This document shows positions 1 through 64,000 of a stretch of 64,000 nt of DNA, piece by piece; positions within the stretch are counted from its first letter, which is position 1, and each line of letters begins with the position of its first letter. The DNA comes from a virus (taxonomy: Duplodnaviria; Caudoviricetes). A model generated the notes under the pieces. That model was given only the letters and a program-made list of their open reading frames with translations. It was not told the origin of the DNA and did not search any database. The stretch covers positions 9,446-73,445 of the IMG/VR virus record IMGVR_UViG_3300001598_000048; one strand, given 5' to 3'. The position numbers and the translations under genes are program-made.

Positions 1-79
1 TTAAGCCGATTAAAGTTGCAGGTAAACCCCAAGTAAATGATAGAATGTAAAATAAAATTAATCAAAGTTTTCTTTTCAT
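1..79 (-). CDS. 5' part of a membrane protein; runs off the window start; TGA=Trp at codon 6
   Basis: GAGGTG RBS, then MKRKL(TGA)LILFYILSFTWGLPATLIGL, a hydrophobic stretch that is open only if TGA=Trp. Confidence 0.6.
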
Positions 80-154
80 AATACACCTCATATTTGATTT
101 TATATAATTTATTATAGTAAATTCAATTTACAAAAAACAAATTTGAAATTAATC

Positions 155-183
155 TTGACAAAATGAAAAATTAGTATTATACT
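155..183 (+). promoter_or_regulatory. sigma70/sigmaA-type promoter
   Basis: TTGACA-N17-TATACT upstream of AAGGAG RBS and ATG at 217. Confidence 0.8.
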
Positions 184-216
184 ATGATGTGCAACAAAAA
201 GTAAGGAGTAAATTAA

Positions 217-786
217 ATGATAATAAAATGTTACAACGAAAGTCATAAAAATTTAATTTTTCTTGATTTGGAATTTGAAAATAGAACACTTATACAATTT
301 GCGGGATTATTATTCACTTGAATAGATGACGAAACATATCAATTGACAAGAAGTTGTAATCAATATGTAACCGCAAAAGTTTGTTATCCTTTTATGGAGT
401 ATACAAGTATTACTACGAATTTTCTAGAAGAAAACGGCATTACACTTAGAGATTTACAAATTATCGTTAGAGATGATTTTTTAGCAGATGTAGATTTAGA
501 TGATACATTAGTTATTAGCCACGGTTTGCGCAATGATAGATTGATACTTGAAGAAAACGGCATTAATCTAATTTCGAAAAATGACAAACCCATCGATGGA
601 TATTGCACTTTTAATAATGCTCGTCGTATTTTAGAGCGCGAAAATCATGTCTCGGCTGCAGAACTTGCAGAGGAGGCGGGATATTATCTACATCACGCGC
701 ATAACGCATTTAACGATGTTTGGAGTGAAGTATCAATCTATACATTCTTAAAAAAGATAGAAAAACAAAAATTAGGAGATAAATAA
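217..786 (+). CDS. DEDDh 3'-5' exonuclease (DnaQ-like), 189 aa with TGA=Trp at 319
   Basis: ExoI FLDLEFE lies upstream of the TGA; ExoII SHGLRND and ExoIII HNAFND lie downstream, in frame with track ORF 343..786. Confidence 0.85.
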
Positions 787-1265
787 TGGAATTTTTATTA
801 TTAGACAAATTAAAAACCAATCAGGAATTTAATTATACTATGGTTGAATTTAATTTAGATTTGAATCAACATATGTTAAGTAATATCGCATATATAAATC
901 AAGTTTTTAAAGATTATTTTTCATCTGTTAGTTATACAGCAATTGAAACTGAATATTTAATAAGAATAAATATTGCGGATCAAATTGATGATGAGGAGGC
1001 ATTTTTCAGCAATGCGGTTAAAACGATATTAGCAAAATTCGTTGATAATTTCTGCATTTATGAAGGTCGTCCAAGAGAACATAGATTTGACATTCCTGAA
1101 AAATTATTAGATAAGATTATGATTAGTCGTTCACTTTTAAAGAAAATGATAAATCAAAAAACAAAAGCGGATCGAATTAATATTACTATTGTATGGAAAA
1201 CCGCAAATGAGAATTTTATTTATGAATTATTAAATACTAAACATCCAGGTGAAGCGCATGAATAG
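786..1265 (+). CDS. hypothetical protein
   Basis: Track ORF 159 aa, GGAG RBS, TAATG coupling to the upstream gene. Confidence 0.75.
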   Translation: MEFLLLDKLKTNQEFNYTMVEFNLDLNQHMLSNIAYINQVFKDYFSSVSYTAIETEYLIRINIADQIDDEEAFFSNAVKTILAKFVDNFCIYEGRPREHRFDIPEKLLDKIMISRSLLKKMINQKTKADRINITIVWKTANENFIYELLNTKHPGEAHE

Positions 1266-1752
1266 AAAATTAGATTTTTATACAGATGGAGCTTATTCTT
1301 CTAAAAGTGAAATGGGCGGTTGAGCCGCGCTTTGTATTGAAGAAGATGAAGTAATTAATACAAGAACTGGTTATGAACCATATTCAACAGGAAATAGATG
1401 CGAACTTTTGGCGCTCTTAAGTGCTTTAGAAGATGCAAACACTGTGGAAACAAGTAGAACAAAGATAACTATTTATACTGATAGTGCATATGTTGCGAAT
1501 TGTTTTGCAGATGGTTGGTATAGAAATTGGTTATCAAATGGTTGGAAAACTGCGGATAAACAACCAGTTAAGAATCAAGATTTATGGGTAAGAATAATTG
1601 CATTATATATTAAAATGAAAGAAAAACGTGATCTTGAAATTGTATGGATTAAAGGACACGCTAAAAATAAATGGAATGAATATGCGGATTTACTTGCCAA
1701 GAAACAGAGAATTTTATTAGAACAAAAGATGAAGGAGGCAGATGAAAAATAA
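1258..1752 (+). CDS. rnhA: ribonuclease HI, 164 aa with TGA=Trp at 1321
   Basis: FYTDGA...GG(TGA)AA, NRCELLA, IYTDSAYV, NGWKTADKQPVKNQDLW, WIKGH...NEYADLLA. Confidence 0.95.
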
Positions 1753-2291
1753 TGAAAATATTAATTTTAATGCCTTGCGATGAACAGCACGTTTATGCCG
1801 CAAGTGGTATATATAAAGCGCTTTCAGATGAAGTAAAAGATAAATGCTTTGTTATGCCAATGTTTATGGATTATTTAATTAATACGAAAATAGTTGGAAA
1901 TTGGATAATGGCTTTCTATGATGCTTTAATTAGTGCTAAGAATCTATGTAAAGCCGCAGATGAAAAAAATGATGATGTTATTATTATTGGAAATGCTCCA
2001 TCTGCCGTTAAATTTGATGCTGTTTTCAATTTTCAAGATATAGAAGAAGATATGGCTTATGAAGATAAGTTTATTGAAAAGATAAAAGAAATAGTTGCTG
2101 AAAATGAAAAATTAATCGGCTATGTTAATGATTTACATAAAGCCGAAGAAAGTAAAATGCCTTTGCATAATTGTAAGGCTACAGGCGAATTTTTATCTGC
2201 TTATATTAAAACAGATGCAAAGTTAAATTTATTAAAAGAAGAATACGAACAACGTCTTAATAGGAAAATTCCAGATGTTCTCGAAAGCTAA
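1752..2291 (+). CDS. hypothetical protein
   Basis: Track ORF 179 aa, GGAGG RBS, TAATG coupling. Confidence 0.75.
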   Translation: MKILILMPCDEQHVYAASGIYKALSDEVKDKCFVMPMFMDYLINTKIVGNWIMAFYDALISAKNLCKAADEKNDDVIIIGNAPSAVKFDAVFNFQDIEEDMAYEDKFIEKIKEIVAENEKLIGYVNDLHKAEESKMPLHNCKATGEFLSAYIKTDAKLNLLKEEYEQRLNRKIPDVLES

Positions 2292-3537
2292 TAATTTTGA
2301 ATTAGACCTTAAAGATTTGGATGAGTCTCAGCTCGCAGCCGTGACAAGTGCGGAAGAAAATGTCGTTATAAGGGCTTCGGCAGGTAGCGGCAAAACTAAA
2401 TCTTTAATAAGTGCGATTGCAAATTACAGATATGAACATATTAACGATAGGATTTGCGCAATTACGTATACTCGTGCCGCACGTTCTGAAATGGAAGAAC
2501 GTTTAAAAAATATGGGTATATTTGATGTAGAAGTTACTACAATCCACGTATGAGCCCGCAATCAATTAGAATTCTTTGCGGATCATTATGACTTCTTAAT
2601 CAATATTTTACAAGAATCGCAAATTAAAAAGATATTAAAGAATGAAATTGTGCCGCAATATCTTCTAAAATCTAAGGTTAAATCTGTTAATATTGATATT
2701 TTATATACTTATATCACTGGTAGTAAAAATATGGATATAAGTGATAATTATCGCCGCACACTAAATGCAATTGAAACAAGATATATAGATTATAAACGAA
2801 ATCAACATCTGTATGATTTTACAGATTATCCTTTATATCTATATGATGTATTAACTATTTATAATGAAAATATAAATACTATTGATGCTTTATTTGTGGA
2901 TGAGTTTCAAGACGTTGATGAAACACAATTTAAGATATTTGAAAAAGTTAATACAAATAAGAAATTCTTTATTGGCGATCCTTGGCAAAGTATATTTGTT
3001 TTTAGAGGAGCCGATGGAGAAGTTTTCAGCAAACTTGACAAATTTAAACAATATAAATTAAAATATAATTATCGTAGTTATCAAGAGATTATTGATTACG
3101 CAACTACTGTATATGATACACTAAAAAAAGATGTAGAAATTGAAGAAGAAAATCCAAATGGATTTTATATTTCAGAGATTAATTGAAGCGATCCGAGTTC
3201 TGTTATTTGTGATAGAAAATATGGTGGTTCAGTTACTGTTGTTAATCCTTATAGTGTAAGTTGAATTTTTACTGATACTAATAAAACTTATGTTGCATCT
3301 ACTCTTGAATTTAATAATATTATGACTTCTAATCCGATGATACTTTGCAGAACGAATAAACAAGTAAGAGAAATTCAGTCTTGTGGTTATATTAATGCAA
3401 GTACGGTTCATCAAGCAAAAGGATTGGAATATGATAATGTTATTGTTATTGATTGCGATATAAAATCAATGGAAGATTTGAATATTGCTTATGTTGCAAT
3501 GACACGAGCAAAAAACAATCTTTTTGTTATTAATTGA
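2275..3537 (+). CDS. UvrD/Rep-like SF1 helicase, 420 aa with TGA=Trp at 2551 and 3184
   Basis: Track ORFs 2275, 2650 and 3322 share a frame; motifs ASAGSGKT, VDEFQD, IGDPWQSIF, YNYRS, TVHQAKGLEYD, AYVAMTRAK. Confidence 0.92.
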
Positions 3538-3580
3538 AGTCAATTTGAATTATTATTTAAAAATTGACTGGAGGGATAGT

Positions 3581-5269
3581 ATGTGGACTAATTATAATTT
3601 AACCGATCTATTGTATTCTGTAGTTGGAAGAAAACCTACTAGTTCTATGTCTATAACTATCAAAATGAAACAATTAAAACAAGCATTTAATAGTATCGAT
3701 TTAGTGCTTATTTATAATAATAATCTTGATGATGTAGATATTACTTGAAAATATGGTACATATGAAAATAAACCAGTTTTAGATTTTACACACGGATCTG
3801 TTGATTATGTTACTGTTCAAATACAAGCAATTGTTCTTGCACAACTTTTTAAATATTCTACTGATGTGGAGGGAATACCATCTCAGGAAATAGAATTTAT
3901 TTATGATCCTCAGATTAAAATGAATAGAACAAATGATATAAATTGATATAATATGTTTACAAATGATATAGGAGTGCAATTTGATGATTCTTACGGTTAT
4001 CGTTGAAGTGAATCTAAATATTTAGAAAATGCTACAAACATTTTTTCAATACAAAATTTAATAAGTAATTCTGATGCTGCAAATGCGATGAATGGAAATG
4101 TTATTCATTATAGATATGGAGTAAATGGAAAAGCAATAAATGCAAAAGGAAGAATTGGTACAGATATAACAACTGAAACAGGATATAGAGATAAAAATAC
4201 TGGTAGTTATTTTGATTTTTATAATAAAATTGAATATCTTGGTATGTATAGTGAGTCTGAAAATAATTTTTCTCATTTTGATGCAAGTAATCATTTTGTT
4301 ACTTTAAATGCTTCTGGAAGTTCTATATCATACGAAGGTCCTTTTATATTTGCTCGAGTATGCAATGATTATAATTGTTTGTTAGAAAACTATTCAGATA
4401 TTTATGCAAAAACAGATCATAATTTTAGTTATATATCCTATCAACAAGGAATTAATTTAAAATTAAAAAATAAAACTATTGAATATTTCTTTGGAAATAA
4501 TTGTACAAATCCTTCAAAAATTGCTAAACCAATTGATTTAGACGGAAAAATTTCTTTTAGTTCTTTATCTTCTAGTTTATCTTCTACATATTCTTTTGAT
4601 GGTTCTAGTATTACACCAGAAACTAATATTAAAATAGAAGTTCCACAATTAAGTTCTGATGTTATTGGATATGATACTGCTTGAGATATTGCAAGACATA
4701 TAAAATTAGAAAATTTTGCAACAGAAAGAAAACTTTATATACGATATTGAAAACAAGATGATGGAGAAAAGATTTCTTCTATAACTTTAAATAATTTAAG
4801 TCATATAACATCATCTTGTTTGAAATTCACAGATTTTAATATAGAATTATTTAAACCTTGAAATATAGTAAATCCAAAATCTACTCTTTTAGGATGAGAT
4901 TTAACTACAAACTATAATCTAAATCTCTCAAATACAGTATCTTATAGTTGAAATGATAATTGAACTGGAGAAACACTTTATTTCGAAAGACATGATAGGA
5001 AAGAATATGGTTATGTAATTTTAGGAAAATATGGAGATTTACAATTAACAAATGATAAGAATTTATTAAATTTAACAGATGAAGGACATAATTATTATAT
5101 ACAATTAGATAAACCAGATAATTATAGACAATATGCAATGTGAAGAAGCAAAAGTACGGAATCAAATCATTTAACATATTCTATTACTTCTTTCTGTGAA
5201 CCAGAAAATTCTAATAAATATAGATATTTTGTTTTTAAATTGTACAATATTACGAATTCTATTAATTAA
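3581..5269 (+). CDS. hypothetical protein, 562 aa, N/Y/S-rich, 10 in-frame TGA; possibly a virion protein
   Basis: Manually translated, no TAA/TAG in frame from ATG 3581 (GGAGG RBS) to TAA 5267; joins track ORFs 3524 and 4088. Confidence 0.8.
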
Positions 5270-5276
5270 AATTTTC

Positions 5277-5305
5277 TTGACAAATAGAAAAAAATATACT
5301 ATAAT
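5277..5305 (+). promoter_or_regulatory. sigma70-type promoter
   Basis: TTGACA-N17-TATAAT. Confidence 0.85.
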
Positions 5306-5356
5306 AATAATATAAGGATAAGTATTAACTTATCCTTTTATTGAAAGGAAAAAAAT

Positions 5357-6379
5357 ATGAAAACTATAAAAACTATAAACGATTTCGCAATGATGGAACC
5401 AATGAAATATTACAACAATGAAGATGAAAATAATCAAAAACGTCAAGATATTTTATTAAATAAAGATAATCTTTATATTGCAACAGAAAAACACGATGGC
5501 GACTGGGGAATGTTTATTCACTATAGTAAAGGAAAAAACTTAGTTCGTAGTAGAAGTATAAGTAAAGTTACAGGAGTATATGGTGATTATACAGCAAAAG
5601 TTCCGCATTTAGTTGAAGAAATGGATAATTGGCCAGATAATACAGTAGTATTAGCAGAATTATGTTTTAAAGAATATGGAACTAATGCTAACACAGTTGG
5701 AACAATTTTAAGATGTCTTCCACCTAAAGCGATTGAACGTCAAAAGACAACTCCATTATATGCTTATATATTTGATGTGCTAATGTATAACGGAGAAGAT
5801 TTAACTAATAAACCATATTTAGAACGTATTTATTGGGAATATAATTATCGTTTTGAAGAAGAATATTTTTTTAGACGCACTGAATTATTTTATGATAACT
5901 TTGCAGAACACGCAGATGAAATTATCGTCGCAGGAGGAGAAGGTATAGTTATTCAAAAAAAATCTAATCCTTATATGTCAGGAACTAGAACTGCGTGGGC
6001 AACATTAAAAATGAAGCAAAGTTTACCGCATATGGAACTTAAAGTAATAGGATTTATTGAACCAAATAAATTTTATGAGGGGGATTTTTCACCTATTTGG
6101 AAATATAAATTAGAGGATGGAACTTTAGTTACAAAACCATATTTTTATGGTTGGAAAGTCGGAGTTATTGTTGATTATAATGGTGTAGCAGTTAGAGTTA
6201 CATCTGGTGCAACTGATGAAGATATGGAATGGTTAGCATCTAATGAAGCTGCAGAAAAACTTGCTGCGGGTGAAATATTTGCAGAGGTTAAAGCAATGAG
6301 TGAAAATGAAAAAGCATCATTACGTCACCCTGTATTAGTTAAGCTTAGAGTAGTTGAAGATGGCGTAAATGATAAATAG
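5357..6379 (+). CDS. ATP-dependent DNA ligase
   Basis: Motif I ATEKHDG, YIFDVL, EGIVIQK, LKMK, LRHP near the C terminus. Confidence 0.88.
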   Translation: MKTIKTINDFAMMEPMKYYNNEDENNQKRQDILLNKDNLYIATEKHDGDWGMFIHYSKGKNLVRSRSISKVTGVYGDYTAKVPHLVEEMDNWPDNTVVLAELCFKEYGTNANTVGTILRCLPPKAIERQKTTPLYAYIFDVLMYNGEDLTNKPYLERIYWEYNYRFEEEYFFRRTELFYDNFAEHADEIIVAGGEGIVIQKKSNPYMSGTRTAWATLKMKQSLPHMELKVIGFIEPNKFYEGDFSPIWKYKLEDGTLVTKPYFYGWKVGVIVDYNGVAVRVTSGATDEDMEWLASNEAAEKLAAGEIFAEVKAMSENEKASLRHPVLVKLRVVEDGVNDK

Positions 6380-6387
6380 GAGATAAT

Positions 6388-6678
6388 ATGAAAATAGAAA
6401 ATAAATGTAAAAGTTGTAAACACGAAAAAGTTTGTCGATTTAAAGATGCATTTGAAGGTTCAAAAGAATTATTAGAAATATCAAGTAATTGGTTAGAAAG
6501 TGATAATTTTTCAATTGAATTAAAATGTAAACATTATGAAGAAGTATGGAGAAATACTTATGGAACAATTACTACAACACCATATTATAATGGCGGTTTT
6601 AAAATTAGTGATAATTTAAATTTTACTAATACACTTACTTCATCTGGAGATAATAATGGACAAAGTACAACGATTTAG
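6388..6678 (+). CDS. hypothetical protein with N-terminal CxxCxxxxxC
   Basis: Track ORF 96 aa, AGGAG RBS. Confidence 0.7.
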   Translation: MKIENKCKSCKHEKVCRFKDAFEGSKELLEISSNWLESDNFSIELKCKHYEEVWRNTYGTITTTPYYNGGFKISDNLNFTNTLTSSGDNNGQSTTI

Positions 6679-6994
6679 AGAAATTGTAAATCAAATGGCT
6701 GATTTATATGAAAAGAAAAATAAAAACTATGGTAATAGTTTTGGCGAATTATTTGAAAAACTTGGTCCAATATCAGGATTAGTTCCGCTTCATAATAAGT
6801 TAGACAGAATAACTAATTTAGTAATAGGCGGTAAAAATGATTTCGAATCAGTAGAAGATAGTTTAAAAGATTTAGCTTGTTATGCAATTATGAATTTAAT
6901 TGAAAGAGAATATCAAGAGAATAAATTAAAATCAGAAGAAACAAGTTATGAATGTGTAACTGAAATTGATTGGGGTAAAAAAAATGCAGAATAA
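6656..6994 (+). CDS. DUF1599 / nucleotide-modification-associated domain protein
   Basis: KKNKNYGNSF...NKLDRI...EDSLKDLACYAIM matches this family from memory. Confidence 0.7.
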   Translation: MDKVQRFREIVNQMADLYEKKNKNYGNSFGELFEKLGPISGLVPLHNKLDRITNLVIGGKNDFESVEDSLKDLACYAIMNLIEREYQENKLKSEETSYECVTEIDWGKKNAE

Positions 6995-7571
6995 ACCTCT
7001 TGGTTATTTAGGCGGAGATATTATGACTAAAGGCGCAAATCTTGCGCGTCAACAAGAGTATGATGAATTCAAGAAACTTGATATTGACGTTGATGTTTAT
7101 TCACCAGTAATGAATAAATCAATTAATGACAAAGCATCAATGACAGAAGAAGAAAATAATCATCTTGCGGAAAAAATTACAGATGCCGATATTGAAAGAT
7201 TATGGAATAGTGATTTTGTAGTTATGTGTCCAGAACAAAGCGCAATTGGCTCAATGTGCGAAACTGGCACACTTTATGGCTGGAAATATTTAACAAATAA
7301 GTTGTTATCAAAGATAAATGAATTACAAGAAGATGGAAAATCAGATAGAGAGATTTTGAGTTATTTATTTGGTGAATTAATGAGAATTCAAAATAAAGAT
7401 ATAGGTTATCATTACTTTGATATTAGAACAAATCACTTAAATGAAAAAGATTGGCGCAGAAGTTTTTCTATCAATCAATTATTATATGGTATGATACTTT
7501 ATTCATCATCTGTTGGTGATTTTGAAACCTTTGATGAAATAATGAGTAGATTAAAAGAAAAATATAAATAG
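6984..7571 (+). CDS. nucleoside 2-deoxyribosyltransferase-like protein
   Basis: YLGG...VYSP...DIERLWNSDFVV...AIGSMCETG matches the NDT/N-glycosidase pattern. Confidence 0.7.
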   Translation: MQNKPLGYLGGDIMTKGANLARQQEYDEFKKLDIDVDVYSPVMNKSINDKASMTEEENNHLAEKITDADIERLWNSDFVVMCPEQSAIGSMCETGTLYGWKYLTNKLLSKINELQEDGKSDREILSYLFGELMRIQNKDIGYHYFDIRTNHLNEKDWRRSFSINQLLYGMILYSSSVGDFETFDEIMSRLKEKYK

Positions 7572-7580
7572 GAGTTTAAT

Positions 7581-7763
7581 ATGAGTGAAAAAATAAAAAG
7601 TTTAATTTTTAACATTTTAGCCATTGTATTCATCGTAATAGTATTGGCAGCCGCCGTTTGTACCGCATGCGGTTTTCAATCATTGGTTTTATCAATTTTA
7701 ACATTGGTAAGTCTAATTGCTTTTATTACATTTGCTACTATTTTTAGATTTAAAAATAAATAG
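7581..7763 (+). CDS. small two-TM membrane protein
   Basis: 60 aa, two hydrophobic segments, AGGAG RBS. Confidence 0.7.
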   Translation: MSEKIKSLIFNILAIVFIVIVLAAAVCTACGFQSLVLSILTLVSLIAFITFATIFRFKNK

Positions 7764-7772
7764 GAGTAGCAG

Positions 7773-9053
7773 ATGAGTACTTTAATTTATAGCATTAGCG
7801 ATAAACCAAAAACCATTAAGGAGTGATGTTTATATACATTACAAATGGTTCTTGCTGTATTTGTTGCTACAGTATTAATTTCTGATATATGCGGAACTCC
7901 AGTCAGTGCCTGTTTAATTGGCGCTTGTATTGGAACAATTATTTATCAATTAATTACAGGATTTAAATCGCCTATGTTCATTTCAAGTTGCGGCGCCACA
8001 GTCAGTGCTGTTATTGGCGCACTTGCACTTCCAAGTATTAATGGACAAAACTATTTAATGGTAGTTTTTGGCGGTATTATTATTGCGATTGTTTATATGA
8101 TTTTTGCCGCCTTGTATCAAATTAAAGGCGCTAACTTCATTAATAAAATATTACCACCAACTATCGTAGGCTCAATTACAATAGTTATAGGTTTAAATCT
8201 TGCGGGATTTTTAATTACTTATACGCATGATAGTAATACTTGAGAAGTAATCGTTGCTATTTGCACTATGTTTGTAGTTGTGGTTTCATCGCATTATTTT
8301 AAAGGTTTTATGAAAACCATTCCATTTTTATTTGGTTTAGCATTTGGATATGTGTTTTGTTTAATATTAAAATTATTCGACATTAATATTATTAGTTTTG
8401 AATCTTTTAATAATTTACATTGATATCCAGAATTTACTTTCTTAAAATGGAATTCAGGTGATTTTAGTTGGTCTAATTTAGGACAAACAGTATTATTATT
8501 CTTACCAGTTGCTTTATGCGCTATTTGCGAACATATTTCAGATCATAAGACTTTATCTAATATAGTAGAACAAGATTTAATTGCAAATCCGGGTTTAAAT
8601 AAAACTTTACTTGGAGATGGAATTGCTTCTGCCGTTGGAACAATTACGTGTGGTTTACCTAATACAAGTTATGGTGAATCAATTGCAACAATAGGTTTTA
8701 GTAAAGTTGCATCTGTATGGATTACGACTGCGGCGGCCGCATTTATTGGTTTACTGTCATTTTGTGCGCCTATTACTGCTTTTATAGAAACAATACCAAG
8801 TTGTGTATTTGGTGGTTGCGCAATGGTCTTATATGGATATATTGCAGCAAGTGGATTAAAAACATTAATGAATAATAAAGTAGATTTAGAAGATAATAAA
8901 AATCTAACTATTGTATCAGTTGTATTATGCGTAGGAGTAGGTGGAATATTTTTATTTAGCGCATCTTTTGCTGGTGTAAGTTTAGCAATGGTATTAGGTG
9001 TTATTTTAAATCTAATTTTAAGGAATAAAAATGACGAAGAAGGAATTAAGTAA
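7773..9053 (+). CDS. uraA: NCS2-family uracil/xanthine permease (UraA/PyrP-like), 426 aa with 3 TGA=Trp
   Basis: Track ORFs 7845 and 8823 share a frame; QMVLAVFVATV, SSCGATV, EHISDH, LLGDG, PNTSYGES, GGCAMVLYGYIAASG; many TM segments. Confidence 0.9.
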
Positions 9054-9237
9054 ACTTTTAAGAAGTTTACCACGCAATACAAAAATACAATTAAATGGAG
9101 AAGATGATATAATCGTAACTTATTGAATGAACAATGAAGGTCGATGCGGAATTAATCTATGCAATTCTCCGAATGTAGAAAATGTTGAAATAAAAACATT
9201 TTCAAATAGTGAAAATTTATTTGACAAAGTCGAATAA
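9031..9237 (+). CDS. hypothetical protein, 68 aa with one TGA=Trp
   Basis: AAGGA RBS; MTKKELSKLLRSLP...TY(TGA)MNNEG...DKVE-TAA; overlaps the permease stop. Confidence 0.6.
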
Positions 9238-9249
9238 ATGTAGTATAAT
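9221..9249 (+). promoter_or_regulatory. sigma70-type promoter
   Basis: TTGACA-N17-TATAAT. Confidence 0.85.
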
Positions 9250-9362
9250 AAATTATAAGTTAAGAAAAAGAAAAAAGATTACTAAGATTAAATATTGGTA
9301 ATGCGAAGTAACTTTATCTTTATTAACAAAAAAAATAATACAAATAGGAAAGGAAATTAAAC

Positions 9363-9632
9363 ATGCCAACATCAAAAGCTGCTGAATTTATCAGCTACAC
9401 AGACAACGAAAAAGTTGCAATCGAAACATTAAAAGCTAACAGAGGACAACATTTATCTGCAAAAGAATTAGGAATCGCTGTAGCATTATTAACTTCAATC
9501 GGTAAGAAAGCCGTAGACGAAAGACCAATGGCTGAAGGCGTTGAAAGAATCGTTCTTAACAAAGAAGATTATGAATACGTTTGCCCAACTTGCGGTTCTA
9601 AACATTCTTATAAATTATACTGGATTGACTAA
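9363..9632 (+). CDS. hypothetical protein with C-terminal CPTCG knuckle
   Basis: Track ORF 89 aa, AAGGA RBS, codon usage typical of a highly expressed gene. Confidence 0.75.
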   Translation: MPTSKAAEFISYTDNEKVAIETLKANRGQHLSAKELGIAVALLTSIGKKAVDERPMAEGVERIVLNKEDYEYVCPTCGSKHSYKLYWID

Positions 9633-9640
9633 TTAATTAA

Positions 9641-9728
9641 CTTGTTGCATCTATTCGCAGCAAGGTATCGATACTACTGTGTCCAATATGAATAGGTGTG
9701 TCACTTAATAATGGTCAACACAAAGTAA
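9641..9728 (+). ncRNA. candidate structured RNA element (possible pseudoknot) in the 3' UTR
   Basis: Stem CTTGTTGC/GCAGCAAG whose loop ATCTATTC is complementary to GAATAGGT at 9690-9697; palindrome GTATCGATAC; no family recognised. Confidence 0.3.
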
Positions 9729-9764
9729 AAGAGGAAACTACAGGTCGGTTTCTTCTTTTCTTTT
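9729..9764 (+). terminator. intrinsic terminator
   Basis: AAGAGGAAAC...GTTTCTTCTT followed by a T-rich tail. Confidence 0.7.
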
Positions 9765-9774
9765 AATTTTTATT

Positions 9775-10221
9775 ATGGAGAGCAAAATGAAATTACAATT
9801 TAAAGAATTTTTACATAGAATGGAAGATTCTGAAGCCTTTTCAACAAAAGAAACAAGTGCTGGAATTTTAACTATTCAACAAACAGAAAGAAATGCTCTT
9901 CGCAAGGAAGGATTAGCCGCTCTTAAAAGCGATTTAGAAAGTCTATATGGAGATGAATTCGATATAGTAGAAACTAAAGAAGGTATCGTTGTTGTCGCAG
10001 AAGGCGAAGATTATACTTTTAGTTGAGAAATCAAATGCACAATCAAGAGTTTGGATTATGATCCATTCATCGAAGCGAATAATTTTGCGGATTTAGAGGC
10101 TATGAAAGCGCAAAAGAAAGCCGTTAGAGAAGCAGAAGCCGCAGAGAAACTTGAGAAGAAAAAAGAGAAACAAAGAGCTAAGGCTTTAGAAACATTAAGA
10201 AAATTAGAAGCAGAAGAATAA
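9775..10221 (+). CDS. hypothetical protein, 148 aa with one TGA=Trp and a charged C-terminal coiled coil
   Basis: Frame continues past TGA 10024 to TAA 10219. Confidence 0.75.
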
Positions 10222-10299
10222 TTACTGCTTCTTTTATTTTCAGATTTAATTCAAAATAACTTCAAAATTAAAATCTTAATTAAATTATTAAAATAATAT

Positions 10300-10328
10300 T
10301 TGACAAAGTAAAAAAACTTTAGTATAAT
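10300..10328 (+). promoter_or_regulatory. sigma70-type promoter
   Basis: TTGACA-N17-TATAAT. Confidence 0.85.
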
Positions 10329-10353
10329 ATATTTATATGAAAGGAGTAATAAT

Positions 10354-12273
10354 ATGAAAACATATGATGAGAATAGTATTGTTACCTTAAAACCTCGTGA
10401 AGCAGTTAGACAAAGTTTAGGTATGTATATAGGTAGTAATGACACTACTGGTATGCATCATTTATTAACTGAAATTATTGCAAATGCAATGGATGAAGCT
10501 GCCGCAGGATATGGTAAATTAATAAAAGTTAATATTGAAACATCAACAAATACTGCCGTTGTAATTGATGAAGGTAGAGGTATACCATTTCATAAGAATG
10601 CATCTGGAAACTATGCAATAGTAGAAATGTGTACAAGTTTACATAGTGGTGGTAAATTTGAAGGTCAAGGAAATTATAAATCTTCATTAGGATTAAATGG
10701 TGTTGGTGCAACAGTAACTAATGCGCTTTCAAGTGAATTTGTTATACAGGTTTGGAGAGATGGAGAATATTGTATATTTGGCGTCTATGACGGAGAATAT
10801 GATGAACCAGTAATTGAGAAATATGCTGGAAAAATTCACGGTTCAATGATTAGTTTTATTCCAGATACAGAAATATTTGGCGATGCGAAATGGGATTTAG
10901 AAAAGATTAAAAATGAACTTCAACTTCACGCTTTGTTAAATAATGGAATTACATTTGAATTATGGGCAGATGGAAAAGAATGCGCAAAGTTTATCTATAC
11001 AAATGGAATTAAAGATATGTTGGCAATTAAGACTCAGGGATTAAATATGTTAACTGATCCAGTGTATAGTTCCGCCTTTATAACAAATGATGCTGGAGAA
11101 ACTTGTGATGTTGAATTTGCATTTGCTTATAGTGATAAAACATATGAAAGTATTTATTCTTTTGTTAATGGTGGTTATACACCTAACGATGGAACACACG
11201 TAACTGGTTGGAAAACTGCCTTTACTTCCGCCATTAATAAATTAGCGAGAGATAGTGAAGTTTTAAAAGATAAAGATAAAAATCTTGCAGGTGAAATTGT
11301 AAGAAAAGGTTTAGTATTAGTTTTATCTATTAAGATGAGTGAAAGACCGCAATTTGGTGAACAAACAAAGTTAACACTTAATAGTCCATCTGCTCGTGGT
11401 TTTTGTAGCAAAGCCGTTGGTCAAATGACTTTAAATGCAAAAGTAATAAAACAAATCTTAGATAAAATTATGATTGAACAAAAAGCCGAAGAAGCCGCAC
11501 AACGTAAACGTGAAGCTCAAGAAAAAATTGCTCGTGGTGGAAAATCTATGAACAGTTTAAGAGACCTTCCAGATAAATTAGCAGACGCTCGTGATTTTAA
11601 CGATGCGGAACTTTATCTCGTAGAAGGAGATTCTGCCGCTTCTGGTGCTAAATCTACGAAGGCGCCTAATATGGCTGTTTTGCCGCTACGTGGTAAAGTT
11701 AAGAATTGTACAAGTCTTGAGTTGGCAGATGCAATTAAATCAGATGTAATTAAAGATTTATTAACAGTTTTAGGTTGCGGAGTAGGCGATCACTTTAATA
11801 TTAATAATTTAAGATATAATAAGATAATTATTATGACCGATGCTGATTCGGATGGCGGACATATAGAATTGCTTCTAGTTACATTGTTCTTACATCATCT
11901 GCCTGAAATTATTAAGGCTGGTAAACTTTATGCCGCAACTCCTCCTTTATTTAGAACACAAAATAAAAAAGAAACTAAATATTGGAGAACTAATGATGCG
12001 GAATTTAATAAATATGTGCGTAATCATAAAGATTTAGAAATTCAAAGAATAAAAGGACTTGGTGAAATGGCGGCTCAAGAATTATATAAGACTACTATGG
12101 ATCCAGACAATCGTCAATTAGTTCAATTAACTACTGAAGATTTAGAGGCAACATTAGCATTATATGATAAATTAATGGGTAAGATACCTGCTTTAAGAAG
12201 AGAATTTATCTTAAAGAATAAATTATCATCGCTTGAAGATGGTGATTTCTATGATGATGATTTTGAAGAATAA
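10354..12273 (+). CDS. type IIA topoisomerase subunit B (GyrB/ParE-like)
   Basis: EIIANAMDE, DEGRGIP, LHSGGKF, GLNGVG, LVEGDSA, PLRGKV, MTDADSDGGHI, RIKGLGEM. Confidence 0.95.
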   Translation: MKTYDENSIVTLKPREAVRQSLGMYIGSNDTTGMHHLLTEIIANAMDEAAAGYGKLIKVNIETSTNTAVVIDEGRGIPFHKNASGNYAIVEMCTSLHSGGKFEGQGNYKSSLGLNGVGATVTNALSSEFVIQVWRDGEYCIFGVYDGEYDEPVIEKYAGKIHGSMISFIPDTEIFGDAKWDLEKIKNELQLHALLNNGITFELWADGKECAKFIYTNGIKDMLAIKTQGLNMLTDPVYSSAFITNDAGETCDVEFAFAYSDKTYESIYSFVNGGYTPNDGTHVTGWKTAFTSAINKLARDSEVLKDKDKNLAGEIVRKGLVLVLSIKMSERPQFGEQTKLTLNSPSARGFCSKAVGQMTLNAKVIKQILDKIMIEQKAEEAAQRKREAQEKIARGGKSMNSLRDLPDKLADARDFNDAELYLVEGDSAASGAKSTKAPNMAVLPLRGKVKNCTSLELADAIKSDVIKDLLTVLGCGVGDHFNINNLRYNKIIIMTDADSDGGHIELLLVTLFLHHLPEIIKAGKLYAATPPLFRTQNKKETKYWRTNDAEFNKYVRNHKDLEIQRIKGLGEMAAQELYKTTMDPDNRQLVQLTTEDLEATLALYDKLMGKIPALRREFILKNKLSSLEDGDFYDDDFEE

Positions 12274-12284
12274 ATAAAATTATC

Positions 12285-12313
12285 TTGACAAATATAAAAA
12301 AATATACTATAAT
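12285..12313 (+). promoter_or_regulatory. sigma70-type promoter
   Basis: TTGACA-N17-TATAAT. Confidence 0.85.
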
Positions 12314-12344
12314 ATAGTATAAATATAAATATATGGAGAAAAAT

Positions 12345-12623
12345 ATGGAAAACGAAAAAGAAACTCAACAAACTCAACAAATTCAAGGCTGGAAAGATGT
12401 TCAAATTAATGGACAATTACCATTAGAAGCTATTCTTAACTTCTTCAATATCTTAAATCAAAGACTTTGCACAGTTGAAGATTTAACTAAAGTAAGCGGT
12501 CCAGATGGAAGTGATGTAACTTTAACTGAATTATATCGTTTACAAACTGAAGAACAAATGAAACAAGCTCAAGCTAAAGCAGAAGAAACAAAAGAAGAAA
12601 CAACAGAAGAACAACAAGCATAA
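12345..12623 (+). CDS. hypothetical protein, Q/E-rich, lying between the topoisomerase subunits
   Basis: GGAG RBS before ATG 12345; within track ORF 12333..12623. Confidence 0.7.
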   Translation: MENEKETQQTQQIQGWKDVQINGQLPLEAILNFFNILNQRLCTVEDLTKVSGPDGSDVTLTELYRLQTEEQMKQAQAKAEETKEETTEEQQA

Positions 12624-12644
12624 TTAAAAAGGAGACAATGAACA

Positions 12645-14903
12645 ATGGTAAATAATCTTGACGAAAGAACGAAAACTGACTTTTTAGTCTATGCAAACAG
12701 TGTTATCAAAAGTCGTGCGATTCCATTCGTAGAAGATAACTTAAAACCTGTTCATAGACGTATCCTATATACTCTTTGGTTAGATAAATTATATCCAGAT
12801 AAGAAAACTAAAAAATGTGCTACTGAAGTAGGTAGAACAATGGCGTTAAATCCGCACGGTGATGTCGCAATATATGGCGCTTTAATAAGATTAAGTCAAC
12901 CTTGGAAATTAAGATATCCTTTAATATATTTACAAGGTTCAAATGGAAACTTATTAGGCGATCCATTCGCGGCTTCACGTTATACTGAATGTCGTTTAAG
13001 TCCAATTGGAATGTTAATGTTAGACGATATTGATAAAGATGCCGTTGAATTTAAACCTAATTATGATGAAACAGTAGATGAACCAATTGTATTGCCATCT
13101 CGTTTCCCATATTTATTATGCGGAAATAATAGCGGTATTGCGGTTGGTATGAGTAGTGATTTAGTATCTCATAACTATAATGAAGTTGCAGATGGAATAA
13201 AATATTATTTAGACCATAAAGATTGTAGTATTGCTGATTTAATGAAATATATTAAAGGTCCTGACTTTCCAACTAAAGGAAAAATATTAAATGGTGAAGA
13301 ATTAGAACAAATCTACACCTCAGGTCAAGGTGCGGTAAGAGTTCAAGCGCATTATGATATTCATAAACAAAATAATGGTAAAACATTATTAGTATTTCAC
13401 GATATTCCTTATGGAGTTGAAATAACAAGCGGAGTTTTAGCACCTTTAAAGAAATTAGTTTTAGAAGAAGGATATGAAGCATTTGAAGATTTTTATGCTG
13501 AATGTACAAATCCTGATATGCAATATTATGATATATTTATTACACTTGCAAAAGGTGCAGATGTATTAAAGTGTTTAAGTATTTTATTCTCAAAGACAAG
13601 ACTTGAAGATAGTATTAAGATTAATCAAACTGTTATCATAGATGGAGAACCGCATTTATTAAATCTTAAACAATTAATTTCTTATTGGATTAATTTTAGA
13701 AGTGATATAATTGTTCGTATATCAAAAGATAATTATGAAAAAACAAATCATAAATTAATTGTTACTCTTGGTTTACAAAAATGTATGTCTAATATTGATT
13801 TATTAGTATCTTTAATTAGAAATAGTGAATCTAGAGCAGATGCAAAAGTTAAAATTATGAAAGAGTTTGTTCTTAATGATGAGCAAGCTGATGCGGTTTT
13901 AGATATGAAATTAAGTAAATTAAGTCGTTTAGATTTAGTAGCACTTGATGAAGACGAAAAGAAATATCGTAACACATTAGCCGATCTTAAGAATATTATT
14001 GATAACGAAAATGTTCGTTATGAATTAATTAAACGTGATTTAGATGAAATGCGCAAAATTATCGGCGTAGATGAAAGATTAACTGAAATATCTTATAGAC
14101 ATCCAGTTATATCGAATGGCGAAGTAATTGAAATAAAAAGTAAAGAAGAATGGTTTGTATGTTCTGATGGCGTTATTTCTGCCAAAGATCAAACTACTTT
14201 AAGCGGCGTTAAAACACCTAGTGATACATTAAAAAATATTGTATATGCATATAATAGAGATGATATTGTAGTTTTTACCGCTAATGGAGAAATGTGTCCA
14301 ATAGGAAAAATGCCTTTAAGTTCTAATTGGAAAATATTTAAAGGATTTGCAAACTCTCAAAAGAAAAAAATAGTATCAGTTACAAAAAATGGTAATATCA
14401 AAGTTACTAATGCATCTGAATATCGTTTGAATAAAGTAGAAAAAGTTATGAAGTTAAAAGAAGATGATAGTTTAATTATGATAGATATGGTATCAGATGA
14501 AGATTTTATCATATTATATGATGGACAAAATCATATTCTTAAACTTGTGGTTAAAGATCTTCCAGTTGCATCAAAATTAACTGTTGGAGTAAAGAGCGGA
14601 TTCTCAGTAGTTGAAAATGCTTTTGCGGCTACAGATAGCGATTTTATATTAACAGGAACTTCTGATAATAAATGTAAATATACATCTGTTAAAGATTTTA
14701 ATATTGATAATCGTGGTAATAAAGGACAACAATTAACTGAAGATACAAAGTTTGTAACAAACTTTGATAATAGTAGAGATGCAGTTTATGTATTTCCTAA
14801 ACAAGGCAAAGCGTTTACTGTGCCTAAAAATAAACTCTCAGTGAAGAGTAGAATCGCAATAGGAGCATCTATAACAACACGAGCGATAGTTAATATTTTG
14901 TAA
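12645..14903 (+). CDS. type IIA topoisomerase subunit A (GyrA/ParC-like)
   Basis: SRAIP...DNLKPVHRRILY, PHGD, catalytic AASRYTE, GIAVGM, GPDFPT, C-terminal pinwheel-like repeats. Confidence 0.95.
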   Translation: MVNNLDERTKTDFLVYANSVIKSRAIPFVEDNLKPVHRRILYTLWLDKLYPDKKTKKCATEVGRTMALNPHGDVAIYGALIRLSQPWKLRYPLIYLQGSNGNLLGDPFAASRYTECRLSPIGMLMLDDIDKDAVEFKPNYDETVDEPIVLPSRFPYLLCGNNSGIAVGMSSDLVSHNYNEVADGIKYYLDHKDCSIADLMKYIKGPDFPTKGKILNGEELEQIYTSGQGAVRVQAHYDIHKQNNGKTLLVFHDIPYGVEITSGVLAPLKKLVLEEGYEAFEDFYAECTNPDMQYYDIFITLAKGADVLKCLSILFSKTRLEDSIKINQTVIIDGEPHLLNLKQLISYWINFRSDIIVRISKDNYEKTNHKLIVTLGLQKCMSNIDLLVSLIRNSESRADAKVKIMKEFVLNDEQADAVLDMKLSKLSRLDLVALDEDEKKYRNTLADLKNIIDNENVRYELIKRDLDEMRKIIGVDERLTEISYRHPVISNGEVIEIKSKEEWFVCSDGVISAKDQTTLSGVKTPSDTLKNIVYAYNRDDIVVFTANGEMCPIGKMPLSSNWKIFKGFANSQKKKIVSVTKNGNIKVTNASEYRLNKVEKVMKLKEDDSLIMIDMVSDEDFIILYDGQNHILKLVVKDLPVASKLTVGVKSGFSVVENAFAATDSDFILTGTSDNKCKYTSVKDFNIDNRGNKGQQLTEDTKFVTNFDNSRDAVYVFPKQGKAFTVPKNKLSVKSRIAIGASITTRAIVNIL

Positions 14904-14912
14904 AAAATATAT

Positions 14913-14941
14913 TTGCTAAAATGGAAAAAATATACTATAAT
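14913..14941 (+). promoter_or_regulatory. sigma70-type promoter
   Basis: TTGCTA-N17-TATAAT, spacer similar to the promoters at 5277 and 12285. Confidence 0.7.
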
Positions 14942-14998
14942 TAATTATATAAGGAAGTAGCCACATCTTTATATATTATTAGTTATAAGGAGTAAATT

Positions 14999-15265
14999 AT
15001 GGACGAAATTGTTTTAACTGATAATGGTAAAATAGTTTTAGCTTTTATGCAAAAGAACGATAAGATTTATGTTGGTAAAGACTTATCTGAATTAACTAAT
15101 ATTAAAGGTATCTATCCTGTACTTAACTCATTAGTTAAAAAAGATTTAGTTGAACCTGCAGAATCTATCGTTAGAGATTTTACTAATAATAAAGGCGAAA
15201 CTAAACCTAAAGAATATAAAACTTATCAATTAACTGAAAACGGTCGAAACTATATAATCAAATAA
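14999..15265 (+). CDS. hypothetical protein, winged-helix-like
   Basis: 88 aa; VLNSLVKKDLV...YQLTENGR resembles a wHTH. Confidence 0.6.
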   Translation: MDEIVLTDNGKIVLAFMQKNDKIYVGKDLSELTNIKGIYPVLNSLVKKDLVEPAESIVRDFTNNKGETKPKEYKTYQLTENGRNYIIK

Positions 15266-15313
15266 TAAACAAGTGGCAAATAAAATATAAATAAATAGAA
15301 AGGTAAAAGAAAA

Positions 15314-16174
15314 ATGGAAAAATTTAAGAAAAATGAATTTACATTAGTCGGAACTTTAGCCAATGCAGACATTAAGTTAGGTAATAGAACTAATGATGGT
15401 GCTGGTTATGTTTCAGTAAAAGCAATCGTAACAAATAATATCAACGGAAGAAACAATGAATTTGAAGTAGAATTTTATGCTTATGAAATGACTGCTAAAA
15501 AAGAAGTAAGTAAACTTTATACTAATTATGTAGAAATGAACAAATTAGTTGGAAAGAAAGTTGAAATTAATGGCTCATTAAAAGAAAATAGATATTGGTC
15601 TAACAATCAAGGTCAAATTATTTCTACAACAACTTTATCAGGAAAGTTTATTAAAGGCGCATTAGAAACTACTCCAGAAGTTGCTACATTTGTTATTGGT
15701 GGATTCGTAGCAAAAGAATTAGTAGAAAAGAAAAATAAGAATAATGAAATTTATAGATATGATTTAACTATTGCCCAAACTGATTATACTGAAACTTCAT
15801 TAAATATGTTTACATTACATGTAAATCCAGATGAAACTGCAATTGTTAATGGCGTTAGAAATTATCAAGCTGGTCAAACAATTAAATTAGATGGTTCTTT
15901 ATCATTCACTGTTGAAGAAAAAGTAGTTGAAGATACTAACACAGCATTTGGTAAACCACTACCAAAAGTTTATAAGAATAAATCAAAGAACTTCTTTATT
16001 GAAAGCGGTTCAAATCCTATTAAAGATGAATCTAGTTATGATTCTGAAGCTATAAGAAATCTTATTGATGCTTATAAAGCTAAAGACGTTGAATTAGCAG
16101 CTGGTGCTAAAAAAGAAAACGCTCCTGTAGTAAAAGAAGCTCCAGTTAAGACTAGACAAACAAGTTTAGTATAA
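15314..16174 (+). CDS. putative single-stranded DNA-binding protein (tandem OB-fold-like)
   Basis: Two repeats of a beta-rich pattern (F.L.G...; G..V.I.GSL); next to the SSAP and helicase. Confidence 0.6.
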   Translation: MEKFKKNEFTLVGTLANADIKLGNRTNDGAGYVSVKAIVTNNINGRNNEFEVEFYAYEMTAKKEVSKLYTNYVEMNKLVGKKVEINGSLKENRYWSNNQGQIISTTTLSGKFIKGALETTPEVATFVIGGFVAKELVEKKNKNNEIYRYDLTIAQTDYTETSLNMFTLHVNPDETAIVNGVRNYQAGQTIKLDGSLSFTVEEKVVEDTNTAFGKPLPKVYKNKSKNFFIESGSNPIKDESSYDSEAIRNLIDAYKAKDVELAAGAKKENAPVVKEAPVKTRQTSLV

Positions 16175-16185
16175 TTTAATATAAT

Positions 16186-16213
16186 GGGCGAATAATTATT
16201 TTATTCGTCCTTT
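16186..16213 (+). terminator. intrinsic terminator
   Basis: GGGCGAATAA-N5-TTATTCGTCC-TTT. Confidence 0.65.
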
Positions 16214-16241
16214 AAATCAATTTTAGGAGATATAAATAGAT

Positions 16242-17003
16242 ATGGAAGAAAATAAAAATATAAACACATTTGAAATATTAAATAATATAAATTTAAACGA
16301 CAAAACAAAAGAAAAAATTGGTTTAAAATATTTAAGTTGGGCTTATGCTTGGGGAGAATTAAAGAAAGCATTTCCAGATGCTTCTTATATAATTTATGAT
16401 AGAGATATAACTACAACTGAAGAAATAATAACAAAAGAAGATGGATATGAAAAGAAAACTACAATAACTACAACAAACACAGTTCCATACTTTACAGATG
16501 GAAAAACTTGTTTTGTTAAAGTTGGTGTAAATATTAATGGAGTAGAATATATAGAACAATTTCCAATAATGGATAATAAGAATAACTCTGTTCCTTATTC
16601 ATCAATTACAATGGTTGCTGTTAATAAGGCTTTACAAAGAGCATTTGTTAAAGCGTGTGCAAGACATGGACTTGGATTATATATTTATGCAGGTGAAGAT
16701 TTACCAGAAGCAGAAAAAACTGCGCCTCTTAATATAGATTTTAATGCCATAGCAATAGAAGTATCTAATGCGGCTTTCAATCCTATTGAGGAACCGCAAT
16801 TTAAATTAATGCTTGGTGATATCATTAATAAAGTTCAAAATGTTGCATATGTAGATGAAGTTAAAACAGGTATATCAAATTATATAGTATCTATTAATCA
16901 AGGTAAACGTTTATCTCAATTATCATATAGTACAGATTGTTTAATGGTTCAAAAAATAGACGCCTTTATTAAGAAAGTTGAAAGTCAACTTGATAGAGGT
17001 TAG
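16242..17003 (+). CDS. Sak/Rad52-like single-strand annealing protein (DUF1071-type)
   Basis: YLSWAYAW, NKALQRAFVKACARHGLGLYIYAGEDLP. Confidence 0.85.
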   Translation: MEENKNINTFEILNNINLNDKTKEKIGLKYLSWAYAWGELKKAFPDASYIIYDRDITTTEEIITKEDGYEKKTTITTTNTVPYFTDGKTCFVKVGVNINGVEYIEQFPIMDNKNNSVPYSSITMVAVNKALQRAFVKACARHGLGLYIYAGEDLPEAEKTAPLNIDFNAIAIEVSNAAFNPIEEPQFKLMLGDIINKVQNVAYVDEVKTGISNYIVSINQGKRLSQLSYSTDCLMVQKIDAFIKKVESQLDRG

Positions 17004-17005
17004 AA

Positions 17006-17431
17006 TTGGCATCTATTGCTAAAACAAGAAAAGAACTTGAAGAATTAATTAAGGAAGTGATGAGTATTACAACCATCACTCCTTTGATTAACAAACATAT
17101 CGATGATTTAGTATTACTTAATGATATGACTTTTCTTGAAATTATGCGTTGTATAGTTTATATAGATGAAGTATTGCAACGCAAAATAGAACCATTTTAT
17201 GGTATTAAAACCCAAGTTTTAAGCATAAGAGAACAATCAAATAAATATTTTAAACAGAAGGAACTTGACCTTCAAAAACAATCTGAAGAAGGCGCGAAGA
17301 TTGTACAGTATCAAGACAATAATATTATATTCAACATAAAATCATTAAAAAGTAAAAAAAGAAATCCTAAACAATTTTTTGACGTGGCGGAAATAGAACT
17401 TCCGCAAGGAGAAGAAAATGGCAATAGTTAA
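17006..17431 (+). CDS. hypothetical protein
   Basis: Track ORF 141 aa with TTG start, overlapping the helicase start. Confidence 0.65.
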   Translation: MASIAKTRKELEELIKEVMSITTITPLINKHIDDLVLLNDMTFLEIMRCIVYIDEVLQRKIEPFYGIKTQVLSIREQSNKYFKQKELDLQKQSEEGAKIVQYQDNNIIFNIKSLKSKKRNPKQFFDVAEIELPQGEENGNS

Positions 17432-19007
17432 AAAAGAATTGTTCGATAAGAACGCTTCTCTCTTTGTATTAAGTTGTTTAATGAGACGTCCACTTTTATT
17501 GCAAGATGACAAATATGCATTTGTAAAGACAGACTTTGATTCTCCGATTCATAGTATGGTTTTTTATGCAATTTTTAATATGGCACAAGAAGGAGTTGAA
17601 AAAATAACTCCGCAAGATATAGACATTTATCTTAAACAATATAGTGCGCAATATGAATTTTATAAACAAAATAAAGGTTATGAATTTGTATTACAATGTT
17701 ATCAAACAACAGAAGGAACAGATGACAAACAATTTGAAACATACTATAATCGTTTAAAAAAGTTCTCAATGTTAAGAGATTTAGAATCTATTGGTATCGA
17801 TACAAGCGAATTTTATGATACTGAAAAAGATGCTCTTAATATGGATTTAGAAGATGAAAAGTTAAATAAAATGAATTTAACTTCTATTCCTGAAAGAATT
17901 AGAGAACGATTAGTAGAAATTGAGAGTAGACATATAGGAAAAGATCAAGGCACATCTCAAAATATTGGAAAGAATATGAGAGACCTTGTTAGAGAATTAA
18001 GAGAAAGACCAGAGGTTGGTTTGCCGTTAGATGGAGATATAGTTAATTTTGCGGCACGTGGAGCCAGATTAGGTAAAATGTATATCTATTCTGCGCCATC
18101 TGGTGCTGGTAAAACAAGATATATGGTAGGTAATGCTTGTGCAATTAGTTTGCCATATCTTGATGAAGATGGACGTATAGTAAAAAGAGACGATTATAAA
18201 AAAGTATTATTTGTTGCAACTGAAATGCAGGCAGATGAAATTCAAACATTAGTATTAGCATATGTAAGCGGTGTTAATGAAAAACATATATTATTAGGTG
18301 ATTATACTGCAGATGAACTTCAAAGAATAGAATGGGCTGAAGATATAATTGATAAATATGCGGATAATTTTATCATTGAATGTATTCCAGATCCAAGTAT
18401 AGCATTAATTAAAGCGCGTCTTGCTAAATATATAGTTCAAGATGAAATAGAATATATATTTTATGATTATATATTTAGTTCACCTGGATTATTAGGCGAA
18501 TTTAGAGATATCGCAGTTCGTGAAGATGTAGCATTAATGATGTTAGCAAATAGTTTAAAAGAAACCGCAATGGTTTATAATGTATTTATTCAAAGTGCTA
18601 CGCAATTAAATGATGGTTGGTCTAAAAAAGAAATTGGACTAAGAGATCAGAATTGTTTACGTGGTTCAAAAGCGATTGCGGATAAAATAGATATTGGTTT
18701 TATTGGTGTAAGAATTGCGGAAGAAGAAATGAAACAAATTGATGCTATTTGGCGTCAAATGTTATTGCAAGAACCGCATAAGTTTCAATCAAATAAACAA
18801 CCAAACATAGTAATAGATATATATAAGAATAGACGTGGAGAATTAAATTGTGTTAAAGTATTTAGACATTTTGATTATGGAACTTGCAGATGCAAAGATT
18901 TATTTGTAACAGATGCACAATATAATGCCATTGGCGAGATTGGTATTTTAAAATATGAAAAGCGTGCATATGACTTCTTAGATATGAAAACTAGAGGTGA
19001 ATTATAA
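17418..19007 (+). CDS. dnaB: DnaB-like replicative helicase
   Basis: Walker A APSGAGKT, FVATEM, FYDYI, SATQLN, RGSKAIADKID, KNRRG. Confidence 0.88.
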   Translation: MAIVKKELFDKNASLFVLSCLMRRPLLLQDDKYAFVKTDFDSPIHSMVFYAIFNMAQEGVEKITPQDIDIYLKQYSAQYEFYKQNKGYEFVLQCYQTTEGTDDKQFETYYNRLKKFSMLRDLESIGIDTSEFYDTEKDALNMDLEDEKLNKMNLTSIPERIRERLVEIESRHIGKDQGTSQNIGKNMRDLVRELRERPEVGLPLDGDIVNFAARGARLGKMYIYSAPSGAGKTRYMVGNACAISLPYLDEDGRIVKRDDYKKVLFVATEMQADEIQTLVLAYVSGVNEKHILLGDYTADELQRIEWAEDIIDKYADNFIIECIPDPSIALIKARLAKYIVQDEIEYIFYDYIFSSPGLLGEFRDIAVREDVALMMLANSLKETAMVYNVFIQSATQLNDGWSKKEIGLRDQNCLRGSKAIADKIDIGFIGVRIAEEEMKQIDAIWRQMLLQEPHKFQSNKQPNIVIDIYKNRRGELNCVKVFRHFDYGTCRCKDLFVTDAQYNAIGEIGILKYEKRAYDFLDMKTRGEL

Positions 19008-20083
19008 TGAATTTTAAAGAATTAAGAGATCAGTTATCAGATGAAATGATAAAAGACATTCTCTCGCAATTTAATGTCGAACCATACAATGAAACTGCCG
19101 ATGCAATTATATTCCCAACTTGTTGTCATAATTTAGAAGGCGGAAGTCCTAAATTATATTATTATAAGTCAACAAAATTGTTTACTTGTTTTACAGATTG
19201 TTCTGCTACATTTGATATATTTACTTTATTACAAAAAATGTATCGTTTACGTGGACAAGAAATTACTTTAAGACAAGCGATTCAAATTTGTGATTTAGAT
19301 ACAACTTATGTAAAAAATACAGATATAAGTTATAACTGCGCAGAAGATTTAAAGTATTTACAAGAATTAAATAATACATTTTTACCTAATGTTGATTCTT
19401 TAGAATTTAAAACATATGATGCAAGTATATTAAATAGATATGCATTTGATTATATGGGTTTAATGCCTTGGATACAAGAAGGAATCGGCATTGAAGCATT
19501 ACAAAAGTTTAATATAAAATATGATAATTATAATGATTGCATTATTATTCCTAACTTTGATTATGATGGAAAATTAATCGGCATTCGTGGTAGATATTTT
19601 AAAGATGCAGATGTGGCAAAAGGAAAATATAGACCAATTTATAATAATGGTATTTTATATAATCACCCTACTGGAAGAACTTTTTACGGCATTTTTGAAA
19701 ATCATTTGAATATAGAACGTAAACATACTTGTGTTATTCTTGAAGGAGAAAAATCAGTTCTTAAATATGGAACGATTTATGGACAAGAAAATAATATTGC
19801 TCTTGCAACATTAGGACAAAACATAAGTAAAGATCATATTCAATATTTATTAAAAATGAAAGTTAGAAATGTAATTTTAGCATACGATACAGATTATGAA
19901 GACTATGATCAATTAAAAGAAACAGAACAAAAATATATAGAAAAGGCAAAAATTTTAGCGCCATATTTTAATGTAAGTATATTAATGGATTATGATTTTA
20001 CATTACCTTATAAATCAAGTCCTGTTGATGGTGGTAAAGAAACCTTTGAAAAGATTTTAAAAAATAGGAGAATAATTCATTAA
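19007..20083 (+). CDS. DNA primase (zinc-binding domain plus TOPRIM)
   Basis: CCHN...CFTDC, IIIP...G.LIGIRGR, ILEGEKS, LAYDTD; adjacent to DnaB. Confidence 0.82.
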   Translation: MNFKELRDQLSDEMIKDILSQFNVEPYNETADAIIFPTCCHNLEGGSPKLYYYKSTKLFTCFTDCSATFDIFTLLQKMYRLRGQEITLRQAIQICDLDTTYVKNTDISYNCAEDLKYLQELNNTFLPNVDSLEFKTYDASILNRYAFDYMGLMPWIQEGIGIEALQKFNIKYDNYNDCIIIPNFDYDGKLIGIRGRYFKDADVAKGKYRPIYNNGILYNHPTGRTFYGIFENHLNIERKHTCVILEGEKSVLKYGTIYGQENNIALATLGQNISKDHIQYLLKMKVRNVILAYDTDYEDYDQLKETEQKYIEKAKILAPYFNVSILMDYDFTLPYKSSPVDGGKETFEKILKNRRIIH

Positions 20084-21891
20084 TGAAACAAATTAGATTA
20101 AAAACAAATCATTTAACTGCGAATAGTAAAAGTTATATAACAGATTATCTTGGAACTCTCGGCGTAAAACTCGAAGATGTTCCAAGCTTTATAGATAAAC
20201 CAAGAATTGAAGATGAAGAAAGTGCGGAAAAACTTTGCAATATTAAAAGAGCCGCCGAAGTATTAATGCTTCATTTGCAAGATATAAGAAATCAAAGTAA
20301 TGTTTTCGTTCAAGTAGATAGTGATACAGATGGATATACTTCCGCAAGTATTATTATTGATTATTTAAGAAGAAGATTTGATTGCAATGTGAAATGGCGT
20401 TTGCATAATGGAAAAGAACACGGCATTATAGTTGAAAGCATACCAAGAGAATGTGATTTAGTTATTATTCCAGATGCTGGTTCAAATCAATTTGAAGAAC
20501 ATACTAAATTAAATAAATTAGGTAAAGATACTATTATATTAGACCATCACGAAGTTACAGATGAAAATCTTGATAAATTAAAAATCACTCCTGCCATTAT
20601 TGTTAATAATCAATTAAGTGAAGAATTTAGAAATAAGAATTTAAGTGGTGCAGGTGTAGTATACAAATTTATAAAATATATTGATGAACATTATTTCGCA
20701 TCTAATATGATTTATGAAGATTATACAGATTTAGCCGCCATTGGTATTATTGCCGATGCAATGAATATGCTTCAATTAGATAATAATTTTATCGCATATA
20801 AAGGTTTAAATAATATTAAAAGTAATTTTATAAAAGAGATTGCGGCTCGTCAATTAAGAGGAATCAAAGATCCAGAACATTTAACAAAAATAGATGTAGC
20901 ATTTTATATTGCACCTGTTATTAATGGTGTAATAAGAAGTGGATCAGTAGAAGATAAAGAAGCGGTTTTTAGAGCCATAAGTGAAAATAATTGCACTGAG
21001 ATGTTTGTTTCTACTTGGCGTGGAAATGAAAGAAATGAAACATTATATCAATATGCGGCTCGTTTAGCTTCAAATGCAAAGGCAAGACAAGATAGTTCAA
21101 AGAAAAAGAGTTTTGAATGGCTTTGTGAAAAAATTGAATCAGAAGGTTGGAATAATGATAATATCATTATTGCTACTATGAATGAAAAAGAATCTGCTAA
21201 AGTTAGTTCTACAATTACAGGTTTAATTGCAATGGAATTGGTTAAACATTATAATAAACCAACTTTAGTTTTAAGACAAACAGAAGAAAATGGAAAAGTA
21301 GTTTATGGTGGTAGCGGAAGAAATGGAAACTTTTATGGATTAAGTGATTTAAAGAGCGCATTACACGATGCTGGTGCTTATTTCGTAGAAGGACACGCTA
21401 ACGCATTTGGTTCTATTCTTACACCTGAACAAATTCCAAGTATTAGACAATACTTTAATGAGAATCTTGACGCCGCAACATTTAATGACACTGTATATGA
21501 TGTTGATTATTGGTTCTCAACAAATGAAGAGTTAGATTATAATATGCTTTATGAATTAGCAAAGTATGAATTTTTATATGGTAATTCTATTCCTCAACCA
21601 AGAATTGCAATTGATACAAACTTTAATAATGATGATGTATATTTTATGGGTGCAACTAAAAACTCAATTAAAATTATGGTTGGAAGAATTGGTTGTGTAA
21701 GTTTTAGTAATGATGTTTTAACTACACAACTTAAAAAGATGCCAAACGGAGGTCATGCTACAATAGTTGGTAGACCGCAAATAAACGAATGGAATGGAAC
21801 AATATCAGTTCAAATGATGATTGATGATATTAAATTAACTCCACCATTTACAACTCCAAAATTTAACGGCAATATTATAGATTTAATATAG
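20083..21891 (+). CDS. recJ: RecJ-like DHH ssDNA exonuclease
   Basis: DSDTDG, ILDHHE, LSGAGV, IGIIAD, GSGR, GHANAFG. Confidence 0.88.
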   Translation: MKQIRLKTNHLTANSKSYITDYLGTLGVKLEDVPSFIDKPRIEDEESAEKLCNIKRAAEVLMLHLQDIRNQSNVFVQVDSDTDGYTSASIIIDYLRRRFDCNVKWRLHNGKEHGIIVESIPRECDLVIIPDAGSNQFEEHTKLNKLGKDTIILDHHEVTDENLDKLKITPAIIVNNQLSEEFRNKNLSGAGVVYKFIKYIDEHYFASNMIYEDYTDLAAIGIIADAMNMLQLDNNFIAYKGLNNIKSNFIKEIAARQLRGIKDPEHLTKIDVAFYIAPVINGVIRSGSVEDKEAVFRAISENNCTEMFVSTWRGNERNETLYQYAARLASNAKARQDSSKKKSFEWLCEKIESEGWNNDNIIIATMNEKESAKVSSTITGLIAMELVKHYNKPTLVLRQTEENGKVVYGGSGRNGNFYGLSDLKSALHDAGAYFVEGHANAFGSILTPEQIPSIRQYFNENLDAATFNDTVYDVDYWFSTNEELDYNMLYELAKYEFLYGNSIPQPRIAIDTNFNNDDVYFMGATKNSIKIMVGRIGCVSFSNDVLTTQLKKMPNGGHATIVGRPQINEWNGTISVQMMIDDIKLTPPFTTPKFNGNIIDLI

Positions 21892-21899
21892 GAGAATAT

Positions 21900-22133
21900 A
21901 TGACTACAAAAGAATTTTCAAACAAATATAACTTACCATTAGATATAATAAATTATAAATTTGATTTATTTTCAATGTTAGATTATTTATATATTGCTTT
22001 TACAAAAGAACAACTAATTGAAATGATTAGCGATTATTATGATAATGCAGATCAAATATATAATGATTTAGAAAAAACAGTATTAGAAGGTAGTGAATTT
22101 TTAGGAAAATTAGTTGACAAAAAGAAAAAATAA
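21900..22133 (+). CDS. hypothetical protein
   Basis: Track ORF 77 aa, AGGAG RBS. Confidence 0.65.
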   Translation: MTTKEFSNKYNLPLDIINYKFDLFSMLDYLYIAFTKEQLIEMISDYYDNADQIYNDLEKTVLEGSEFLGKLVDKKKK

Positions 22134-22142
22134 TACTATAAT
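22114..22142 (+). promoter_or_regulatory. sigma70-type promoter
   Basis: TTGACA-N17-TATAAT. Confidence 0.85.
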
Positions 22143-22168
22143 ATATTATATGTAAAAGGAGAATAAAA

Positions 22169-25100
22169 ATGAGAGATTATATAGGATTACATAACCACAC
22201 CGAATATTCAAATGTAAAAATAATAGATAGTATTAATAGATTCGATAGAATGGTAGATTATGCCTGGGATTTAAATATGAGTGGTCTGGCTTTAACAGAC
22301 CACGATTGTTTAAGTGGAACAATGCAAGTCTTAGATATATATAAAGCAAAAATAAATAAAGAATGGTATGCTATACATCCTGAATGGAATGCGAACGAAC
22401 CAATGCCTACATTTGAAGAAAAGGCAAAAGAATTAGACTTTAAAGTCATTCTTGGTAACGAGATTTATTTAAGTGAAGAAGGTCTAACTGAAGCACAAAT
22501 GGACGGAAATCATCCTGTTCATTTTTGGCATCTTATTTTAATTGCAAAAGATGCAGAAGGTTTTCATCAATTAAAGCAAATTAGTAGCGCAGCTTGGAAA
22601 CGTGCTTGGTTTAGAAATATATTAAGAACTCCAACTTATCCATCTGATTTAATTGAATTTGTTAAAGGCGGACATTTAGTATGTTCAACTGCTTGTTTAG
22701 GTGGTTATCCAGCGTGGTGCTGGAAAATGATGAATAGTCAAGATTTATATCCTTTTGATGAAGAATTTTCATCTGCGAATTCTCCTGAATATTTTATTGA
22801 AAAGTTAGATAATCATTTAGCCGCAATGGAAGGATTATTTGGTAAAGGTAATTATTATATTGAACTTCAACCAAATGAAGAAGATTCTGATCAAAATAAC
22901 TATAATAAGTTTATGATAGATAGATATTGGGGAAAATATCCTTTTATCTTTACAACAGACGCTCACTATTTAAAAGCAGATGAAAGAGAAGTTCATAAAG
23001 CATTTTTAAATAGTAAAAGTAGTAAAGATAGAGAAGTTGACGAATTTTATAAATATGCTTATATTATTAGTCAAGAAGAAATCCGCAATTTAATGTTATA
23101 TTTAACTGATGAACAGTTTATGGAAATGGTTAATAACACACGTAAAATAAAAGATATGTGTGAATTTTATGAATTAGAACAAAAACCTAAATTAGCAAAA
23201 GTAGAATATGAACATTGGGATGAATATGAAGAAGATTTACAAATATTTGAAGAAGTAAATGCGGAAAAATATCCTAACTTTTATTATTATTTACATAGTG
23301 AAAATAAGCCAGATAACTATCTAGCAAGATTAGTTGCGCATGGTTATGTTAATAAATATAAAGATAATTGGTCTGATGATATATATTTTAGTAGACTTGA
23401 AGAAGAGTTTTGGACTTTAAAACAAGTCGGTGAAAAAATTGAACAACCAATGGCAGACTATTTTATCACAATGAGTAAGATTATAGATATTTGTTGGGAT
23501 AATGCTCAAACAATAGTTGGACCTTCACGTGGATCTGCGGGCGCATTATTAATTAATTATCTTTTAGGAATAACTCAAATGAATCCGATAGAAATGGAAC
23601 TTCCATTTGTATGGCGTTTCTTACATCCATCAAGACCAGATCTACCAGATATAGATTTTGATACAGAAAGCGATAAACGTGCGAAAGTATTTTTAGAAGT
23701 TAAAAAATATTTTGAAAGTATTGGTGGAGATGTTATTAATGTTTGTACTTTTGGTACAGAAGGAACAAAATCTGCAATTAAAACTGCGGGACGTGGTTTA
23801 AATATTGATGATGATGTAATTAGTTATATAACTTCAATGATACCTAATGAAAGAGGTTTTGACTGGACGCTTCAAGATTGTTATTATGGAAATGATGATG
23901 ATAAGAAGCCAATTAAAGCGTTTGTAGAACAAATGAATCAATATCCTGAATTATGGCAATTAGTTCAAACAATTGAAGGTTTAGTAACTAGATTAGGTGT
24001 TCACGCATCAGGTGTAGTTTGTGTTAATGATGATTTCACAAATTATAATAGTTATATGAAAACTTCAAAAGAACAATTAGTTACTTCTTATGACTTACAT
24101 ACATTAGAAAGATGTGGAATGGTTAAATATGACTTCTTAACTGTTTCCGCACTTGATAGAATTAGACAATGTATGAATTATATGTTAGAAGATGGAACTA
24201 TTGAATGGGAAGGAAGTCTAAGAAAAACATATAATAAATATCTTCATCCTGCGGTTTTAGATTATGATAGTAAAGAAATGTGGGATATGGTTGGTAATGG
24301 CGAAATTAGTAGTTTGTTCCAATTCGATACATTAGTAGGTAGTCAAGCAATTAAAGATATCCAACCTCGTAGTTTAAATGAATTAGCAATTTCATCTTCA
24401 TTAATGAGATTAATGGCAGATGGAGAACTTCCATTAGCAAAGTTTGCAAGATTTAAACGTGTTCCATCATTATGGTATGATGAAATGAGTCGTATGGGTT
24501 TAAATCAAAATGAAATTAAAGTTCTTGAAAAATATCTTTATAAGAAAAAAGGTGTTGGTGAATCTCAAGAAGTTATTATGCAAATAGTAATGGATCCGCA
24601 AATTAGTGGGTTTGATATGAAAGAAGCAAATAAATTAAGAAAGACTATTGCTAAAAAGAAGTTCAGAGAAATTGAACAAGTTAAAGAATTATTTTATAGT
24701 AAAGGTACGGAACTCGGCACAAGTAAAGTATTATTAGATTATGTTTGGAATGTTCAAGTATCTATGCAGTTAGGTTATTCTTTCTCCGAGATTCATACAA
24801 CTGCATACGCATTAATTGCGCTTCAAGAAATGAATTTAGCATATAAGTATCCAATTATTTATTGGAATTGTGCTTGTTTATCAGTTGATGCATCAGCAAT
24901 TAATGCACAAGACTTCTATAATTTAATTGATGATGATATTTTAACAGTTGATGAGGTTGAAGGAAAAAAGATCCAAAATAAAATGGATTATGCGAAACTT
25001 GCAGCCGCATTAGATAAGTTTAAAAATATATGTAAAATTAATCTTCCTGATATAAATAAATCAAGATTAAGTTTTACACCTGATAAAGACACAAATAATA

Positions 25101-26224
25101 TTCTTTATGGATTAAAAGGAATCACTAAAGTAACAGATCCAGTTATTGAAGAAATAATGTATAATAGACCTTTTAGTTCATTAGAAGACTTTTATAATAG
25201 AGTAACAAAACGTATTGTAACAAAAGATAAAATTATTAATTTAATTAAGTCAGGTGCATTTGATAATATAGAAAAGAAATCTCGTGCAGAAATATTAAAA
25301 AAGTTCGTATGGATGATTTGTGAACCTAAGAAAAAATTAACAATGCAAAATGCAAATATGTTAATTGATGCGGAACTTTTACCTACTTCTTTAAATTATT
25401 ATGCAGATGTATATAAAATAACAAAAGAATTGAGAAAAAATAGAGATGCGCTTAAATTATGGTATTGCGCAGATAGATTAGAAGTTCCTGTAAATAAAGT
25501 TGATATATGGCGTCAAATAGTTGCTGATAGCAAAATAGTTCCGCAAGATTTAGTTATAGATGGAGAAGAACGTCGTGTACTTGATAGCAATAAATGGGAT
25601 AACTTTTATGAAAGAAATATGGCATATATAAAGGCGTATATAACTGAGAATCAATTAGATTTATTAAATGAATTAAATAATAAATTGTTTAATGACGAGT
25701 TTAATAAATATTGTTCAGGTGATGAGTTGCAATGGGAATTAGATAGTATGAACTTCTATTTTAAAGAACATCCATTAAATATTGGTATTAAAGATATGCC
25801 GATTGTAGTTGATAGATTGGAGTGTATTATTGAAGGTGCTCAAGACGGAATGTTCTATATTAAAGGAAAAGAGATTCCTAAAATGAAATTGTATACTATT
25901 GCTGGAACAGTTATAGATAGAGATACAACAAAAGGTTTAGTAACTATTCAATGTACAGATGGAGTAGTTAATATTAAATTATATAAGAGTTTGTTTGCTG
26001 CATATAATAAAGCCGTTGCTTATGAAGATGAAAACGGAAATAAATATATTGAAGAAGAAAGTTTCTTTGAAAAAGGTGTTCATTTATTAATAACTGGTAT
26101 TCAACGCGGCGCTACTTTTGTTCCAAAAGTATATAAAAATGTTGGTCGTCATAGTATTGTTAGAATAATATTAAATGATGATAATACATTTAAAAAGTTT
26201 GAATCAAAAGAGGAAATTGAATAA
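22169..26224 (+). CDS. dnaE: DNA polymerase III alpha subunit (family C)
   Basis: PHP motifs LHNHTEYS and ALTDH; GPSRGSAG; PDIDFD; GVHASGVV; KYDFL; C-terminal OB fold. Confidence 0.95.
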   Translation: MRDYIGLHNHTEYSNVKIIDSINRFDRMVDYAWDLNMSGLALTDHDCLSGTMQVLDIYKAKINKEWYAIHPEWNANEPMPTFEEKAKELDFKVILGNEIYLSEEGLTEAQMDGNHPVHFWHLILIAKDAEGFHQLKQISSAAWKRAWFRNILRTPTYPSDLIEFVKGGHLVCSTACLGGYPAWCWKMMNSQDLYPFDEEFSSANSPEYFIEKLDNHLAAMEGLFGKGNYYIELQPNEEDSDQNNYNKFMIDRYWGKYPFIFTTDAHYLKADEREVHKAFLNSKSSKDREVDEFYKYAYIISQEEIRNLMLYLTDEQFMEMVNNTRKIKDMCEFYELEQKPKLAKVEYEHWDEYEEDLQIFEEVNAEKYPNFYYYLHSENKPDNYLARLVAHGYVNKYKDNWSDDIYFSRLEEEFWTLKQVGEKIEQPMADYFITMSKIIDICWDNAQTIVGPSRGSAGALLINYLLGITQMNPIEMELPFVWRFLHPSRPDLPDIDFDTESDKRAKVFLEVKKYFESIGGDVINVCTFGTEGTKSAIKTAGRGLNIDDDVISYITSMIPNERGFDWTLQDCYYGNDDDKKPIKAFVEQMNQYPELWQLVQTIEGLVTRLGVHASGVVCVNDDFTNYNSYMKTSKEQLVTSYDLHTLERCGMVKYDFLTVSALDRIRQCMNYMLEDGTIEWEGSLRKTYNKYLHPAVLDYDSKEMWDMVGNGEISSLFQFDTLVGSQAIKDIQPRSLNELAISSSLMRLMADGELPLAKFARFKRVPSLWYDEMSRMGLNQNEIKVLEKYLYKKKGVGESQEVIMQIVMDPQISGFDMKEANKLRKTIAKKKFREIEQVKELFYSKGTELGTSKVLLDYVWNVQVSMQLGYSFSEIHTTAYALIALQEMNLAYKYPIIYWNCACLSVDASAINAQDFYNLIDDDILTVDEVEGKKIQNKMDYAKLAAALDKFKNICKINLPDINKSRLSFTPDKDTNNILYGLKGITKVTDPVIEEIMYNRPFSSLEDFYNRVTKRIVTKDKIINLIKSGAFDNIEKKSRAEILKKFVWMICEPKKKLTMQNANMLIDAELLPTSLNYYADVYKITKELRKNRDALKLWYCADRLEVPVNKVDIWRQIVADSKIVPQDLVIDGEERRVLDSNKWDNFYERNMAYIKAYITENQLDLLNELNNKLFNDEFNKYCSGDELQWELDSMNFYFKEHPLNIGIKDMPIVVDRLECIIEGAQDGMFYIKGKEIPKMKLYTIAGTVIDRDTTKGLVTIQCTDGVVNIKLYKSLFAAYNKAVAYEDENGNKYIEEESFFEKGVHLLITGIQRGATFVPKVYKNVGRHSIVRIILNDDNTFKKFESKEEIE

Positions 26225-27348
26225 TGAAGATAACGATTTGGGATATGGACTATTATTATAATAGAAACAGTAAAAAGAAACCAGATGTAATGAAGTTATC
26301 TAGTTATTACAAACAATTGGGCGATAGCGTAAATTTTGTTCTTACTGAAGATGATATTAATAGATTTGCGGAAATTATTTATGTCTTTAAAGATAATAAA
26401 GATTTACCGCAACCTCCTGCGTCTTTCTTTTTAGATCCTCGTGTGCGTTGGGATGGTAAAGCATATACGATGCGCAAAAAATGACGTATGACTGATGTAA
26501 TGCTTGCTTGTAGACCAGATTATTTATTATATCCTTTTAGAGATATAAAGGAAGATCGTTCTGAATACATTAGATTATTTAATGATAAGGCGGAATTATT
26601 GCCGCATATTCAAGATTGAAGTAATAGTTTTAAAAATAAATATGCCATTGTAATTGATAAAAATATGTGGCAAAGTGATTTAATTTCTTTAATACAAGGA
26701 TTAAATATGCTTACTAATGTTAAAAATATCTCTTTTTCTGAACCAATATGAATTCAAAAAATAATATCTAATAATTTAATCAAAGATGCATTTATTAAAT
26801 TGAATTTTATTGCTGGTAGTAATTTAGAATGGACAATGGTTAAAATAAATCAGTTAGATGATATAATTGATTTTATTAGAGATTTTAAAAAACTACATCC
26901 AACAGTAGATGCGAATAAAATTATTGTAGATTGTAGAGAAAAGAATTCCGATCATTGGAATAATAAACAAAATGCGCTTGATGAATTTCAGCGCACTAAA
27001 GAACTAATTATCAGATGCAAAAGAGAAGATTTTAGAATAGAAGTTCGCATGCCCGCAAATAGATTTGAAACGCCTTATTTTCAACTATTTGAACATTTAA
27101 GTATGTGGACAGATAAATATTTTAATTTAAGTTGGCTTGAATATATAACTTTAAAATATGCGGGACGCCATTGTAGTTATGAACATTATTGGAATCATCC
27201 AGAAGAATGGCACGAAATATTTAGAGATTTATTAAGACAGACTTATACAGATCATGATTTTTTATTATCAACTATGAAAAATCATAGAGTATCAGAAAAT
27301 AAAATACCATGGAAAATGTGGGAAGAGGAGTTTAAATATGGATTGTAA
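26224..27348 (+). CDS. hypothetical protein, 374 aa with 3 TGA=Trp; N terminus resembles phage radical-SAM-associated proteins but lacks CxxxCxxC
   Basis: Track ORFs 26224 and 26800 share a frame; DVMKLSSYYKQLGDSV and RPDYLLYP. Confidence 0.7.
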
Positions 27349-27595
27349 ATTAACAAATGAAGGAACGACAATTTTTAATGAAAATTATACTATTTGCATT
27401 GATGGAGTAGATATTGAAAAATTAGAAAATAATTCTACATACTGCATTAGTTTTTCAATTGATGATTATACAGTAGATGATGTATCTAGAGTGCTTCAAG
27501 GATTAAATAATTGGATGAAAGAAAATGATAGAAATATAATTTTTATTGCAAAAACAAGTGAAATTAAAATGGAGAAAGTAGATAATGAAGTATAA
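27338..27595 (+). CDS. hypothetical protein
   Basis: Track ORF 85 aa, GAGGAG RBS. Confidence 0.65.
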   Translation: MDCKLTNEGTTIFNENYTICIDGVDIEKLENNSTYCISFSIDDYTVDDVSRVLQGLNNWMKENDRNIIFIAKTSEIKMEKVDNEV

Positions 27596-28184
27596 AGAAT
27601 ATAATAGAATATGTATTTTAGATACTGAAACAACTGATATATATTGGAATACTTGTGCACCAGTGCAAATTGCCGCAATAATTTGTGATGGCGATGGAAA
27701 TGTAATTGATAGTTTTAATGAAAGAATTAAAACTACACATCAAATTGCGCCAGATGCAAGTGCAGTTCATGGTATATATGCTAAAGATTTAGTAAATTGT
27801 CGTAAAGAAAGTGAAGTTTTAATGTCATTTTGTGCTTGGATGAAACAACAAGAAGTAGATTTATTATTAACATATAATGGTGAAGCATTTGATAGACGTA
27901 TGTTAAATTGCAGATGTCAAAAATTAAATATACCTTTTAAGTATTTTGAGAAAGAAAGTTTCCCTGGACTGGATGGATATTATGATTGTATCGCAGAAGC
28001 AAAGCGCCGCAATTTATTTGGTTTAAAAGATAAATTAGGTCGCAAATGGAGATTAACATTAGTTAGTGAAGCATTGGGTTTTAGTACTGAAAATGCGCAC
28101 GATGCTCTCGCCGATGTTTATATGCTTAAGAACTGCTTTTTTAAAGTAGATCCGATAATTCATCCGCAAGATTGGAAAGAATAA
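27585..28184 (+). CDS. DnaQ-like DEDDh 3'-5' exonuclease (Pol III epsilon-like)
   Basis: ILDTETT, AVHGI, TYNGEAFD, HDALADV. Confidence 0.9.
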   Translation: MKYKEYNRICILDTETTDIYWNTCAPVQIAAIICDGDGNVIDSFNERIKTTHQIAPDASAVHGIYAKDLVNCRKESEVLMSFCAWMKQQEVDLLLTYNGEAFDRRMLNCRCQKLNIPFKYFEKESFPGLDGYYDCIAEAKRRNLFGLKDKLGRKWRLTLVSEALGFSTENAHDALADVYMLKNCFFKVDPIIHPQDWKE

Positions 28185-28213
28185 AAAGAGACCATAATGG
28201 TCTCTTTCTTTTA
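28185..28213. terminator. bidirectional terminator between convergent genes
   Basis: AAAGAGACCA-TAA-TGGTCTCTTT with A and T tracts on the flanks. Confidence 0.8.
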
Positions 28214-29401
28214 ATCATTTAGTAAATTAATACCATCTATACTTAAATCAAAGTATGGAGCTGATCTAAATTTAGATTCTTGGAAATATCCATCTATAAT
28301 GACTTCTGTCTCACCAACATAAGTTCCATCATCATCTACATCTGCTAAATATGTAGTAATCTTATTTCCTTTTACGGTAAAATTATCTATATCAAATACT
28401 TTAATTTCGCCTTTCTTAAAACTTTCAATAGCGGCGTCAATTGCTTCTTGTGTTCCTGCTGCGGCATTTTTTCCGCATTCAGTCATTTTAACTGAACCAG
28501 TTGCTAAAGTTCCTATCCAATCGTAATCAATTTTTTGTTTATTTAAAACTTGTGTAATTGCATATTCGAAATATGGTGCCCAATCAATTCTTGAAGATAC
28601 AATGAATGTTTCAGGACATTGTGTAGCAGTTGAACCATTATATGATACATTTGGAACTTTTGCATTTTCACAAGCATCTGGAGCGCCATAAGAATCGGCG
28701 TGTTGAGAAATTAATACGCATCTGCCTTGAATTAAAGCTTCAGTTGTTGATTTCTCTTTATCGAAATCGTACCAACTAGAAGTAAATCTTACATCCATGG
28801 TTACAGATGGACAAACTGATTTAGCACCTAAATAGAATGCAGTATAACCTGATTTTACTTCGGCATAAGGAAATGCTCCTACATAACCAATCTTTGCTTG
28901 ATCTGCGGTAATTTTCTTCGCAGTGATCATTTCATTTAATTTCATTCCTGCGGCAATACCAGCGATATAACGACCTTCATAGATTGCGGCAAAAGCATTT
29001 GAATAATTATCTAACTTTTCAGTATGCGCTTTTACGCCAGTTGCGTGTGCAAAATATGTATTAGGATTAGATTTTGCGGCTAAAATAATATATCCTTCAT
29101 GTCCGAATGAATCCGCAAATACGAAATCACAAGTTACTGCTAATTCACAAGCTTTGTCATAACATTCTTGTCCTTCTGGAACACCTGTTACTAATTCTAA
29201 TTGATCTTCTGAAATACCTAAATTATCAAGAGCGGTTTTCATTGATGTAATAAAATTGGCATCGTATGTAGAACTTTCATCGTGCAAGCAAATTAAACCA
29301 ATTTTGATGTTATCTTTAGAAAGTTCTTTTGTAGTTTTTTGACAACCGAACAAACTTAAAGAAACTAATAATGCAAAAAGAAATACGAAAATCTTTTTCA
29401 T
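28211..29401 (-). CDS. BMP-family (PnrA-like) substrate-binding lipoprotein
   Basis: Signal peptide with lipobox LFGC; DSFGH, AIYEGRYIAGIAAG, KIGYVGA, AFYLGA, ISQHADS. Confidence 0.9.
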   Translation of the reverse strand: MKKIFVFLFALLVSLSLFGCQKTTKELSKDNIKIGLICLHDESSTYDANFITSMKTALDNLGISEDQLELVTGVPEGQECYDKACELAVTCDFVFADSFGHEGYIILAAKSNPNTYFAHATGVKAHTEKLDNYSNAFAAIYEGRYIAGIAAGMKLNEMITAKKITADQAKIGYVGAFPYAEVKSGYTAFYLGAKSVCPSVTMDVRFTSSWYDFDKEKSTTEALIQGRCVLISQHADSYGAPDACENAKVPNVSYNGSTATQCPETFIVSSRIDWAPYFEYAITQVLNKQKIDYDWIGTLATGSVKMTECGKNAAAGTQEAIDAAIESFKKGEIKVFDIDNFTVKGNKITTYLADVDDDGTYVGETEVIIDGYFQESKFRSAPYFDLSIDGINLLND

Positions 29402-29429
29402 TTAATTTGTTTTATCTCCTATAAAATTT

Positions 29430-29452
29430 AAAACCTCTTTTAAAGAGGTTTT
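29430..29452 (-). terminator. hairpin / terminator after the holin-like genes
   Basis: AAAACCTCT-N5-AGAGGTTTT. Confidence 0.6.
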
Positions 29453-29457
29453 ATTAA

Positions 29458-29799
29458 TTATCTAGTTAATCCATTTACAAATGAAATGGTTTGATCAATA
29501 TAAGCGCTAAGTTGATCTAAGAATATAGTTATGTCTATTCCTGCGGCTGCACATCCAGCCTTAACAGAATTAATAACCATTACTTTTTTATCTGCACCAA
29601 CTGCTAATTCTTTTTCGACTTCTTGCATAGATTTATCCGCAATTGCCATTATTAAATTCCAAACTTCTTGAGCGCTTTTTTCTTTTGTTGCTTTAATAAA
29701 AGATTTAATTGAAAAATATGCACCAATACCTGTTCCTATTAATCCTAAAAATCCGGTTATTAAGGCAATTAAACCATTAACTGTTGTAATCCAATTCAT
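29458..29799 (-). CDS. holin-like membrane protein
   Basis: N-terminal TM segment followed by an amphipathic region (..GADKKVMVIN..IDQTIS) resembling LL-H-type holins. Confidence 0.55.
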   Translation of the reverse strand: MNWITTVNGLIALITGFLGLIGTGIGAYFSIKSFIKATKEKSAQEVWNLIMAIADKSMQEVEKELAVGADKKVMVINSVKAGCAAAGIDITIFLDQLSAYIDQTISFVNGLTR

Positions 29800-29807
29800 A
29801 CTTTCTC

Positions 29808-30212
29808 CTATCTATCCTTTGGAGTATCTGGCATATTTATTAGTTTTTCTCTGTAACTATCCATAACGCCATTGCTTCCAAGTGCGTGATAATTTTTATA
29901 AATATTTTCAAAATGGTCTTTTACTTCTCTTGGACAATATCTTTTATCTTTTCAAGCATCAAATATTTCACACAAATCGTGTCTTAAGCCAGCCTGAACG
30001 CCGCTTGATAATAATTCAGTTCTGTCGTAAATTTCATTTGTTTTTTCAGTGAGCGGTTTTAATTCTTCACGAACAATAATTGTTATATTTCTTTTTTCTT
30101 GTTCTGTCTCTGCATGATTTACAAGCTCTTTTTTCTTATTTATAAAAGACATAACAATGGCTGTAATAACACTTACAGCAATTCCAGAACATACGGATAC
30201 TAGCCATTCCAT
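29808..30212 (-). CDS. holin-like / lysis-cassette membrane protein, 134 aa with one TGA=Trp
   Basis: N-terminal TM; LRHDL...DA(TGA)KDKRYCP...ENIYKNYHALGSNGVMD, a pattern common in Firmicute phage lysis cassettes; ends TAG at 29808. Confidence 0.6.
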
Positions 30213-30256
30213 AATCTTACCTCATCAAATGAAACAATATTGCTTCATTATAATTT

Positions 30257-30331
30257 AGTATAGAAAGTTTTTTCTTAAAAAACAAAAACGACTAAACGAT
30301 AATTGAAAAATAGAATGATTTTTTGTATACT
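30257..30331. promoter_or_regulatory. divergent sigma70-type promoters
   Basis: Minus strand TTGTTT-N17-TATACT (30285-30257); plus strand TTGAAA-N17-TATACT (30303-30331). Confidence 0.65.
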
Positions 30332-30355
30332 TAAAGTAGTTAGGAGATGATATTT

Positions 30356-30532
30356 ATGACAAATGAAGAAATTATTAAATTCAAACTTAATGTAAATAAT
30401 TTTACATTAGAAGAATTAAAAAAAGAACAACAAGACATTCAAGCTTCAATTAGTAAAATGATTCTTGATAGTGATTTAATTATTAAAGCCGCCATTATTG
30501 AAACTTTAATTAATGAAAAGGAAGCTAAATAA
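30356..30532 (+). CDS. small coiled-coil hypothetical protein
   Basis: GGAG RBS; within track ORF 30347..30532. Confidence 0.65.
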   Translation: MTNEEIIKFKLNVNNFTLEELKKEQQDIQASISKMILDSDLIIKAAIIETLINEKEAK

Positions 30533-31254
30533 TGGGTAAACTTTCACATCAACAAATAGCAGATGAAATAAAGGAAAAAGGTTTTGAATTAATAGACGAT
30601 ACGGGCTATACGAATATGACAAGCCGCATTATTGTTAAATGCGGAAAAGGACATTTATCAGAAACATCACTTGCGGATTTTAGACATCCTAGTTTTAATT
30701 GTCCTAAATGCGATAAAAATATTAATTTTATTAATCCTACTGCAGTTCCAGCGAAAGGAAATAAAAGAAGAATAATTGCATTTGATCAAGCGACTGAAAA
30801 ATTTGGATTAAGTATTTTTGATAATGGAGAATTAGTATTTTATAATCTATATCAATTTAGCGGTGATTTAGTTACTCGTTTAGTTAAATGTCGCAAATTA
30901 GTAAATAATATTGTTATTGGAAAATGAGAACCTGATTTTATTGTTATGGAAGATATACAGATGCAAAATGGAACTATAACTTTTAAAGTATTATCAATGT
31001 TACTCGGCATTATAGAAGAATGTTGCGCCGAAAATAATATTGAGTATGAAGTTGTAAGTCCTAATGTATGACGTAAATTTGCCGGCACTTGCGGAAAAAC
31101 TAGAAATGAAGAGAAAAAATTAAGTGTAGCAATGGTTGCGGAAAAATATGGCATTAAAGTTACTGACGATGTCGCTGAAGCTATTTTAATCGGCAGATAT
31201 GGCGTAAAGATGCATGGTCAAGAAATTACAATGGCATTTGGTAAAATAAAATAA
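30532..31254 (+). CDS. zinc-finger plus RuvC-like Holliday junction resolvase, 240 aa with 2 TGA=Trp
   Basis: C.KGH...CPKC; IAFDQAT; K(TGA)EPDFIVMED; SPNV(TGA)RK; DDVAEAILIG. Confidence 0.85.
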
Positions 31255-31286
31255 AAGACTTAGAAATATCTAAGTCTTATTTTTTT
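31255..31286. terminator. bidirectional terminator where the arms converge
   Basis: AAGACTTAGA-AATA-TCTAAGTCTT with A and T tracts. Confidence 0.8.
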
Positions 31287-32197
31287 AATTGTTCAATTTG
31301 AAGTTTTAAATCTTCAATTTCTTTTTGTTGTTCTTGAATACCTTTTCAAAGTAAATAGATAAGTTTTGATTCTTTGATAGACATATAATTACCATCAATA
31401 CCATCTGCTTTTTCATTTGCAACAAATGAGAATGATTCAGAATCATATTTTTGTATATCTTGAGCAATAATACCAATTACTTTATCTTTATTGTCTAAAT
31501 AATTGAAAGTTTTAACTTCTATATTCTTAATAATCTCTAATGCGTTAATAAGATATGGATTAATATGTTCTTTTGCTCTTTCATCTGAAGTAGCATTAAA
31601 ATAAAGTGCATTGCAAGAGCCATTAGAATGTATATTACCGCCAACACCAATACCTCCTGTAACTATTAAAGCTCCTGTTTGATAACTCGTAGATTGAGTA
31701 GATGCTGAACAATTTATTGTTTGTGGTAATGTTATTTGATTGCTATTTATAGAAATAGTAGATCCTGAAGAAATTAATTGAAAACCAGTAGATGCAGTTA
31801 AAGTAATTCCTTTTGCTGATGTAATTGAAATATTATCACTATCACCAGTTCCAGAAGATGTTAAAGAAATATTTTTACCTAATAATGTTGAATTTAAACT
31901 ATTATTACCAAAATTTATTTCACTACTACTTATTGTTGATAAATACGAATAGTTTGTATTGTCAATTCTTGTTTGAACAACAGCAACACTACTAAAACAT
32001 AAATTTTGATTCATTATCAATCCTGCTCTATTGGTTGTTACAATAGTTCCGCAATCTGTTTGTACAGCTGACATTGAATTTCCTGTTAAAATTGTTGGAT
32101 TTCCAGTACTAGTAAAATGTATTCAAGTTCAATACCCACTATTTATTGATGTAGTTTCTGAAGCACATCCTTTTATATGATTATAAAATATTGCCAT
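31277..32197 (-). CDS. tail fibre/spike with C-terminal intramolecular chaperone (peptidase S74-like), 306 aa with 3 TGA=Trp
   Basis: ATSDERAKEHI...FNY...IGIIAQD...LL(TGA)KGIQEQQKEIEDLK; GAGGTG RBS. Confidence 0.85.
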
Positions 32198-32222
32198 ATT
32201 TTTCACCTCTTAATTATAAAAT

Positions 32223-32251
32223 ATTATAATTAATAACCTGAGAGAAGTCAA
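32223..32251 (-). promoter_or_regulatory. sigma70-type promoter for the tail fibre gene
   Basis: TTGACT-N17-TATAAT; the -35 overlaps the hairpin AGAGAAGTC/GACTTCTCT. Confidence 0.65.
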
Positions 32252-32275
32252 TTTAAGACTTCTCTCTTTTTTTTA

Positions 32276-35200
32276 TTATCTTATTAGTTTTAATAACTCT
32301 TTTACAATTTTATCTTTATATCTTACAATATTAACAGTTAAAGAAACATCAGAATCTTTACGTAAAGAATATGATTCATCTGTAACGAAAAGATATTGTT
32401 GTAAACTATTTTTAATTTCATCAAATTCATCATAATATTCATCTGCTTCTATTTGTATACCATCACCAATTTTTATTTCTTGACCAATATATCCTTTTAA
32501 ATGTTTTATATCTATCATAGTAATATTATATTGGCGTTCAATATCTTTATAATCTTCAAAAGCTAATTTAGACATATTATATAATGTTTCAGAATCTAAT
32601 GCATCTTCATTTTTATACGATTGTTCAATAATAATACTAGGATAGAGTCTATAGATTTTATATCATTGATTATTATGTTCTAATAAAGAATTTTCATATT
32701 CTTGAGGAGTATAATCTTTATAATTACCATTTTTTAAAGCAATTAACATCATTTCATACCATCCGCCAAAATTACTAGATTCTGATATTGTATTATTTGT
32801 TAATAAATTAAGTATTTGATTTCAAGTTTTACCACCACTTATTGCTTTATAATATGTCATTTCATAAAGTTGTGTTGCTGTTCAAATACCATTTGTATTT
32901 AATTTTAATTTTTCGTTTGTAAATACTTCTTGTAAAAAACTATTATATAATTTAGTATCAGTATTGCATATTTGATCTAAACTAACAATATTACCATATT
33001 TTAGATTTTCATTATAATTATTAAAATCACTTTTTAATATATTTGCTGTTTCTAGATTTGTGCTATATGTCTCAAGATTTTTAATCGAATTAAAATTAAA
33101 TTTATATTTATTTGAATTACTATCTATTACAATATCTGGAATAAAATCATTTAATAATATTGGTTTTGCAGTTCTATTGTTTTCTGCATCCAATTTAATT
33201 ACAATATTAATAATTGAATCAGCAAAATAATTAAGATTGCCATTAACAGTCTTTTGTCAATTGTCTGGTATGAAATATTTACAATATTTACTTGCAGTTA
33301 ATGCTTGTTGTCAATATGATTCTAAATTTGATTCAATTAAAATAGCTTGTTCTTGTAAATAAGAATCAGAAGAATTATTATATAAGTATCAATATTCTCC
33401 ATTGCTATAATTACCAATTGCAATTGTTTTTGTAATATAAGTTCCTGTTACATTATTATTAACTAATACAGATGAATCTTTTGGAATAAAAGTATGATTA
33501 AAACTTGTACTTACTCCTGTAGCGTTAAAATCAAATTCCATATATCCAGTAGTTTCTAATTTTCAAGAAGCTGATGTCGCATCCTTTCTTGTGTAATAAT
33601 TAATAGGAACAATACGTTTGTGATCTGTACCAGAAGAACTAAATTGAGAATTAAAAACATAATAATTTGATTTTGAATAATAATATTTATTTTGTTTAAT
33701 TGCTTGTTCTAGACTACATGTTGGTATTTTATCTTCTCCATAAAAGTATTGAGTGTCTGCATTAAAAATACTAGAATCTGTTATTAATTCAAAATCACTA
33801 TATTTTCCTTGCTTTACGGATAAATTAACAGCAAAAGAAGAAAATTTAAATAAATCCAATTGGCATCCATCAGATAAATTAAATAATAAACTTGTATTTA
33901 ATTTTTGAATTGCTTTTAATTTGTTTTCTAAATTATCTCCAGATAAATCAGGAAAACTTAATTCATAATCTTCATTTTTTAAAATATAACATTTAAAAGT
34001 GCTGTTATCTTTTTCAATTTTAAATCTTATATAATTTCCAACACTTTCTGTACTAACTGATTCTGTATCAAAAATATCTTTTAATGCATCTATAATACCA
34101 ATTTTTTTAACAGATGAAAAATCTGATTCAAGTCAATTATTATTTTCTATTAAAGCAGTTCTAAGATCTTCTAATATAGTATCTAATGGATAATATACAA
34201 TTTTATTTAATATAATATTTCCATAAGTATTAAAAGAATATTGTTTTCCATAAATTGAATTAATTGTATCAATTTGATCTGCAGGTAAAATATAATATGT
34301 ATCTACATTATTAATGAAATCATTATTATTTAGAATACGTCAGAAATCTGTTTTATAATAGTATTTTGCAGAATTAGTTCTTGTGCCATTATAAAATCCT
34401 CTTAAATACTCAAGATTTATATGTATATCTACATAATCACTAACTACTTCATAACTATCTATGCTAATTAAATTATTATTTAATAATGTATATGCACTTT
34501 GTGGGAAATATCTTCCAACTAAAGCATAATAATTATTTTCAACAAATTCATTATTTAGATTTTGTTGAATAAAAGTAGTATAATCTCCATTTATAAAGAA
34601 ATAGTTTTTGTTATTGGCAAAATTACTATCATAATCATTAAATTTATTGCCGATTTTTTTATTAGAAGATAATGCAATATATTTTGTTTTTCCTTTATTG
34701 TCAAAACCTGTTTGTCTATCGGCTTTATTTTTAATTGTTTTTCAATAATCTTTATTAGTTAATTTTTTTATTGAAGATATTGATTCTTTTTTAGATTTTC
34801 TTACTCTTCTATAATAATTGCTAAAATTAGAATAATTAACAAAAGGAATTGTTTGATAAGATAATTTCGAATCATCTGATACATAAATAATTTCATTATT
34901 CTCAATAAAATTTTTAGATTTCATATAAATCTCATTTAAAGGAATATTTGAAAAATATACTACGCTATCTTGATCTTCATTCATACTATCATATGCTTCT
35001 AAGTTACTAATTATATCTGTTGTTAACATTCCTGATAGATTTCCATAAAATTCATTTAAAAGAGGTAAATTCATTCTAGGATTTGAAGCAATAGCTTGAT
35101 TATCAAAAACTAAATAATAATTATCTTTTTGTTTATTATAAGCAGAAGTAATTATTGTACTTTCTGTATTTGCTACTGAAGCATTGTTTAAAAAGCAATT

Positions 35201-37852
35201 ATTTAAAAAGTTTTCTTTCATATCTGTAATAGTTACAGGTGTATAGTTTAAAGTTAAACCATTAAGAGAATCATTTCCATATTTTAATGTATAATTATTA
35301 TTTAATTCATCTCCAGTATTAAAATGATAAATATTCTTTGCAGTAAGAGAATATTTTGAAGATCCATATTCTTTAATTGCTTCTAATTGCCATAAAGCTT
35401 GATTGCTTGAATAACCACTAATACAAGATCCAGATACAGAATGCGAAAAAACATAACGTGTTGAAGAAGCACCTATATCATATTGAGTTCAATTTTCATC
35501 TCCAAAAGGAAGACTATTGCATTCTTTAGTAAAGTAATATTCATAATATTGAATTGAATCGTCATATGTAGTTGTATGAATATTTTCTATTGATGTGTTA
35601 AGAGTACAAAATAGCATCGTACTTGGAGAAGTATTCGCTAAATAATAATTTCCGTTAGCGATAATTGTATTATCTACTTTTAATGAATTATCTAATTTGT
35701 TATATATGTTATCTTCTTTTTTATATATTGGTATAGATAAAAATTCCTTTGCGGTAACACCAGATTGATTTGTTAATTTAGCATAATATGGAGTATCAAA
35801 ACCATATGCATAAGTTGAGCCTGTAGATAAAAAATCTGGCATTTCTATTGTATATTTATATAGATTGCCATTAAAGAAATTAATTTTTTCTTCAAAATAT
35901 TTTCTAAAATCATACATATTTTTTAAAAATCTTTGTTCGGCATTAATATATTTATTTACGTAATCACTTAAAGTCTCATCATAATTAATACAATTATTCT
36001 CATTAGAAACTTCTTTTCTTAACGATTCTAGTGCTAATAAAAAACTATTAGTATCAAGTGTTGCATTTTTATTAATAAAAGGATTTAATATATTTGCTTG
36101 AAATTGCGCTCCAATATTATCTATTGTATTAGTAAGATCAGATATGATTTTAGTTTTTTTATGAATTGCTGCATAATATTCATCGGCATGAAGCATTAGT
36201 CTACCATTAATAATACGTAAATCGTTTTGCAACATATTGACAATATTTAAGTATTCTGCTTTATTAAGAATATTATGTTTATAATAATATGAAAAATCAA
36301 TTAATTTATTCTCTAATCAAGGACAAGCGTCTGCGATTTTCGCAAATAAAAGTTCTTCTTTACTTGTATCTCTATAACAATTAATTCATATATCAAAATT
36401 AACGTCTGTTAATGAACCTGAAAAAGGTATAGAAATTCGTAATCCACTTCAAGATGTTTTTAAATATTGTTCAGGAATTTCCTTGTTTTCTTCAAAAGAA
36501 TCAATTCATTCGTTTCCTATTTTAATTCCAATAGTAAATTTAGTATCTCCATTATAAACAATGCCATTAGGTAAGGAAATATTACTTCTTTTTCCATTTA
36601 TTGAAAGTTTTATACGATTATAGAGTTTCTTTTCTGAGAAATCTATTGTTGTAATATAACCATTAGAAGTTTTCTTTTTAATATAAAGATATAATCTATC
36701 ATTTAATATTTCAAAATGATCATAATGTCCATTATCATCATCAGGTATTCAAATTTTATAGCCATCAGATAAACTATTAGCATTAAAATTATAATTAGAA
36801 CATATTTGAGTAAAATAACCGCTATAATATTTACTATCTAATCATATTTGATCTTGAAATAATTTTTTAAAAAATGTAGGTATTGCTGGAAATAATGTAA
36901 TTGTTTCTTCATCAATAGTTCCACCTTCGACATTTAATACAGTAGCTAATGAATTTCCGCTATGACTTAAAGAAAAATTTTGTATATCACTATAAGGGGA
37001 ATATTTTAAACCAGTAGTATTCTTATTTTTGATTGGTTCAAATCAATAAAACATTGAGAAAGAACCATTATCATTCATATATTCATAAGTTTTTAACATT
37101 AAACCTAATTGTTCTCCTAAAGAAATTAGAATAGAATTAGATGTTCCAGAACCAGAAAATGGCAATGTTTCATTATATTCTGGTTCTGTATATATTGATT
37201 TAATTTTTTTAATAGAAGTGTTTTTTAAACTTTGTAGTTTTTCAGGACAAAGAATTTCAAATCCTTTGTTATGATTTATATCTTCTACTAAATATAATTC
37301 TTGATTTAAACCTAAATATGTATATGATATATGACAATCTTTATTTATTTTTTCTTTTACTCATCAATCTATTGTTTGAGAACCAATATAATCTTCAGAT
37401 TCTGAATTATTTTCAATAGAATAAGTAATATTTTGATGACTTAACTGATAAGAAAAACTATCTGAACATTTATATTCATAAGTCATATTAAGTTCTTTAA
37501 AAGTAAAACTTATATCTGAAACAGTAAAAAGATATTGATTTTCATATTTATCAATTAATAATAATTGAGTTCCAACTACAATATTGTGTATAAAAGGATT
37601 TTCTTCTCTTCTGTCATCTCGTATAATATATCTATTCATTTTAAAAGATAGTTCTTTTTGTGCGTTTTTATGTAGAGTTAATTTTTCATCATAACTATAA
37701 CAAAAAGAATTACCAGTTTCTAATCTAATGCCATTTGATGTAGTATTATTATTAATAGATTGAAATTCACTTATTGTTTGTGATAAAAATTTTAATTCAT
37801 TTATAGTAGAACTAGAATGAATATTTAAATATTTTAATATAAATTTTGCCAT
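32276..37852 (-). CDS. large tail-tip / central-fibre protein, about 1858 aa with at least 20 TGA=Trp
   Basis: Six track ORFs (37852, 36235, 35221, 33859, 33193, 32575) share one frame; the junctions I checked contain only TGA; lies between TMP/Dit and the fibre. Not every codon was checked. Confidence 0.78.
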
Positions 37853-37865
37853 ATTTTCTACCTCT

Positions 37866-38726
37866 CTATAAAATTTTAATATTTAAATTATTAAAAGTCA
37901 AAGTTTCTTTTTCTTTAATAGCATAAACAGATTTTCTTATTAAAGTAGCTTGATCAATATAAGTATCAGTTTCATAAATTTTATCAGAAAAGAATTCTTC
38001 TTCATCGATTGTTAAATAATCTTGTATTGTGGCTACATACGCATTGTTTTTTAAAATTGGACCATTTCATTGATTACCAACAATATCTATAATATAAGAA
38101 TCAATAAAATTAATTGTTTTTGTTTCTTCTGGTCAATTTGTATATTGGCCTTTATTGATATATCTTAAATTAAAATTAGAAATATTAAAAATAGTTTTAT
38201 TAGAAAAAGCACCCAAATCATTTTTATAATAATTAGTATTTAATTCTTTATTATAAATAGAACTTCATATATAATATCCTCCATTACCAACAGGATATAC
38301 TAAGAAATTTGCTGGATTTAAATATGCTGGATTTATAGACGTAGTTTGATTAGGATTAGTAGTTATTAGACCAGTTGGTAAAATATTACAAATGATACAA
38401 TATCCTGATTTAAATTCATATGCAGTATTACCTAAATAGAATTTACCATCAATTCCATTATTAATAACACCTTGACGATATAATAGTTTATGAGGATAAA
38501 ATTTTCTATTAGTACCTTCTATTTGTAAAATACCTTTTTCCAATAAGATAGCATCTGTCATTATGACTTCTTCTTTTTTGCTTGTGCTATTAAAAATATC
38601 AAAATCTGGATTATAATAATATCAATAATCAAATATTGTATTTGTTTTATGTGCTAAATTTTTGACATAATTATATCAGGAATTTCAATAGTTTATATTA
38701 TGATGATTAAAATTATATATCTTCAT
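37866..38726 (-). CDS. putative tail protein, 286 aa, several TGA=Trp
   Basis: AGGTG RBS, ATG 38726 in frame with track ORF 38561, ends TAG at 37866. Confidence 0.7.
37873..37901 (-). promoter_or_regulatory. sigma70-type promoter
   Basis: TTGACT-N17-TAAAAT upstream of GAGG RBS and ATG 37852. Confidence 0.55.
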
Positions 38727-38733
38727 AAAACAC

Positions 38734-39471
38734 CTATTTAACTATTGCAAAAGATAATAATTCTGGTCAGTTTGCACTACAAGTAAAATTACTGTTATCG
38801 GATGTCCATTTTAAATCAGTATATATTTCTTCATTATTACTTGCAAAAATTTTAATTACTGGTTTAATAATATTTTCACCTTCTTTTTTTACAGGAAATG
38901 AAGTATTATCAGAAGTCAATATATTACCATATATATTTTCAGACGTTTGTATTCCTATATTTTTAAAATTTAAAGTTGCATATGGTTGAGTTACTGTTCA
39001 TGTTCTATCTGAAGGGGTGATATCAGCAGTACCAGTAGGAGTAAGATTAGTAAAGCTATAACTAATTTCTACATTATTATTTCCTGCATTCATTTTTAAT
39101 TGAGAAGGATAAAATACTCCTCCACGTTCTGATTGAATATAGATAGCAGAAGAATCTGTATTTTTATATATAATATCTCCTCTAGATAAAACTAAATTTT
39201 GATCTTCAATATTTTTTTCGAAACTATCCGAATCAATAATTAATCCAGTATTAGGAAGAAGATTATTAAATTTACTTAAGAATTCTTCTTCCGTTTTTAC
39301 TACTTCAGATATTTTATAGACATCTCATTGTGTTAATTCTTTTTTAATAAAATCCATTTTTTTATCTAAAAATTCTAAATCTTCTTTAGCATTGGCGGCT
39401 GTGTATGTAGTAATACCAGAAGCTATAGATGGTAATTCTGTATTTCTAACAAATTTTTTATTTAAATTCAT
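38734..39471 (-). CDS. putative tail protein, 245 aa, several TGA=Trp; absent from the track
   Basis: GGAGG RBS; MNLNKKFVRNTELPS... open to TAG at 38734 when TGA=Trp. Confidence 0.72.
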
Positions 39472-39482
39472 ATCTAAACCTC

Positions 39483-40661
39483 CTATATTACATTAGTTCT
39501 TGGATAAGTTGTAATATTTGTTTCGCTAGTAGAAATAATTCAAGAACTATTATTAGAAGTTGTAATTAAAATTAAACTTTTTGGAATTGTAATTGAATTA
39601 AAACCACACTCTGGAAAGAAAAATTTCTTAGTAGAAAAAGTTTGTACTAAATTTTCTCCAGAAGAAGATTGTGTTGTAAGTGTTAATAATTTTCTCGTAT
39701 CATTTCCCAATCCTAAAAATAATAAACCAGTTTCAGAATCATATTCAATAGTAAATTTTAATATATCATTTGTAGCATCATTAGATTGGTTTGTATTATT
39801 AAAAATAGTAGTTAGATTATCTAAAGTTATATTGAATAAATTGTCAAATAATTCATAATCAGAAAAAGGATTATAATTAGGTGGAGTTACTTGAGATGCC
39901 GAAGATTTTAAACGATAAATTGAACAAGTAATTGTTACATTATTACTAATAGTCGTAGCATCAGTTTTTGGTTGTAAAGTTGCAGAAAGATACAAAGGAG
40001 TTTTATTAAAAGTTTCTTTTACATATTCTGGATTATTATTGTCTTCAAATTGCCAATATGGTTGAAACAGACTACCACCAACTAAATCTTGATGCCATTC
40101 AGTTGGAATGATTGCTCTTACACAATTCGGACCTTGTAATTCTCAATTAAGTGTCATTTCTGTATAATACATATAATTATTATCTTCTTTTCCAACAATA
40201 GTTCTTGTAGAATCAGATATGCTACTTAATTTTACTAAATAAGCATATTGTCTATTAAAACCAAAAGATAAATAATCTATTTCATATGGATCTAAAAATT
40301 TTAAAAACTTTTGATAATCTTCTATATTTATCCAATAAACTCCAATTTTAAATTTTAAAGTTTGTGTTTTAAAATTGATACCCATTAAAGTTCCAGACGA
40401 AGATTCAAATTGAGGATTAGTATATTCATTAGAAAAAGAAGGTCCATTATAAAATTGTAAATCATCTGAATTAATAATAAATGCGCCAAAATTTAAAAAA
40501 GCATCATATCCTCTTCAAAGAAAACTAGTAAAATCATCTAAACCAGAACATAACTGTGAACGATTGTTCACAGTTATAGTTGATGGATTAATTCCCATAA
40601 AATAATCTGAAGATAAAGGTATATAATTTCCGTAGTTTTTATTAAGTCTACTATAACTCAT
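39483..40661 (-). CDS. distal tail (Dit)-like protein, 392 aa with TGA=Trp
   Basis: Immediately downstream of TMP; joins track ORFs 40385 and 39995; ends TAG at 39483. Dit call rests on position. Confidence 0.65.
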
Positions 40662-40662
40662 A

Positions 40663-43600
40663 TTAACTAACCCCCATTTCTTTTAATAAATTAAAAATAG
40701 TATCGATAACAACATTTTCTTGATCGCGTGTTAAAGTTGTTATATTTTCTTGATTTAAAGATAAACTTACTTGTCTATTATCAGCAGATGTAGAAATGTT
40801 ATTTCAATCTATTCCGCTCATTAAATCACTACTAAAAAAAGTTGTTTTATAAGTTTCTAACAAGTTTTGTGTTTGTAAGTCTGTTAAATTCGCAGCGCCA
40901 CTTCTAAAGAGTGAAGCTAAGAAATTAGTAGGATCAGACATTTCTATATTCATAGCATTTAAAAGCGCATAACTATTTTCTAATAATTCATCAAATTTAT
41001 CATTAATATCATTAATAGTATCATCAATATCTGTGATAACTGCCTCTTGCGCTCTTTCTCTTAATGTTTTTATTCTTTCTTCTTCTAGATCTTTTAATTG
41101 CTTTTCTAATTGTTGTTTAGTTGCTTGTGAAGAAGTATCTGTAGAAGTTGCAAGTTTATTTAAAGAAGTCATTAATTTTTCAACATTTTCTTCATAATCT
41201 TCATCTTCTGCTTCTTGATTAACTGCATCAAAATATTTTTGATATGCTTCTTTTCTTGAATTTAGATTTTTTTCTAATGCTTCTTTTTGTTTTTGTAAAT
41301 ATTCTTTATAGATATTTAATTGCGCTTCTTCTTGTTCTACTTGTTGCTCTAATGAAACTTCAGTGAATTCATCAAGATTATTTAAACTTTCTAACTCTAA
41401 TTCTAATTGATAGATTAGTGATTGATTTTGTTGATCAATAGATCTGGCTTTTTCTATTTGTATTTTTAAGAATAATTCTTGTCTTCTTTCTTCTATTTTT
41501 TCTAAAAGAGTTGCATTATTCATTAATGCTTTATGAATTGAATTATAATTACCGCTTTCGAATGCTTTTGCTAATTCCGGATCTCCTGCAAATAGTTCCG
41601 CATTATCTTGCATAAATTGAAATTTATCATTTTGAGACATCGTATTTCATTTAGAAGTTGTTTCATAAATATTATCAACCATATTAGTTAAACTGTCTAA
41701 ATTTTGTCCAATATTTAATATAGTTGTACTAATTGAATTATCAATGATATTTACAATTTGATCCCATGCTTTTTGATATTCACCTCCAGAAGCTTTTATT
41801 TCATCTATATATGTACCAAATACAGATTCAATAGATTCTTTTATAGAAGTTTGTCCAGATGCAAAATTCGCTAATAGATTATCAATTAAACCTCTATAAT
41901 CTTCTGAAACAAAATTTAAATCAGTTAAAGTATTAAGTTTTTCATAAGAACTATATAATTCATTTAATTTATCTGTTGTTATTCCAATACTATCTATATA
42001 TTCAATAATTTGACCATTATTAATCGATTGTAATTCGACAAGTCTATCAAATTCATTATATAAAGTATGAAAAGCTTCTTTCATATCTCCAGTTAAAAAT
42101 TGATATGTTTTGGTATAAGCGTTAATTTTATCCATTAAACTTGCATCATCGTTAGTAAGTGCATAAGATGTTTGTAATTCATTTAGTGATGTAACTAAAG
42201 ATTTTATGACTTCTGGATTGTTTAATAATGCTGCCGCAACAGATGCATCTAATTCTTCAAGAATATTTTGAGTTAATGTTTCAACACCTTCTGCAATATT
42301 TTCTATTTCATCTACATAAGTATACAATCTACTATTATTAATTGCATATACTCAATCAGAATTTTCTTTTAATAATGCAAGTCTCTGTGCTTCTGTTTTT
42401 AAAGAATTGTATTCATCAATTTGCTTATTTCTTAATGTTCTAGCTTCAGCTTCTGCTTGTTTTGCAATTTGTTCTAGATAATCTCTACGACCTCTTGTTG
42501 TTATAAGACCTTCATATTCTTCTTTTTGTGCATCTGTTAGAGAGTCTGCAGCTGAAGTCAGAAGTTCTTCCATTTCTTTTAAGTCAGCGTTTGTTTTAAG
42601 AACTTTATTATCTATTTTATCAAAAGAATCAACTATATTATCAAGTTCTGTTGCTTGTTTGTTTAAATTATAGATTTTAGATGATAATTTATCAATACTT
42701 TCTGAAGTTTTTTCACTTTCACTTTTTTTTGTTCCAGATATTCCTTTATGAATAGATACACCAGCAAGTGCTATCATACCAGCAACAGATGCAACAACTC
42801 CTGCAGCAACAATATTACCTGCAATAGGACCTAAATCAGTAATACATTTAGTATATGCTTGTCCTAATAATACTCCAAGAGTTTTTATTCTAGCAAGTAA
42901 TCCTTTCTTTTCTATTCCAATACCAGCAATTGCATTTTTATTTTGTGCTAATTGAAGCATATTAATGACTTGCATTATAGTCATAATAGGCGTTAATACA
43001 CTTAATAAATTACCAAATATACTAGTAAGACCAGAAGCATTTTGCATTAATGATATACTTGTTTCAGCTTGTTGTAATTGTAAACCTGTAATTTCACTTT
43101 GAGTTAAAGCTATTTCTTTTTCTAGTGCTAATTTATCTACTGCCATTGCTTTGTCTACTTGTGCTGTAGCAAGTTCTATTGAACAGCCAGTTTTTTTCAT
43201 CACATTAGCAATAGCTGTTTCTCTTGTAAATTCTTTTGCTTTTTGAACTTGTTTTAAAGCCATTAAATATGCTTTTTTATCAATAAGTTCTGTAGCAATT
43301 TTTGTTTTCTTTTCTTCTAAAATTGCTCTATTTTGAGCTTTTTGAACTTCTCATCTTTTTGTTGCTGAACCTAATAAAGCAGCAGATAAAAAAACCAAAG
43401 AAGTAATGGATACGAATTGACTTTTTAATGCTTCACCAATACCTTCTAATATTTTAGAACCAAATTCTACTAATTTGATTAAAGCATCATTATTAACTGC
43501 ATTACTAACAATTTCTTCTCAAGCAACTTTTACTTTATTTAAAGCAGCTTCCATTCCTTCCATATAAGTTGCCATTTGTGCTAAAGTAGCACCTTGAGAA

Positions 43601-45297
43601 CGTTGAGCAACTTCTTGTAATTCAATAACACGTTCATAGTCAGTCATCATGGCAATTAAACGTGATTGTTGTCTTGTACCAGCAAGTGCTTTTGCAACTG
43701 CTGCTTGTTGATTGCTATTTAATGTATCTCATTTTTTACCTAATTCATCTAATACATCTTGTGTTGAACGTAATTCTCCATTAGTGTCTTTTAATTTTAT
43801 ATCAACATATGCCAATTGCGTTTCAACATTATTTATATCAGTATCTCCAGCTAAAGTTTCACCATAGTCTGTTAATTCACGCATACGAGCAATAATTGTC
43901 TTAAGCGCAGTACCCATAGTTTCTGGAGCTTCTCTTGTTGTTTCTAGACCTTTAGCAAGTAATGCAGTTGTATAGTCAATAGACATTCCTGCTAAATTTG
44001 CTTGTGATGCAACTTTACTTAAGGCAGTTGCTAATTCATCATAAGATGTCGCTGATGTTGCCGCTATAGCCGCAAATTTATCTGATACTTTCATCGCATC
44101 AGATGCAGACATTTGGAATCCATTTAAAGCAGTTGTTAAATAATTAACAGATTCCGTAGCACTAATACCTGCAACTTTTGCCGCAGAAATTGCTGCTTCA
44201 GTTAATTTTAATGCTTCTTGCGCAGTTTTACCTTGACGCATGAATTGAGTTGATACTTGAGCAACTTCTTTAGTTGTAGCACCTGTAGTTTTTGCAATTT
44301 CTTGATAAGATTTTAATAAAGCATAAGTTTGTTCTCTGGTTTTACCAGTAACCATTGCTTGTTCTGTTAAATTTTTATCTAAATCTTGAACTGTTTTAAC
44401 CGCAGAACGCATTGCTGTTCGTACGTTTTTAATAACAAGACCATAAATAGTCATTTGTTTAATAGCCTTACCAACAGCGCCAGATTGTTTTTCTATTCCT
44501 TTATTTAAATCATTTAATTCTTTATTAGGATTAACTAATTCTTCTGTAGAATTTCCATTAGAATTGTTGGATATTTGATTTCCTTCATCATTAATTGTTT
44601 TTAATTTTTGAATTAAGATATCTAATTCATTTCCAAATTCTTGCATTTTTACTGCAGCAGAATTTGAAGGATCTGTAGTATCTCCTAGTTTAGTAATATC
44701 TTTATTCGTTATTTCAATTTCAGAATCAGCTAAAGCAATACCTGCTTTTAAATTTAAATATTCTTGTCCTTCTGATTGTGTTCTAGTAAGAATTTCTTTT
44801 GCTGCAATATCTGCTTCTGTATTTCCTAATAAAGCCTCTTTCTTTAAATATTCATAACTTCTAATTTGTTTTCCTCTTGTATTTCCATATTGAGCAATAA
44901 GATTTTTTTCTTTTGCCAAATCATCTAAATATTTTTTAGGAACTTGATCTGGACCTTTTACTCTAGATGACTTTAATTGTTCAGCCATTTTGGCTCTTTC
45001 TTCAGTTAACTTTTTTAATTGATTTTGTAAAGTTTCTAATTCTTTAGGTATTCCTTTCATACCTGCTGCAGAATTAACCAAATCTTTAATAACACTAGAA
45101 AGTAAAGTACTGGCTTTATTGAAATCTTTAGCAGTTGCATTTGCTCCTTTTCCAAGAATTGATGTTACTTGACTAATCGCAGCAAATGCTTTATTTTGTT
45201 TTTCTTGAGGCATTGAAGAATTTATAATTTTTTGTTGTAAATCTTTTACTTTTTCTTCAAGTTGAACTTTTAGAGTTACTTGATTATTACCAGGCAT
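40663..45297 (-). CDS. tape measure protein, 1544 aa with 6 TGA=Trp
   Basis: Four track ORFs in one frame; TP901-type core (LTEAAISAAKVAG...LTTALNGF...DELATALSK); GKK(TGA)DTLNSNQQAAVAKALAGTRQQSRL. Confidence 0.92.
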
Positions 45298-45316
45298 AAA
45301 TTACCTCCAAGCAATA

Positions 45317-45652
45317 TTAATTTTTCATAATATTGCTTAATTTATCTAAATTTTCTTTTACTTCGTTATTTTCAGTTTCAAAAGTAGCTCCTAATTGTTC
45401 GAGTACTTCATTAATTTTATCTAAATTTAAATTATTAATACCTTTTTGAATCTTATTAAATATTTCAGTATAATTAAAAGCATAAAATACTTTACTATAT
45501 TTAATTACATCAAATAAAGATATTTTAGTTTTTTTAAAGAAATCTGATTGTTTATATTCTTTTTCAAATTCTGCGGTTTTTTCAATAAGATCAAAGAAAT
45601 TTTCTTCCGCTAATAATTCTTTGATTTTTGTTTCTAATTCTTTATTATTCAT
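45317..45652 (-). CDS. hypothetical protein, possible tail assembly chaperone
   Basis: 111 aa helical ORF directly upstream of TMP. Confidence 0.55.
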   Translation of the reverse strand: MNNKELETKIKELLAEENFFDLIEKTAEFEKEYKQSDFFKKTKISLFDVIKYSKVFYAFNYTEIFNKIQKGINNLNLDKINEVLEQLGATFETENNEVKENLDKLSNIMKN

Positions 45653-45671
45653 AATATCCTTTCCTTTCTAT

Positions 45672-46373
45672 TTATTCTAAAGTTATATAATCTTCACCTG
45701 TATCTAAAACCTTAAAAATTAAATCTACGGTATTTGAAGATCTATATAAACTAATTGTTTTATCAATTGTAATAACACATTTTTCAATATGTATCCAACT
45801 TGTATTAGTTTCATCTTCTTTATTTCCAAGAATTTCTAAATCAAGTGTTAAATATTTATTATTATTTTTATTTAAACTGTATGCAAGAGTTCCTTCATAA
45901 GAATAGAAAATTAAATAACTACTATTCGCTTTTTGAAGAGTAAGTTCATGAGATTGAGTTAAATCAATTTCTCCTTCCGCTCTTTCTAAATTTCCTTCAT
46001 CATTATAAATAAACACTTGATAAATCTTGGTTAAAGAACTATCTAAAAAAATCTTTTTATTTGCATCTGTAATAAAATTTTTACTAACATTACATAATTT
46101 TACTTCAGATTTGAGGAAAATTAAATTCAAAATTTTATTTGTAAGTATTACGTTAGGTATACGAACTTCTGATACAGAATCTGCATAATAGCCTAATTGT
46201 TGTAAATCAGTTTTAGCTTTCTTTTCAATTTGTTTAAAATTTACAGTTGCTTCTATATCTTTTAAAACTGTATATGGTTGATTTCCATAAGTCATTTGAA
46301 CTTCGCCAATATTAGAACCAGAAAAAGATCTTATAATACAGTTCGCTTTATTACCAAGTTTATAAGTTTCCAT
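45672..46373 (-). CDS. hypothetical protein in the tail module
   Basis: Track ORF 233 aa, GAGGTG RBS. Confidence 0.7.
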   Translation of the reverse strand: METYKLGNKANCIIRSFSGSNIGEVQMTYGNQPYTVLKDIEATVNFKQIEKKAKTDLQQLGYYADSVSEVRIPNVILTNKILNLIFLKSEVKLCNVSKNFITDANKKIFLDSSLTKIYQVFIYNDEGNLERAEGEIDLTQSHELTLQKANSSYLIFYSYEGTLAYSLNKNNNKYLTLDLEILGNKEDETNTSWIHIEKCVITIDKTISLYRSSNTVDLIFKVLDTGEDYITLE

Positions 46374-46396
46374 ATAGTCACCTCATTTCTAATAAT

Positions 46397-46425
46397 AGTA
46401 TAATGAACGAAATCGAAAAAATCAA
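46397..46425 (-). promoter_or_regulatory. sigma70-type promoter restarting the tail operon
   Basis: TTGATT-N17-TATACT. Confidence 0.6.
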
Positions 46426-46435
46426 TTTCAGATAT

Positions 46436-46465
46436 TAAAAAAGAGAAGAAAAATTATTTCTTCTC
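46436..46465 (-). terminator. terminator of the nrd operon
   Basis: GAGAAGAAA-N5-TTTCTTCTC followed by TTTTTT on the minus strand. Confidence 0.65.
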
Positions 46466-46918
46466 AATTTGAAATCTATATGTAATATCTATCCAATCTT
46501 TATTATTTTTCTTATAGAACTTTTGATTCGTAGTTTTCTTATTTAACGGTCCAGCAGATGGAATATATGGACCAACTTTATAATAATCTAAAACAGATGC
46601 TAAAGTTTTATCAAATTCTTTTGAACCACTATACATCGCTGTTTTTAATTTAGGATATTTATTTTTAATAGCGATACTAAGTAATCTAATTTGATCGTGA
46701 TCTCTATCTCCACCCATAAAACATAAACAAGAAATATGCGGATTTGCATCAATAAGTTTACACAAAGAAACAATATTAATTGGAGTGCCATAATCGTTCG
46801 CGAGTCAAGGTTCAAAACAATCTTGACAATGACACGGACAATTAGTAATGTTAAGACATAATGTTATTTCATCTGGAACTTCAGTAAAAGTGATTAAAGT
46901 TTCCGCATATTTTAACAT
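46454..46918 (-). CDS. nrdG: anaerobic RNR activating enzyme (radical SAM), 154 aa with TGA=Trp at codon 38
   Basis: EVPDEITL...NCPCHCQDCFEP(TGA)L carries CxxxCxxC upstream of the TGA; CFMGGD; DYYKVGPY. Confidence 0.9.
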
Positions 46919-48774
46919 TCTTTTTTATCTACTCCTAGATACGCACGTTTACCTGCTTCGACTTGACGAGCCGCGCTAAATGAAGATACACGTTTTAGAT
47001 ATCCGATAATTCTAGTTGCATAATCAACATCATCTGAACCGCATTCTGGACAAGTACCAAAAGTATGTTTGCTAATATGACCACAATTATTACAGATGGT
47101 ATTCATAACATTATAAGTGAAGTATGAACATCCTTCAGCAACTGCAACGTCCATTAATTTACGATATTGTTCTGCGGTTAAATGTTCATCTAAATTATTA
47201 TGAAGCGCGCTACCACCATCACATTGACCTGTAAAATTATTTCCATGATAGCGGAATTTTTTAATTGGATCAATAGATTTATCTTCAACTAAATAGAAAT
47301 AAGAATTATAACAATCTCTTGGAACAATATAACCATCTTTTTTATCCCATTTTGCATTCTTAACGCCTAACGATTCCGCAGGAACAAATTCAGTATTAAA
47401 TTTAGCGTGTTCTTCTCTTGCGCTTACATTCATTTCGTGAATTGTATTTAAAATATCAGATGCAAACTGTTTATATTTGTCATTATTTGGATTAATTTCA
47501 ATTCCTAAAAATTCTGCTGCTTCAACGAAACCATTGATACCAATTGTTAAATATTGTCTATCTAAATCAATAAATCCGGCATCATAAATAGTTAATAATC
47601 CACCATTTTTATAATCCCAAATAATTTCATTAAATGCTTTTAAATATTTATGAATACGAGAAACTATTGCGGCTAAATATTCCTTTAAAGGAACTTGTTG
47701 TTCTCTATACCAATCTTGAACAATGCGGTTTAAATTCATTGTAATAACGCCTTTTGAACCTGTTTCAATTCCACCTGCGCCAAGTGTATAAGAGAAGATA
47801 TTATCTTCAATGCCGTTTCTAAGTCTGCAACAAGATGATAATGAATCTACACTTTCACTTTGATACATAAAGAACGATGCGCCTTCAGCCCACATTTTAC
47901 AAGCGAATGCCGCAGTTTCTGGATCTGAATATACGCCATTTGGAGTATGCATATTAACTGTTTCAACTGGGAAAGTTAAAATAGTTTTAAGACGTTCTTT
48001 ATTAAATCAATCAGCATAAAGTTTTTGTATTTCTTTTGTTGTTTTCCAACAAGGTTCATCTCCATCTGGAAATACGAAATCTTTAAAAATTGCTTCAAAA
48101 TAATCGTGATCGAAATATGCAATATTTAAGAATATTGATTGATATCCACGTGCACCCGCAGGTTGATTTACTGTATAAGTAATTTGTTCAAAATATTGTT
48201 GCAATTTTTCTCTTAATGTTACTTCTGGTTTTGATTGTCCCCATAAATATTCTACTGTATCATCTAAATGATTAATATAATCTTGACCATAATCAATACG
48301 TGCAAAATGATCAAAATAAGTTAATGCTTCTGGAGTTGCTGTTGCTCCTGCAAATTGTCCCGCAACGAGGAATACTAAATTGATAAAAGAACCGCAAAAT
48401 GAACGTAAATGTTTAGGCGCAGTTGATCCGCCACCAATTTTTGTTAATCCATCTAAAAGATATGGATATAATGAAATTGAACAGCAATATGGGAATATTG
48501 AAGTTTCATCGTGTTTATAAATAATATGATGTGCTAAATCAATTTCATATTGTTTTGCCAATTCCGCATTATATTTTTTAGTTAATTTTAAACGCATTAA
48601 TTCTCTATTGAGTGCGATAAAATTCTTTTTAGGCAATTCTGCCGCAAGTGTCGCAATATTTTTAGTTGCTACATTTGCATTTTGGTCTACTTCACTACCT
48701 GACGCCGCATTTTTGGCAATCATATAGTTTTGCATAAACTCAATTTGTTGTTCTAATGTTTGTTCTAAACTCAT
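46912..48774 (-). CDS. nrdD: class III (anaerobic) ribonucleotide reductase, 620 aa with one TGA=Trp at 48007
   Basis: YKHDE, PYCCS, SCCRLRN, EFVPAESL, CNNCG...CPECG, glycyl-radical loop TRIIGYL. Confidence 0.95.
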
Positions 48775-48776
48775 TT

Positions 48777-49013
48777 TTAAACCTCTTCAAACTTTCCTGT
48801 ATTTTTAAATCTTCTTAATAAATCAAGTGCATCTTTGTATTTGTATTTAGTTCCGTTGATGCAAAGAACAGGAACCGATGATATTCCTAACTCAGACATC
48901 ACATCTGCATCTTGACAATCAGTGTAAGAAAGTTTACAAGCGTCGAGTTCACGTTTAAGCATTTTACACATTCCGCAAGTTGGTAAAGAATATACTATGA
49001 TACTATCTTCCAT
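48777..49013 (-). CDS. glutaredoxin/NrdH-like redoxin
   Basis: YSLPTCGMC (CxxC) and SVPVL; first gene of the nrd operon. Confidence 0.75.
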   Translation of the reverse strand: MEDSIIVYSLPTCGMCKMLKRELDACKLSYTDCQDADVMSELGISSVPVLCINGTKYKYKDALDLLRRFKNTGKFEEV

Positions 49014-49047
49014 ATATTATCTCCTATATTTTTTTTGTATGTATATT

Positions 49048-49076
49048 ATTATAGTTTTAATTTTGGGTTTTGTCAA
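49048..49076 (-). promoter_or_regulatory. sigma70-type promoter of the nrd operon
   Basis: TTGACA-N17-TATAAT. Confidence 0.85.
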
Positions 49077-49087
49077 AAGAGGACAAA

Positions 49088-49115
49088 TAAAAAAAGATTC
49101 TCCGAAGAGAATCTT
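49088..49115 (-). terminator. intrinsic terminator after the major tail gene
   Basis: AAGATTCTC-TTCG-GAGAATCTT-TTTTT on the minus strand. Confidence 0.85.
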
Positions 49116-49125
49116 CCATAAAATA

Positions 49126-49791
49126 TTAACTTCTATTTACAATTGAGTAGAAGAATTTATGTTTACAGCTTGCGCCTGATGTATCGCCAACAGTAATTTC
49201 AGTAGGAATTAAATCTCCATTGAGATCAAATACTGCGGCATCACCTTCAGCATCTTGATTTAAATTAAATATTGAATCTGGTAAGAAATTATAGAAAATA
49301 ATACCAACATTCTTTTGTTCACCTTTTTTGTCAACAAAATATGTTTCACCAATAATAGTTTTTGATGAATTGAAATCTTCTCCTATATTTAATGATTCTA
49401 ATGTTTTTGCTGCTGTTCCTTCACTAACATAGTTAGCTACACCACCACAAAGATGATCAATAGCATTAACATCTCCTAAAGCATCTTGCATTTCTAATCT
49501 GGCTTTTTTACCAAATTTTAATAATGGACTAGTAGATTGTCCGCCAGTAATAGTTTTATTTGGTCCTTCAAGAGTAACATTTGAAACTTTTAAATATTTT
49601 AATTCACAAAGTGCTGAAGCAGTAGCAGTAGATAAAGTATCTCAAATAGCACTTGCTGTTTGAGTAGCAAAACTTGAAGCATAAGTACTATTTTCGAATA
49701 CATAAGCATTCATTACTGTTACAACACCGAATTCTTTCATTAAACTATCAAATGTTAAAGAAGTACCTTCTAAACGTGAATAATTAGCCAT
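49126..49791 (-). CDS. putative major tail protein, 221 aa with TGA=Trp at codon 50
   Basis: GAGG RBS; MANYSRLEG...SAI(TGA)DTL...EGP.KTITGG...LLKFGKKARLEMQDAL; followed by a strong terminator; position in the tail module. Confidence 0.65.
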
Positions 49792-49806
49792 GTTATAACC
49801 TCTTAT

Positions 49807-50538
49807 TTATTTTATAAAGAAATCCAATTTCTTGCCTTTCTTTACATTTCCAGCCGCATATGCTTTTTCATTAAAGCGATAAGACACTTCTCCAGCGGCC
49901 ATTTTTTGGAGTCAGTGAATTTGAGCCATTGTTTGATCAAGCAAATAATCAAAAGTTAATGAAGGAAAACTATAAGTAATAGATAAGATGACCTTGCTTA
50001 ATCCATCAGCGTCGCTTTCCTTTTGAGCCTTTATCTTTTTGATTTTTTCTTCTGTTTCTTGTTGTTTAAGAAGCATAGCTTGTATCTCTGGAGTAAGATT
50101 ATTAAGAGGTTGAGTTGTCTTTACTCCACATGTTAATTTTAATATATATACAATATAATTTCAAATTTCAGATATTATAGTAACACCGTCAATTTTAATT
50201 ATTTTTTCCGCATATATTATTTCTGCGGTAGGACAAATTTCTTTTAAAACGTCTACCATTTGATTCGCAATCGAATTATATTCTTTATACATTCCTAATT
50301 CAAAAATAATTGTTTTAACATAATCATATGTATAGTTTAATTTAATTTTAGGAAAAAGTTTTAATCATTGCGCTTCATTCATTGTTCATAAATGGAAAAT
50401 AGAATTCCATTTATCGTCAGAATAAAATGCTCTAACTGGTTTACAATGAATATTAATTTTATTTTTTTTATCAATAATAATTGATATTATTTTCGTAGCG
50501 AATAATCTTGTAATACTGAAATTATCAGTAATTTCCAT
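49807..50538 (-). CDS. hypothetical tail/neck-region protein, 243 aa with 4 TGA=Trp; absent from the track
   Basis: TAATG-coupled start; manually translated open to TAA at 49807. Confidence 0.75.
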
Positions 50539-51044
50539 TATAATTCCGCCTTTCTTATAGAGATTTGATTATTAAAATTAAAACTAATACGATATCCGAA
50601 ATGAGATTCTGAATAAGTTACAGCAGATGCGTAAGTAATACCTATTTCTCCTGCCGCCGAAAGTTTGATTCCGTCTAAACTATTTGTGACTTCATTAATA
50701 AGTTGTAAAAGTCTGTTTTTATTATTTTTCAATATTACATGCGCATAATCAGTACCAACGAAAATATAGCCGCTTGCACGAGTTTCATCAGTAGATAAAT
50801 TCATATCATTTAAATGAATTACTAAAAAAGTATTTCTATCTTTATTTTTTAAACCGCTTTCAATACGTGGTGCTAAAGATATGTATTCTTGATCAAGTAA
50901 TTGTTGAAATGTAAGTGGAGTAAAAGATTCAGACATATCATTTTTATCTAAAACTAAAAGTTTTTGAAGATTTTGATTTTGACTTAATACTTGTCCCATT
51001 TCAAATAAAGTTTTCTCTATAATAAGTATTTTATTTTGGTTCAT
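50538..51044 (-). CDS. putative tail-completion protein
   Basis: Track ORF 168 aa; position after the head-tail genes. Confidence 0.55.
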   Translation of the reverse strand: MNQNKILIIEKTLFEMGQVLSQNQNLQKLLVLDKNDMSESFTPLTFQQLLDQEYISLAPRIESGLKNKDRNTFLVIHLNDMNLSTDETRASGYIFVGTDYAHVILKNNKNRLLQLINEVTNSLDGIKLSAAGEIGITYASAVTYSESHFGYRISFNFNNQISIRKAEL

Positions 51045-51886
51045 TAAATCACCTCATAATTAGTAACAACATTTTGTCCATTTGATTTTGTCGTAATAGT
51101 TACTTCATCAACGCCAAATGGAATAGCAAATGTAACAGATGTACTAGATAAATTTGATGATTTAACTTCTTTGTTTGATGATAAGAAATAGCCGTTTTCT
51201 GTGCTTAAAGTGATTGGAATTCCCGCACTTATCTTATATTTTCCTGTAGTTGGATTATATGTTGGTGTAGAAATTATATCTGGATTTTCAATTACTGGTT
51301 GTTCAATTACGCCAGTAGTCGCAGATCCGCTTTTATCTTTACTCATTGTGCCAAGTTTTAATGTATAATAAGTTATACCTGCAGTAGAGATATTATCCAT
51401 TTCTTGAACAGTAAATGAACGATTTGAAATAAGTATTTTATCATCAATATTAAGCGGTTGACCGCCTAAGATAAGAATAGGATGTTGTTGCGATTGCAAT
51501 AACACTTTTTCTTTTAGTGCTACATTAATAGCACTTTCTTGTGGACCTTTAAAGAATCCATAATTAGTGCCAACTTGAGTATTACATAAATATGCTAAAT
51601 ACTTATGAAATTTTACATTTTTAATTATAACGAATTCTTCTGAAATTAATCAATGACAATTTTTTGCAGATCAAACACTTCCAATATCAAGTGGATCTGA
51701 AGTATAAGTATATATATATGCTAAATCCTTCTCTTGTCTATTTACAATCGCCGCAGTTTTAGCCACGCCTGTAGTGCTTGTAATAGTAGTAGAAGGATAA
51801 CCGTTAAAAACAAATTTAGTACTTATATTATCGTTTGCTACTACTCTATCTTGATTTAATTTTTTAAATCTTTCGAAACTATTCAT
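51044..51886 (-). CDS. putative head-closure / neck protein, 280 aa with 2 TGA=Trp
   Basis: Track ORFs 51886 and 51505 join via GSV(TGA)SAKNCH(TGA)LIS. Confidence 0.7.
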
Positions 51887-52404
51887 TAGTTAATATCCCC
51901 TAACGATGGTTTCTTTGTAGCAGAAACACGACTATAACGATTTTCTAAATCTCTAGCATTACTACGATATTGATCGAGTAATTTAATATTTTTATCTACT
52001 GCGTTTGCACGAGAGAAGGTTTTGATATTTGAATCTGTATAAATATCTTCAAAATTATCAGCATTAGAGATTTGATATTCGCACCAATATACTTTCATTC
52101 AAGCGATAATAATTTCTATTTCTGCTTGAGTTAAATCGTTATTAAAATAAGCGTGCGGAATCGCATCATCATAACCTTCTTGTTCAGGAGTAATTATGAT
52201 AAGACTATGATCTCGATTTCTAATTGCTCTAAAAGTAGTATAACTAATATCTATTTTAGGAAACTTGAAAGCGCAAATTGCGCGGCATGCTAAATAATAA
52301 CATTCTTCATCAATATTATCTTCAGTGATTACGCCATAATATTCACCACGAATAGTAGCACGAAATGGTGGATATAAAACATCATCCCAATATTGATTTG
52401 GCAT
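51886..52404 (-). CDS. putative head-tail adaptor, 172 aa with one TGA=Trp
   Basis: Track ORFs 52404 and 52098 are separated only by one TGA (IIIA-TGA-MKVYW). Confidence 0.72.
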
Positions 52405-52428
52405 AGTTTTTACCTCTTATTGGTTTTA

Positions 52429-52908
52429 CTATTCACCGTCTATTGTTAATTGAACTTTGTATAAAGATTCAAGCATTTTAACTACGCCTTGAGTTAATTC
52501 AGACACATTAGCAGTTATGACATCCATAACTTTATCTTGACCGAAATCTTCACCGGCTTTCATAATAGCGGCTCTGTTTCCTGATTTAAGAATAGCAAGA
52601 ATCTCTGCATCACGATTTACAGATGCAGGAACAAAATCTAAAACTTCATCAAAATATACACCTGCTTCAATAGCTGCTTTAACAATAGCGTCATTATCAT
52701 CAAAAGTAATATATCCTTGTTTATACATTGAATAAACATCTTCATCTAAGAATACGCCTAATGCCCAATCTAATGGTAAAGATTGTTGTGGAAGTCTATT
52801 TGTTAAATGAATTTTTCTAACAAGAGTGTTATTAGAAACTGGACGTAAATCAAATAATACTTCCATTGGTGTAGTTTTAATAAGTTTAAAATTTCTATTT
52901 TCAGACAT
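52429..52908 (-). CDS. hypothetical protein downstream of the capsid gene
   Basis: Track ORF 159 aa, GGAG RBS. Confidence 0.7.
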   Translation of the reverse strand: MSENRNFKLIKTTPMEVLFDLRPVSNNTLVRKIHLTNRLPQQSLPLDWALGVFLDEDVYSMYKQGYITFDDNDAIVKAAIEAGVYFDEVLDFVPASVNRDAEILAILKSGNRAAIMKAGEDFGQDKVMDVITANVSELTQGVVKMLESLYKVQLTIDGE

Positions 52909-52934
52909 TTTCTATGTCTCCTTTCTTTAATTTT

Positions 52935-52968
52935 TAAAAAGGGAGAAGAGAGAAAAACTCCTCTCCCC
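52935..52968 (-). terminator. intrinsic terminator after the major capsid gene
   Basis: GGGAGAGGAG-TTTTT-CTCTCTTCTCCC-TTTT on the minus strand. Confidence 0.75.
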
Positions 52969-52983
52969 GTAAAATAAGTTTAA

Positions 52984-54054
52984 TTAGTTAGTAATTTTAA
53001 TTACAGCGTAGTTGTTAGCCATTGCAACGCCAACACCGAGCATTTTGTGAGCTTCCCATTTTTCTGAACCAGTAGCTTGTTCATTTCTCTTGATGTATAA
53101 ATCGCCTTTCATAGCAACTTTTACAGGTTTAGCTCCACTTGGGATTACGAATACATAATTGCTTGCATAAGCCCATTTATCGTTAGTTTTGTCTTCTAAG
53201 TAGTTAGGTAATTCAACAACGTTAACTCCTTTGTATACTTGAACGAAACCAACATTTCTAATATCCATTGAGTCTTGGTTATTAGGATATCCTGCAGCAT
53301 ATGTTGTATTAGCAATTGGGTTGTATAAGTTTTGTAATTCTTTATAGAAACCGAAAATTGTTGGAACGCCATATTGTTTTACATATTGCATAACAATATC
53401 AATTGCTGCTCCCATAGTTTCTTTAGTTGTTAAGATGTTTCTATTAGAATCATAGTTATGGTTTCCAGAACCACTTGTAGCTGTACCAACGATCTTTTCA
53501 TAAGGAGCGCCTGCAGCTGGTGTAGCACTGATTAATGCGTTATAAACTTCTTTATAAACGACTTCTTGGAATCCTTCAACGATGTTATTGAATAATTCGC
53601 CTAATGTAATAGTTCCAAGTAATAATTCTTCTAAAGTTACATAGATACCAACAGTATAAACATCAACTGGTAATGAGAAATACTTATTGTCTAATTTAGC
53701 AGCTCTATAGATACCGCCTCTTGCGCCTTTAGAAATAGTGAGTTTTGCACGTTTCTTTCCGATCTTTTCGATATCGAAAATAACTTCTGCGTCTCTTGCG
53801 AAAGTTTTAACTTCAGCAAATTGACCCATGATACCTTGAATCTTAGCAGGTAATACTTCATCTACTAATTCTTCAACGATTGCGAATGCACTAGCTTCAG
53901 CTCTTTCAATTTCTTTATAAGTCGAATTTTCAGATAAACCGATTTCTTTTGCTAAAGCGTTAATAGCAGCTTCATTAACTTCTTGTGCTGAGAAGTTTGT
54001 GCTAGGTTGATTAGTTAAAGCGGCGATAATGCCTTTTCTTAATTCGTTTGTCAT
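52984..54054 (-). CDS. major capsid protein
   Basis: 356 aa, strongly biased codons, position after protease/scaffold and before a terminator; GEFAEVK-like QFAEVKTF...ARGGIY segment. Confidence 0.8.
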   Translation of the reverse strand: MTNELRKGIIAALTNQPSTNFSAQEVNEAAINALAKEIGLSENSTYKEIERAEASAFAIVEELVDEVLPAKIQGIMGQFAEVKTFARDAEVIFDIEKIGKKRAKLTISKGARGGIYRAAKLDNKYFSLPVDVYTVGIYVTLEELLLGTITLGELFNNIVEGFQEVVYKEVYNALISATPAAGAPYEKIVGTATSGSGNHNYDSNRNILTTKETMGAAIDIVMQYVKQYGVPTIFGFYKELQNLYNPIANTTYAAGYPNNQDSMDIRNVGFVQVYKGVNVVELPNYLEDKTNDKWAYASNYVFVIPSGAKPVKVAMKGDLYIKRNEQATGSEKWEAHKMLGVGVAMANNYAVIKITN

Positions 54055-54072
54055 TTTCTTATACCTCTCTAA

Positions 54073-54591
54073 CTATTTAATGAACATATAATGATATGCT
54101 GTAGTTCCATCTGCTAAAGTTGTGCAAGTGAAAAAATCATCAGATTGACCAACACCGTCAGTTGAAGCGATAGAAACAATTCTTCCATATAATGGATCAG
54201 AAGCATTAGAACCTAATTCTAATGACATATCTGACATCCATTCATCACCAGGCATTAATTGAACTAATCTTAAGCATTCATGATTGATGTCTGTTGAATA
54301 GAATTTATTAGCATTAAATACTGTGTTTAATGGTTCATTGTAAACAATGAATAATGAATCACCAACGACTGGATCTTTGATACCATCTTTACCGATAGTA
54401 ACGATATGACCATTAGCGATATGATTAGTTGTAGCAGTAGATGTACTGTCTGCTAAATTATATTTTTCTTGTGTAAAAGTACTATTTGTTGAAGCAACTG
54501 GTAATTGAGAAACTACAAATCCAGGTTGTAATCCTTTTAAATTGTTAGGTTCAACTTGTTTGTACTTAGGTAAAAAATCATAAAGTGCCAT
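54073..54591 (-). CDS. putative capsid decoration protein
   Basis: 172 aa, between scaffold and MCP; QVEPNNL...GFVVSQLP. Confidence 0.6.
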   Translation of the reverse strand: MALYDFLPKYKQVEPNNLKGLQPGFVVSQLPVASTNSTFTQEKYNLADSTSTATTNHIANGHIVTIGKDGIKDPVVGDSLFIVYNEPLNTVFNANKFYSTDINHECLRLVQLMPGDEWMSDMSLELGSNASDPLYGRIVSIASTDGVGQSDDFFTCTTLADGTTAYHYMFIK

Positions 54592-54614
54592 AATTTTTTT
54601 ATAACCTCTTTCTT

Positions 54615-56411
54615 TTATTTGCGCATGTTTTTACGAACAAATGCGTCAAGTGAATTTTCTTCTACATTTTTAGGAGCAAATGTAGCAAAAGCTCTCATTG
54701 GTTTAACTGAAGATTCTTGATTTCTCTTATATGCTTTTAAAAGTTTTAATTCTAATTGTTCTTCAGTTGTTTCTTCTTGAGAAGCAAAATTCATAAATTC
54801 ATTAAACTCTTCTTCTTCAAGAGATTCCTTATAAGAGTTAACCAATGCTATTTTCTTTTCTCTTTTAAGGGTTTCAAATTCTGCTCTTTCACTTTCAGTA
54901 AATGAGGTAGAACTTGAAGTTTCTTCGATTGATTTTTGTTCATCGTCTACACTCACTTTCATATTAGTATTTGGAGCGATTTCAACATTTACATCTTGTG
55001 CTGGATTTTCTACATCGATTTGTTCGCATTTTTCGATACTAGGATGTCCTTCAGGTAATGGATCTCCTGGCTTAACGTCTGGATGATTTGCAGGTCTTTT
55101 ACATTTATCATCTTTTTCGTCTTCGCATTTTTTCTTATCGCCGCATGCGCATTCTTCGATTTCACAATCTTCTTTTTTCTTTCCACCACAAACACAATCT
55201 TCAGGATCTTTATCCTTTTCTGGACAATTTGGACATTCAGATTTTTCGCATTTTTTCTTATCGCCACAAGCACAATCCGATTTTTCTTCGCATTTTTTCT
55301 TGTCGCCACAAGCACAATCTTCTACGTCATCTTTGTCGTCTTCTTTGCCATCTTCCTTGTCATCTTTATCATCACAAGGACCGCATTCGCAGTTTTCTTT
55401 GTCAGTGCTTTCGCTTTCTGAACTAGAATCAGATTCTTCTTTTGTAGCACATAAACCAGCATCAGCCTCTTTGGCTTGTTCAATGTTTGTTTCATCTTTA
55501 GTCATATCGGTAGATACTGAGTTAACGATGTCTTCGTATGCAACGTGAACTTCGTTAATTCCACCTAGAGTAACTTGTCCATCTTCAGAGAAAGAATAAC
55601 CAATACGCATAAGTTTAGAAGTGCCTTCCATATAATAATAGAAACGAACAATAGCGCTATCGCTAAACATATCTACTATTGAAACAAATGCATCATTTTC
55701 GTACTCTTTACAAATGGCTTCGTTTACCTTTAGAGAAATATCACCCCAAGATAATTTCATGAATTCTGATAAATTCATATTTTCGCCTCCACGTTGAGTC
55801 TGATCTTGTTTATTTTCGCAATAATCTTTTAAGAGTTTCATTTTCGCTTCGAATTTTTCATCATAAGAGAAGAATTCAGAACCTGAAAATGCTGGTTTTT
55901 GATCATTGCCTAATACACTTACTCCAACAAATCTTCCTGCGGTGAATTCAATGTTTTTGAAGTGTTTCTTTTCATCGTAATTTACTACATACTTCACGCT
56001 GTTAGGGTCTAACTCTAAAGATTGCTTGTGACCAATAATCTTCTTTGCTAAATCGCCAACGTGGTCTGGGCGTTCTGTGTAGAGAACTACATCACAAACA
56101 CACCAAGTATTTCCATCATCATCTTTTTCAAAAGAAGAAGAAGTACATGGATCGACAACACCAAAAATTTCTTGTTCAGTAGCATGACCAACGAAATCTT
56201 CTTTTTCTTCGTCATAAAAACCAACAACAGGTGTATAAGGTAGAGTTTGAACTAATTCTTCAGAGAACTTGTCTGAGAAGAAGCGGTGATCCGCAGTTTC
56301 TCCCTTATAGAAAACCTTAAGTTTACCACGAGAAAAGTTTTCTTGTTTGGTGTCTGTTGAGAAATCTGATAGCCCAGCAGGTCAACTAAAATTAATTGCT
56401 TGCTTTTTCAT
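54615..56411 (-). CDS. prohead protease/scaffold, 598 aa with TGA=Trp at codon 10 and a Cys-rich repeat insert
   Basis: Manually translated from ATG 56411 (GAGG RBS): LPYTPVVG..DFVGHA...HKQSLELD; joins track ORF 55997; acidic C-terminal scaffold. Confidence 0.8.
55124..55320 (-). repeat. three CACGDKKKCE coding repeats, two of them a near-tandem 42-nt unit
   Basis: TCGCATTTTTTCTT(A/G)TCGCCACAAGCACAATC near 55247 and 55289; diverged copy near 55124. Confidence 0.85.
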
Positions 56412-56440
56412 CTTTAATCCTCATATATATATTTAGTGTA

Positions 56441-57985
56441 TTATTCTGAATCAGAATTTGATTTTACTTCATTTTCTACAACCTCTGACTCAGTTGAGGG
56501 CTCATTCTCAACATTGTCCTTTTTAGAATCAGAAGTTTCTTCATTTTCTTTTTCAGTTTTTCCGCTAGTTCCTGAACGATCTTCCGCAGTTTGAGTATAA
56601 GATGTTTGCATAGGAACCATTTGGTCTAATTTTAAGAATTTTTCAAGATTAAAGTTATCTTGTATATTCTTTTGTTTTACACCTGATGCTATTAAGTATC
56701 CAAGCTTATCTACACCAAGTGTAGCGTTATCTTTATATACTTTTATATCATCGTCATAAGTATAAGTTGAAATTGGTAAAATGTCAATATCCGCTTGGAA
56801 ATCTTTAAAATCAAACCAATTATTGATAGTTATACTATAGAAATTAGAAAGTGCTTGTACGAATTTCCAAACATATCCTTTATCACGAATTAGTGACATT
56901 TTTAAAGCTTGAACACTTTCAGATGTAAAGATTCCGCTATTGAAACCCGCATTATTAAAGATTGCTTTGAAAGCTTTACTTAATACTTCGTTTTCAGATG
57001 TATCATTTTCAGAAATCTTATCAACATGAACGTCTCCATAAGTTGTAATAAGACGTGCTTTTTCACCTGTTTCAACAATTTTCTTTAATGATTTATGAAT
57101 AGCATCTACTTCATCTACTTCGAATATTAATTTATCTTCATAGTGAGGCATTGTGTGAACTACTATATATTTTAATAAGTTTTCATTTCTTTCTAATTCG
57201 TTATCTTGATAATGTTCATAATCAAGAATTCCGCCATATAGATAGAAGAAAGTTGGCATTGCAACATCATTTAACATTAAACCACTTGTAAAATGTGGAT
57301 CTAATACTTGCCAACGGAATGTTCTATCTTTTTCAAATTTATGATAAAGTTTAATAAATTCTGCTGGGAAAGTTTTTAGATATTCTTCTTTACTTATTAC
57401 CGCAGTTGAGCCTATTTGATCGAAATAAGTAAAATCGAATTCTATAATTGATGTTCCAAATTGAGTTTGTCCAACTTGACGACAGTATTTTGTTGGTAAT
57501 AAAATTGTATCAATTGCTAAAGTTTCTTCATCACAAACGGTAGTAAAATATACAGAACCAGTTGTAAAGAGAATAGATAATAATGCTGGAAATTTAGTTT
57601 CAATTGATAAACCATCAACAACTTCTAACATAGTATTATATGTTAACATAAAGTCATCTTCTTTTGGTTGTTTTTTAAGTTTTGCTTTGCTTTTTGTGTA
57701 TACTTTATGAGGTATAACTTTATATCTCCACATATACATATTAGCTAAATAATTGATAATTGAAGCGTAAATTGGATTTGCTGCATAAAGTTTACGAGAA
57801 GTTTCTGATAACTTTTCTACATCTCCAACATCAGCTCACATTGCGGCTCTAACTTGCGCCGCAGTAATAAAATCTACACTTTTATAATATGGTTTCTGAT
57901 CACGCAGTCTGGCAGCGGATGGTTCGCTTTCGTATAACTTTTTAAGTTTTTTAACTCGATCGATCTTAAATTGTTCTGTATTCAT
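56441..57985 (-). CDS. portal protein, 514 aa with TGA=Trp at codon 50
   Basis: GAGG RBS; SRKLYAANPIYASIINYLANMY; position between TerL and protease. Confidence 0.8.
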
Positions 57986-57994
57986 ATTTTACCT

Positions 57995-59803
57995 CTAATC
58001 AACAAGAGCAATAACTCTTCCTCTGCTCTTGCTTCGTTTCTTTTTATAATAATCTAATTCAAATTGTTGATTTACTGCCCAAACTAAATATTCTGCCATA
58101 GAGAAAAAGTCTTTTTGAATTTTTTCATTTCTACGCACAATACGCAATGTATTTGATAATTGGTCAGATGTATTAACAATATCAAGATTTTTTAATTCTT
58201 GTTCCATTTTATCCATTACTTTAAATGGCATTAAAAATTCTTGTTGTTTCTTTAAACTCATTTGAGTAAAAGATTTATTTTTACTATATAACGTAAGCGC
58301 ATCGTTTAGTTTAATTGGATAAGTAATTGCGCCTGTACTCATACGTGAAAAGAAGAATCAGTGAATTTGTTCTCCTGTTTTACCACCTGATTTAATTTCA
58401 TAACAGATGGTTTTATCTTTTGGATAACGAATAACGTCATGTTCTGTAGAAGTTGGCGGATTAATAATTCCAAGTCCTTCTAATAAAGCGCCATATTCAT
58501 CAGTTGTTTCTTTATTTAATCAGTCTCTAATGCCGGCTCCAACACCATTCGCATCGTATATTAGAAGTTTCGCACTATAGGTTAAAACCGCTTTTTTAAA
58601 CGAATTGGCAATAACCATATAATCAGTTGAAGGTATTGTAAATAAATTAACCATTTTATATGTAAAATAATGTTCTTTAGGTATAACTTTCGCTACACCA
58701 ACCGCAGTTTCTGCCGCACCATCTTTCGCCATATCGGCGCAGATGACATAGAAACAATCTTCTTCTTTTTGTGTTGCGGTTAATTTATCTTTTAATTCAA
58801 CCATTTTAATTTGTCTTAATGATGAAACAATGTTTGCGCTAAATGCGGCACCAACTGGTGCATCACTTCAACGAGATTCATATTCACGTTCAAATGAAGA
58901 TTTACTAAATGATGGTGCGTTAATAACATCTTCTATTTGTTTTTGGGCGGTTAAACCGCACGCTAATGGAATACGATATGTTCCACTTAATACCGTATAA
59001 TGAAGCGGATCAATTACACTTCGGCATAGTATTTCAATTAGTTTTTGATAAGCAAATGTTCCTTGATATCCAGCCGTTGTGATATATATTTGTTGAGATT
59101 GCGGTTCATTTGGATTAATTAATCCATTTGACATTTTACGAGGTTCGTTCAATAATGGAATATAAACTTCATTTACTTTAATTTCATCTTGTTCAATTAC
59201 TTCTTCAAATATTAATGATTGTCTACGTAAACCACGGACATTTCCTAAACCTAATGAAGAACCATTTTTAAAATTAAATTCTACATAGTCTTTACCCATT
59301 GTATACGGATCGAGTAATTTTCCCGCAATTTTACGCTTTTGCATTTCATTTGCGAGTAATGGAAATTTTACCCATAAGTCATCAACTACTTTCTGTTTAG
59401 CAATTTCTGCCGCTTGTTTATTTGTTCCGGCAGTAATTGTTGTATGATGACGCGGAATTTCCATACAGGTGAAATAACGATTTAAATCGGCTAAGAAAGA
59501 TTTTGATGTACCACGTGAAAAAGTATCATATGATGCGTTACTTCTTGACATGGTACGTATTATCATTCTTTGGAAAAAGAACAGATGAAAATGAGATTTA
59601 TGCGGAGTAATAATATCGGTAAATATATCTGGATAAACTATAAGTTCATTTAGATAATTGCCGACTTTTTCAAAGTTTTCATTAATGCGCTTTTTCGTAA
59701 GAAAACCAATGGCGGCATGTTCGTCCTCATCTAGAAAATTAAAATATTCTTCTATTTCAGGATCAATATAAGTTTCATCAAAAATATCATCAATTAAAGG
59801 CAT
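57995..59803 (-). CDS. terL: terminase large subunit, 602 aa with 3 TGA=Trp
   Basis: FSRGTSKS, LIFEE, ITTAG, FEREYESR(TGA), nuclease motifs CADMAK and IYDANGVG, KDFFS; three track ORFs in one frame. Confidence 0.9.
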
Positions 59804-60837
59804 TATAAATCCTCCGGATTCGCTATAACTGTCTTTGAAGGTATTTTTTCCGCATCTTCAGAGAAATCGATATTAAGCGCTTCTGCATCTTCTTCTGTCG
59901 CAATCTCTCCATCTTCAGGTGTAAATTGAAGAAGATCTTCAATCTTTTGTTGTTCTGTAATTTGTCTTGCGTATTCTTCTTCTTTTGTTTGCTTTTGTTG
60001 TTGAATCATATCTTCAAGTAATTGTTGTAAACCAGTTGATTCAAGAATAAGTTTGCGGTTTGCTTCTTTGATATCGGTAATGGCGCGATCTACTTCGTCT
60101 TTATCGGCACCTTGGAAGTATTTAAAAATGAAACCGCTATCTTCCATATATTGATATAATTCCGCAACCGTTGTTATATCATCTGTACGAGTTTCATTTA
60201 TCATGGTTTCAAGATCCGCTTGTTTTGCGAATGTTGATCATGCACCACTAAAATCTTTAATGGCTTTCGCATCTTTTGCACGAATAGCTTCATCCATTTC
60301 AACTTGCAGTTTACAGAGCGTTTTTACCGCTTCTTTTTGTAAAGGATTTGTTATACTATTTGCTTTAAGCGTTTTTGTATAGATACTATCAAGTTTAATA
60401 ATTTCTTCAAAAGTATATTGATCACCTCACTTAAGACGACCACGATCAATGTAAGATTCTTTGATAGGTTCTATGCGGTTTAAAATTTCCATTAAAGAAC
60501 GGCATTTCTCTCATTCTTTATTTGTTTTTGATCAAAGATCACGTGTAGAAGTAGTATAGAATAAATTTTTCTTTTCTGTCTTTTCTTCTATCATAAGAGA
60601 AGTATATTCTCGGAAGACATTTTGTCCGGCATCTTTGCTCAATTCGATTCATAGTTGCGGATCAAAAGGTAGATTATAGGTACGACAGAAAAAATCCGCA
60701 TGTTCAATATTATTGTAATTTAGGTTTTCGCCAATGCAATCAAAACAAATTGATGTGCCGCTCAAAGGATTGTTTGAGAACATTAATTCTTTCGTTTTGC
60801 CGCATTTCGGACATCGATTGTATTCAAATTTTATCAT
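59803..60837 (-). CDS. putative terminase small subunit / conserved protein upstream of TerL, 344 aa with 5 TGA=Trp
   Basis: N-terminal CPKC...CFDC; joins track ORFs 60837 and 60204; TAATG coupling to TerL. Confidence 0.7.
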
Positions 60838-60865
60838 AGACTAGTAATCATCTCCTTACGATGAA

Positions 60866-60894
60866 ATTATAGTTCAAATGAAATAAAAAATCAA
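60866..60894 (-). promoter_or_regulatory. sigma70-type promoter of the packaging/head operon
   Basis: TTGATT-N17-TATAAT, then AAGGAG RBS. Confidence 0.7.
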
Positions 60895-61019
60895 AAATAA
60901 CTTGCGGAACTTTTATCGGGATTTGAAGGAATTTTCACCGCAAAGTTTGTCTGTTTGTCCGAATTCTTGCGATGTTTTTATAAAACTGAAAAAGTTTTCG
61001 GCAAAATAGTCGAAAAAAT

Positions 61020-61048
61020 TTGACAAACTTGAAAAAATGATATATAAT
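61020..61048 (+). promoter_or_regulatory. consensus sigma70 promoter with no ORF directly downstream
   Basis: TTGACA-N17-TATAAT. Confidence 0.8.
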
Positions 61049-61054
61049 AATAAT

Positions 61055-61212
61055 GTAAGAAGAAGAAGTTAAGATAAAGATAAGTAAAGTTAATAAAGTT
61101 AATAAATGATATTAAATAAACAAGTAAATAATACTTTTCCTCCTTTAATGATTATTTATCAATTTGATATCATCGTAGAGGTCAAGTGAGTAATTGCTTG
61201 ACCTTTATTTAT
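61055..61212 (+). ncRNA. candidate small RNA of about 150 nt
   Basis: Bounded by the promoter at 61020 and hairpin AGGTCAAG/CTTGACCT plus T-rich tail (61179-61212); contains TCCTCCTT. Confidence 0.35.
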
Positions 61213-61275
61213 TATTTATTTCTTGCTTTGCTTACTATCTATGAAATACTATACTGAGAAGGAGATTTTAACCGC

Positions 61276-62169
61276 ATGTTTTTTAAGATTTTTATTACAT
61301 TAGTTGCTTGTATTCTATTTGGTCTTTGCATCTGTTTAGGTCGAAAAAAGAAAAAATTCGAAGACAAGTTTAATTGGTCTAACCAAGAAAGAGAATTACT
61401 TAATCATACCATTGATAAACTTAATAATGATCTTGATTCATTAAATGGTGACCTTAATTCATTAAATGATAGGTTGGAGGTCCTCACCGCGCAAAATACT
61501 TCTTTGGCGGCACGCGCGTTTGTAGGAGATAGCATCAAAAATGATATTGAGAAGCTCAATGAGATTAAGGACAGTGGAGCAGATGAAAAGAATAGATTAA
61601 AAGAAGAGTTGGAGATGCTACGACGCGCCGTTGAAAATGCCCAAAAAGAGAAAGAAAATTGAGATAAAGAATTAATTGATATTATTGCCGAAAGAAAAAT
61701 GGTGCGGGAAAAAATTGATGGTGAAGATGAAAAAGGTTGGCGCTTTGATTTAAATGGTAAAGAGATGACACTTATACAGGCGATTGATAGCATCTGCGGA
61801 TTGTATCCCGAGTTGAGTGTAGACTTAAGAAAGATTGAATGAAGTAAAATATGAATGCCGAAATTACAAGAATGAAATAAACTATATGGATTAAGTAAGT
61901 GCGGAATTTATAAATTGAGTATAGTGGGCGGAAACGGTGAAGAAGATTGTTATATTGGACAAGCCGTTGATGTAAAAGATAGATGATACACTCATTGTAA
62001 AAAGATTTTGGGCGTTGAAAAAGTTGGTAATGAAAAGTTGTATAGGAAAGTGGAAAAACCTGATAGATTGATATGAGAGATATTGGAAGTTGTAAATGAT
62101 AGAAATAAGTTGGATGAAAGAGAAAAATTTTGAATCGAATTCTATGGGGCGAAATTAAATATTAGGTAA
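61276..62169 (+). CDS. membrane-anchored coiled-coil protein with C-terminal GIY-YIG endonuclease domain, 297 aa with 7 TGA=Trp
   Basis: N-terminal TM and coiled coil; CGIYKL...CYIGQAVDVKDR(TGA)YTH...LDEREKF(TGA)IEFY; AAGGAG RBS. Confidence 0.85.
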
Positions 62170-62206
62170 CCGAAATTTAAAAAATCGTCATATTGTGTTT
62201 CATACA

Positions 62207-62317
62207 CCCCCCCTTTATCCCCCCCTAAAATTTTCGGAAAAAATCGACTATACCCCCGGGGTTGTAGCGACTGATAAAATAACGGCATTAGCAGACCCGC
62301 CACAACAATGCTAATGC
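62207..62317. other. C-tract / palindrome junction, possible genome end, pac or terminal-repeat boundary
   Basis: C7-TTTAT-C7, CCCCCGGGG, inverted repeat GCATTAGCA/TGCTAATGC. Confidence 0.35.
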
Positions 62318-62358
62318 TATAATAATTAAAAAAATGTTATAATAATTGTTAAAAAGTA

Positions 62359-62407
62359 TTGACAATACTATGAAAAATATGATATAATAAAGTGTAAGGT
62401 AAGGGGG
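62359..62407 (+). promoter_or_regulatory. early cassette promoter 1
   Basis: TTGACA-N18-TATAAT with TG, then AAAGTGTAAGGTAAGGGGG. Confidence 0.85.
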
Positions 62408-62416
62408 ATGTTAAGT

Positions 62417-62602
62417 ATGTTAAATTATGTAGTAGAAATTAAGGTTTATTATGGTAATGGCGGACACGATGTATGGAAAGAAAATGTAAAGGCTTATAAT
62501 GTAGATAATGCAAACGAGATAGTAAATAATAGAATAAATTATCTAAATGAAAATAATTATGAGTGCAATGTGTATTATGTAAATAGAGTTTATAAAGCAT
62601 AA
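62417..62602 (+). CDS. small early hypothetical protein
   Basis: Within track ORF 62408..62602; AAGGGGG RBS. Confidence 0.7.
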   Translation: MLNYVVEIKVYYGNGGHDVWKENVKAYNVDNANEIVNNRINYLNENNYECNVYYVNRVYKA

Positions 62603-62627
62603 TAAAAAAATAAAAAATAAAAGATAA

Positions 62628-62653
62628 GGACACATCTTCGGGTGTGTCTTTTT
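62628..62653 (+). terminator. intrinsic terminator with UUCG loop
   Basis: GGACACATC-TTCG-GGTGTGTCT-TTTT. Confidence 0.85.
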
Positions 62654-62724
62654 CGCATATGGCCGTTTGACACACGTGGTACTGTGTGCTTAAAAAGATT
62701 TTTTAAAAATATTATAATAAGTAC

Positions 62725-62767
62725 TTGTATATATTGTAAATATATGATATAATAAAGTGTAGGGGGA
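62725..62767 (+). promoter_or_regulatory. early cassette promoter 2
   Basis: TTGTAT-N17-TATAAT-AAAGTGTAGGGGGA. Confidence 0.8.
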
Positions 62768-62774
62768 AAGTGTT

Positions 62775-62951
62775 ATGGCAAATAAAAAAGATTACAAAGT
62801 AAAAAGTGAAAATGGGGTTTTAAAGTTAGTAAAAACTTTAGCAAATGGTAAAGATATTAGCGTAGTAGGTGCTAAAGAAATGGGCGAAACTAAAAAAGAT
62901 TTAGAAAATCGCTTAATAGGTATTTTAAGAGAAATGGAAAAGAGATATTAA
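62775..62951 (+). CDS. small early hypothetical protein, 58 aa; absent from the track
   Basis: MANKKDYKVKSENGVLK...EMEKRY-TAA after a GGGGG RBS. Confidence 0.75.
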   Translation: MANKKDYKVKSENGVLKLVKTLANGKDISVVGAKEMGETKKDLENRLIGILREMEKRY

Positions 62952-63028
62952 ATATCTCTTTTTCTCTTGCTCGTTCGGGCAGGTGAGAAAAAATATGGCG
63001 TATAAAATCGTGTCCACGATCGTATAGA

Positions 63029-63090
63029 ACACATATCCGTGTGTATCATAGGGCGCTATGCGCCGCCGACACACGTGGCGCCGTTGTTTT
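63029..63090 (+). repeat. GC-rich 62-bp inter-cassette repeat, copy 1
   Basis: 53/62 identical to 63649-63710. Confidence 0.9.
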
Positions 63091-63134
63091 AATAAAAAAA
63101 TATTAAAAAATGTTATAATATTTGTAAAAAGGTA

Positions 63135-63180
63135 TTTACTTTTATATATAAAATATGTTATAATAAAGTGTAAGGGGGAA
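63135..63180 (+). promoter_or_regulatory. early cassette promoter 3
   Basis: TTTACT-N18-TATAAT-AAAGTGTAAGGGGGAA. Confidence 0.75.
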
Positions 63181-63187
63181 GTGAAAT

Positions 63188-63613
63188 ATGAATATTTACT
63201 GCGATATGGACGGGGTTCTTGCAAACTTCTATAAAGAAAAAAATTGTTTAGAGAGATTTGAAAATGAAAAAGGTTTCTTCAAGAGATTAGAACCAATAAG
63301 AAACAATATAAAAACTATTAAAGAGTTAATAAAAAATGGTTATAATGTATATATTTTAAGTGCAAGTCCAAATGAACAAGCCGACAATGACAAAAAAGAA
63401 TGGTTAAAAAAATATATACCAGAGTTAGAAAATGAACATATAATCATTATAAGAAATGGTAAAAATAAAGCCGATTATGTAAAAACTGAAAAAGACAATA
63501 TCTTAATGGACGATTACGGCAAAAATATAAAAGATTTTGAAAATAAAGGTTATAAAGGTTATAAAATCGGTAAGTATAGGACAATAAGAAAAGGAGTTTT
63601 AGCGAATTGCTAA
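63188..63613 (+). CDS. HAD-family 5'(3')-deoxyribonucleotidase-like protein
   Basis: IYCDMDGVLANF, ILSASP, KKEWLKKY, ILMDD. Confidence 0.85.
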   Translation: MNIYCDMDGVLANFYKEKNCLERFENEKGFFKRLEPIRNNIKTIKELIKNGYNVYILSASPNEQADNDKKEWLKKYIPELENEHIIIIRNGKNKADYVKTEKDNILMDDYGKNIKDFENKGYKGYKIGKYRTIRKGVLANC

Positions 63614-63648
63614 AATTCCTTAAAAGTGTCAAAACGGATTGATAAAGT

Positions 63649-63710
63649 ACACATAGCCGTGTGTATCGAAGGGCCGTATGCGCCGCCGACACACCCGGGT
63701 CCGTTGTTTT
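63649..63710 (+). repeat. GC-rich 62-bp inter-cassette repeat, copy 2, flanked by a 13-bp inverted repeat
   Basis: 53/62 identical to copy 1; AAAAGTGTCAAAA (63622-63634) and TTTTGACACTTTT (63718-63730). Confidence 0.9.
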
Positions 63711-63780
63711 GTTGTGCTTTTGACACTTTTGATAGTTTTTTATGTCAAAAAAATATTTTTAAAAATGTTATAATAATATA

Positions 63781-63825
63781 TTGTATTTGTTTTTAATATA
63801 TGTTATAATAAAGTGTAAGGGGGAA
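63781..63825 (+). promoter_or_regulatory. early cassette promoter 4, with no ORF behind it
   Basis: TTGTAT-N17-TATAAT-AAAGTGTAAGGGGGAA; no start codon at RBS distance. Confidence 0.7.
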
Positions 63826-63883
63826 AGGTTAAAACTGAATAAAAAAATTAAGTGAAAAAAATTAAAAAGTTTTAATTTACCAC

Positions 63884-63927
63884 TTGCAATAAAAAAATAA
63901 ATATGATATAATAAAGTGTAGGAGGAA
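63884..63927 (+). promoter_or_regulatory. early cassette promoter 5
   Basis: TTGCAA-N17-TATAAT-AAAGTGTAGGAGGA. Confidence 0.8.
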
Positions 63928-63932
63928 ATAGT

Positions 63933-64000
63933 ATGGCAAACACTTGGTCAGCAAATGAAAAACAAAAACAATTTATGGACATTTTAGCAAAAGAAGAAAA
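63933..64000 (+). CDS. 5' part of an early gene; runs off the window end
   Basis: GGAGG RBS; MANTWSANEKQKQFMDILAKEE... Confidence 0.7.
   Translation, partial: MANTWSANEKQKQFMDILAKEE

Follow-up and report, generated by a model that had tools for sequence, protein, structure and literature searches.

As judged from sequence comparisons, UGA is decoded as tryptophan in the phage represented by a 64,000-nucleotide window (the whole stretch of DNA analyzed here), and the recoding is selective, proceeding by module. We consider it likely, with a probability of about 0.72, that this pattern reflects a phage-driven late switch to UGA = Trp in a standard-code host, which would be brought about by a phage Trp-like tRNA(UCA). 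Under this scheme, early replication genes would be made by the unmodified translation machinery of the host, after which the phage Trp-like tRNA with anticodon UCA would be expressed and UGA suppressed, and the TGA-bearing late genes would yield product only after this tRNA switch. The tRNA(UCA) gene of the source phage would lie on the missing part of its genome; the gene itself is seen in complete relatives. The initial annotation had assigned table 4 to the phage, of which UGA = Trp stood, whereas a genome-wide assignment did not, given that the recoding is modular and the replication module is compatible with the standard code. "Table 4" thus probably captures how codons are read in an infected cell at a late stage, and not the native code of the host.

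The window comes from a 73-kb contig (IMGVR_UViG_3300001598_000048) with a completeness of 66%, the full phage being about 115 kb. Its source is a tailed phage of the gut or rumen, kin to phages of Bacillota. A nucleotide search of GenBank for a close phage found none, and the best GenBank phage TerL matches reached at most 35% identity, the nearest named ones being Geobacillus E3 and SPbeta/YonF-like phages (29–35%). When translation tables were compared, open reading frames of at least 200 aa covered 0.466 of the sequence with TGA as stop and 0.794 with TGA as sense, while a control with TAG as sense gave no gain (0.49); coding density by itself leaves tables 4 and 25 indistinguishable. Calling with table 4 yielded 55 genes with 134 TGG and 102 in-frame TGA, the latter being an upper bound as a handful lie within the first 10 or last 15 codons and perhaps outside the true gene. 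These TGA codons fall in 28 of the 55 genes, close to the "about 30" of the initial annotation, whose named examples (UvrD, UraA, NrdD, tape measure, TerL, and portal) were all real and whose five motifs (RNase H GGxAA, RuvC SPNVxRK, GIY-YIG DRxYTH, S74 LLxKGIQE, and tape measure KKxDTL) were recovered in the genes to which they had been attributed. The called genes end in TAA (41) or TAG (14) and never in TGA, a result that is partly built into the ORF definition. Trp-type codons amount to 1.19% of codons when TGG and TGA are taken together and to 0.67% for TGG alone, and Pfam domains run across in-frame TGA in otherwise intact genes. The gene map is given in Table 1. Searches of Pfam and PHROGs gave no match for the TGA-rich 594-aa ORF and several tail proteins, and Pfam gave none for the three large ORFs located in the leading 9.4 kb of the contig.

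Table 1. Modules and selected genes of the window, with their in-frame TGA and TGG codons
Feature	Position	Strand	TGA	TGG	Basis	Genes and remarks
Left DNA-metabolism/nucleotide-salvage module	217..10221	+	24	29	Pfam	Exonuclease-like, RNase H, UvrD-like helicase, 594-aa unknown, ATP ligase, DUF1599, deoxyribosyltransferase-like, UraA permease; recoding light and variable
Replication module	10354..26224	+	0	50	Pfam	GyrB, GyrA, Sak annealing protein, DnaB-like helicase, primase, RecJ, DnaE-type Pol III alpha
Mixed block	26224..31254	.	variable			Six products: 374-aa unknown (3 TGA), DEDD exonuclease, Bmp/PnrA-like lipoprotein (0 TGA, host-like), holin-like (0 TGA), 146-aa unknown (3 TGA), RuvC-like resolvase (2 TGA)
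Tail module	31277..45652	-	41	7		S74-chaperone tail fibre, 1,858-aa tail protein (20 TGA), three unknowns, 1,544-aa tape measure; heaviest recoding of all blocks
Anaerobic ribonucleotide reductase pair	45672..48774	-	2	8		NrdG and NrdD, plus 233-aa protein
Head/packaging module	49126..60837	-	18	15		Includes the next three genes
Probable capsid gene	52984-54054	-	0			In head/packaging module
Portal	56441-57985	-				In head/packaging module
TerL	57995-59803	-				In head/packaging module
GIY-YIG nuclease gene	61186..62169	+	8	2		

The evidence for selective recoding rests on the replication module, from GyrB to DnaE, which contains no TGA in 5,095 codons and is readable under the standard code. 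The absence of TGA here relative to the remaining genes is highly significant (Fisher P-value = 4e-15), and it occurs in a module that otherwise strongly prefers A at the third position, with A3/(A3+G3) = 0.89 across Lys, Glu, Gln, and TTR codons. This observation is further strengthened by three diverged relatives (G001, G002, and G003), whose replication modules likewise hold zero TGA, with 53, 52, and 39 TGG, respectively, even though synonymous sites are saturated, 59–67% of the G-ending K/E/Q codons being A-ending in the relatives. Conserved TGG was switched to TGA at 0 of 110 positions in the replication module versus 27 of 116 elsewhere. The probable capsid gene is also free of TGA in all four genomes. 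In the window, this gene, the ligase, and the genes of the replisome encode Trp by TGG only. TGA makes up approximately half to 85% of the Trp codons in the genes for tail, head, packaging, and nuclease functions and in several accessory ones. A rule of "early = standard code" is not clean because UvrD, RNase H, and an exonuclease, all of DNA metabolism, do contain TGA.

Candidate decoding tRNAs were found among the relatives. Searches of the window and of the whole 73-kb contig (66% complete) with ARAGORN and Rfam returned no tRNA, and a short-word BLAST of the relatives' tRNA(UCA) against the 73-kb contig gave no match; by synteny, the tRNA arrays map past its right-hand end. The complete relatives (115.7 and 118.4 kb) carry 28–31 tRNAs each, and a tRNA(UCA) gene was identified in five viral contigs, namely, the complete relatives G001 and G002 and three more. 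In G002, it is a 97-nt tRNA(UCA) beside the tRNA-Trp(CCA) of the same phage, to which it is closest in acceptor stem, discriminator base G73, and anticodon arm. The relatives' tRNA(UCA) bears an extra hairpin with a 7-nt loop, U-CCA-AA, resembling a normal tRNA-Trp anticodon loop. The gene is split in two of the five contigs; in G001, a 566-nt insert with similarity to Rfam Intron_gpI (E = 2e-4) divides the anticodon as U|CA, and ARAGORN calls tRNA(UCA) once the exons are joined. The source contig yielded neither a release factor nor TrpRS, and an RF-1 domain and a class-Ib synthetase (TrpRS) were absent from the five related records, G000 to G004. It is tentatively proposed, at somewhat less than even odds, that the code switch of this lineage relies on the aberrant Trp-like tRNA(UCA), in which the CCA-loop hairpin may act as a decoy, so that the host TrpRS would go on charging the tRNA despite its changed anticodon, and that in some members self-splicing of the mobile group I intron between U and CA may add a layer of timing or mobility; the same device would operate in the source phage if the missing third of its genome carries the gene.

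The host is likely a standard-code, low-GC bacterium of the Bacilli type. The phage Bmp gene is closest (68–69%) to Bacilli metagenome-assembled genomes (MAGs) of 27–30% GC, in-frame TGA is absent from the contigs on which its closest homologues lie, and prfB was present in both of the two related genome-collection MAGs searched. As a host marker, Bmp was set aside as too conserved across Bacillota, with 57–68% to many Clostridia and Bacilli. UraA was likewise rejected as a host clue, all its close homologues belonging to the same phage family and not to bacteria, and it serves as evidence on TGA versus TGG only. When 20 kb of phage DNA was searched for spacer-like matches in 106 genomes from the order that was the best candidate, only AT-rich noise was returned, the sole 100% matches being 24–26 nt long with per-genome E values of about 1e-4 to 2e-3.

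The foremost alternative is that the host natively uses table 4, as an uncultured gut member of Mycoplasmatales might, and that the phage shares its code, the TGA-free replication module then being a matter of codon optimization or recent import. We regard this as unlikely, despite several observations that agree with it: the GC content of the window is very low (28.7%), no called gene ends in TGA, no suppressor tRNA occurs on the 73-kb contig, and the complete relatives lack common peptidoglycan hydrolase families. The last of these observations covers Amidase_2, Amidase_3, and GH25 lysins, none of which occurred in five related records including two complete relatives; their absence would fit a host without a cell wall, such as the classic table-4 mycoplasmas, but with these three families only, it says little. 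Against native table 4, with an A3 preference of 0.89, approximately 45 of the 50 Trp codons in the replication module would be expected to be TGA, whereas none was observed, and recent import is not the explanation because zero TGA persists across four genomes whose synonymous sites are saturated. Moreover, the relatives encode tRNA(UCA) next to tRNA-Trp(CCA), and both the standard-code contigs of the nearest bacterial Bmp homologues and the prfB genes of the two related MAGs speak against it. The share of genes with in-frame TGA, 28 of 55, also contrasts with approximately 90% in code-25 phages of code-25 hosts, as reported by Borges et al. (bioRxiv 10.1101/2021.08.26.457843). Phages of Mycoplasma and Spiroplasma, whose hosts use table 4, resemble the present phage in reading UGA as Trp, in being AT-rich, and in having no TGA stop; however, decoding supplied by the host should give uniform recoding, unlike a 15-kb replication module without TGA under strong A3 pressure.

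The identity of the encoded residue was investigated by examining what stands opposite TGA in homologues, an approach that upheld the tryptophan assignment of the initial annotation. Among the 102 TGA sites, 56 could be aligned with relatives, with W as the majority residue at 31 and TGA itself at 8, and the pooled non-TGA codons encode W in 115 of 190 cases and G in 3 (approximately 2%). A codon alignment of 16 related contigs gave TGG 96 times and TGA 85 times opposite 248 window TGA, GGN codons not being among the ten commonest. TGA and TGG are freely exchanged between relatives. These observations were further strengthened by structures in the PDB, where W stands opposite the UraA TGA in E. 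coli UraA, opposite the NrdD TGA in T. maritima NrdD, and opposite the RNase H TGA in a standard-code homologue, with Y in E. coli RNase H. A reading of TGA as glycine (table 25, as in Absconditabacteria/Gracilibacteria phages) or as a different amino acid, for instance Cys or Sec, is very improbable. Although table 25 would fit coding density as well as table 4 does, it is excluded by the rarity of Gly opposite TGA, the TGA/TGG interchange, and the W residues of the PDB homologues, and selenocysteine is implausible at 102 sites in 28 genes. The Absconditabacteria code-25 phages have in-frame TGA in common with the present phage, but not the residue, Gly hardly ever standing opposite TGA here. 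The least probable reading, which we consider next to negligible, is that TGA codons are genuine stops in a decayed phage with pseudogenes, arise from assembly errors, or undergo occasional programmed read-through, for apart from a few TGA very close to ORF ends no result favors it, while homology is unbroken in frame over TGA in conserved domains, frames are never interrupted by TAA or TAG, and the TGA habit is shared by independent contigs from many metagenomes.

A late, phage-driven switch in a standard-code host has published counterparts. Agate phages are TGA-recoded phages of animal and human guts in which replication genes are in standard code and late genes are recoded (bioRxiv 10.1101/2021.08.26.457843; Nat Microbiol 2022), and for these Borges et al. 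(bioRxiv 10.1101/2021.08.26.457843) put forward a suppressor-tRNA switch that gates late genes. The initial annotation had aptly cited Borges et al. for recoded gut phages. By published features, the pattern described here finds its closest match in Agate-type phages. The likeness comprises TGA = Trp, a genome size of 115–127 kb, animal-gut or rumen-type samples, kinship with Firmicutes phages, replication machinery in standard code with TGA accumulating in structural genes, and a suppressor tRNA(UCA) in only some genomes. It extends to a strongly TGA-biased nuclease of the homing-endonuclease type, the GIY-YIG gene here paralleling the TGA-rich intron endonuclease of Agate. Differences are that the source contig is without the tRNA region and that a lysis cassette bearing a recognizable lysin was not found. 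TAG-to-Gln phages (crAss-like, Lak, and phAss-1) similarly reassign a stop mainly in late genes and use phage suppressor tRNAs in standard-code hosts (PMC10607447, PMC9523058), but they differ in codon and amino acid, and TAG adds no coding cover here.

Overall, annotation of this contig and its relatives needs TGA = Trp, as table 11 breaks approximately 30 genes, including terminase, portal, tape measure, and helicase. The extra arm and occasional intron of the relatives' tRNA(UCA) help explain the apparent lack of a suppressor tRNA in many TGA-recoded phages. Selective TGA recoding of this kind is already published for recoded gut phages, and the 15-kb replisome block, TGA-free under saturating synonymous drift, provides a further clean example of modular stop-codon recoding, one that lends support to the gating of late genes by recoding, as already put forward in the literature.

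When the window (28.7% GC) is read with table 4, in which UGA is tryptophan, it shows dense coding and a modular layout, and the cover by open reading frames (ORFs) of ≥200 aa rises from 0.466 to 0.794 once TGA is counted as sense, against only 0.49 in a control with TAG as sense; treating TAA as sense merely produced more spurious ORFs, the DNA being AT-rich. The initial annotation had reported about 30 genes rejoining across TGA and every gene ending in TAA or TAG, and this agrees with the 55 genes called under table 4, 28 of which contain in-frame TGA and all of which terminate with TAA (41) or TAG (14), although the lack of TGA stops is in part imposed by the ORF definition. The five motifs it quoted were likewise all found in the genes it named. 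The 102 in-frame TGA, an upper bound because a few stand among the opening or closing codons of an ORF and possibly outside the true gene, stand beside 134 TGG, and counting both raises the tryptophan share of codons from 0.67% to 1.19%, which is near the ordinary tryptophan content of proteins. The highest TGA bias of any gene outside the tail block belongs to a 594-aa ORF without a match in Pfam or PHROG; its positional counterpart in the related locus L067 is a 699-aa ORF with 13 TGA, and none was found in the three diverged syntenic relatives (G001, G002 and G003).

The residue read at TGA was examined in codon-level tblastn alignments with 16 related viral contigs, retrieved with a terminase query and sharing 65–80% amino-acid identity. 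Opposite window TGA (248 codons), TGG (96) and TGA (85) were followed by TTA, TAT and ATT, with GGN missing from the ten commonest codons, while the reverse comparison placed TGA (85), TGG (46), TTT (16) and TAT (9) of the window opposite the relatives' TGA. The tally was redone with the three whole relatives and further loci, in which 56 of the 102 sites were alignable; of these, 31 have W as the majority residue and 8 have TGA alone, and the pooled non-TGA codons encoded W 115, Y 13, L 12, I 11 and G 3. Standard-code homologues support the same reading: the RNase H TGA corresponds to W in the Chlorobium enzyme (Y in E. coli), UraA codon 217 aligns with W of E. coli UraA, and the NrdD TGA aligns with W of the T. 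maritima enzyme. Three UraA TGA sites have W in 111–119 of 119 family homologues, at least one of which (L067) yields its protein under table 11 without any in-frame TGA and must therefore spell Trp as TGG. These residues rule out table 25 (TGA as Gly; 3 G against 115 W), table 10 and selenocysteine. Coding cover and gene calls confirm what the initial annotation observed, and the aligned residues support its reading of TGA as tryptophan, an assignment that is near certain.

The use of TGA is strongly modular. The run of eleven genes that starts with GyrB and ends with DnaE (5,095 codons) has 50 TGG and no TGA (Fisher P = 4e-15 for the shortage), against 7 TGG and 41 TGA in the tail block; base composition does not explain this, because A-ending codons are favoured in the replication block (0.89 of Lys, Glu, Gln and TTR codons). 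In G001, G002 and G003 the orthologous blocks (DNA identity 65–75%, 30–37% GC) likewise lack TGA (TGG 53, 52 and 39, respectively), and the TGA-free block is kept although the GC content of the four syntenic genomes, the window's source record first, varies from 28.7 to 37.1, 35.2 and 30.0%. Synonymous sites are saturated, 59–67% of the window's G-ending K/E/Q codons being A-ending in a relative, yet conserved TGG turned into TGA in relatives at 0 of 110 sites in the replication block versus 27 of 116 in other genes, which shows that replisome genes are under purifying selection against TGA. TGA is also absent from the ATP ligase and the probable major capsid gene in every genome alignable, a possible sign that suppression is costly for proteins made early or at high levels. 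Between one and five TGA occur in each of UvrD, RNase H and an exonuclease, so the boundary is not a plain split between DNA genes and virion genes.

Coordinates of features in the window (unless another locus is named) and in related viral contigs
Feature	Location	Strand	Remarks
594-aa ORF	3485-5269	+	11 TGA, 2 TGG
DNA-metabolism/salvage block		+	RNase H, UvrD-like helicase, ATP ligase, DUF1599, deoxyribosyltransferase-like protein, UraA
ATP ligase	5357-6379	+	
Salvage genes	6656-9053	+	DUF1599, deoxyribosyltransferase-like protein, UraA permease
Replication block	10354-26224	+	3' of salvage block; GyrB, GyrA, Sak, DnaB, primase, RecJ, DnaE-type polymerase
Bmp/PnrA-type lipoprotein gene	28211-29401		Apart from salvage genes
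Holin-like gene	29458-29799		Then a 146-aa protein without assigned family in place of a recognisable lysin
Tail module	31277-45652	-	
Tail, NrdDG, head, portal, TerL genes		-	
Probable major capsid gene	52984-54054	-	
Three large ORFs (462, 957, 1,150 aa)	L163:1258-8994	-	First 9.4 kb of contig, outside window; 15 TGA in total
tRNA(UCA), 97 nt, extra hairpin	L050:2248-2344 = G002:60247-60343	-	Intact
tRNA(UCA), extra hairpin	L051:7726-8389 (G001)	-	Split
tRNA(UCA), 97-98 nt, extra hairpin	L164, L166, L168		Exact-pattern scan, as for L050 and L051

No tRNA was found in the window, which spans bases 9446-73445 of its contig, or on that whole contig, a linear record of 73,445 bp estimated by CheckV as 66% complete, and the five related records encode no RF-1-domain protein and no class-Ib synthetase. 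The two complete relatives (115.7 kb, and 118.4 kb with terminal repeats) carry 28–31 tRNAs, tRNA-Trp(CCA) among them, in arrays that map by synteny past the right end of the window contig. G002 also encodes a tRNA with anticodon UCA, closest in acceptor stem, G73 and anticodon arm to the phage's own tRNA-Trp(CCA), and its additional 4-bp hairpin has a loop, G-U-CCA-A-A, that resembles the Trp anticodon loop. In G001 the gene is in two parts, with 566 nt between U and CA that end in G, contain an ORF of ~145 codons and match Rfam Intron_gpI under the gathering score (26.7 bits, E = 2e-4). ARAGORN and Rfam tRNA scans missed the split gene because of this group-I-like intron, and ARAGORN called tRNA(UCA) from the joined exons. 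Across five viral contigs, the gene is intact in three and split at the identical position in two. The missing third of the window phage genome would encode such a tRNA(UCA).

The best-supported mechanism is a late-gene code switch inside a standard-code host (probability about 0.7), favoured by the TGA-free replisome module and by the phage-borne tRNA(UCA) alongside tRNA-Trp(CCA). Both features argue against the main rival, a host that natively uses table 4, which we consider unlikely. Amidase_2, Amidase_3 and GH25 domains are lacking in all five related records, including the two complete ones, which would fit a wall-less host and is compatible with that rival; wall-less Bacilli with a standard code exist too. 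The Bmp gene, present in the window phage and absent from G001, G002 and G003, would through its homologues also favour a standard-code host. It is 68–69% identical to genes in "Bacilli bacterium" MAGs of animal guts. The nearest copies lie on metagenome contigs (27–30% GC) that have no in-frame TGA and in one case use TGA as stop, and both MAGs found in the genome collection (1.4–1.5 Mb) carry prfB, the RF2 gene, which would also speak against native use of table 4. The nearest homologues sit within bacterial nucleoside ABC-transporter operons; Bmp is conserved widely, so they point to no single host. A spacer-type DNA search of 106 genomes of the candidate order returned only noise.

The terminase (TerL) is 29–35% identical to those from phages of Geobacillus, Brevibacillus, Bacillus and Lactococcus; by this kinship the phage belongs to the large Bacillota phages of siphovirus type. 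The three large ORFs at the contig start, without a Pfam match or a counterpart in G001, G002 and G003, probably code for variable proteins with a host-recognition or accessory role. TGA-to-Trp recoded phages are known from animal and human guts, including the ~127-kb "Agate" lineage with cattle-derived genomes, which keeps the standard code for its DNA replication machinery, builds up TGA in structural and lysis genes and has an intron endonuclease with TGA bias; suppressor tRNAs are detectable in just about a third of code-4 genomes (Borges et al., bioRxiv 10.1101/2021.08.26.457843). Compared by description rather than by sequence, the window phage agrees with all these features, and it is a further case of an already published type of TGA-recoded phage.

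Follow-up and report, generated by a model that had tools for sequence, protein, structure and literature searches.

The pentamer CCGCA/TGCGG is a genuine 5-bp DNA word in this phage (G000), and GCGC is its weaker companion. The excess arises through synonymous codon choices and operates at the level of the DNA duplex, and the data support a sequence-specific reader or process behind it. The most likely cause, to which we assign a probability of about 0.45, would be selection for a dispersed recognition word read by a sequence-specific enzyme.

The window analysed here is the whole stretch of 64,000 nt; the full record spans 73.4 kb and is 66% complete. Counts, a shuffle null and spacing describe a dispersed field of CCGC/GCGG that covers positions 1–64000 on both strands. 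The tetramer occurs 247 times in the window and 278 times in the record, and the pentamer 153 and 171 times respectively, about once per 430 bp. Base composition predicts 54 tetramer sites in the window, which corresponds to a 4.6-fold excess. Positions 1–2760 hold 20 sites against 2.7 expected at 29.6% GC (7.5-fold), 15 of them being CCGCA/TGCGG, and positions 58441–60960 hold 28 against 3.9 (7.2-fold). An earlier, sequence-only reading of this DNA had counted 20 and 28 sites by hand in these two intervals, and both counts were reproduced exactly. The excess that it reported therefore stands, but its size, given as about 10-fold, was overstated.

A null model was built from 300 shuffles that keep the amino acid sequence and the per-gene codon usage, with gene calls made in code 4. 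Against this null CCGC/GCGG is the top 4-mer (266 observed vs 133.8, z 15, 2.0-fold) and CCGCA/TGCGG the top 5-mer (163 vs 59, z 16, 2.8-fold). A codon-preserving shuffle was the check that the sequence-only reading had itself proposed, and since the excess persists under it the claim is not refuted. The companion check, on whether other GC-rich 4-mers rise equally, gave a divided answer. GCGC is raised about as much (1.9-fold), but CCGG (0.53 of the null), GGCC (0.26), CGCG (0.60), GCCC (0.47) and CCCC (0.56) are depleted, and plain GC clustering or a general GC-rich effect is rejected on this ground. CGCA, CGCC and GCCG are up 1.5–2.1-fold, a rise at least partly due to their overlap with the pentamer.

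Codon usage in the phage is about 85% A/T-ending, and each synonymous change that makes the motif is a transition away from a favoured A- or T-ending codon. The synonymous choices that had been suspected from the letters are real: CCG is used before CA in 20 of 30 cases, GCC before GC in 32 of 89, and GCG before G in 80 of 381 (21%), compared with 6–12% before A or T. CCGC is enriched 3.8-, 3.4- and 3.1-fold in frames 0, 1 and 2 and GCGG 1.3- and 2.2-fold in frames 0 and 1, so that all populated frames and orientations are enriched. The absolute excess is equal on the two strands (coding +71, template +61), and intergenic DNA contains 12 sites where 2.5 are expected. A translation-level codon-pair effect is rejected by this enrichment in all frames, both orientations and intergenic DNA. 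At free synonymous positions where the other four bases match, the push to the motif base is 4.7-, 5.0-, 6.8-, 4.9- and 1.4-fold for positions 1 to 5. Before GCGG, T is favoured and A is shunned (0.38 of expectation), and the flanks of the pentamer show no base specificity outside the 5 bp. This four-base dependence, which holds in both directions, implies a sequence-specific macromolecule.

Per-gene densities vary widely along the genome. The densest zone (56441–62169; 6.5–10.6 sites per kb) contains the portal gene (phrog_2739), a GIY-YIG gene and two ORFs upstream of the portal (57995–60837), which match only PHROGs of unknown function and are presumed to encode the terminase. The topoisomerase II subunit genes (10354–14903, plus strand) carry 5.8–6.8 sites per kb, 13 each against about 5 under the null, and the NrdD gene (46912–48774, minus strand) carries 8.1 per kb (15 vs 8.2). 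The tail module (31277–46373, minus strand), which includes an 1858-aa fibre-like gene, baseplate-region genes and the tape measure gene, is almost free of the word (0–2 per kb, GC3 8–9%). Since its orthologues in the relative G002 carry 4–5 sites per kb, the G000 tail module looks recently acquired. The putative major capsid gene, a scaffold-like gene and neighbouring head genes (52984–56411, minus strand) show no excess (2, 0 and 5 sites) even though their GC3 is high (16–23%), and they are word-poor in G002 too. The earlier remark that the word is sparse in certain genes is borne out for two of them, with 4 sites in the 5.6-kb tail gene (32276–37852) and 2 in the putative major capsid gene (52984–54054). 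The word is missing from head genes that are highly expressed and from the tail module of G000, and so is not needed everywhere.

After allowing for regional density, the spacing of CCGC/GCGG sites is Poisson-like and not regular. Same-strand gaps between CCGCA copies show a marginal shortage of short ones (P 0.035) with no even spacing, and no such shortage was detected for TGCGG in the spacing test. Close GCGG...CCGC pairs are not in surplus among the sites, and hairpins or repeat elements made of them are rejected. No one-sided GC-rich tract lies beside TGCGG: its 5′ and 3′ flanks have GC contents of 0.302 and 0.316, values similar to those around control pentamers.

G000, a phage of the gut or rumen, belongs to a TGA-recoded, AT-rich phage clade. 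In each of four relatives (71–78% nucleotide identity) CCGC/GCGG is again the top 4-mer and CCGCA/TGCGG the top 5-mer. The sites themselves turn over, with only 16–29% of positions shared with G000 compared with 6–9% under the null. No relative close enough to polarise substitutions was available, all pairs being 71–78% identical. The distant relative L004 is devoid of the signal (0.39-fold). The host lineage is likely to be uncultured Bacilli using code 11, on the basis of one binned contig and the homology of a PnrA-like gene. Its chromosomes show CCGC at 1.1–1.5-fold and CCGCA at 1.4–1.9-fold. For CCGC the first 224 kb of the MAG sample give 1.14-fold and two Bacilli chromosomal loci (L072 and L073) 1.1–1.5-fold, compared with 4.4-fold in the phage, and this far lower amplitude speaks against a mirroring of the host genome signature. 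In the putative host MAG (578-kb sample) TGCGG is 1.53-fold, CCGCA 1.55-fold and AGCGG 0.7-fold relative to the codon-preserving null. There the TGCGG/CCGCA pair ranks 20th of 509 pentamer pairs and has no strand skew, its G-rich-strand fraction being 0.65 against 0.67 expected from base skew. The comparison with a skewed, over-represented host motif that the sequence-only reading had envisaged thus turned out negative, the putative host being raised only about 1.5-fold in both orientations.

An ongoing pressure on the double helix, rather than on mRNA or protein, keeps the word in excess across the phage clade. We infer that this pressure would be selection that keeps a dispersed recognition word at high density. 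Such a word would be read by an enzyme, encoded by either the phage or its host, that recognises a specific DNA sequence. Scanners involved in end processing, recombination, priming or packaging are candidates, and to such a reader the density of the word would matter but single positions would not. Several results argue for this explanation: the excess survives the codon-preserving shuffle (163 vs 59, z 16); it extends to all frames, both orientations and intergenic DNA; it is specific at five positions, with T over A before GCGG; avoidance of depleted words is insufficient to produce it (174 vs 266, see below); the same top words recur in four diverged relatives, mostly at other positions; and the word is weak in the host lineage and not enriched in the distant L004. 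Other observations weigh against it. No reader protein has been identified, spacing is Poisson-like without polarity, and the head genes and the G000 tail module do without the word. The palindromic GCGC and related CGC words are also raised, and a mutation or repair signature would explain this no less well than a single binding word. Finally, the host link depends on the single binned contig and the PnrA-like homology, and the record is 66% complete.

The main rival to a selected recognition word is repair or mutation with a sequence-specific bias. Some activity of the host or the phage would favour C:G over T:A in SCGC(A), for example by T:G mismatch correction like very-short-patch repair or by protection from deamination, and the word would build up without function; we consider this somewhat unlikely. 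In E. coli, Dcm/Vsr very-short-patch repair raises CCWGG-related words and lowers CTAG. The phage excess resembles that bias in being a strand-symmetric excess of a word and its kin (CCGC, GCGC, CGCC) at the DNA level, for which no function is needed, and its Poisson-like dispersal and the transitions that make every synonymous motif point the same way. So do the CpG observed/expected ratio (0.89 in the phage vs 0.52–0.66 in host-lineage DNA), the low-amplitude bias of the putative host in the same direction (TGCGG 1.5-fold, AGCGG 0.7-fold), the two C5 methyltransferases of the host MAG, and the G000 tail module, a seemingly recent arrival that lacks the signature. Unlike in E. coli, however, no Vsr was found in the phage (PF03852) or the MAG, all genomes being incomplete, nor did the phage or its 80%-complete relative yield a DNA methyltransferase; PF00145, the only family searched for in the relatives in this test, had no match in the phage or in them. 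The words expected from deamination are abundant and show only mild deficits (CTGC/GCAG 0.92, CCAC/GTGG 0.85, CCGT/ACGG 0.93, GTGC/GCAC 0.97), the T-containing donors CTGC/GCAG, CCAC/GTGG and GTGC/GCAC among them. In two diverged phages the word is missing from the head genes, whereas repair would hit all genes unless codon selection overrides it. The methylation self-mark that the sequence-only reading had offered as an alternative is highly improbable. In this account a methyltransferase or base-modifying system of the phage would act on CCGC (recognised by AciI) or GCGC (recognised by HhaI), and its target would be enriched for self-marking. Both tetramers are known m5C methyltransferase targets, and among the phage genes are a DUF1599 gene associated with nucleotide modification, a weak deoxyribosyltransferase-like gene and one for a nucleobase permease. 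But neither C5 nor N4/N6 methyltransferases (PF00145, PF01555) were matched in G000 (66% complete) or G002 (80% complete). Targets of m5C usually become rarer over time instead of building up, and strong avoidance of restriction-type palindromes argues against globally protected DNA. That avoidance could in turn make the word a passive by-product, if shunning restriction-type words (CATG, AGCT, GTAC, GATC, CTAG, GGCC, GCWGC, CAGC) and A/T runs, together with codon-context habits, pushed synonymous sites to CCGC/GCGG. The avoided words are strongly depleted (0.26–0.72 of the null), and CAGC/GCTG is depleted in every relative with the signature. Holding 13 depleted words at their observed levels lifts the CCGC/GCGG null by 40 sites, from 134 to 174±8, which explains about 30% of the excess but leaves 266 observed, as well as 163 vs 76±5 for the pentamer and 100 vs 49 for GCGC. 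Avoidance predicts neither the five-position specificity nor the intergenic excess; as the sole cause it is largely refuted, and the by-product account as a whole is very unlikely.

TGCGG might instead be the true AddAB Chi of the uncultured Bacilli host, and a phage loaded with it would suffer less end degradation or could draw on host recombination. The known Firmicute AddAB/RexAB Chi sites (AGCGG in B. subtilis, GAAGCGG in S. aureus, GCGCGTG in L. lactis and streptococci; PMC5959072, table 3) are likewise short GC-rich words of AT-rich genomes with a common GCG(G) core, and TGCGG is one base off AGCGG. Its first base is T, however, not A, and none of these sites is enriched in the phage. 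AGCGG, the B. subtilis Chi that the sequence-only reading had in mind, occurs 35 times against 33 expected on the coding strand; GAAGCGG and GCGCGTG are rare (3+4 and 0+2 copies), and GCTGGTGG has 0 copies. Chi-rich phages are an established class (lambdoid phages without Rec modules, the LLS class and P1; PMC3784561, PMC12315714), and they too hold a short host-type word far over expectation in coding sequence, denser in the phage than in the host. Theirs, unlike the present word, is an experimentally known host Chi, polar, clustered to DNA ends or between ori and pac, in phages without recombinases; lambdoid phages with a Sak-class annealing protein avoid Chi (PMC3784561, PMC12315714). In G000 the 5-mer is equal in both orientations and neither polarity nor terminal clustering was detected, the top-strand excess being similar in every 10-kb bin of the 66%-complete record (totals of +44 for TGCGG and +56 for CCGCA). 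The phage encodes its own recombinase, a Sak-type single-strand annealing protein (16242–17003, plus strand; PF06378, E 1.6e-33), a RecJ-like ssDNA exonuclease of its recombination/replication set (20083–21891, plus strand; phrog_2484, E 8e-127) and a DEDDh exonuclease, and so departs from the pattern of Chi-bearing lambdoid phages, which have no recombination module of their own. A 1197-aa AddA-like ORF in the MAG (133 bits, below the family cut-off) and the preference of the putative host for TGCGG over AGCGG speak for a host Chi, and a circularly permuted genome would be compatible with enrichment in both orientations. The putative host nevertheless lacks polar over-representation of the word (see above), and the co-enriched GCGC is a palindrome. 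The Chi reading is weak, and a true host Chi is improbable.

A selected word could also belong to a wider, rather doubtful scheme, in which TGCGG/CCGCA would be the non-polar recognition word of a novel DNA-scanning activity, belonging either to uncultured AT-rich Bacilli or to the phages of these bacteria, and many unrelated AT-rich gut or rumen phages would load it. The activity might be that of an AddAB-type enzyme whose Chi is new and tolerates either orientation, or of a sensor used in defence or counter-defence. DNA uptake signal sequences of Pasteurellaceae have the core AAGTGCGGT, 9–12 bp with conserved flanks, and are a property of the host genome. Their core contains TGCGG, and they are likewise non-polar, dispersed and mostly coding, but the phage word has no flank specificity beyond 5 bp and reaches only 1.5-fold in the putative host.

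Short words that phages over-use are rare windows onto host DNA-scanning enzymes. To our knowledge Chi is the sole well-understood case, known almost wholly from enterobacterial phages. The present word is written over most genes of an uncultured TGA-recoded clade, overriding its A/T-ending codon usage. Its logic resembles that of the Chi-rich phages, but it differs in detail, being non-polar and distinct from the B. subtilis Chi. Should a reader enzyme exist, the word would identify it and give a handle on recombination or defence in as yet uncultivated bacteria, and if that reader were a novel non-polar scanner, the word would represent a new class among the dispersed genomic signals of phages. 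Biased repair as the cause would instead make the excess a clear example of a sequence-specific repair footprint left in phage DNA. For practical purposes, the word can serve as a compositional marker separating these phages from host DNA in metagenome bins.

Three MAG contigs flagged for high CCGC (L012, L048 and L062) have no homology to the phage and were rejected as a hidden host with the full signature; L012, a MurNAc-recycling operon in which the pentamer is in 2.5-fold excess, is consistent with local variation in the weak tendency of the host. Our literature searches found no account of this word in phages, and INPHARED gave no nucleotide match to the phage. The nearest named relatives of its polymerase are SPbeta-type YorL proteins, at 37% identity.

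The sequence-only reading had described an excess of about 10-fold of the tetramer CCGC/GCGG. Recounting returned the 20 sites claimed for positions 1-2760 of the window (2.7 expected) and the 28 claimed for 58441-60960 (3.9 expected), and recovered the reported scarcity, with 4 sites in the 5.6-kb tail gene and 2 in the putative capsid gene. The excess is real but smaller than described: sites are about 7 times as frequent as expected in these two stretches and 4.6 times (247 versus 54) in the window as a whole. CCGCA/TGCGG makes up 15 of the first 20 sites. Under a maximal-order Markov model the excess falls to 1.9-fold. The decisive control was a permutation of synonymous codons within each gene, which leaves every protein and the codon usage of each gene unchanged. 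Because a coding fraction of 94% is reached only with TGA as a sense codon (77% under code 11), all coding nulls were built on code-4 gene calls. The excess, which the earlier reading expected to vanish if it merely reflected amino-acid sequence and codon usage, persisted: CCGC/GCGG was found 266 times versus 133.8 (z 15), CCGCA/TGCGG 163 versus 59 (z 16) and CCGCAA/TTGCGG 68 versus 21.5, and these are the top enriched 4-, 5- and 6-mers of the genome. This null is conservative, since the raised usage of GCG, CCG and GCC codons, itself created by the word, is kept.

Only 2 of the 10 NCGN classes were raised, CCGC/GCGG (+132) and GCGC (+47); ACGC, TCGC, CCGA and ACGT were neutral. Equal enrichment of other GC-rich tetramers, which would have spoken against a specific word, was thus seen in part for GCGC, but CCGG and CGCG were below the null together with TCGA, and so were GGCC (0.26), GCCC (0.47) and CCCC (0.56). 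The depletion of these last three all-G/C tetramers rules out GC clustering as the cause. Among the NCGCN pentamers, CCGCA stood out at 2.8-fold over the null, followed by GCGCC (2.2), CCGCC (2.1), GCGCT (2.05), GCGCA (1.95), CCGCT/AGCGG (1.3) and CCGCG (0.5), and no base specificity was found in the flanks beyond the pentamer. In a position test, one position of CCGCA was a free synonymous site with the remaining four matching, and use of the motif base was compared with the prediction from codon usage. The preference at positions 1 to 5 was 4.7-, 5.0-, 6.8-, 4.9- and 1.4-fold. On the other strand, T preceded GCGG in 89% of opportunities (66% expected) and A in 20% (51% expected). It follows that the enriched unit is TGCGG/CCGCA, a pentamer; AGCGG, the Chi of B. 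subtilis, is if anything avoided by the phage in this test.

The signal acts on the DNA duplex. CCGC was enriched 3.8-, 3.4- and 3.1-fold in frames 0, 1 and 2, GCGG 1.3- and 2.2-fold in frames 0 and 1, and each populated combination of frame and orientation was enriched. The absolute excess was equal on both strands (coding +71, template +61), and intergenic DNA held 12 sites versus 2.5 expected. No strand polarity was detected in any 10-kb bin, nor any hairpin pairing of sites, clustering beyond regional density, regular same-strand spacing or one-sided GC tract adjoining the word.

Short palindromes and related words are strongly avoided across the whole window under the codon-preserving null: CATG (0.41 of null), AGCT (0.46), GTAC (0.55), CTAG (0.57), GATC (0.72) and GGCC, as well as CAGC/GCTG (0.68), GCAGC/GCTGC (0.53) and A5/T5 runs (0.76). 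CAGC/GCTG is also below the null in 5 of 5 close relatives (z -3.4 to -5.2). In a constrained Monte-Carlo null, 13 avoided word groups were held at or below their observed counts. The expectation rose from 134 to 174±8 for CCGC/GCGG and from 59 to 76±5 for the pentamer, and stayed at 49 for GCGC. Avoidance therefore accounts for about 30% of the tetramer excess, no more. A separate word, CAGATG/CATCTG, is over-represented (112 versus 61 under the codon-preserving null, z 8; 5-fold over a dinucleotide model), and CAGATG is its commoner orientation on the coding strand, 65 versus 35 in the window.

Searching with the polymerase brought up four relatives in IMG/VR and one contig from the bin 'MAG: Bacilli bacterium MAG140'. 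Nucleotide identity was 71-78% in all pairs, low enough for their synonymous sites to count as practically independent. CCGC/GCGG headed the tetramers and CCGCA/TGCGG the pentamers in L002, L003, L005 and L006 (1.9-2.9-fold, codon-preserving null); in L001 both came second and were weakly supported (z 2.5 and 3.1), and L004, a distant relative whose polymerase is 33% identical, lacked the word (0.39-fold). The 92-kb relative G002 carries 419 sites, 4.2-fold over composition. In codon-threaded orthologue alignments, where synonymous codon identity was 0.45-0.50 overall, 16-29% of sites coincided in position and orientation versus 6-9% under the null. Such low positional sharing indicates that sites turn over while their density is kept, through continuing pressure and not by inheritance of the sites. 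Word density per gene correlated modestly between the phage and its G002 orthologues (rho 0.39, P 0.01), and capsid and scaffold-like genes were word-poor in both. The tail module (31277-46373), 32-43% identical to that of G002, which carries the pentamer, is word-poor in the phage only. Its GC (22-29%) and GC3 (8-9%) are much lower than in the rest of the genome, which together with the missing word suggests a recent, mosaic acquisition.

The putative host, a Bacilli MAG, encodes an AddA-like ORF of 1197 aa and two C5 methyltransferases. In its first 224 kb, CCGC was 1.14-fold and CCGCA 1.37-fold over composition, with a CpG observed/expected ratio of 0.64. For a 578-kb sample that excluded three flagged contigs as well as the phage contig, the codon-preserving null gave 1.53-fold for TGCGG, 1.55-fold for CCGCA, 0.71-fold for AGCGG and 0.76-fold for GCGC; CCGCA/TGCGG ranked 20th of 509 for two-orientation enrichment. 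Homologues of the phage PnrA-like lipoprotein number in the hundreds (61-69% identity); several lie on long chromosomal contigs labelled as Bacilli MAGs, and two such loci gave 1.1-1.5-fold for CCGC and 0.52-0.66 for CpG. Enrichment this weak in the host lineage rules out that the phage signature is a copy of the host's. The host nevertheless shares the phage's preference for T over A before GCGG, though at low amplitude, a hint that the cause may be linked to the host. This weak tendency differs from contig to contig: in L012, a 5.9-kb contig with a MurNAc-recycling operon (NamZ, MupG, AnmK, MurQ-like), CCGCA/TGCGG occurred 10 times versus 4.0 under the null (z 3.5), with GCGC not in excess and CAGC not depleted. 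Among the over-represented words of the MAG sample, coding-strand skew was strongest for TGGTG, TGGTGG (256 copies against 19 of the complement; 1.6-fold relative to the codon null) and CTGGTG. These words look like the core of GCTGGTGG, the Chi of E. coli; they could be a polar word of the lineage, or no more than a codon artefact.

Specificity at five positions, in both directions, implies a sequence-specific macromolecule behind the word. Two readings are live: a DNA reader would select for word density, or repair would convert neighbouring sequences into the word. We tentatively favour selection for a dispersed recognition word (probability about 0.45), because the pentamer is sharp, is kept up in every diverged relative and has an amplitude well above the host's. 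Biased repair, which would account for the same specificity, is the less likely of the two.

The proposal of the sequence-only reading that the phage is loaded with host Chi sites is more doubtful still, as four testable hallmarks failed. The word is not identical to known Chi sites of Firmicutes (PMC5959072). Polarity is absent in the phage, and in the putative host MAG, where the over-represented skewed motif was to be sought, TGCGG/CCGCA showed neither polar over-representation nor strand skew beyond base composition. The phage also has its own recombinase (Sak), unlike the pattern of Chi-rich lambdoid phages, in which a phage recombinase is absent (PMC3784561, PMC12315714). Host Chi loading survives only because the host's own Chi may differ from known sites and because both orientations could serve in a genome that is circularly permuted. 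The suggested methylation self-mark found no enzyme, PF00145 and PF01555 having no hit in the incomplete genomes of the phage and G002; no Vsr was found in the phage.

The 73,445-bp IMG/VR record, of which the window covers bases 9446-73445, is linear, has 28.7% GC and is 66% complete by CheckV estimate. Its replication genes comprise an ATP-dependent ligase, two topoisomerase II subunits, a DnaB-like helicase, a Toprim primase, a RecJ-like exonuclease and a 1351-aa polymerase of SPbeta YorL type (37% identity); a Sak annealing protein, a DEDDh exonuclease, NrdD and structural genes including portal and tape measure are also present. TGA is a sense codon in the phage, behaving as Trp, unlike in the putative host MAG, which uses code 11. 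Structural genes and many of the small or early genes contain TGA codons (window 217-62169), 20 of them in the 1858-aa tail gene; the core replisome genes (10354-26224) contain zero. In aligned G002 they pair with TGA (24) or TGG (10). G002 encodes a tRNA with anticodon TCA (L078:7202-7296); no tRNA was found in the 73 kb of the phage.

An ORF at 61186-62169 with 8 TGA codons carries a C-terminal GIY-YIG nuclease domain and is transcribed divergently from adjacent ORFs at 57995-60837 (presumed terminase). A nucleotide-related module (6656-9053 and 28211-29401) holds a DUF1599 gene (nucleotide modification associated domain), a weak nucleoside 2-deoxyribosyltransferase-like gene, an NCS2 nucleobase permease gene with 3 TGA codons and the PnrA/Bmp nucleoside-binding lipoprotein, which has 61-69% identity with the PnrA proteins on chromosomes of uncultured Bacilli; the module may serve base salvage or DNA modification.

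Follow-up and report, generated by a model that had tools for sequence, protein, structure and literature searches.

A TGA-free replication block in a phage that reads TGA as tryptophan points to a probable gene-by-gene code switch during infection

The replication genes of this phage contain no in-frame TGA, and selection maintains this state. [quoted passage not shown] The window examined here is a stretch of 64,000 nucleotides from a 73-kb contig. TGA is read as tryptophan in this phage. Residues facing masked TGA codons (X) at well-aligned orthologous sites were encoded by TGG (53) or by TGA (43); the others were Phe (6), Tyr (5), Leu (5), Arg (5), Ser (1) and Gly (1). For UraA, alignment with the E. 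coli protein (PDB 3qe7) set the TGA of residue 217 opposite a Trp. Under table 4 the coding density was 0.97 (74 ORFs); under table 11 it was 0.78 (105 ORFs).

The replication block consists of 12 ORFs, with functions assigned by PHROG:
10354..26224, + strand, replication block, 0 TGA and 50 TGG
10354-12273 and 12645-14903, + strand, topoisomerase II subunits
16242-17003, + strand, Sak-like annealing protein
17418-19007, + strand, DnaB-like helicase
19007-20083, + strand, primase
20083-21891, + strand, RecJ-like exonuclease
22169-26224, + strand, DnaE-like Pol III alpha, 0 TGA and 26 TGG
within 10354..26224, + strand, five other ORFs, small or without assignment

The counts, made per ORF under table 4, are identical to those of an earlier note on this DNA, both for the 50 Trp codons of the block and for DnaE, a protein with 37% identity to SPbeta YorL. 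The remainder of the contig holds 131 TGA and 91 TGG, the virion block 61 TGA and 30 TGG. A Fisher test per module, as proposed in the earlier note, gave p = 6e-17 for the replication block versus the rest and p = 3e-17 versus the virion block. The depletion is reading-frame-specific because off-frame TGA trinucleotides are plentiful (0, 60 and 322 in frames 0, 1 and 2). Nor does G+C content explain it: the AT-rich block (about 29% GC; A at 88% of Lys/Glu/Gln third positions) is TGA-free, and GC-richer genes do use TGA, the TerS-like gene (34%), for example, having 5 TGA and 0 TGG.

The orthologous replication blocks of relatives had TGA/TGG counts of 0/49 (G001), 0/48 (G002), 0/55 (G004) and 0/52 (G005), i.e. 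0 TGA and 254 TGG over five genomes. Where Lys, Glu or Gln codons of the block are conserved, 21% differed from the relatives at the A/G third position. This matches the saturation value of 2 x 0.88 x 0.12; thus, synonymous A/G sites are saturated. Conserved-Trp comparisons differed in 15 of 34 cases in virion genes and in 30 of 69 in other genes, and in 0 of 66 in the replication block. The earlier note had reasoned that 0/50 required either selection or a recent import. Since five diverged genomes with saturated synonymous sites all lack TGA in the block, selection stands and import does not. A block that had come from a table-11 phage too recently for TGA to have accumulated would account for the raw count of 0/50 and nothing further; it is refuted by blocks that are all TGA-free at protein identities of only 55-78%, and that differ at a fifth of their A/G third positions yet at no Trp codon. 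We give it virtually no probability. Selection might instead act on portability, the block being kept code-neutral by frequent exchange among phages of different codes. Gene order near the block does differ among G000, G004 and G005, and close relatives with different codes have been described (Borges et al., 10.1101/2021.08.26.457843). The block itself, however, is syntenic and about as diverged as TerL and portal in the same genomes (59-80% identity), which points to vertical descent. Portability also leaves the position of the block behind early promoters unexplained, and we regard it as highly improbable.

The other genes with and without TGA are as follows:
217..5269, + strand, TGA-bearing operon of DNA-processing genes
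within 217..5269, + strand, 189-aa ORF, 1 TGA, no family match
within 217..5269, + strand, RNase H, 1 TGA
2275-3579, + strand, UvrD-like helicase, 5 TGA
within 217..5269, + strand, 594-aa ORF, 11 TGA and 2 TGG
5357..7763, + strand, second TGA-free block (PHROGs), 0 TGA and 13 TGG: ATP-dependent DNA ligase, two small ORFs (one matching phrog_1485), nucleoside 2-deoxyribosyltransferase and a 60-aa ORF
5357-6379, + strand, DNA ligase, 0 TGA and 7 TGG
7773..9053, + strand, uracil/xanthine permease UraA (Pfam Xan_ur_permease, E = 4.6e-56), 3 TGA and 3 TGG
26224..27348, + strand, Trp-rich 374-aa gene, 3 TGA and 11 TGG, no match in Pfam or PHROG searches
27585..28184, + strand, DNA polymerase exonuclease subunit, TGA-free (0/4)
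28211..29401, - strand, captured Bmp/PnrA-like lipoprotein gene (Pfam Bmp), TGA-free (0/3)
29458-29799, - strand, Holin_LLH-family gene, candidate for the lysis cassette, 0 TGA and 2 TGG
29808-30248, - strand, 146-aa protein with hydrophobic N-terminal segment, candidate for the lysis cassette, 3 TGA and 1 TGG
31277..45297, - strand, strongly recoded tail block
within 31277..45297, - strand, tail fibre with Peptidase_S74 domain, 3 TGA and 0 TGG
32276-37852, - strand, 1858-aa tail protein, 20 TGA and 2 TGG
within the tail block, - strand, three further ORFs, TGA/TGG 6/0, 3/1 and 3/3
40663-45297, - strand, 1544-aa TMP-like protein, 6 TGA and 1 TGG
46454..48774, - strand, NrdD (1 TGA and 6 TGG) and downstream ORF
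46454-46918, - strand, 154-aa ORF downstream of NrdD, 1 TGA and 1 TGG
49126..60837, - strand, moderately recoded head and packaging block
52984-54054, - strand, capsid-like gene, 0 TGA and 2 TGG
within the head and packaging block, - strand, TerL-like gene and portal, TGA/TGG 3/2 and 1/4
59803-60837, - strand, TerS-like gene, 5 TGA and 0 TGG
61186..62169, + strand, GIY-YIG nuclease gene, 8 TGA and 2 TGG from its GTG start

Most counts of the earlier note were reproduced: ligase 7 TGG and no TGA, TMP 6/1, TerS-like 5/0, and for the large tail gene, given as at least 20 versus 2, exactly 20/2. The TGA excess of the GIY-YIG gene held, the figures of 7/1 applying to a later start. The genes listed as exceptions do carry TGA; the range of 1-3 was too narrow for UvrD. 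A dependence of packaging, tail and lysis genes on TGA decoding was partly borne out, the holin and the capsid-like gene being TGA-free; therefore, lysis is not gated simply via the holin. The claim that TGA is segregated by module had to be given up. Segregation is by gene, and TGA-bearing genes reside within early-type units, among them the entire operon 217-5269 and the GIY-YIG gene; others come after TGA-free genes of the same transcription unit. UraA forms the distal end of the ligase unit, behind the TGA-free deoxyribosyltransferase gene. The 374-aa gene separates DnaE, whose stop codon it overlaps, from the exonuclease subunit; orthologues of this 374-aa gene have TGA/TGG counts of 7/9, 8/3, 5/10 and 3/14, and at the equivalent position L003 has a 405-aa ORF with 18 TGA and 6 TGG. 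The orthologues of operon 217..5269 in G001, G004 and G005 are likewise TGA-bearing. Gating would act per gene, not per module.

TGA-free genes are located directly behind consensus sigma-70 promoters. The window contains 8 perfect TTGACA-17-TATAAT promoters where 0.17 are expected, and at 7 of these 8 sites the first ORF is TGA-free. In three relatives, most of the 21 perfect promoters likewise precede a TGA-free first ORF. The following sites are of interest:
155..183, + strand, near-consensus promoter TTGACA-17-TATACT (11/12), before the TGA-bearing operon 217-5269
5277..5305, + strand, perfect promoter, before the ligase block
9221..9249, + strand, perfect promoter, before TGA-free ORF 9363-9632
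10300..10328, + strand, perfect promoter, before the topoisomerase gene
12285..12313, + strand, perfect promoter, within the replication block
22114..22142, + strand, perfect promoter, before DnaE
49048-49076, - strand, perfect promoter, upstream of NrdD and the 154-aa ORF
61020-61048, + strand, perfect promoter, directly before the TGA-rich GIY-YIG gene

Promoter class is an incomplete predictor of TGA, as the TGA-rich operon 217-5269 and GIY-YIG gene illustrate. Could suppression then be constant and imperfect, without a switch in time, such that genes which need exact dosage or are rich in Trp, such as DnaE with its 26 Trp, purge TGA? The share of TGA is indeed graded (NrdD 1/6, the 374-aa gene 3/11, portal 1/4, the tail protein 20/2), two genes of late function, capsid-like and holin, lack TGA, and TGA-bearing and TGA-free genes share transcription units. 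Yet a tail protein with 20 UGA in 1858 residues and a TMP-like protein with 6 require that decoding is efficient, close to that of a cognate codon, when they are made. Efficiency alone then fails to account for the 0/254 of the replication genes, and early timing would remain as the reason why the replisome avoids TGA. Furthermore, TGA-free genes and consensus host-type promoters occur together. We consider constant suppression unlikely and prefer a switch in time.

A switch presupposes a host in which TGA is a stop codon. None of the spacer-like short matches in the candidate order was within a CRISPR array. The captured Bmp protein is 58-69% identical to cellular Firmicute proteins encoded in ABC-transporter operons. 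Its closest cellular homologues are from Bacilli MAGs of 27-30% GC, in which TGA is stop and in-frame TGA is absent, and which encode RF1 and an RF2 with the SPF motif. These genomes lend indirect support to a standard-code host. Mycoplasma and Spiroplasma read TGA as Trp via tRNA-Trp(UCA), use TGA genome-wide and are not known to encode RF2; in contrast, a 16-kb essential block is without any TGA here and the relatives of the candidate host possess RF2. If the host nevertheless used table 4 (Mycoplasmatales-like), no switch would be needed and the TGG preference of the replisome would be caused otherwise. The phage GC of 29% agrees with this. Amidase_2, Amidase_3, GH25 and CHAP lysin domains were absent from four genomes, two of them complete, which would suit a wall-less host, and a phage with about 30 tRNAs could hold a tRNA(UCA) merely as part of a full set. 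However, a table-4 host provides no selective reason for 0/254, given saturation and 88% A-ending comparable codons, and the closest cellular Bmp homologues are in standard-code genomes with RF2. In addition, standard-code Firmicutes or Bacteroidetes hosts are predicted for such clades (Borges et al., 10.1101/2021.08.26.457843). A table-4 host is thus improbable and a standard-code host probable.

The earlier note saw neither a suppressor tRNA nor a release factor, and this applies to the window and the whole contig: ARAGORN, Rfam and a dedicated covariance model detected no suppressor tRNA in 73 kb, and no release factor gene was present. It had placed the switch either outside the window or in an unrecognised kind of element, and had suggested a search for tRNA-Trp(UCA), an RF1-like or RF2-inhibiting gene and TrpRS. 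A conserved tRNA(UCA) in three relatives speaks for the former and against the latter; release factors, TrpRS and known RF2 inhibitors were absent across the six genomes examined. With a completeness of about 66% (CheckV), the contig is a linear fragment, which would explain why it lacks the tRNA. Complete relatives (G004, 115.7 kb; G005, 118.4 kb with terminal repeats) have 28-31 tRNAs. The tRNA(UCA) is intact in G001 and G005 and intron-split in G004. In G005 it is behind a TTGACA-17-TATATT promoter; in G004 a perfect promoter precedes it, with a 96-aa TGA-free ORF and about 370 nt in between. Judging by these relatives, this phage would carry the tRNA as well, and the switch would be missing here only through the assembly gap.

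These data are consistent with the following course of events. The phage would be a virulent, low-GC gut phage of about 115 kb, of which the contig represents about two thirds. Its immediate-early set, placed behind consensus sigma-70 promoters, would comprise the replisome, the ligase block and small ORFs. Purifying selection would keep in-frame TGA out of these genes, so that a standard-code host could make their products with its translation apparatus unchanged. The decoder of the lineage would be a tRNA(UCA) derived from tRNA-Trp, located downstream of host-type early promoters and, in this phage, within the third of the genome absent from the contig. The accumulating tRNA(UCA), probably charged by host TrpRS, would outcompete release factor 2. 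TGA genes would then become translatable, among them homing nucleases, several accessory genes of DNA metabolism and the genes for tail, packaging and lysis-associated functions. Gating would operate at translation, gene by gene, rather than on whole modules. The rise of UGA decoding over infection is what we infer from this arrangement.

A change of code in mid-infection has been modelled before (Borges et al., 10.1101/2021.08.26.457843; Nat Microbiol 7:918), and the phenomenon is not new: because the same pattern is described there for TGA-recoded Agate phages, this phage is a good example of a published code-changing pattern. The parallel with Borges et al. drawn in the earlier note is correct by the described features, on which our comparison with this clade is based. 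Agate phages from animal guts share TGA as Trp and a low GC content; they have about 127 kb, the relatives here 116-118 kb. Likewise shared are standard-code replication machinery with recoded structural and lysis-associated genes, the strongest recoding in a tail protein that adjoins the lysis cassette, a recoded protein with hydrophobic N-terminal segment in that cassette, early genes interspersed with recoded ORFs (here in relative G001) and a suppressor tRNA in some assemblies only. The sign of the GC skew flips at the coding-strand switch, at about 28 kb; in Agate, such patterns were read as bidirectional replication (Borges et al., 10.1101/2021.08.26.457843). The saturation test, the promoter map and the long arm and intron of the suppressor tRNA go beyond the text of that preprint. 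CrAss-like and Lak phages similarly show a phage-specific stop reassignment, which is concentrated in late genes and served by phage-encoded suppressor tRNAs. There, TAG is reported to be recoded to Gln, with confirmation by proteomics (Yutin 2021, PMC7886860; Peters 2022, PMC9523058). The hosts are Bacteroidetes and the phage lineage is unrelated.

The more unusual result is the suppressor itself, a tRNA-Trp-like molecule that has a long covarying arm and is split in some relatives by a group I intron. In G005 the acceptor stem and G73 are the same as in its own tRNA-Trp(CCA), and the next-best matches of the covariance model were ordinary phage tRNA-Trp(CCA) genes. Discriminator G73 is present in 9/9 family members and A1-U72 in 7/9; we take G73 and this Trp-type acceptor stem to be TrpRS identity elements. 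The genes have 95-98 nt. A class I tRNA (about 74-76 nt) would have a short variable loop; here there is an extra arm of 4-6 base pairs, with compensatory changes at 5 of 6 pairs. Because of this arm ARAGORN labels the suppressors 'SeC'. A tRNA-Sec was rejected: the fold is 7/5 with a D stem of 4 bp, not an 8-bp acceptor and 5-bp T stem with a 6-bp D stem, and TGA sites align with Trp, not Cys or Sec. In G004 a group I intron interrupts the anticodon loop between positions 34 and 35 (U34/C35) and carries a PDDEXK_5 endonuclease ORF with in-frame TGA. The anticodon loop of cyanobacterial and plastid tRNA-Leu(UAA) also has a group I intron, at the same site between 34 and 35, and I-Ssp6803I, the endonuclease of the tRNA-fMet intron, belongs to the same Pfam family (PDDEXK_5). 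Here, by contrast, the intron splits an opal-suppressor tRNA of a phage, and TGA occurs in the endonuclease ORF. That suppressor tRNA maturation and concentration set the time of a code switch has been put forward as an idea for theta ribozymes, HDV-like ribozymes in tRNA 3' trailers of code-15 phages (Kienbeck 2024, PMC10879173). The words 'intron', 'TGA', 'UCA', 'opal' and 'variable' do not occur in that text; the present case concerns TGA phages, an anticodon loop with a group I intron, and an extra arm. Tentatively, the switch may be run by a seemingly undescribed opal suppressor class, a class II-like tRNA-Trp derivative that is intron-split in some genomes. If so, the extra arm, together with splicing in genomes that have the intron, could determine when the switch occurs or how orthogonal it is. 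This might work through delayed maturation, escape from host anticodon nucleases, a changed competition with RF2 or recognition by a phage factor. The homing-endonuclease ORF of the intron would then itself require UGA read-through.

The window covers bases 9446-73445 of a single IMG/VR record of 73,445 bp. This record has a GC content of 28.7%, is classed as linear, lacks a terminal repeat and has a CheckV completeness of 66%. Read with table 4 its coding density is 0.97 with 74 ORFs, compared to 0.78 with 105 ORFs in table 11. Its genes are those of a virulent tailed phage. For replication and DNA metabolism they encode two subunits of topoisomerase II, a Sak-like annealing protein, a DnaB-like helicase, a primase and a RecJ-like exonuclease, together with a polymerase of the DnaE type, an exonuclease subunit, ligase, RNase H, UvrD, NrdD and RuvC. 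The virion set consists of portal and capsid-like genes, a tape-measure-like protein (TMP), a tail fibre and a tail protein of very large size; the record further encodes a holin, a uracil permease (UraA) and a Bmp-type lipoprotein. The closest DnaE among curated phage records is YorL of SPbeta (37% identity). Searches of IMG/VR with DnaE and TerL recovered the related phage genomes G001, G002, G004 and G005, of which G004 (115.7 kb) and G005 (118.4 kb with terminal repeats) are complete. Ligase, a phrog_1485 protein of unknown function, a nucleoside 2-deoxyribosyltransferase and the uracil/xanthine permease form one transcription unit (5357-9053, +), which looks like a module for nucleobase import and exchange.

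An earlier note had claimed that TGA is segregated by module, and its codon counts were reproduced by a per-ORF recount. The replication block (10354-26224) contained 0 TGA and 50 TGG (0/50; DnaE alone 0/26), and ligase had 0/7. The tail protein had 20/2, the TMP-like protein 6/1, the TerS-like gene 5/0 and the GIY-YIG gene 8/2. Segregation was significant when the replication block was compared with the remainder of the contig (131/91; p = 6e-17) or with the virion block (61/30; p = 3e-17). Counted frame by frame, the block contains the TGA trinucleotide 0, 60 and 322 times; therefore, only the in-frame codon is missing. The third position of Lys, Glu and Gln codons in the block is A in 88%, and mutation bias would therefore favour TGA there. 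Together with genes which are GC-richer than the block and fully TGA, such as the TerS-like gene, this ruled out G+C content as the cause. In G004 (37% GC) we counted 152 TGA and 419 TGG, and 6/28 in the tail protein, versus 131/141 in the whole contig of this phage and 20/2 in its tail protein. The TGA share in G004 is thus far below that in this phage and, therefore, the degree of recoding differs widely within the lineage.

Because the UGA-reading tRNA of a relative resembles a class II tRNA, Trp was tested against Ser, Gly and other residues as the meaning of TGA. Orthologues from the four relatives were aligned with TGA masked as X, and well-aligned sites alone were kept. Opposite the TGA codons of this phage we found TGG (53), TGA (43), Phe (6), Tyr (5), Leu (5), Arg (5), Ser (1) and Gly (1), a residue profile identical to that opposite TGG. 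In the permease one TGA aligned with a Trp of E. coli UraA. By these alignments TGA encodes Trp. Gly (table 25), Ser and Sec had been considered on account of the class II appearance of the tRNA and a tRNA-SeC call by ARAGORN; all three were rejected by the masked alignments.

Does the absence of TGA from the replication block reflect selection or, as the earlier note had offered as an alternative, recent import? Orthologues of the block had 0/49 in G001, 0/48 in G002, 0/55 in G004 and 0/52 in G005, i.e. 0 TGA and 254 TGG over five genomes, with proteins 55-78% identical to those of this phage. A single TGA in the RecJ ORF of G002 belonged to a false N-terminal extension and was discarded. Between this phage and G001 and G002, the A/G third position differed at 21% of conserved Lys, Glu and Gln codons of the block, the saturation value for 88% A. 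Conserved Trp codons differed in 0 of 66 comparisons in the block, in contrast to 15 of 34 comparisons for virion genes and 30 of 69 for the remaining genes. Exchange between TGG and TGA is thus free outside the replisome, which is kept at TGG. Saturated synonymous sites and 0/254 across five genomes refute a recent import.

A wall-less host which itself uses table 4 is given a low probability, on the ground that Amidase_2, Amidase_3, GH25 and CHAP, four common lysin domains, were absent from this phage, G001, G004 and G005 (two of them complete). Although there is a Holin_LLH gene (29458-29799), the endolysin is either from another family or absent, and its absence would be compatible with a host that lacks a wall. 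A table-4 host would, however, supply no reason for 0/254. Directly downstream of the holin is a TGA-free gene for a Bmp/PnrA-type nucleoside-binding lipoprotein (28211-29401, -), 58-69% identical to cellular Firmicutes genes located in ABC-transporter operons; the best GTDB match was in a Bacilli MAG from goat colon. Because no homologue was found in G001, G002, G004 or G005, the gene seems to have been captured by this phage alone. Two contigs with close Bmp homologues have 27-30% GC, and their called genes contain 31 TGG and no in-frame TGA; in one of the two TGA is also used as a stop codon. Two genomes of this kind encode RF1 as well as an RF2 with the SPF motif. A host search by spacer-like matches, using 20 kb of phage against 106 genomes of this candidate order, returned short AT-rich hits alone, and none of 14 inspected matches was within a repeat or CRISPR array. 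The AT-rich region 62300-64000 with small ORFs and promoters had many weak matches in these 106 Bacilli genomes (70-85% identity over 50-120 nt), which we attribute not to homology but to low-complexity sequence of promoter or terminator type common to both.

Perfect TTGACA-17-TATAAT sites numbered 8 in the window versus 0.17 expected. They are located as follows:
directly upstream of the ligase block
directly upstream of the ORF at 9363
directly upstream of the topoisomerase gene
directly upstream of the ORF at 12333
directly upstream of DnaE
directly upstream of the NrdD unit
directly upstream of the GIY-YIG gene
directly upstream of the small-ORF region after 62359

The first downstream ORF was TGA-free for seven of the eight, and most of 21 perfect promoters in G001, G004 and G005 likewise precede a TGA-free first ORF. 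TGA-free genes are tied by this map to predicted host-type promoters. There were exceptions. An 11/12 promoter at 155-183 drives the TGA-bearing operon 217-5269, in which a 189-aa ORF and RNase H are accompanied by UvrD (5 TGA) and a 594-aa ORF (11 TGA). The GIY-YIG gene carries its 8 TGA despite the perfect promoter upstream, and UraA with 3 TGA is downstream of TGA-free genes within the ligase transcription unit. Neither the holin (0/2) nor the capsid-like gene (0/2) contains TGA. A Trp-rich 374-aa gene (26224-27348, +) without a match in Pfam or PHROG overlaps the stop codon of DnaE and precedes the exonuclease subunit, a position kept in all five genomes; 3 of its 14 Trp codons are TGA. 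A 405-aa ORF is at the equivalent place in the IMG/VR locus L003, and the gene, its orthologues and the L003 ORF contain 3-18 TGA. It is a candidate for a TGA-gated gene inside the replisome operon. Because TGA-bearing genes share operons and promoters with TGA-free ones, and because the holin and the capsid-like gene are TGA-free, segregation is by individual gene, would act at the level of translation and does not respect module borders. The earlier proposal was thus partly supported: its core, a code switch that would gate late genes, was retained, yet gating of entire modules was too simple.

This arrangement was described for the Agate phages, TGA-recoded phages of animal guts with genomes of about 127 kb, in which the replication machinery uses the standard code while structural and lysis genes are recoded (Borges et al., 10.1101/2021.08.26.457843). 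Because of this description, the TGA pattern is a real and well supported further example of a published phenomenon and not a new one. TGA bias there is strongest in three families: a transmembrane protein of the lysis cassette, a tail protein adjoining this cassette, and an intron endonuclease located within an early gene (10.1101/2021.08.26.457843). Counterparts here are the tail protein (20/2), a 146-aa protein beside the holin with a hydrophobic N-terminal segment (3/1) and the recoded GIY-YIG nuclease gene, although the last is free-standing and not within an early gene. Likeness extends to recoded unannotated ORFs inside replication genes of G001. There, inserts (G001:47287-60665; loci L010-L011 and L006) with TGA-bearing ORFs of 265-345 aa, e.g. 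49953-50816 with 3 TGA and 1 TGG, interrupt the genes for DnaE, RecJ, primase and helicase. By analogy to the Agate phages the ORFs probably encode homing endonucleases carried by introns or inteins. Judged from the described features, this phage may belong to the Agate clade. The window illustrates, cleanly and in numbers, the published idea that first-expressed genes of recoded phages stay readable in the host code; the saturation test of selection versus import, the promoter map and the evidence for gene-by-gene gating inside operons are added to the published work.

Where is the switch located? The reported absence of a suppressor tRNA and release factor was correct for the whole contig. 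No tRNA was detected in the window and the other 9.4 kb by ARAGORN, Rfam (E up to 1), blastn with the tRNA of relatives or R1, a covariance model built from the latter. A release factor (PF00472) and a TrpRS or class Ib synthetase domain (PF00579) were absent from six genomes, and an exact anticodon-arm search of IMG/VR returned chance matches alone, without tRNAs. The complete relatives have 28-31 tRNA genes each, in arrays which include tRNA-Trp(CCA) (G004:17906-27869 and G005:90280-101011; loci L139-L140 and L149-L150); this mostly TGA-free region is missing from our contig. A tRNA with a UCA anticodon is conserved in the lineage, intact in G001 and G005 and split in G004. It is preceded by TTGACA-17-TATATT in G005 and by a perfect promoter in G004, where a TGA-free ORF of 96 aa and a further stretch of about 370 nt separate the two. 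An unrecognised kind of switch, as had been envisaged, is thus replaced by tRNA(UCA) in the relatives; on the simplest reading, the copy of this phage would lie in the missing third of its genome. A suppressor tRNA was detectable in just 35% of code-4 phages (Borges et al., 10.1101/2021.08.26.457843), and a tRNA 'missing' from recoded contigs can reflect an assembly gap.

Intact tRNA(UCA) genes were present in two relatives and seven further IMG/VR contigs:
L012:7202-7296(-), intact tRNA(UCA) of G001
L148:247-343(-), intact tRNA(UCA) of G005
L230:12-109, intact tRNA(UCA)
L213:13002-13098, intact tRNA(UCA)
L178:1370-1467, intact tRNA(UCA)
L189:5162-5256, intact tRNA(UCA)
L179:639-734, intact tRNA(UCA)
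L161:5406-5500(-), intact tRNA(UCA)
L196:1555-1649(-), intact tRNA(UCA)

In the flanks of most of the further contigs, with intact or intron-split copies, coding density was higher with table 4 than with table 11, in some barely. The tRNA has 95-98 nt and a base-paired extra (long variable) arm, and ARAGORN labels it tRNA-SeC. Its fold is 7/5, G73 is invariant, A1-U72 is present in 7 of 9 members, and the acceptor stem is shared with the tRNA-Trp(CCA) of G005. The next-best covariance-model matches were ordinary 74-nt tRNA-Trp(CCA) genes of phages, which have an identical D arm. The 7/5 fold, G73, the Trp-type acceptor stem and the masked alignments argue against a Sec-like or Ser-decoding identity. 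In the nine-sequence alignment 97.9% of cells pair. Of the 27 pairs, 17 show compensatory changes, among them 5 of the 6 pairs that form the extra arm; in 500 shuffles the percentage paired, the count of compensatory pairs and the covariation score all stayed below the observed values. The predicted fold is backed by covariation. A literature search with full-text terms found no description of such a long-arm tRNA(UCA), which is not proof of novelty. A concentration-based timer has been proposed for suppressor tRNAs (Kienbeck et al. 2024, PMC10879173). This sometimes intron-split family is the part which merits follow-up, as it bears on what would trigger the switch.

Intron-split copies were found in four contigs:
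L139:7726-8389(-), split tRNA(UCA) of G004, insert of about 565 nt between U34 and C35
L162:666-778(-), similar 3' half
L212:1036-1148, similar 3' half
L202:8627-8715(-), similar 3' half

The 3' intron ends of the latter three closely resemble that of G004. The G004 insert matched the group I intron model RF00028 with 26.7 bits (E = 1.4e-4), under the Rfam gathering score, and encodes a PDDEXK_5 homing-endonuclease ORF (E = 1e-11) with an in-frame TGA of its own (W23).
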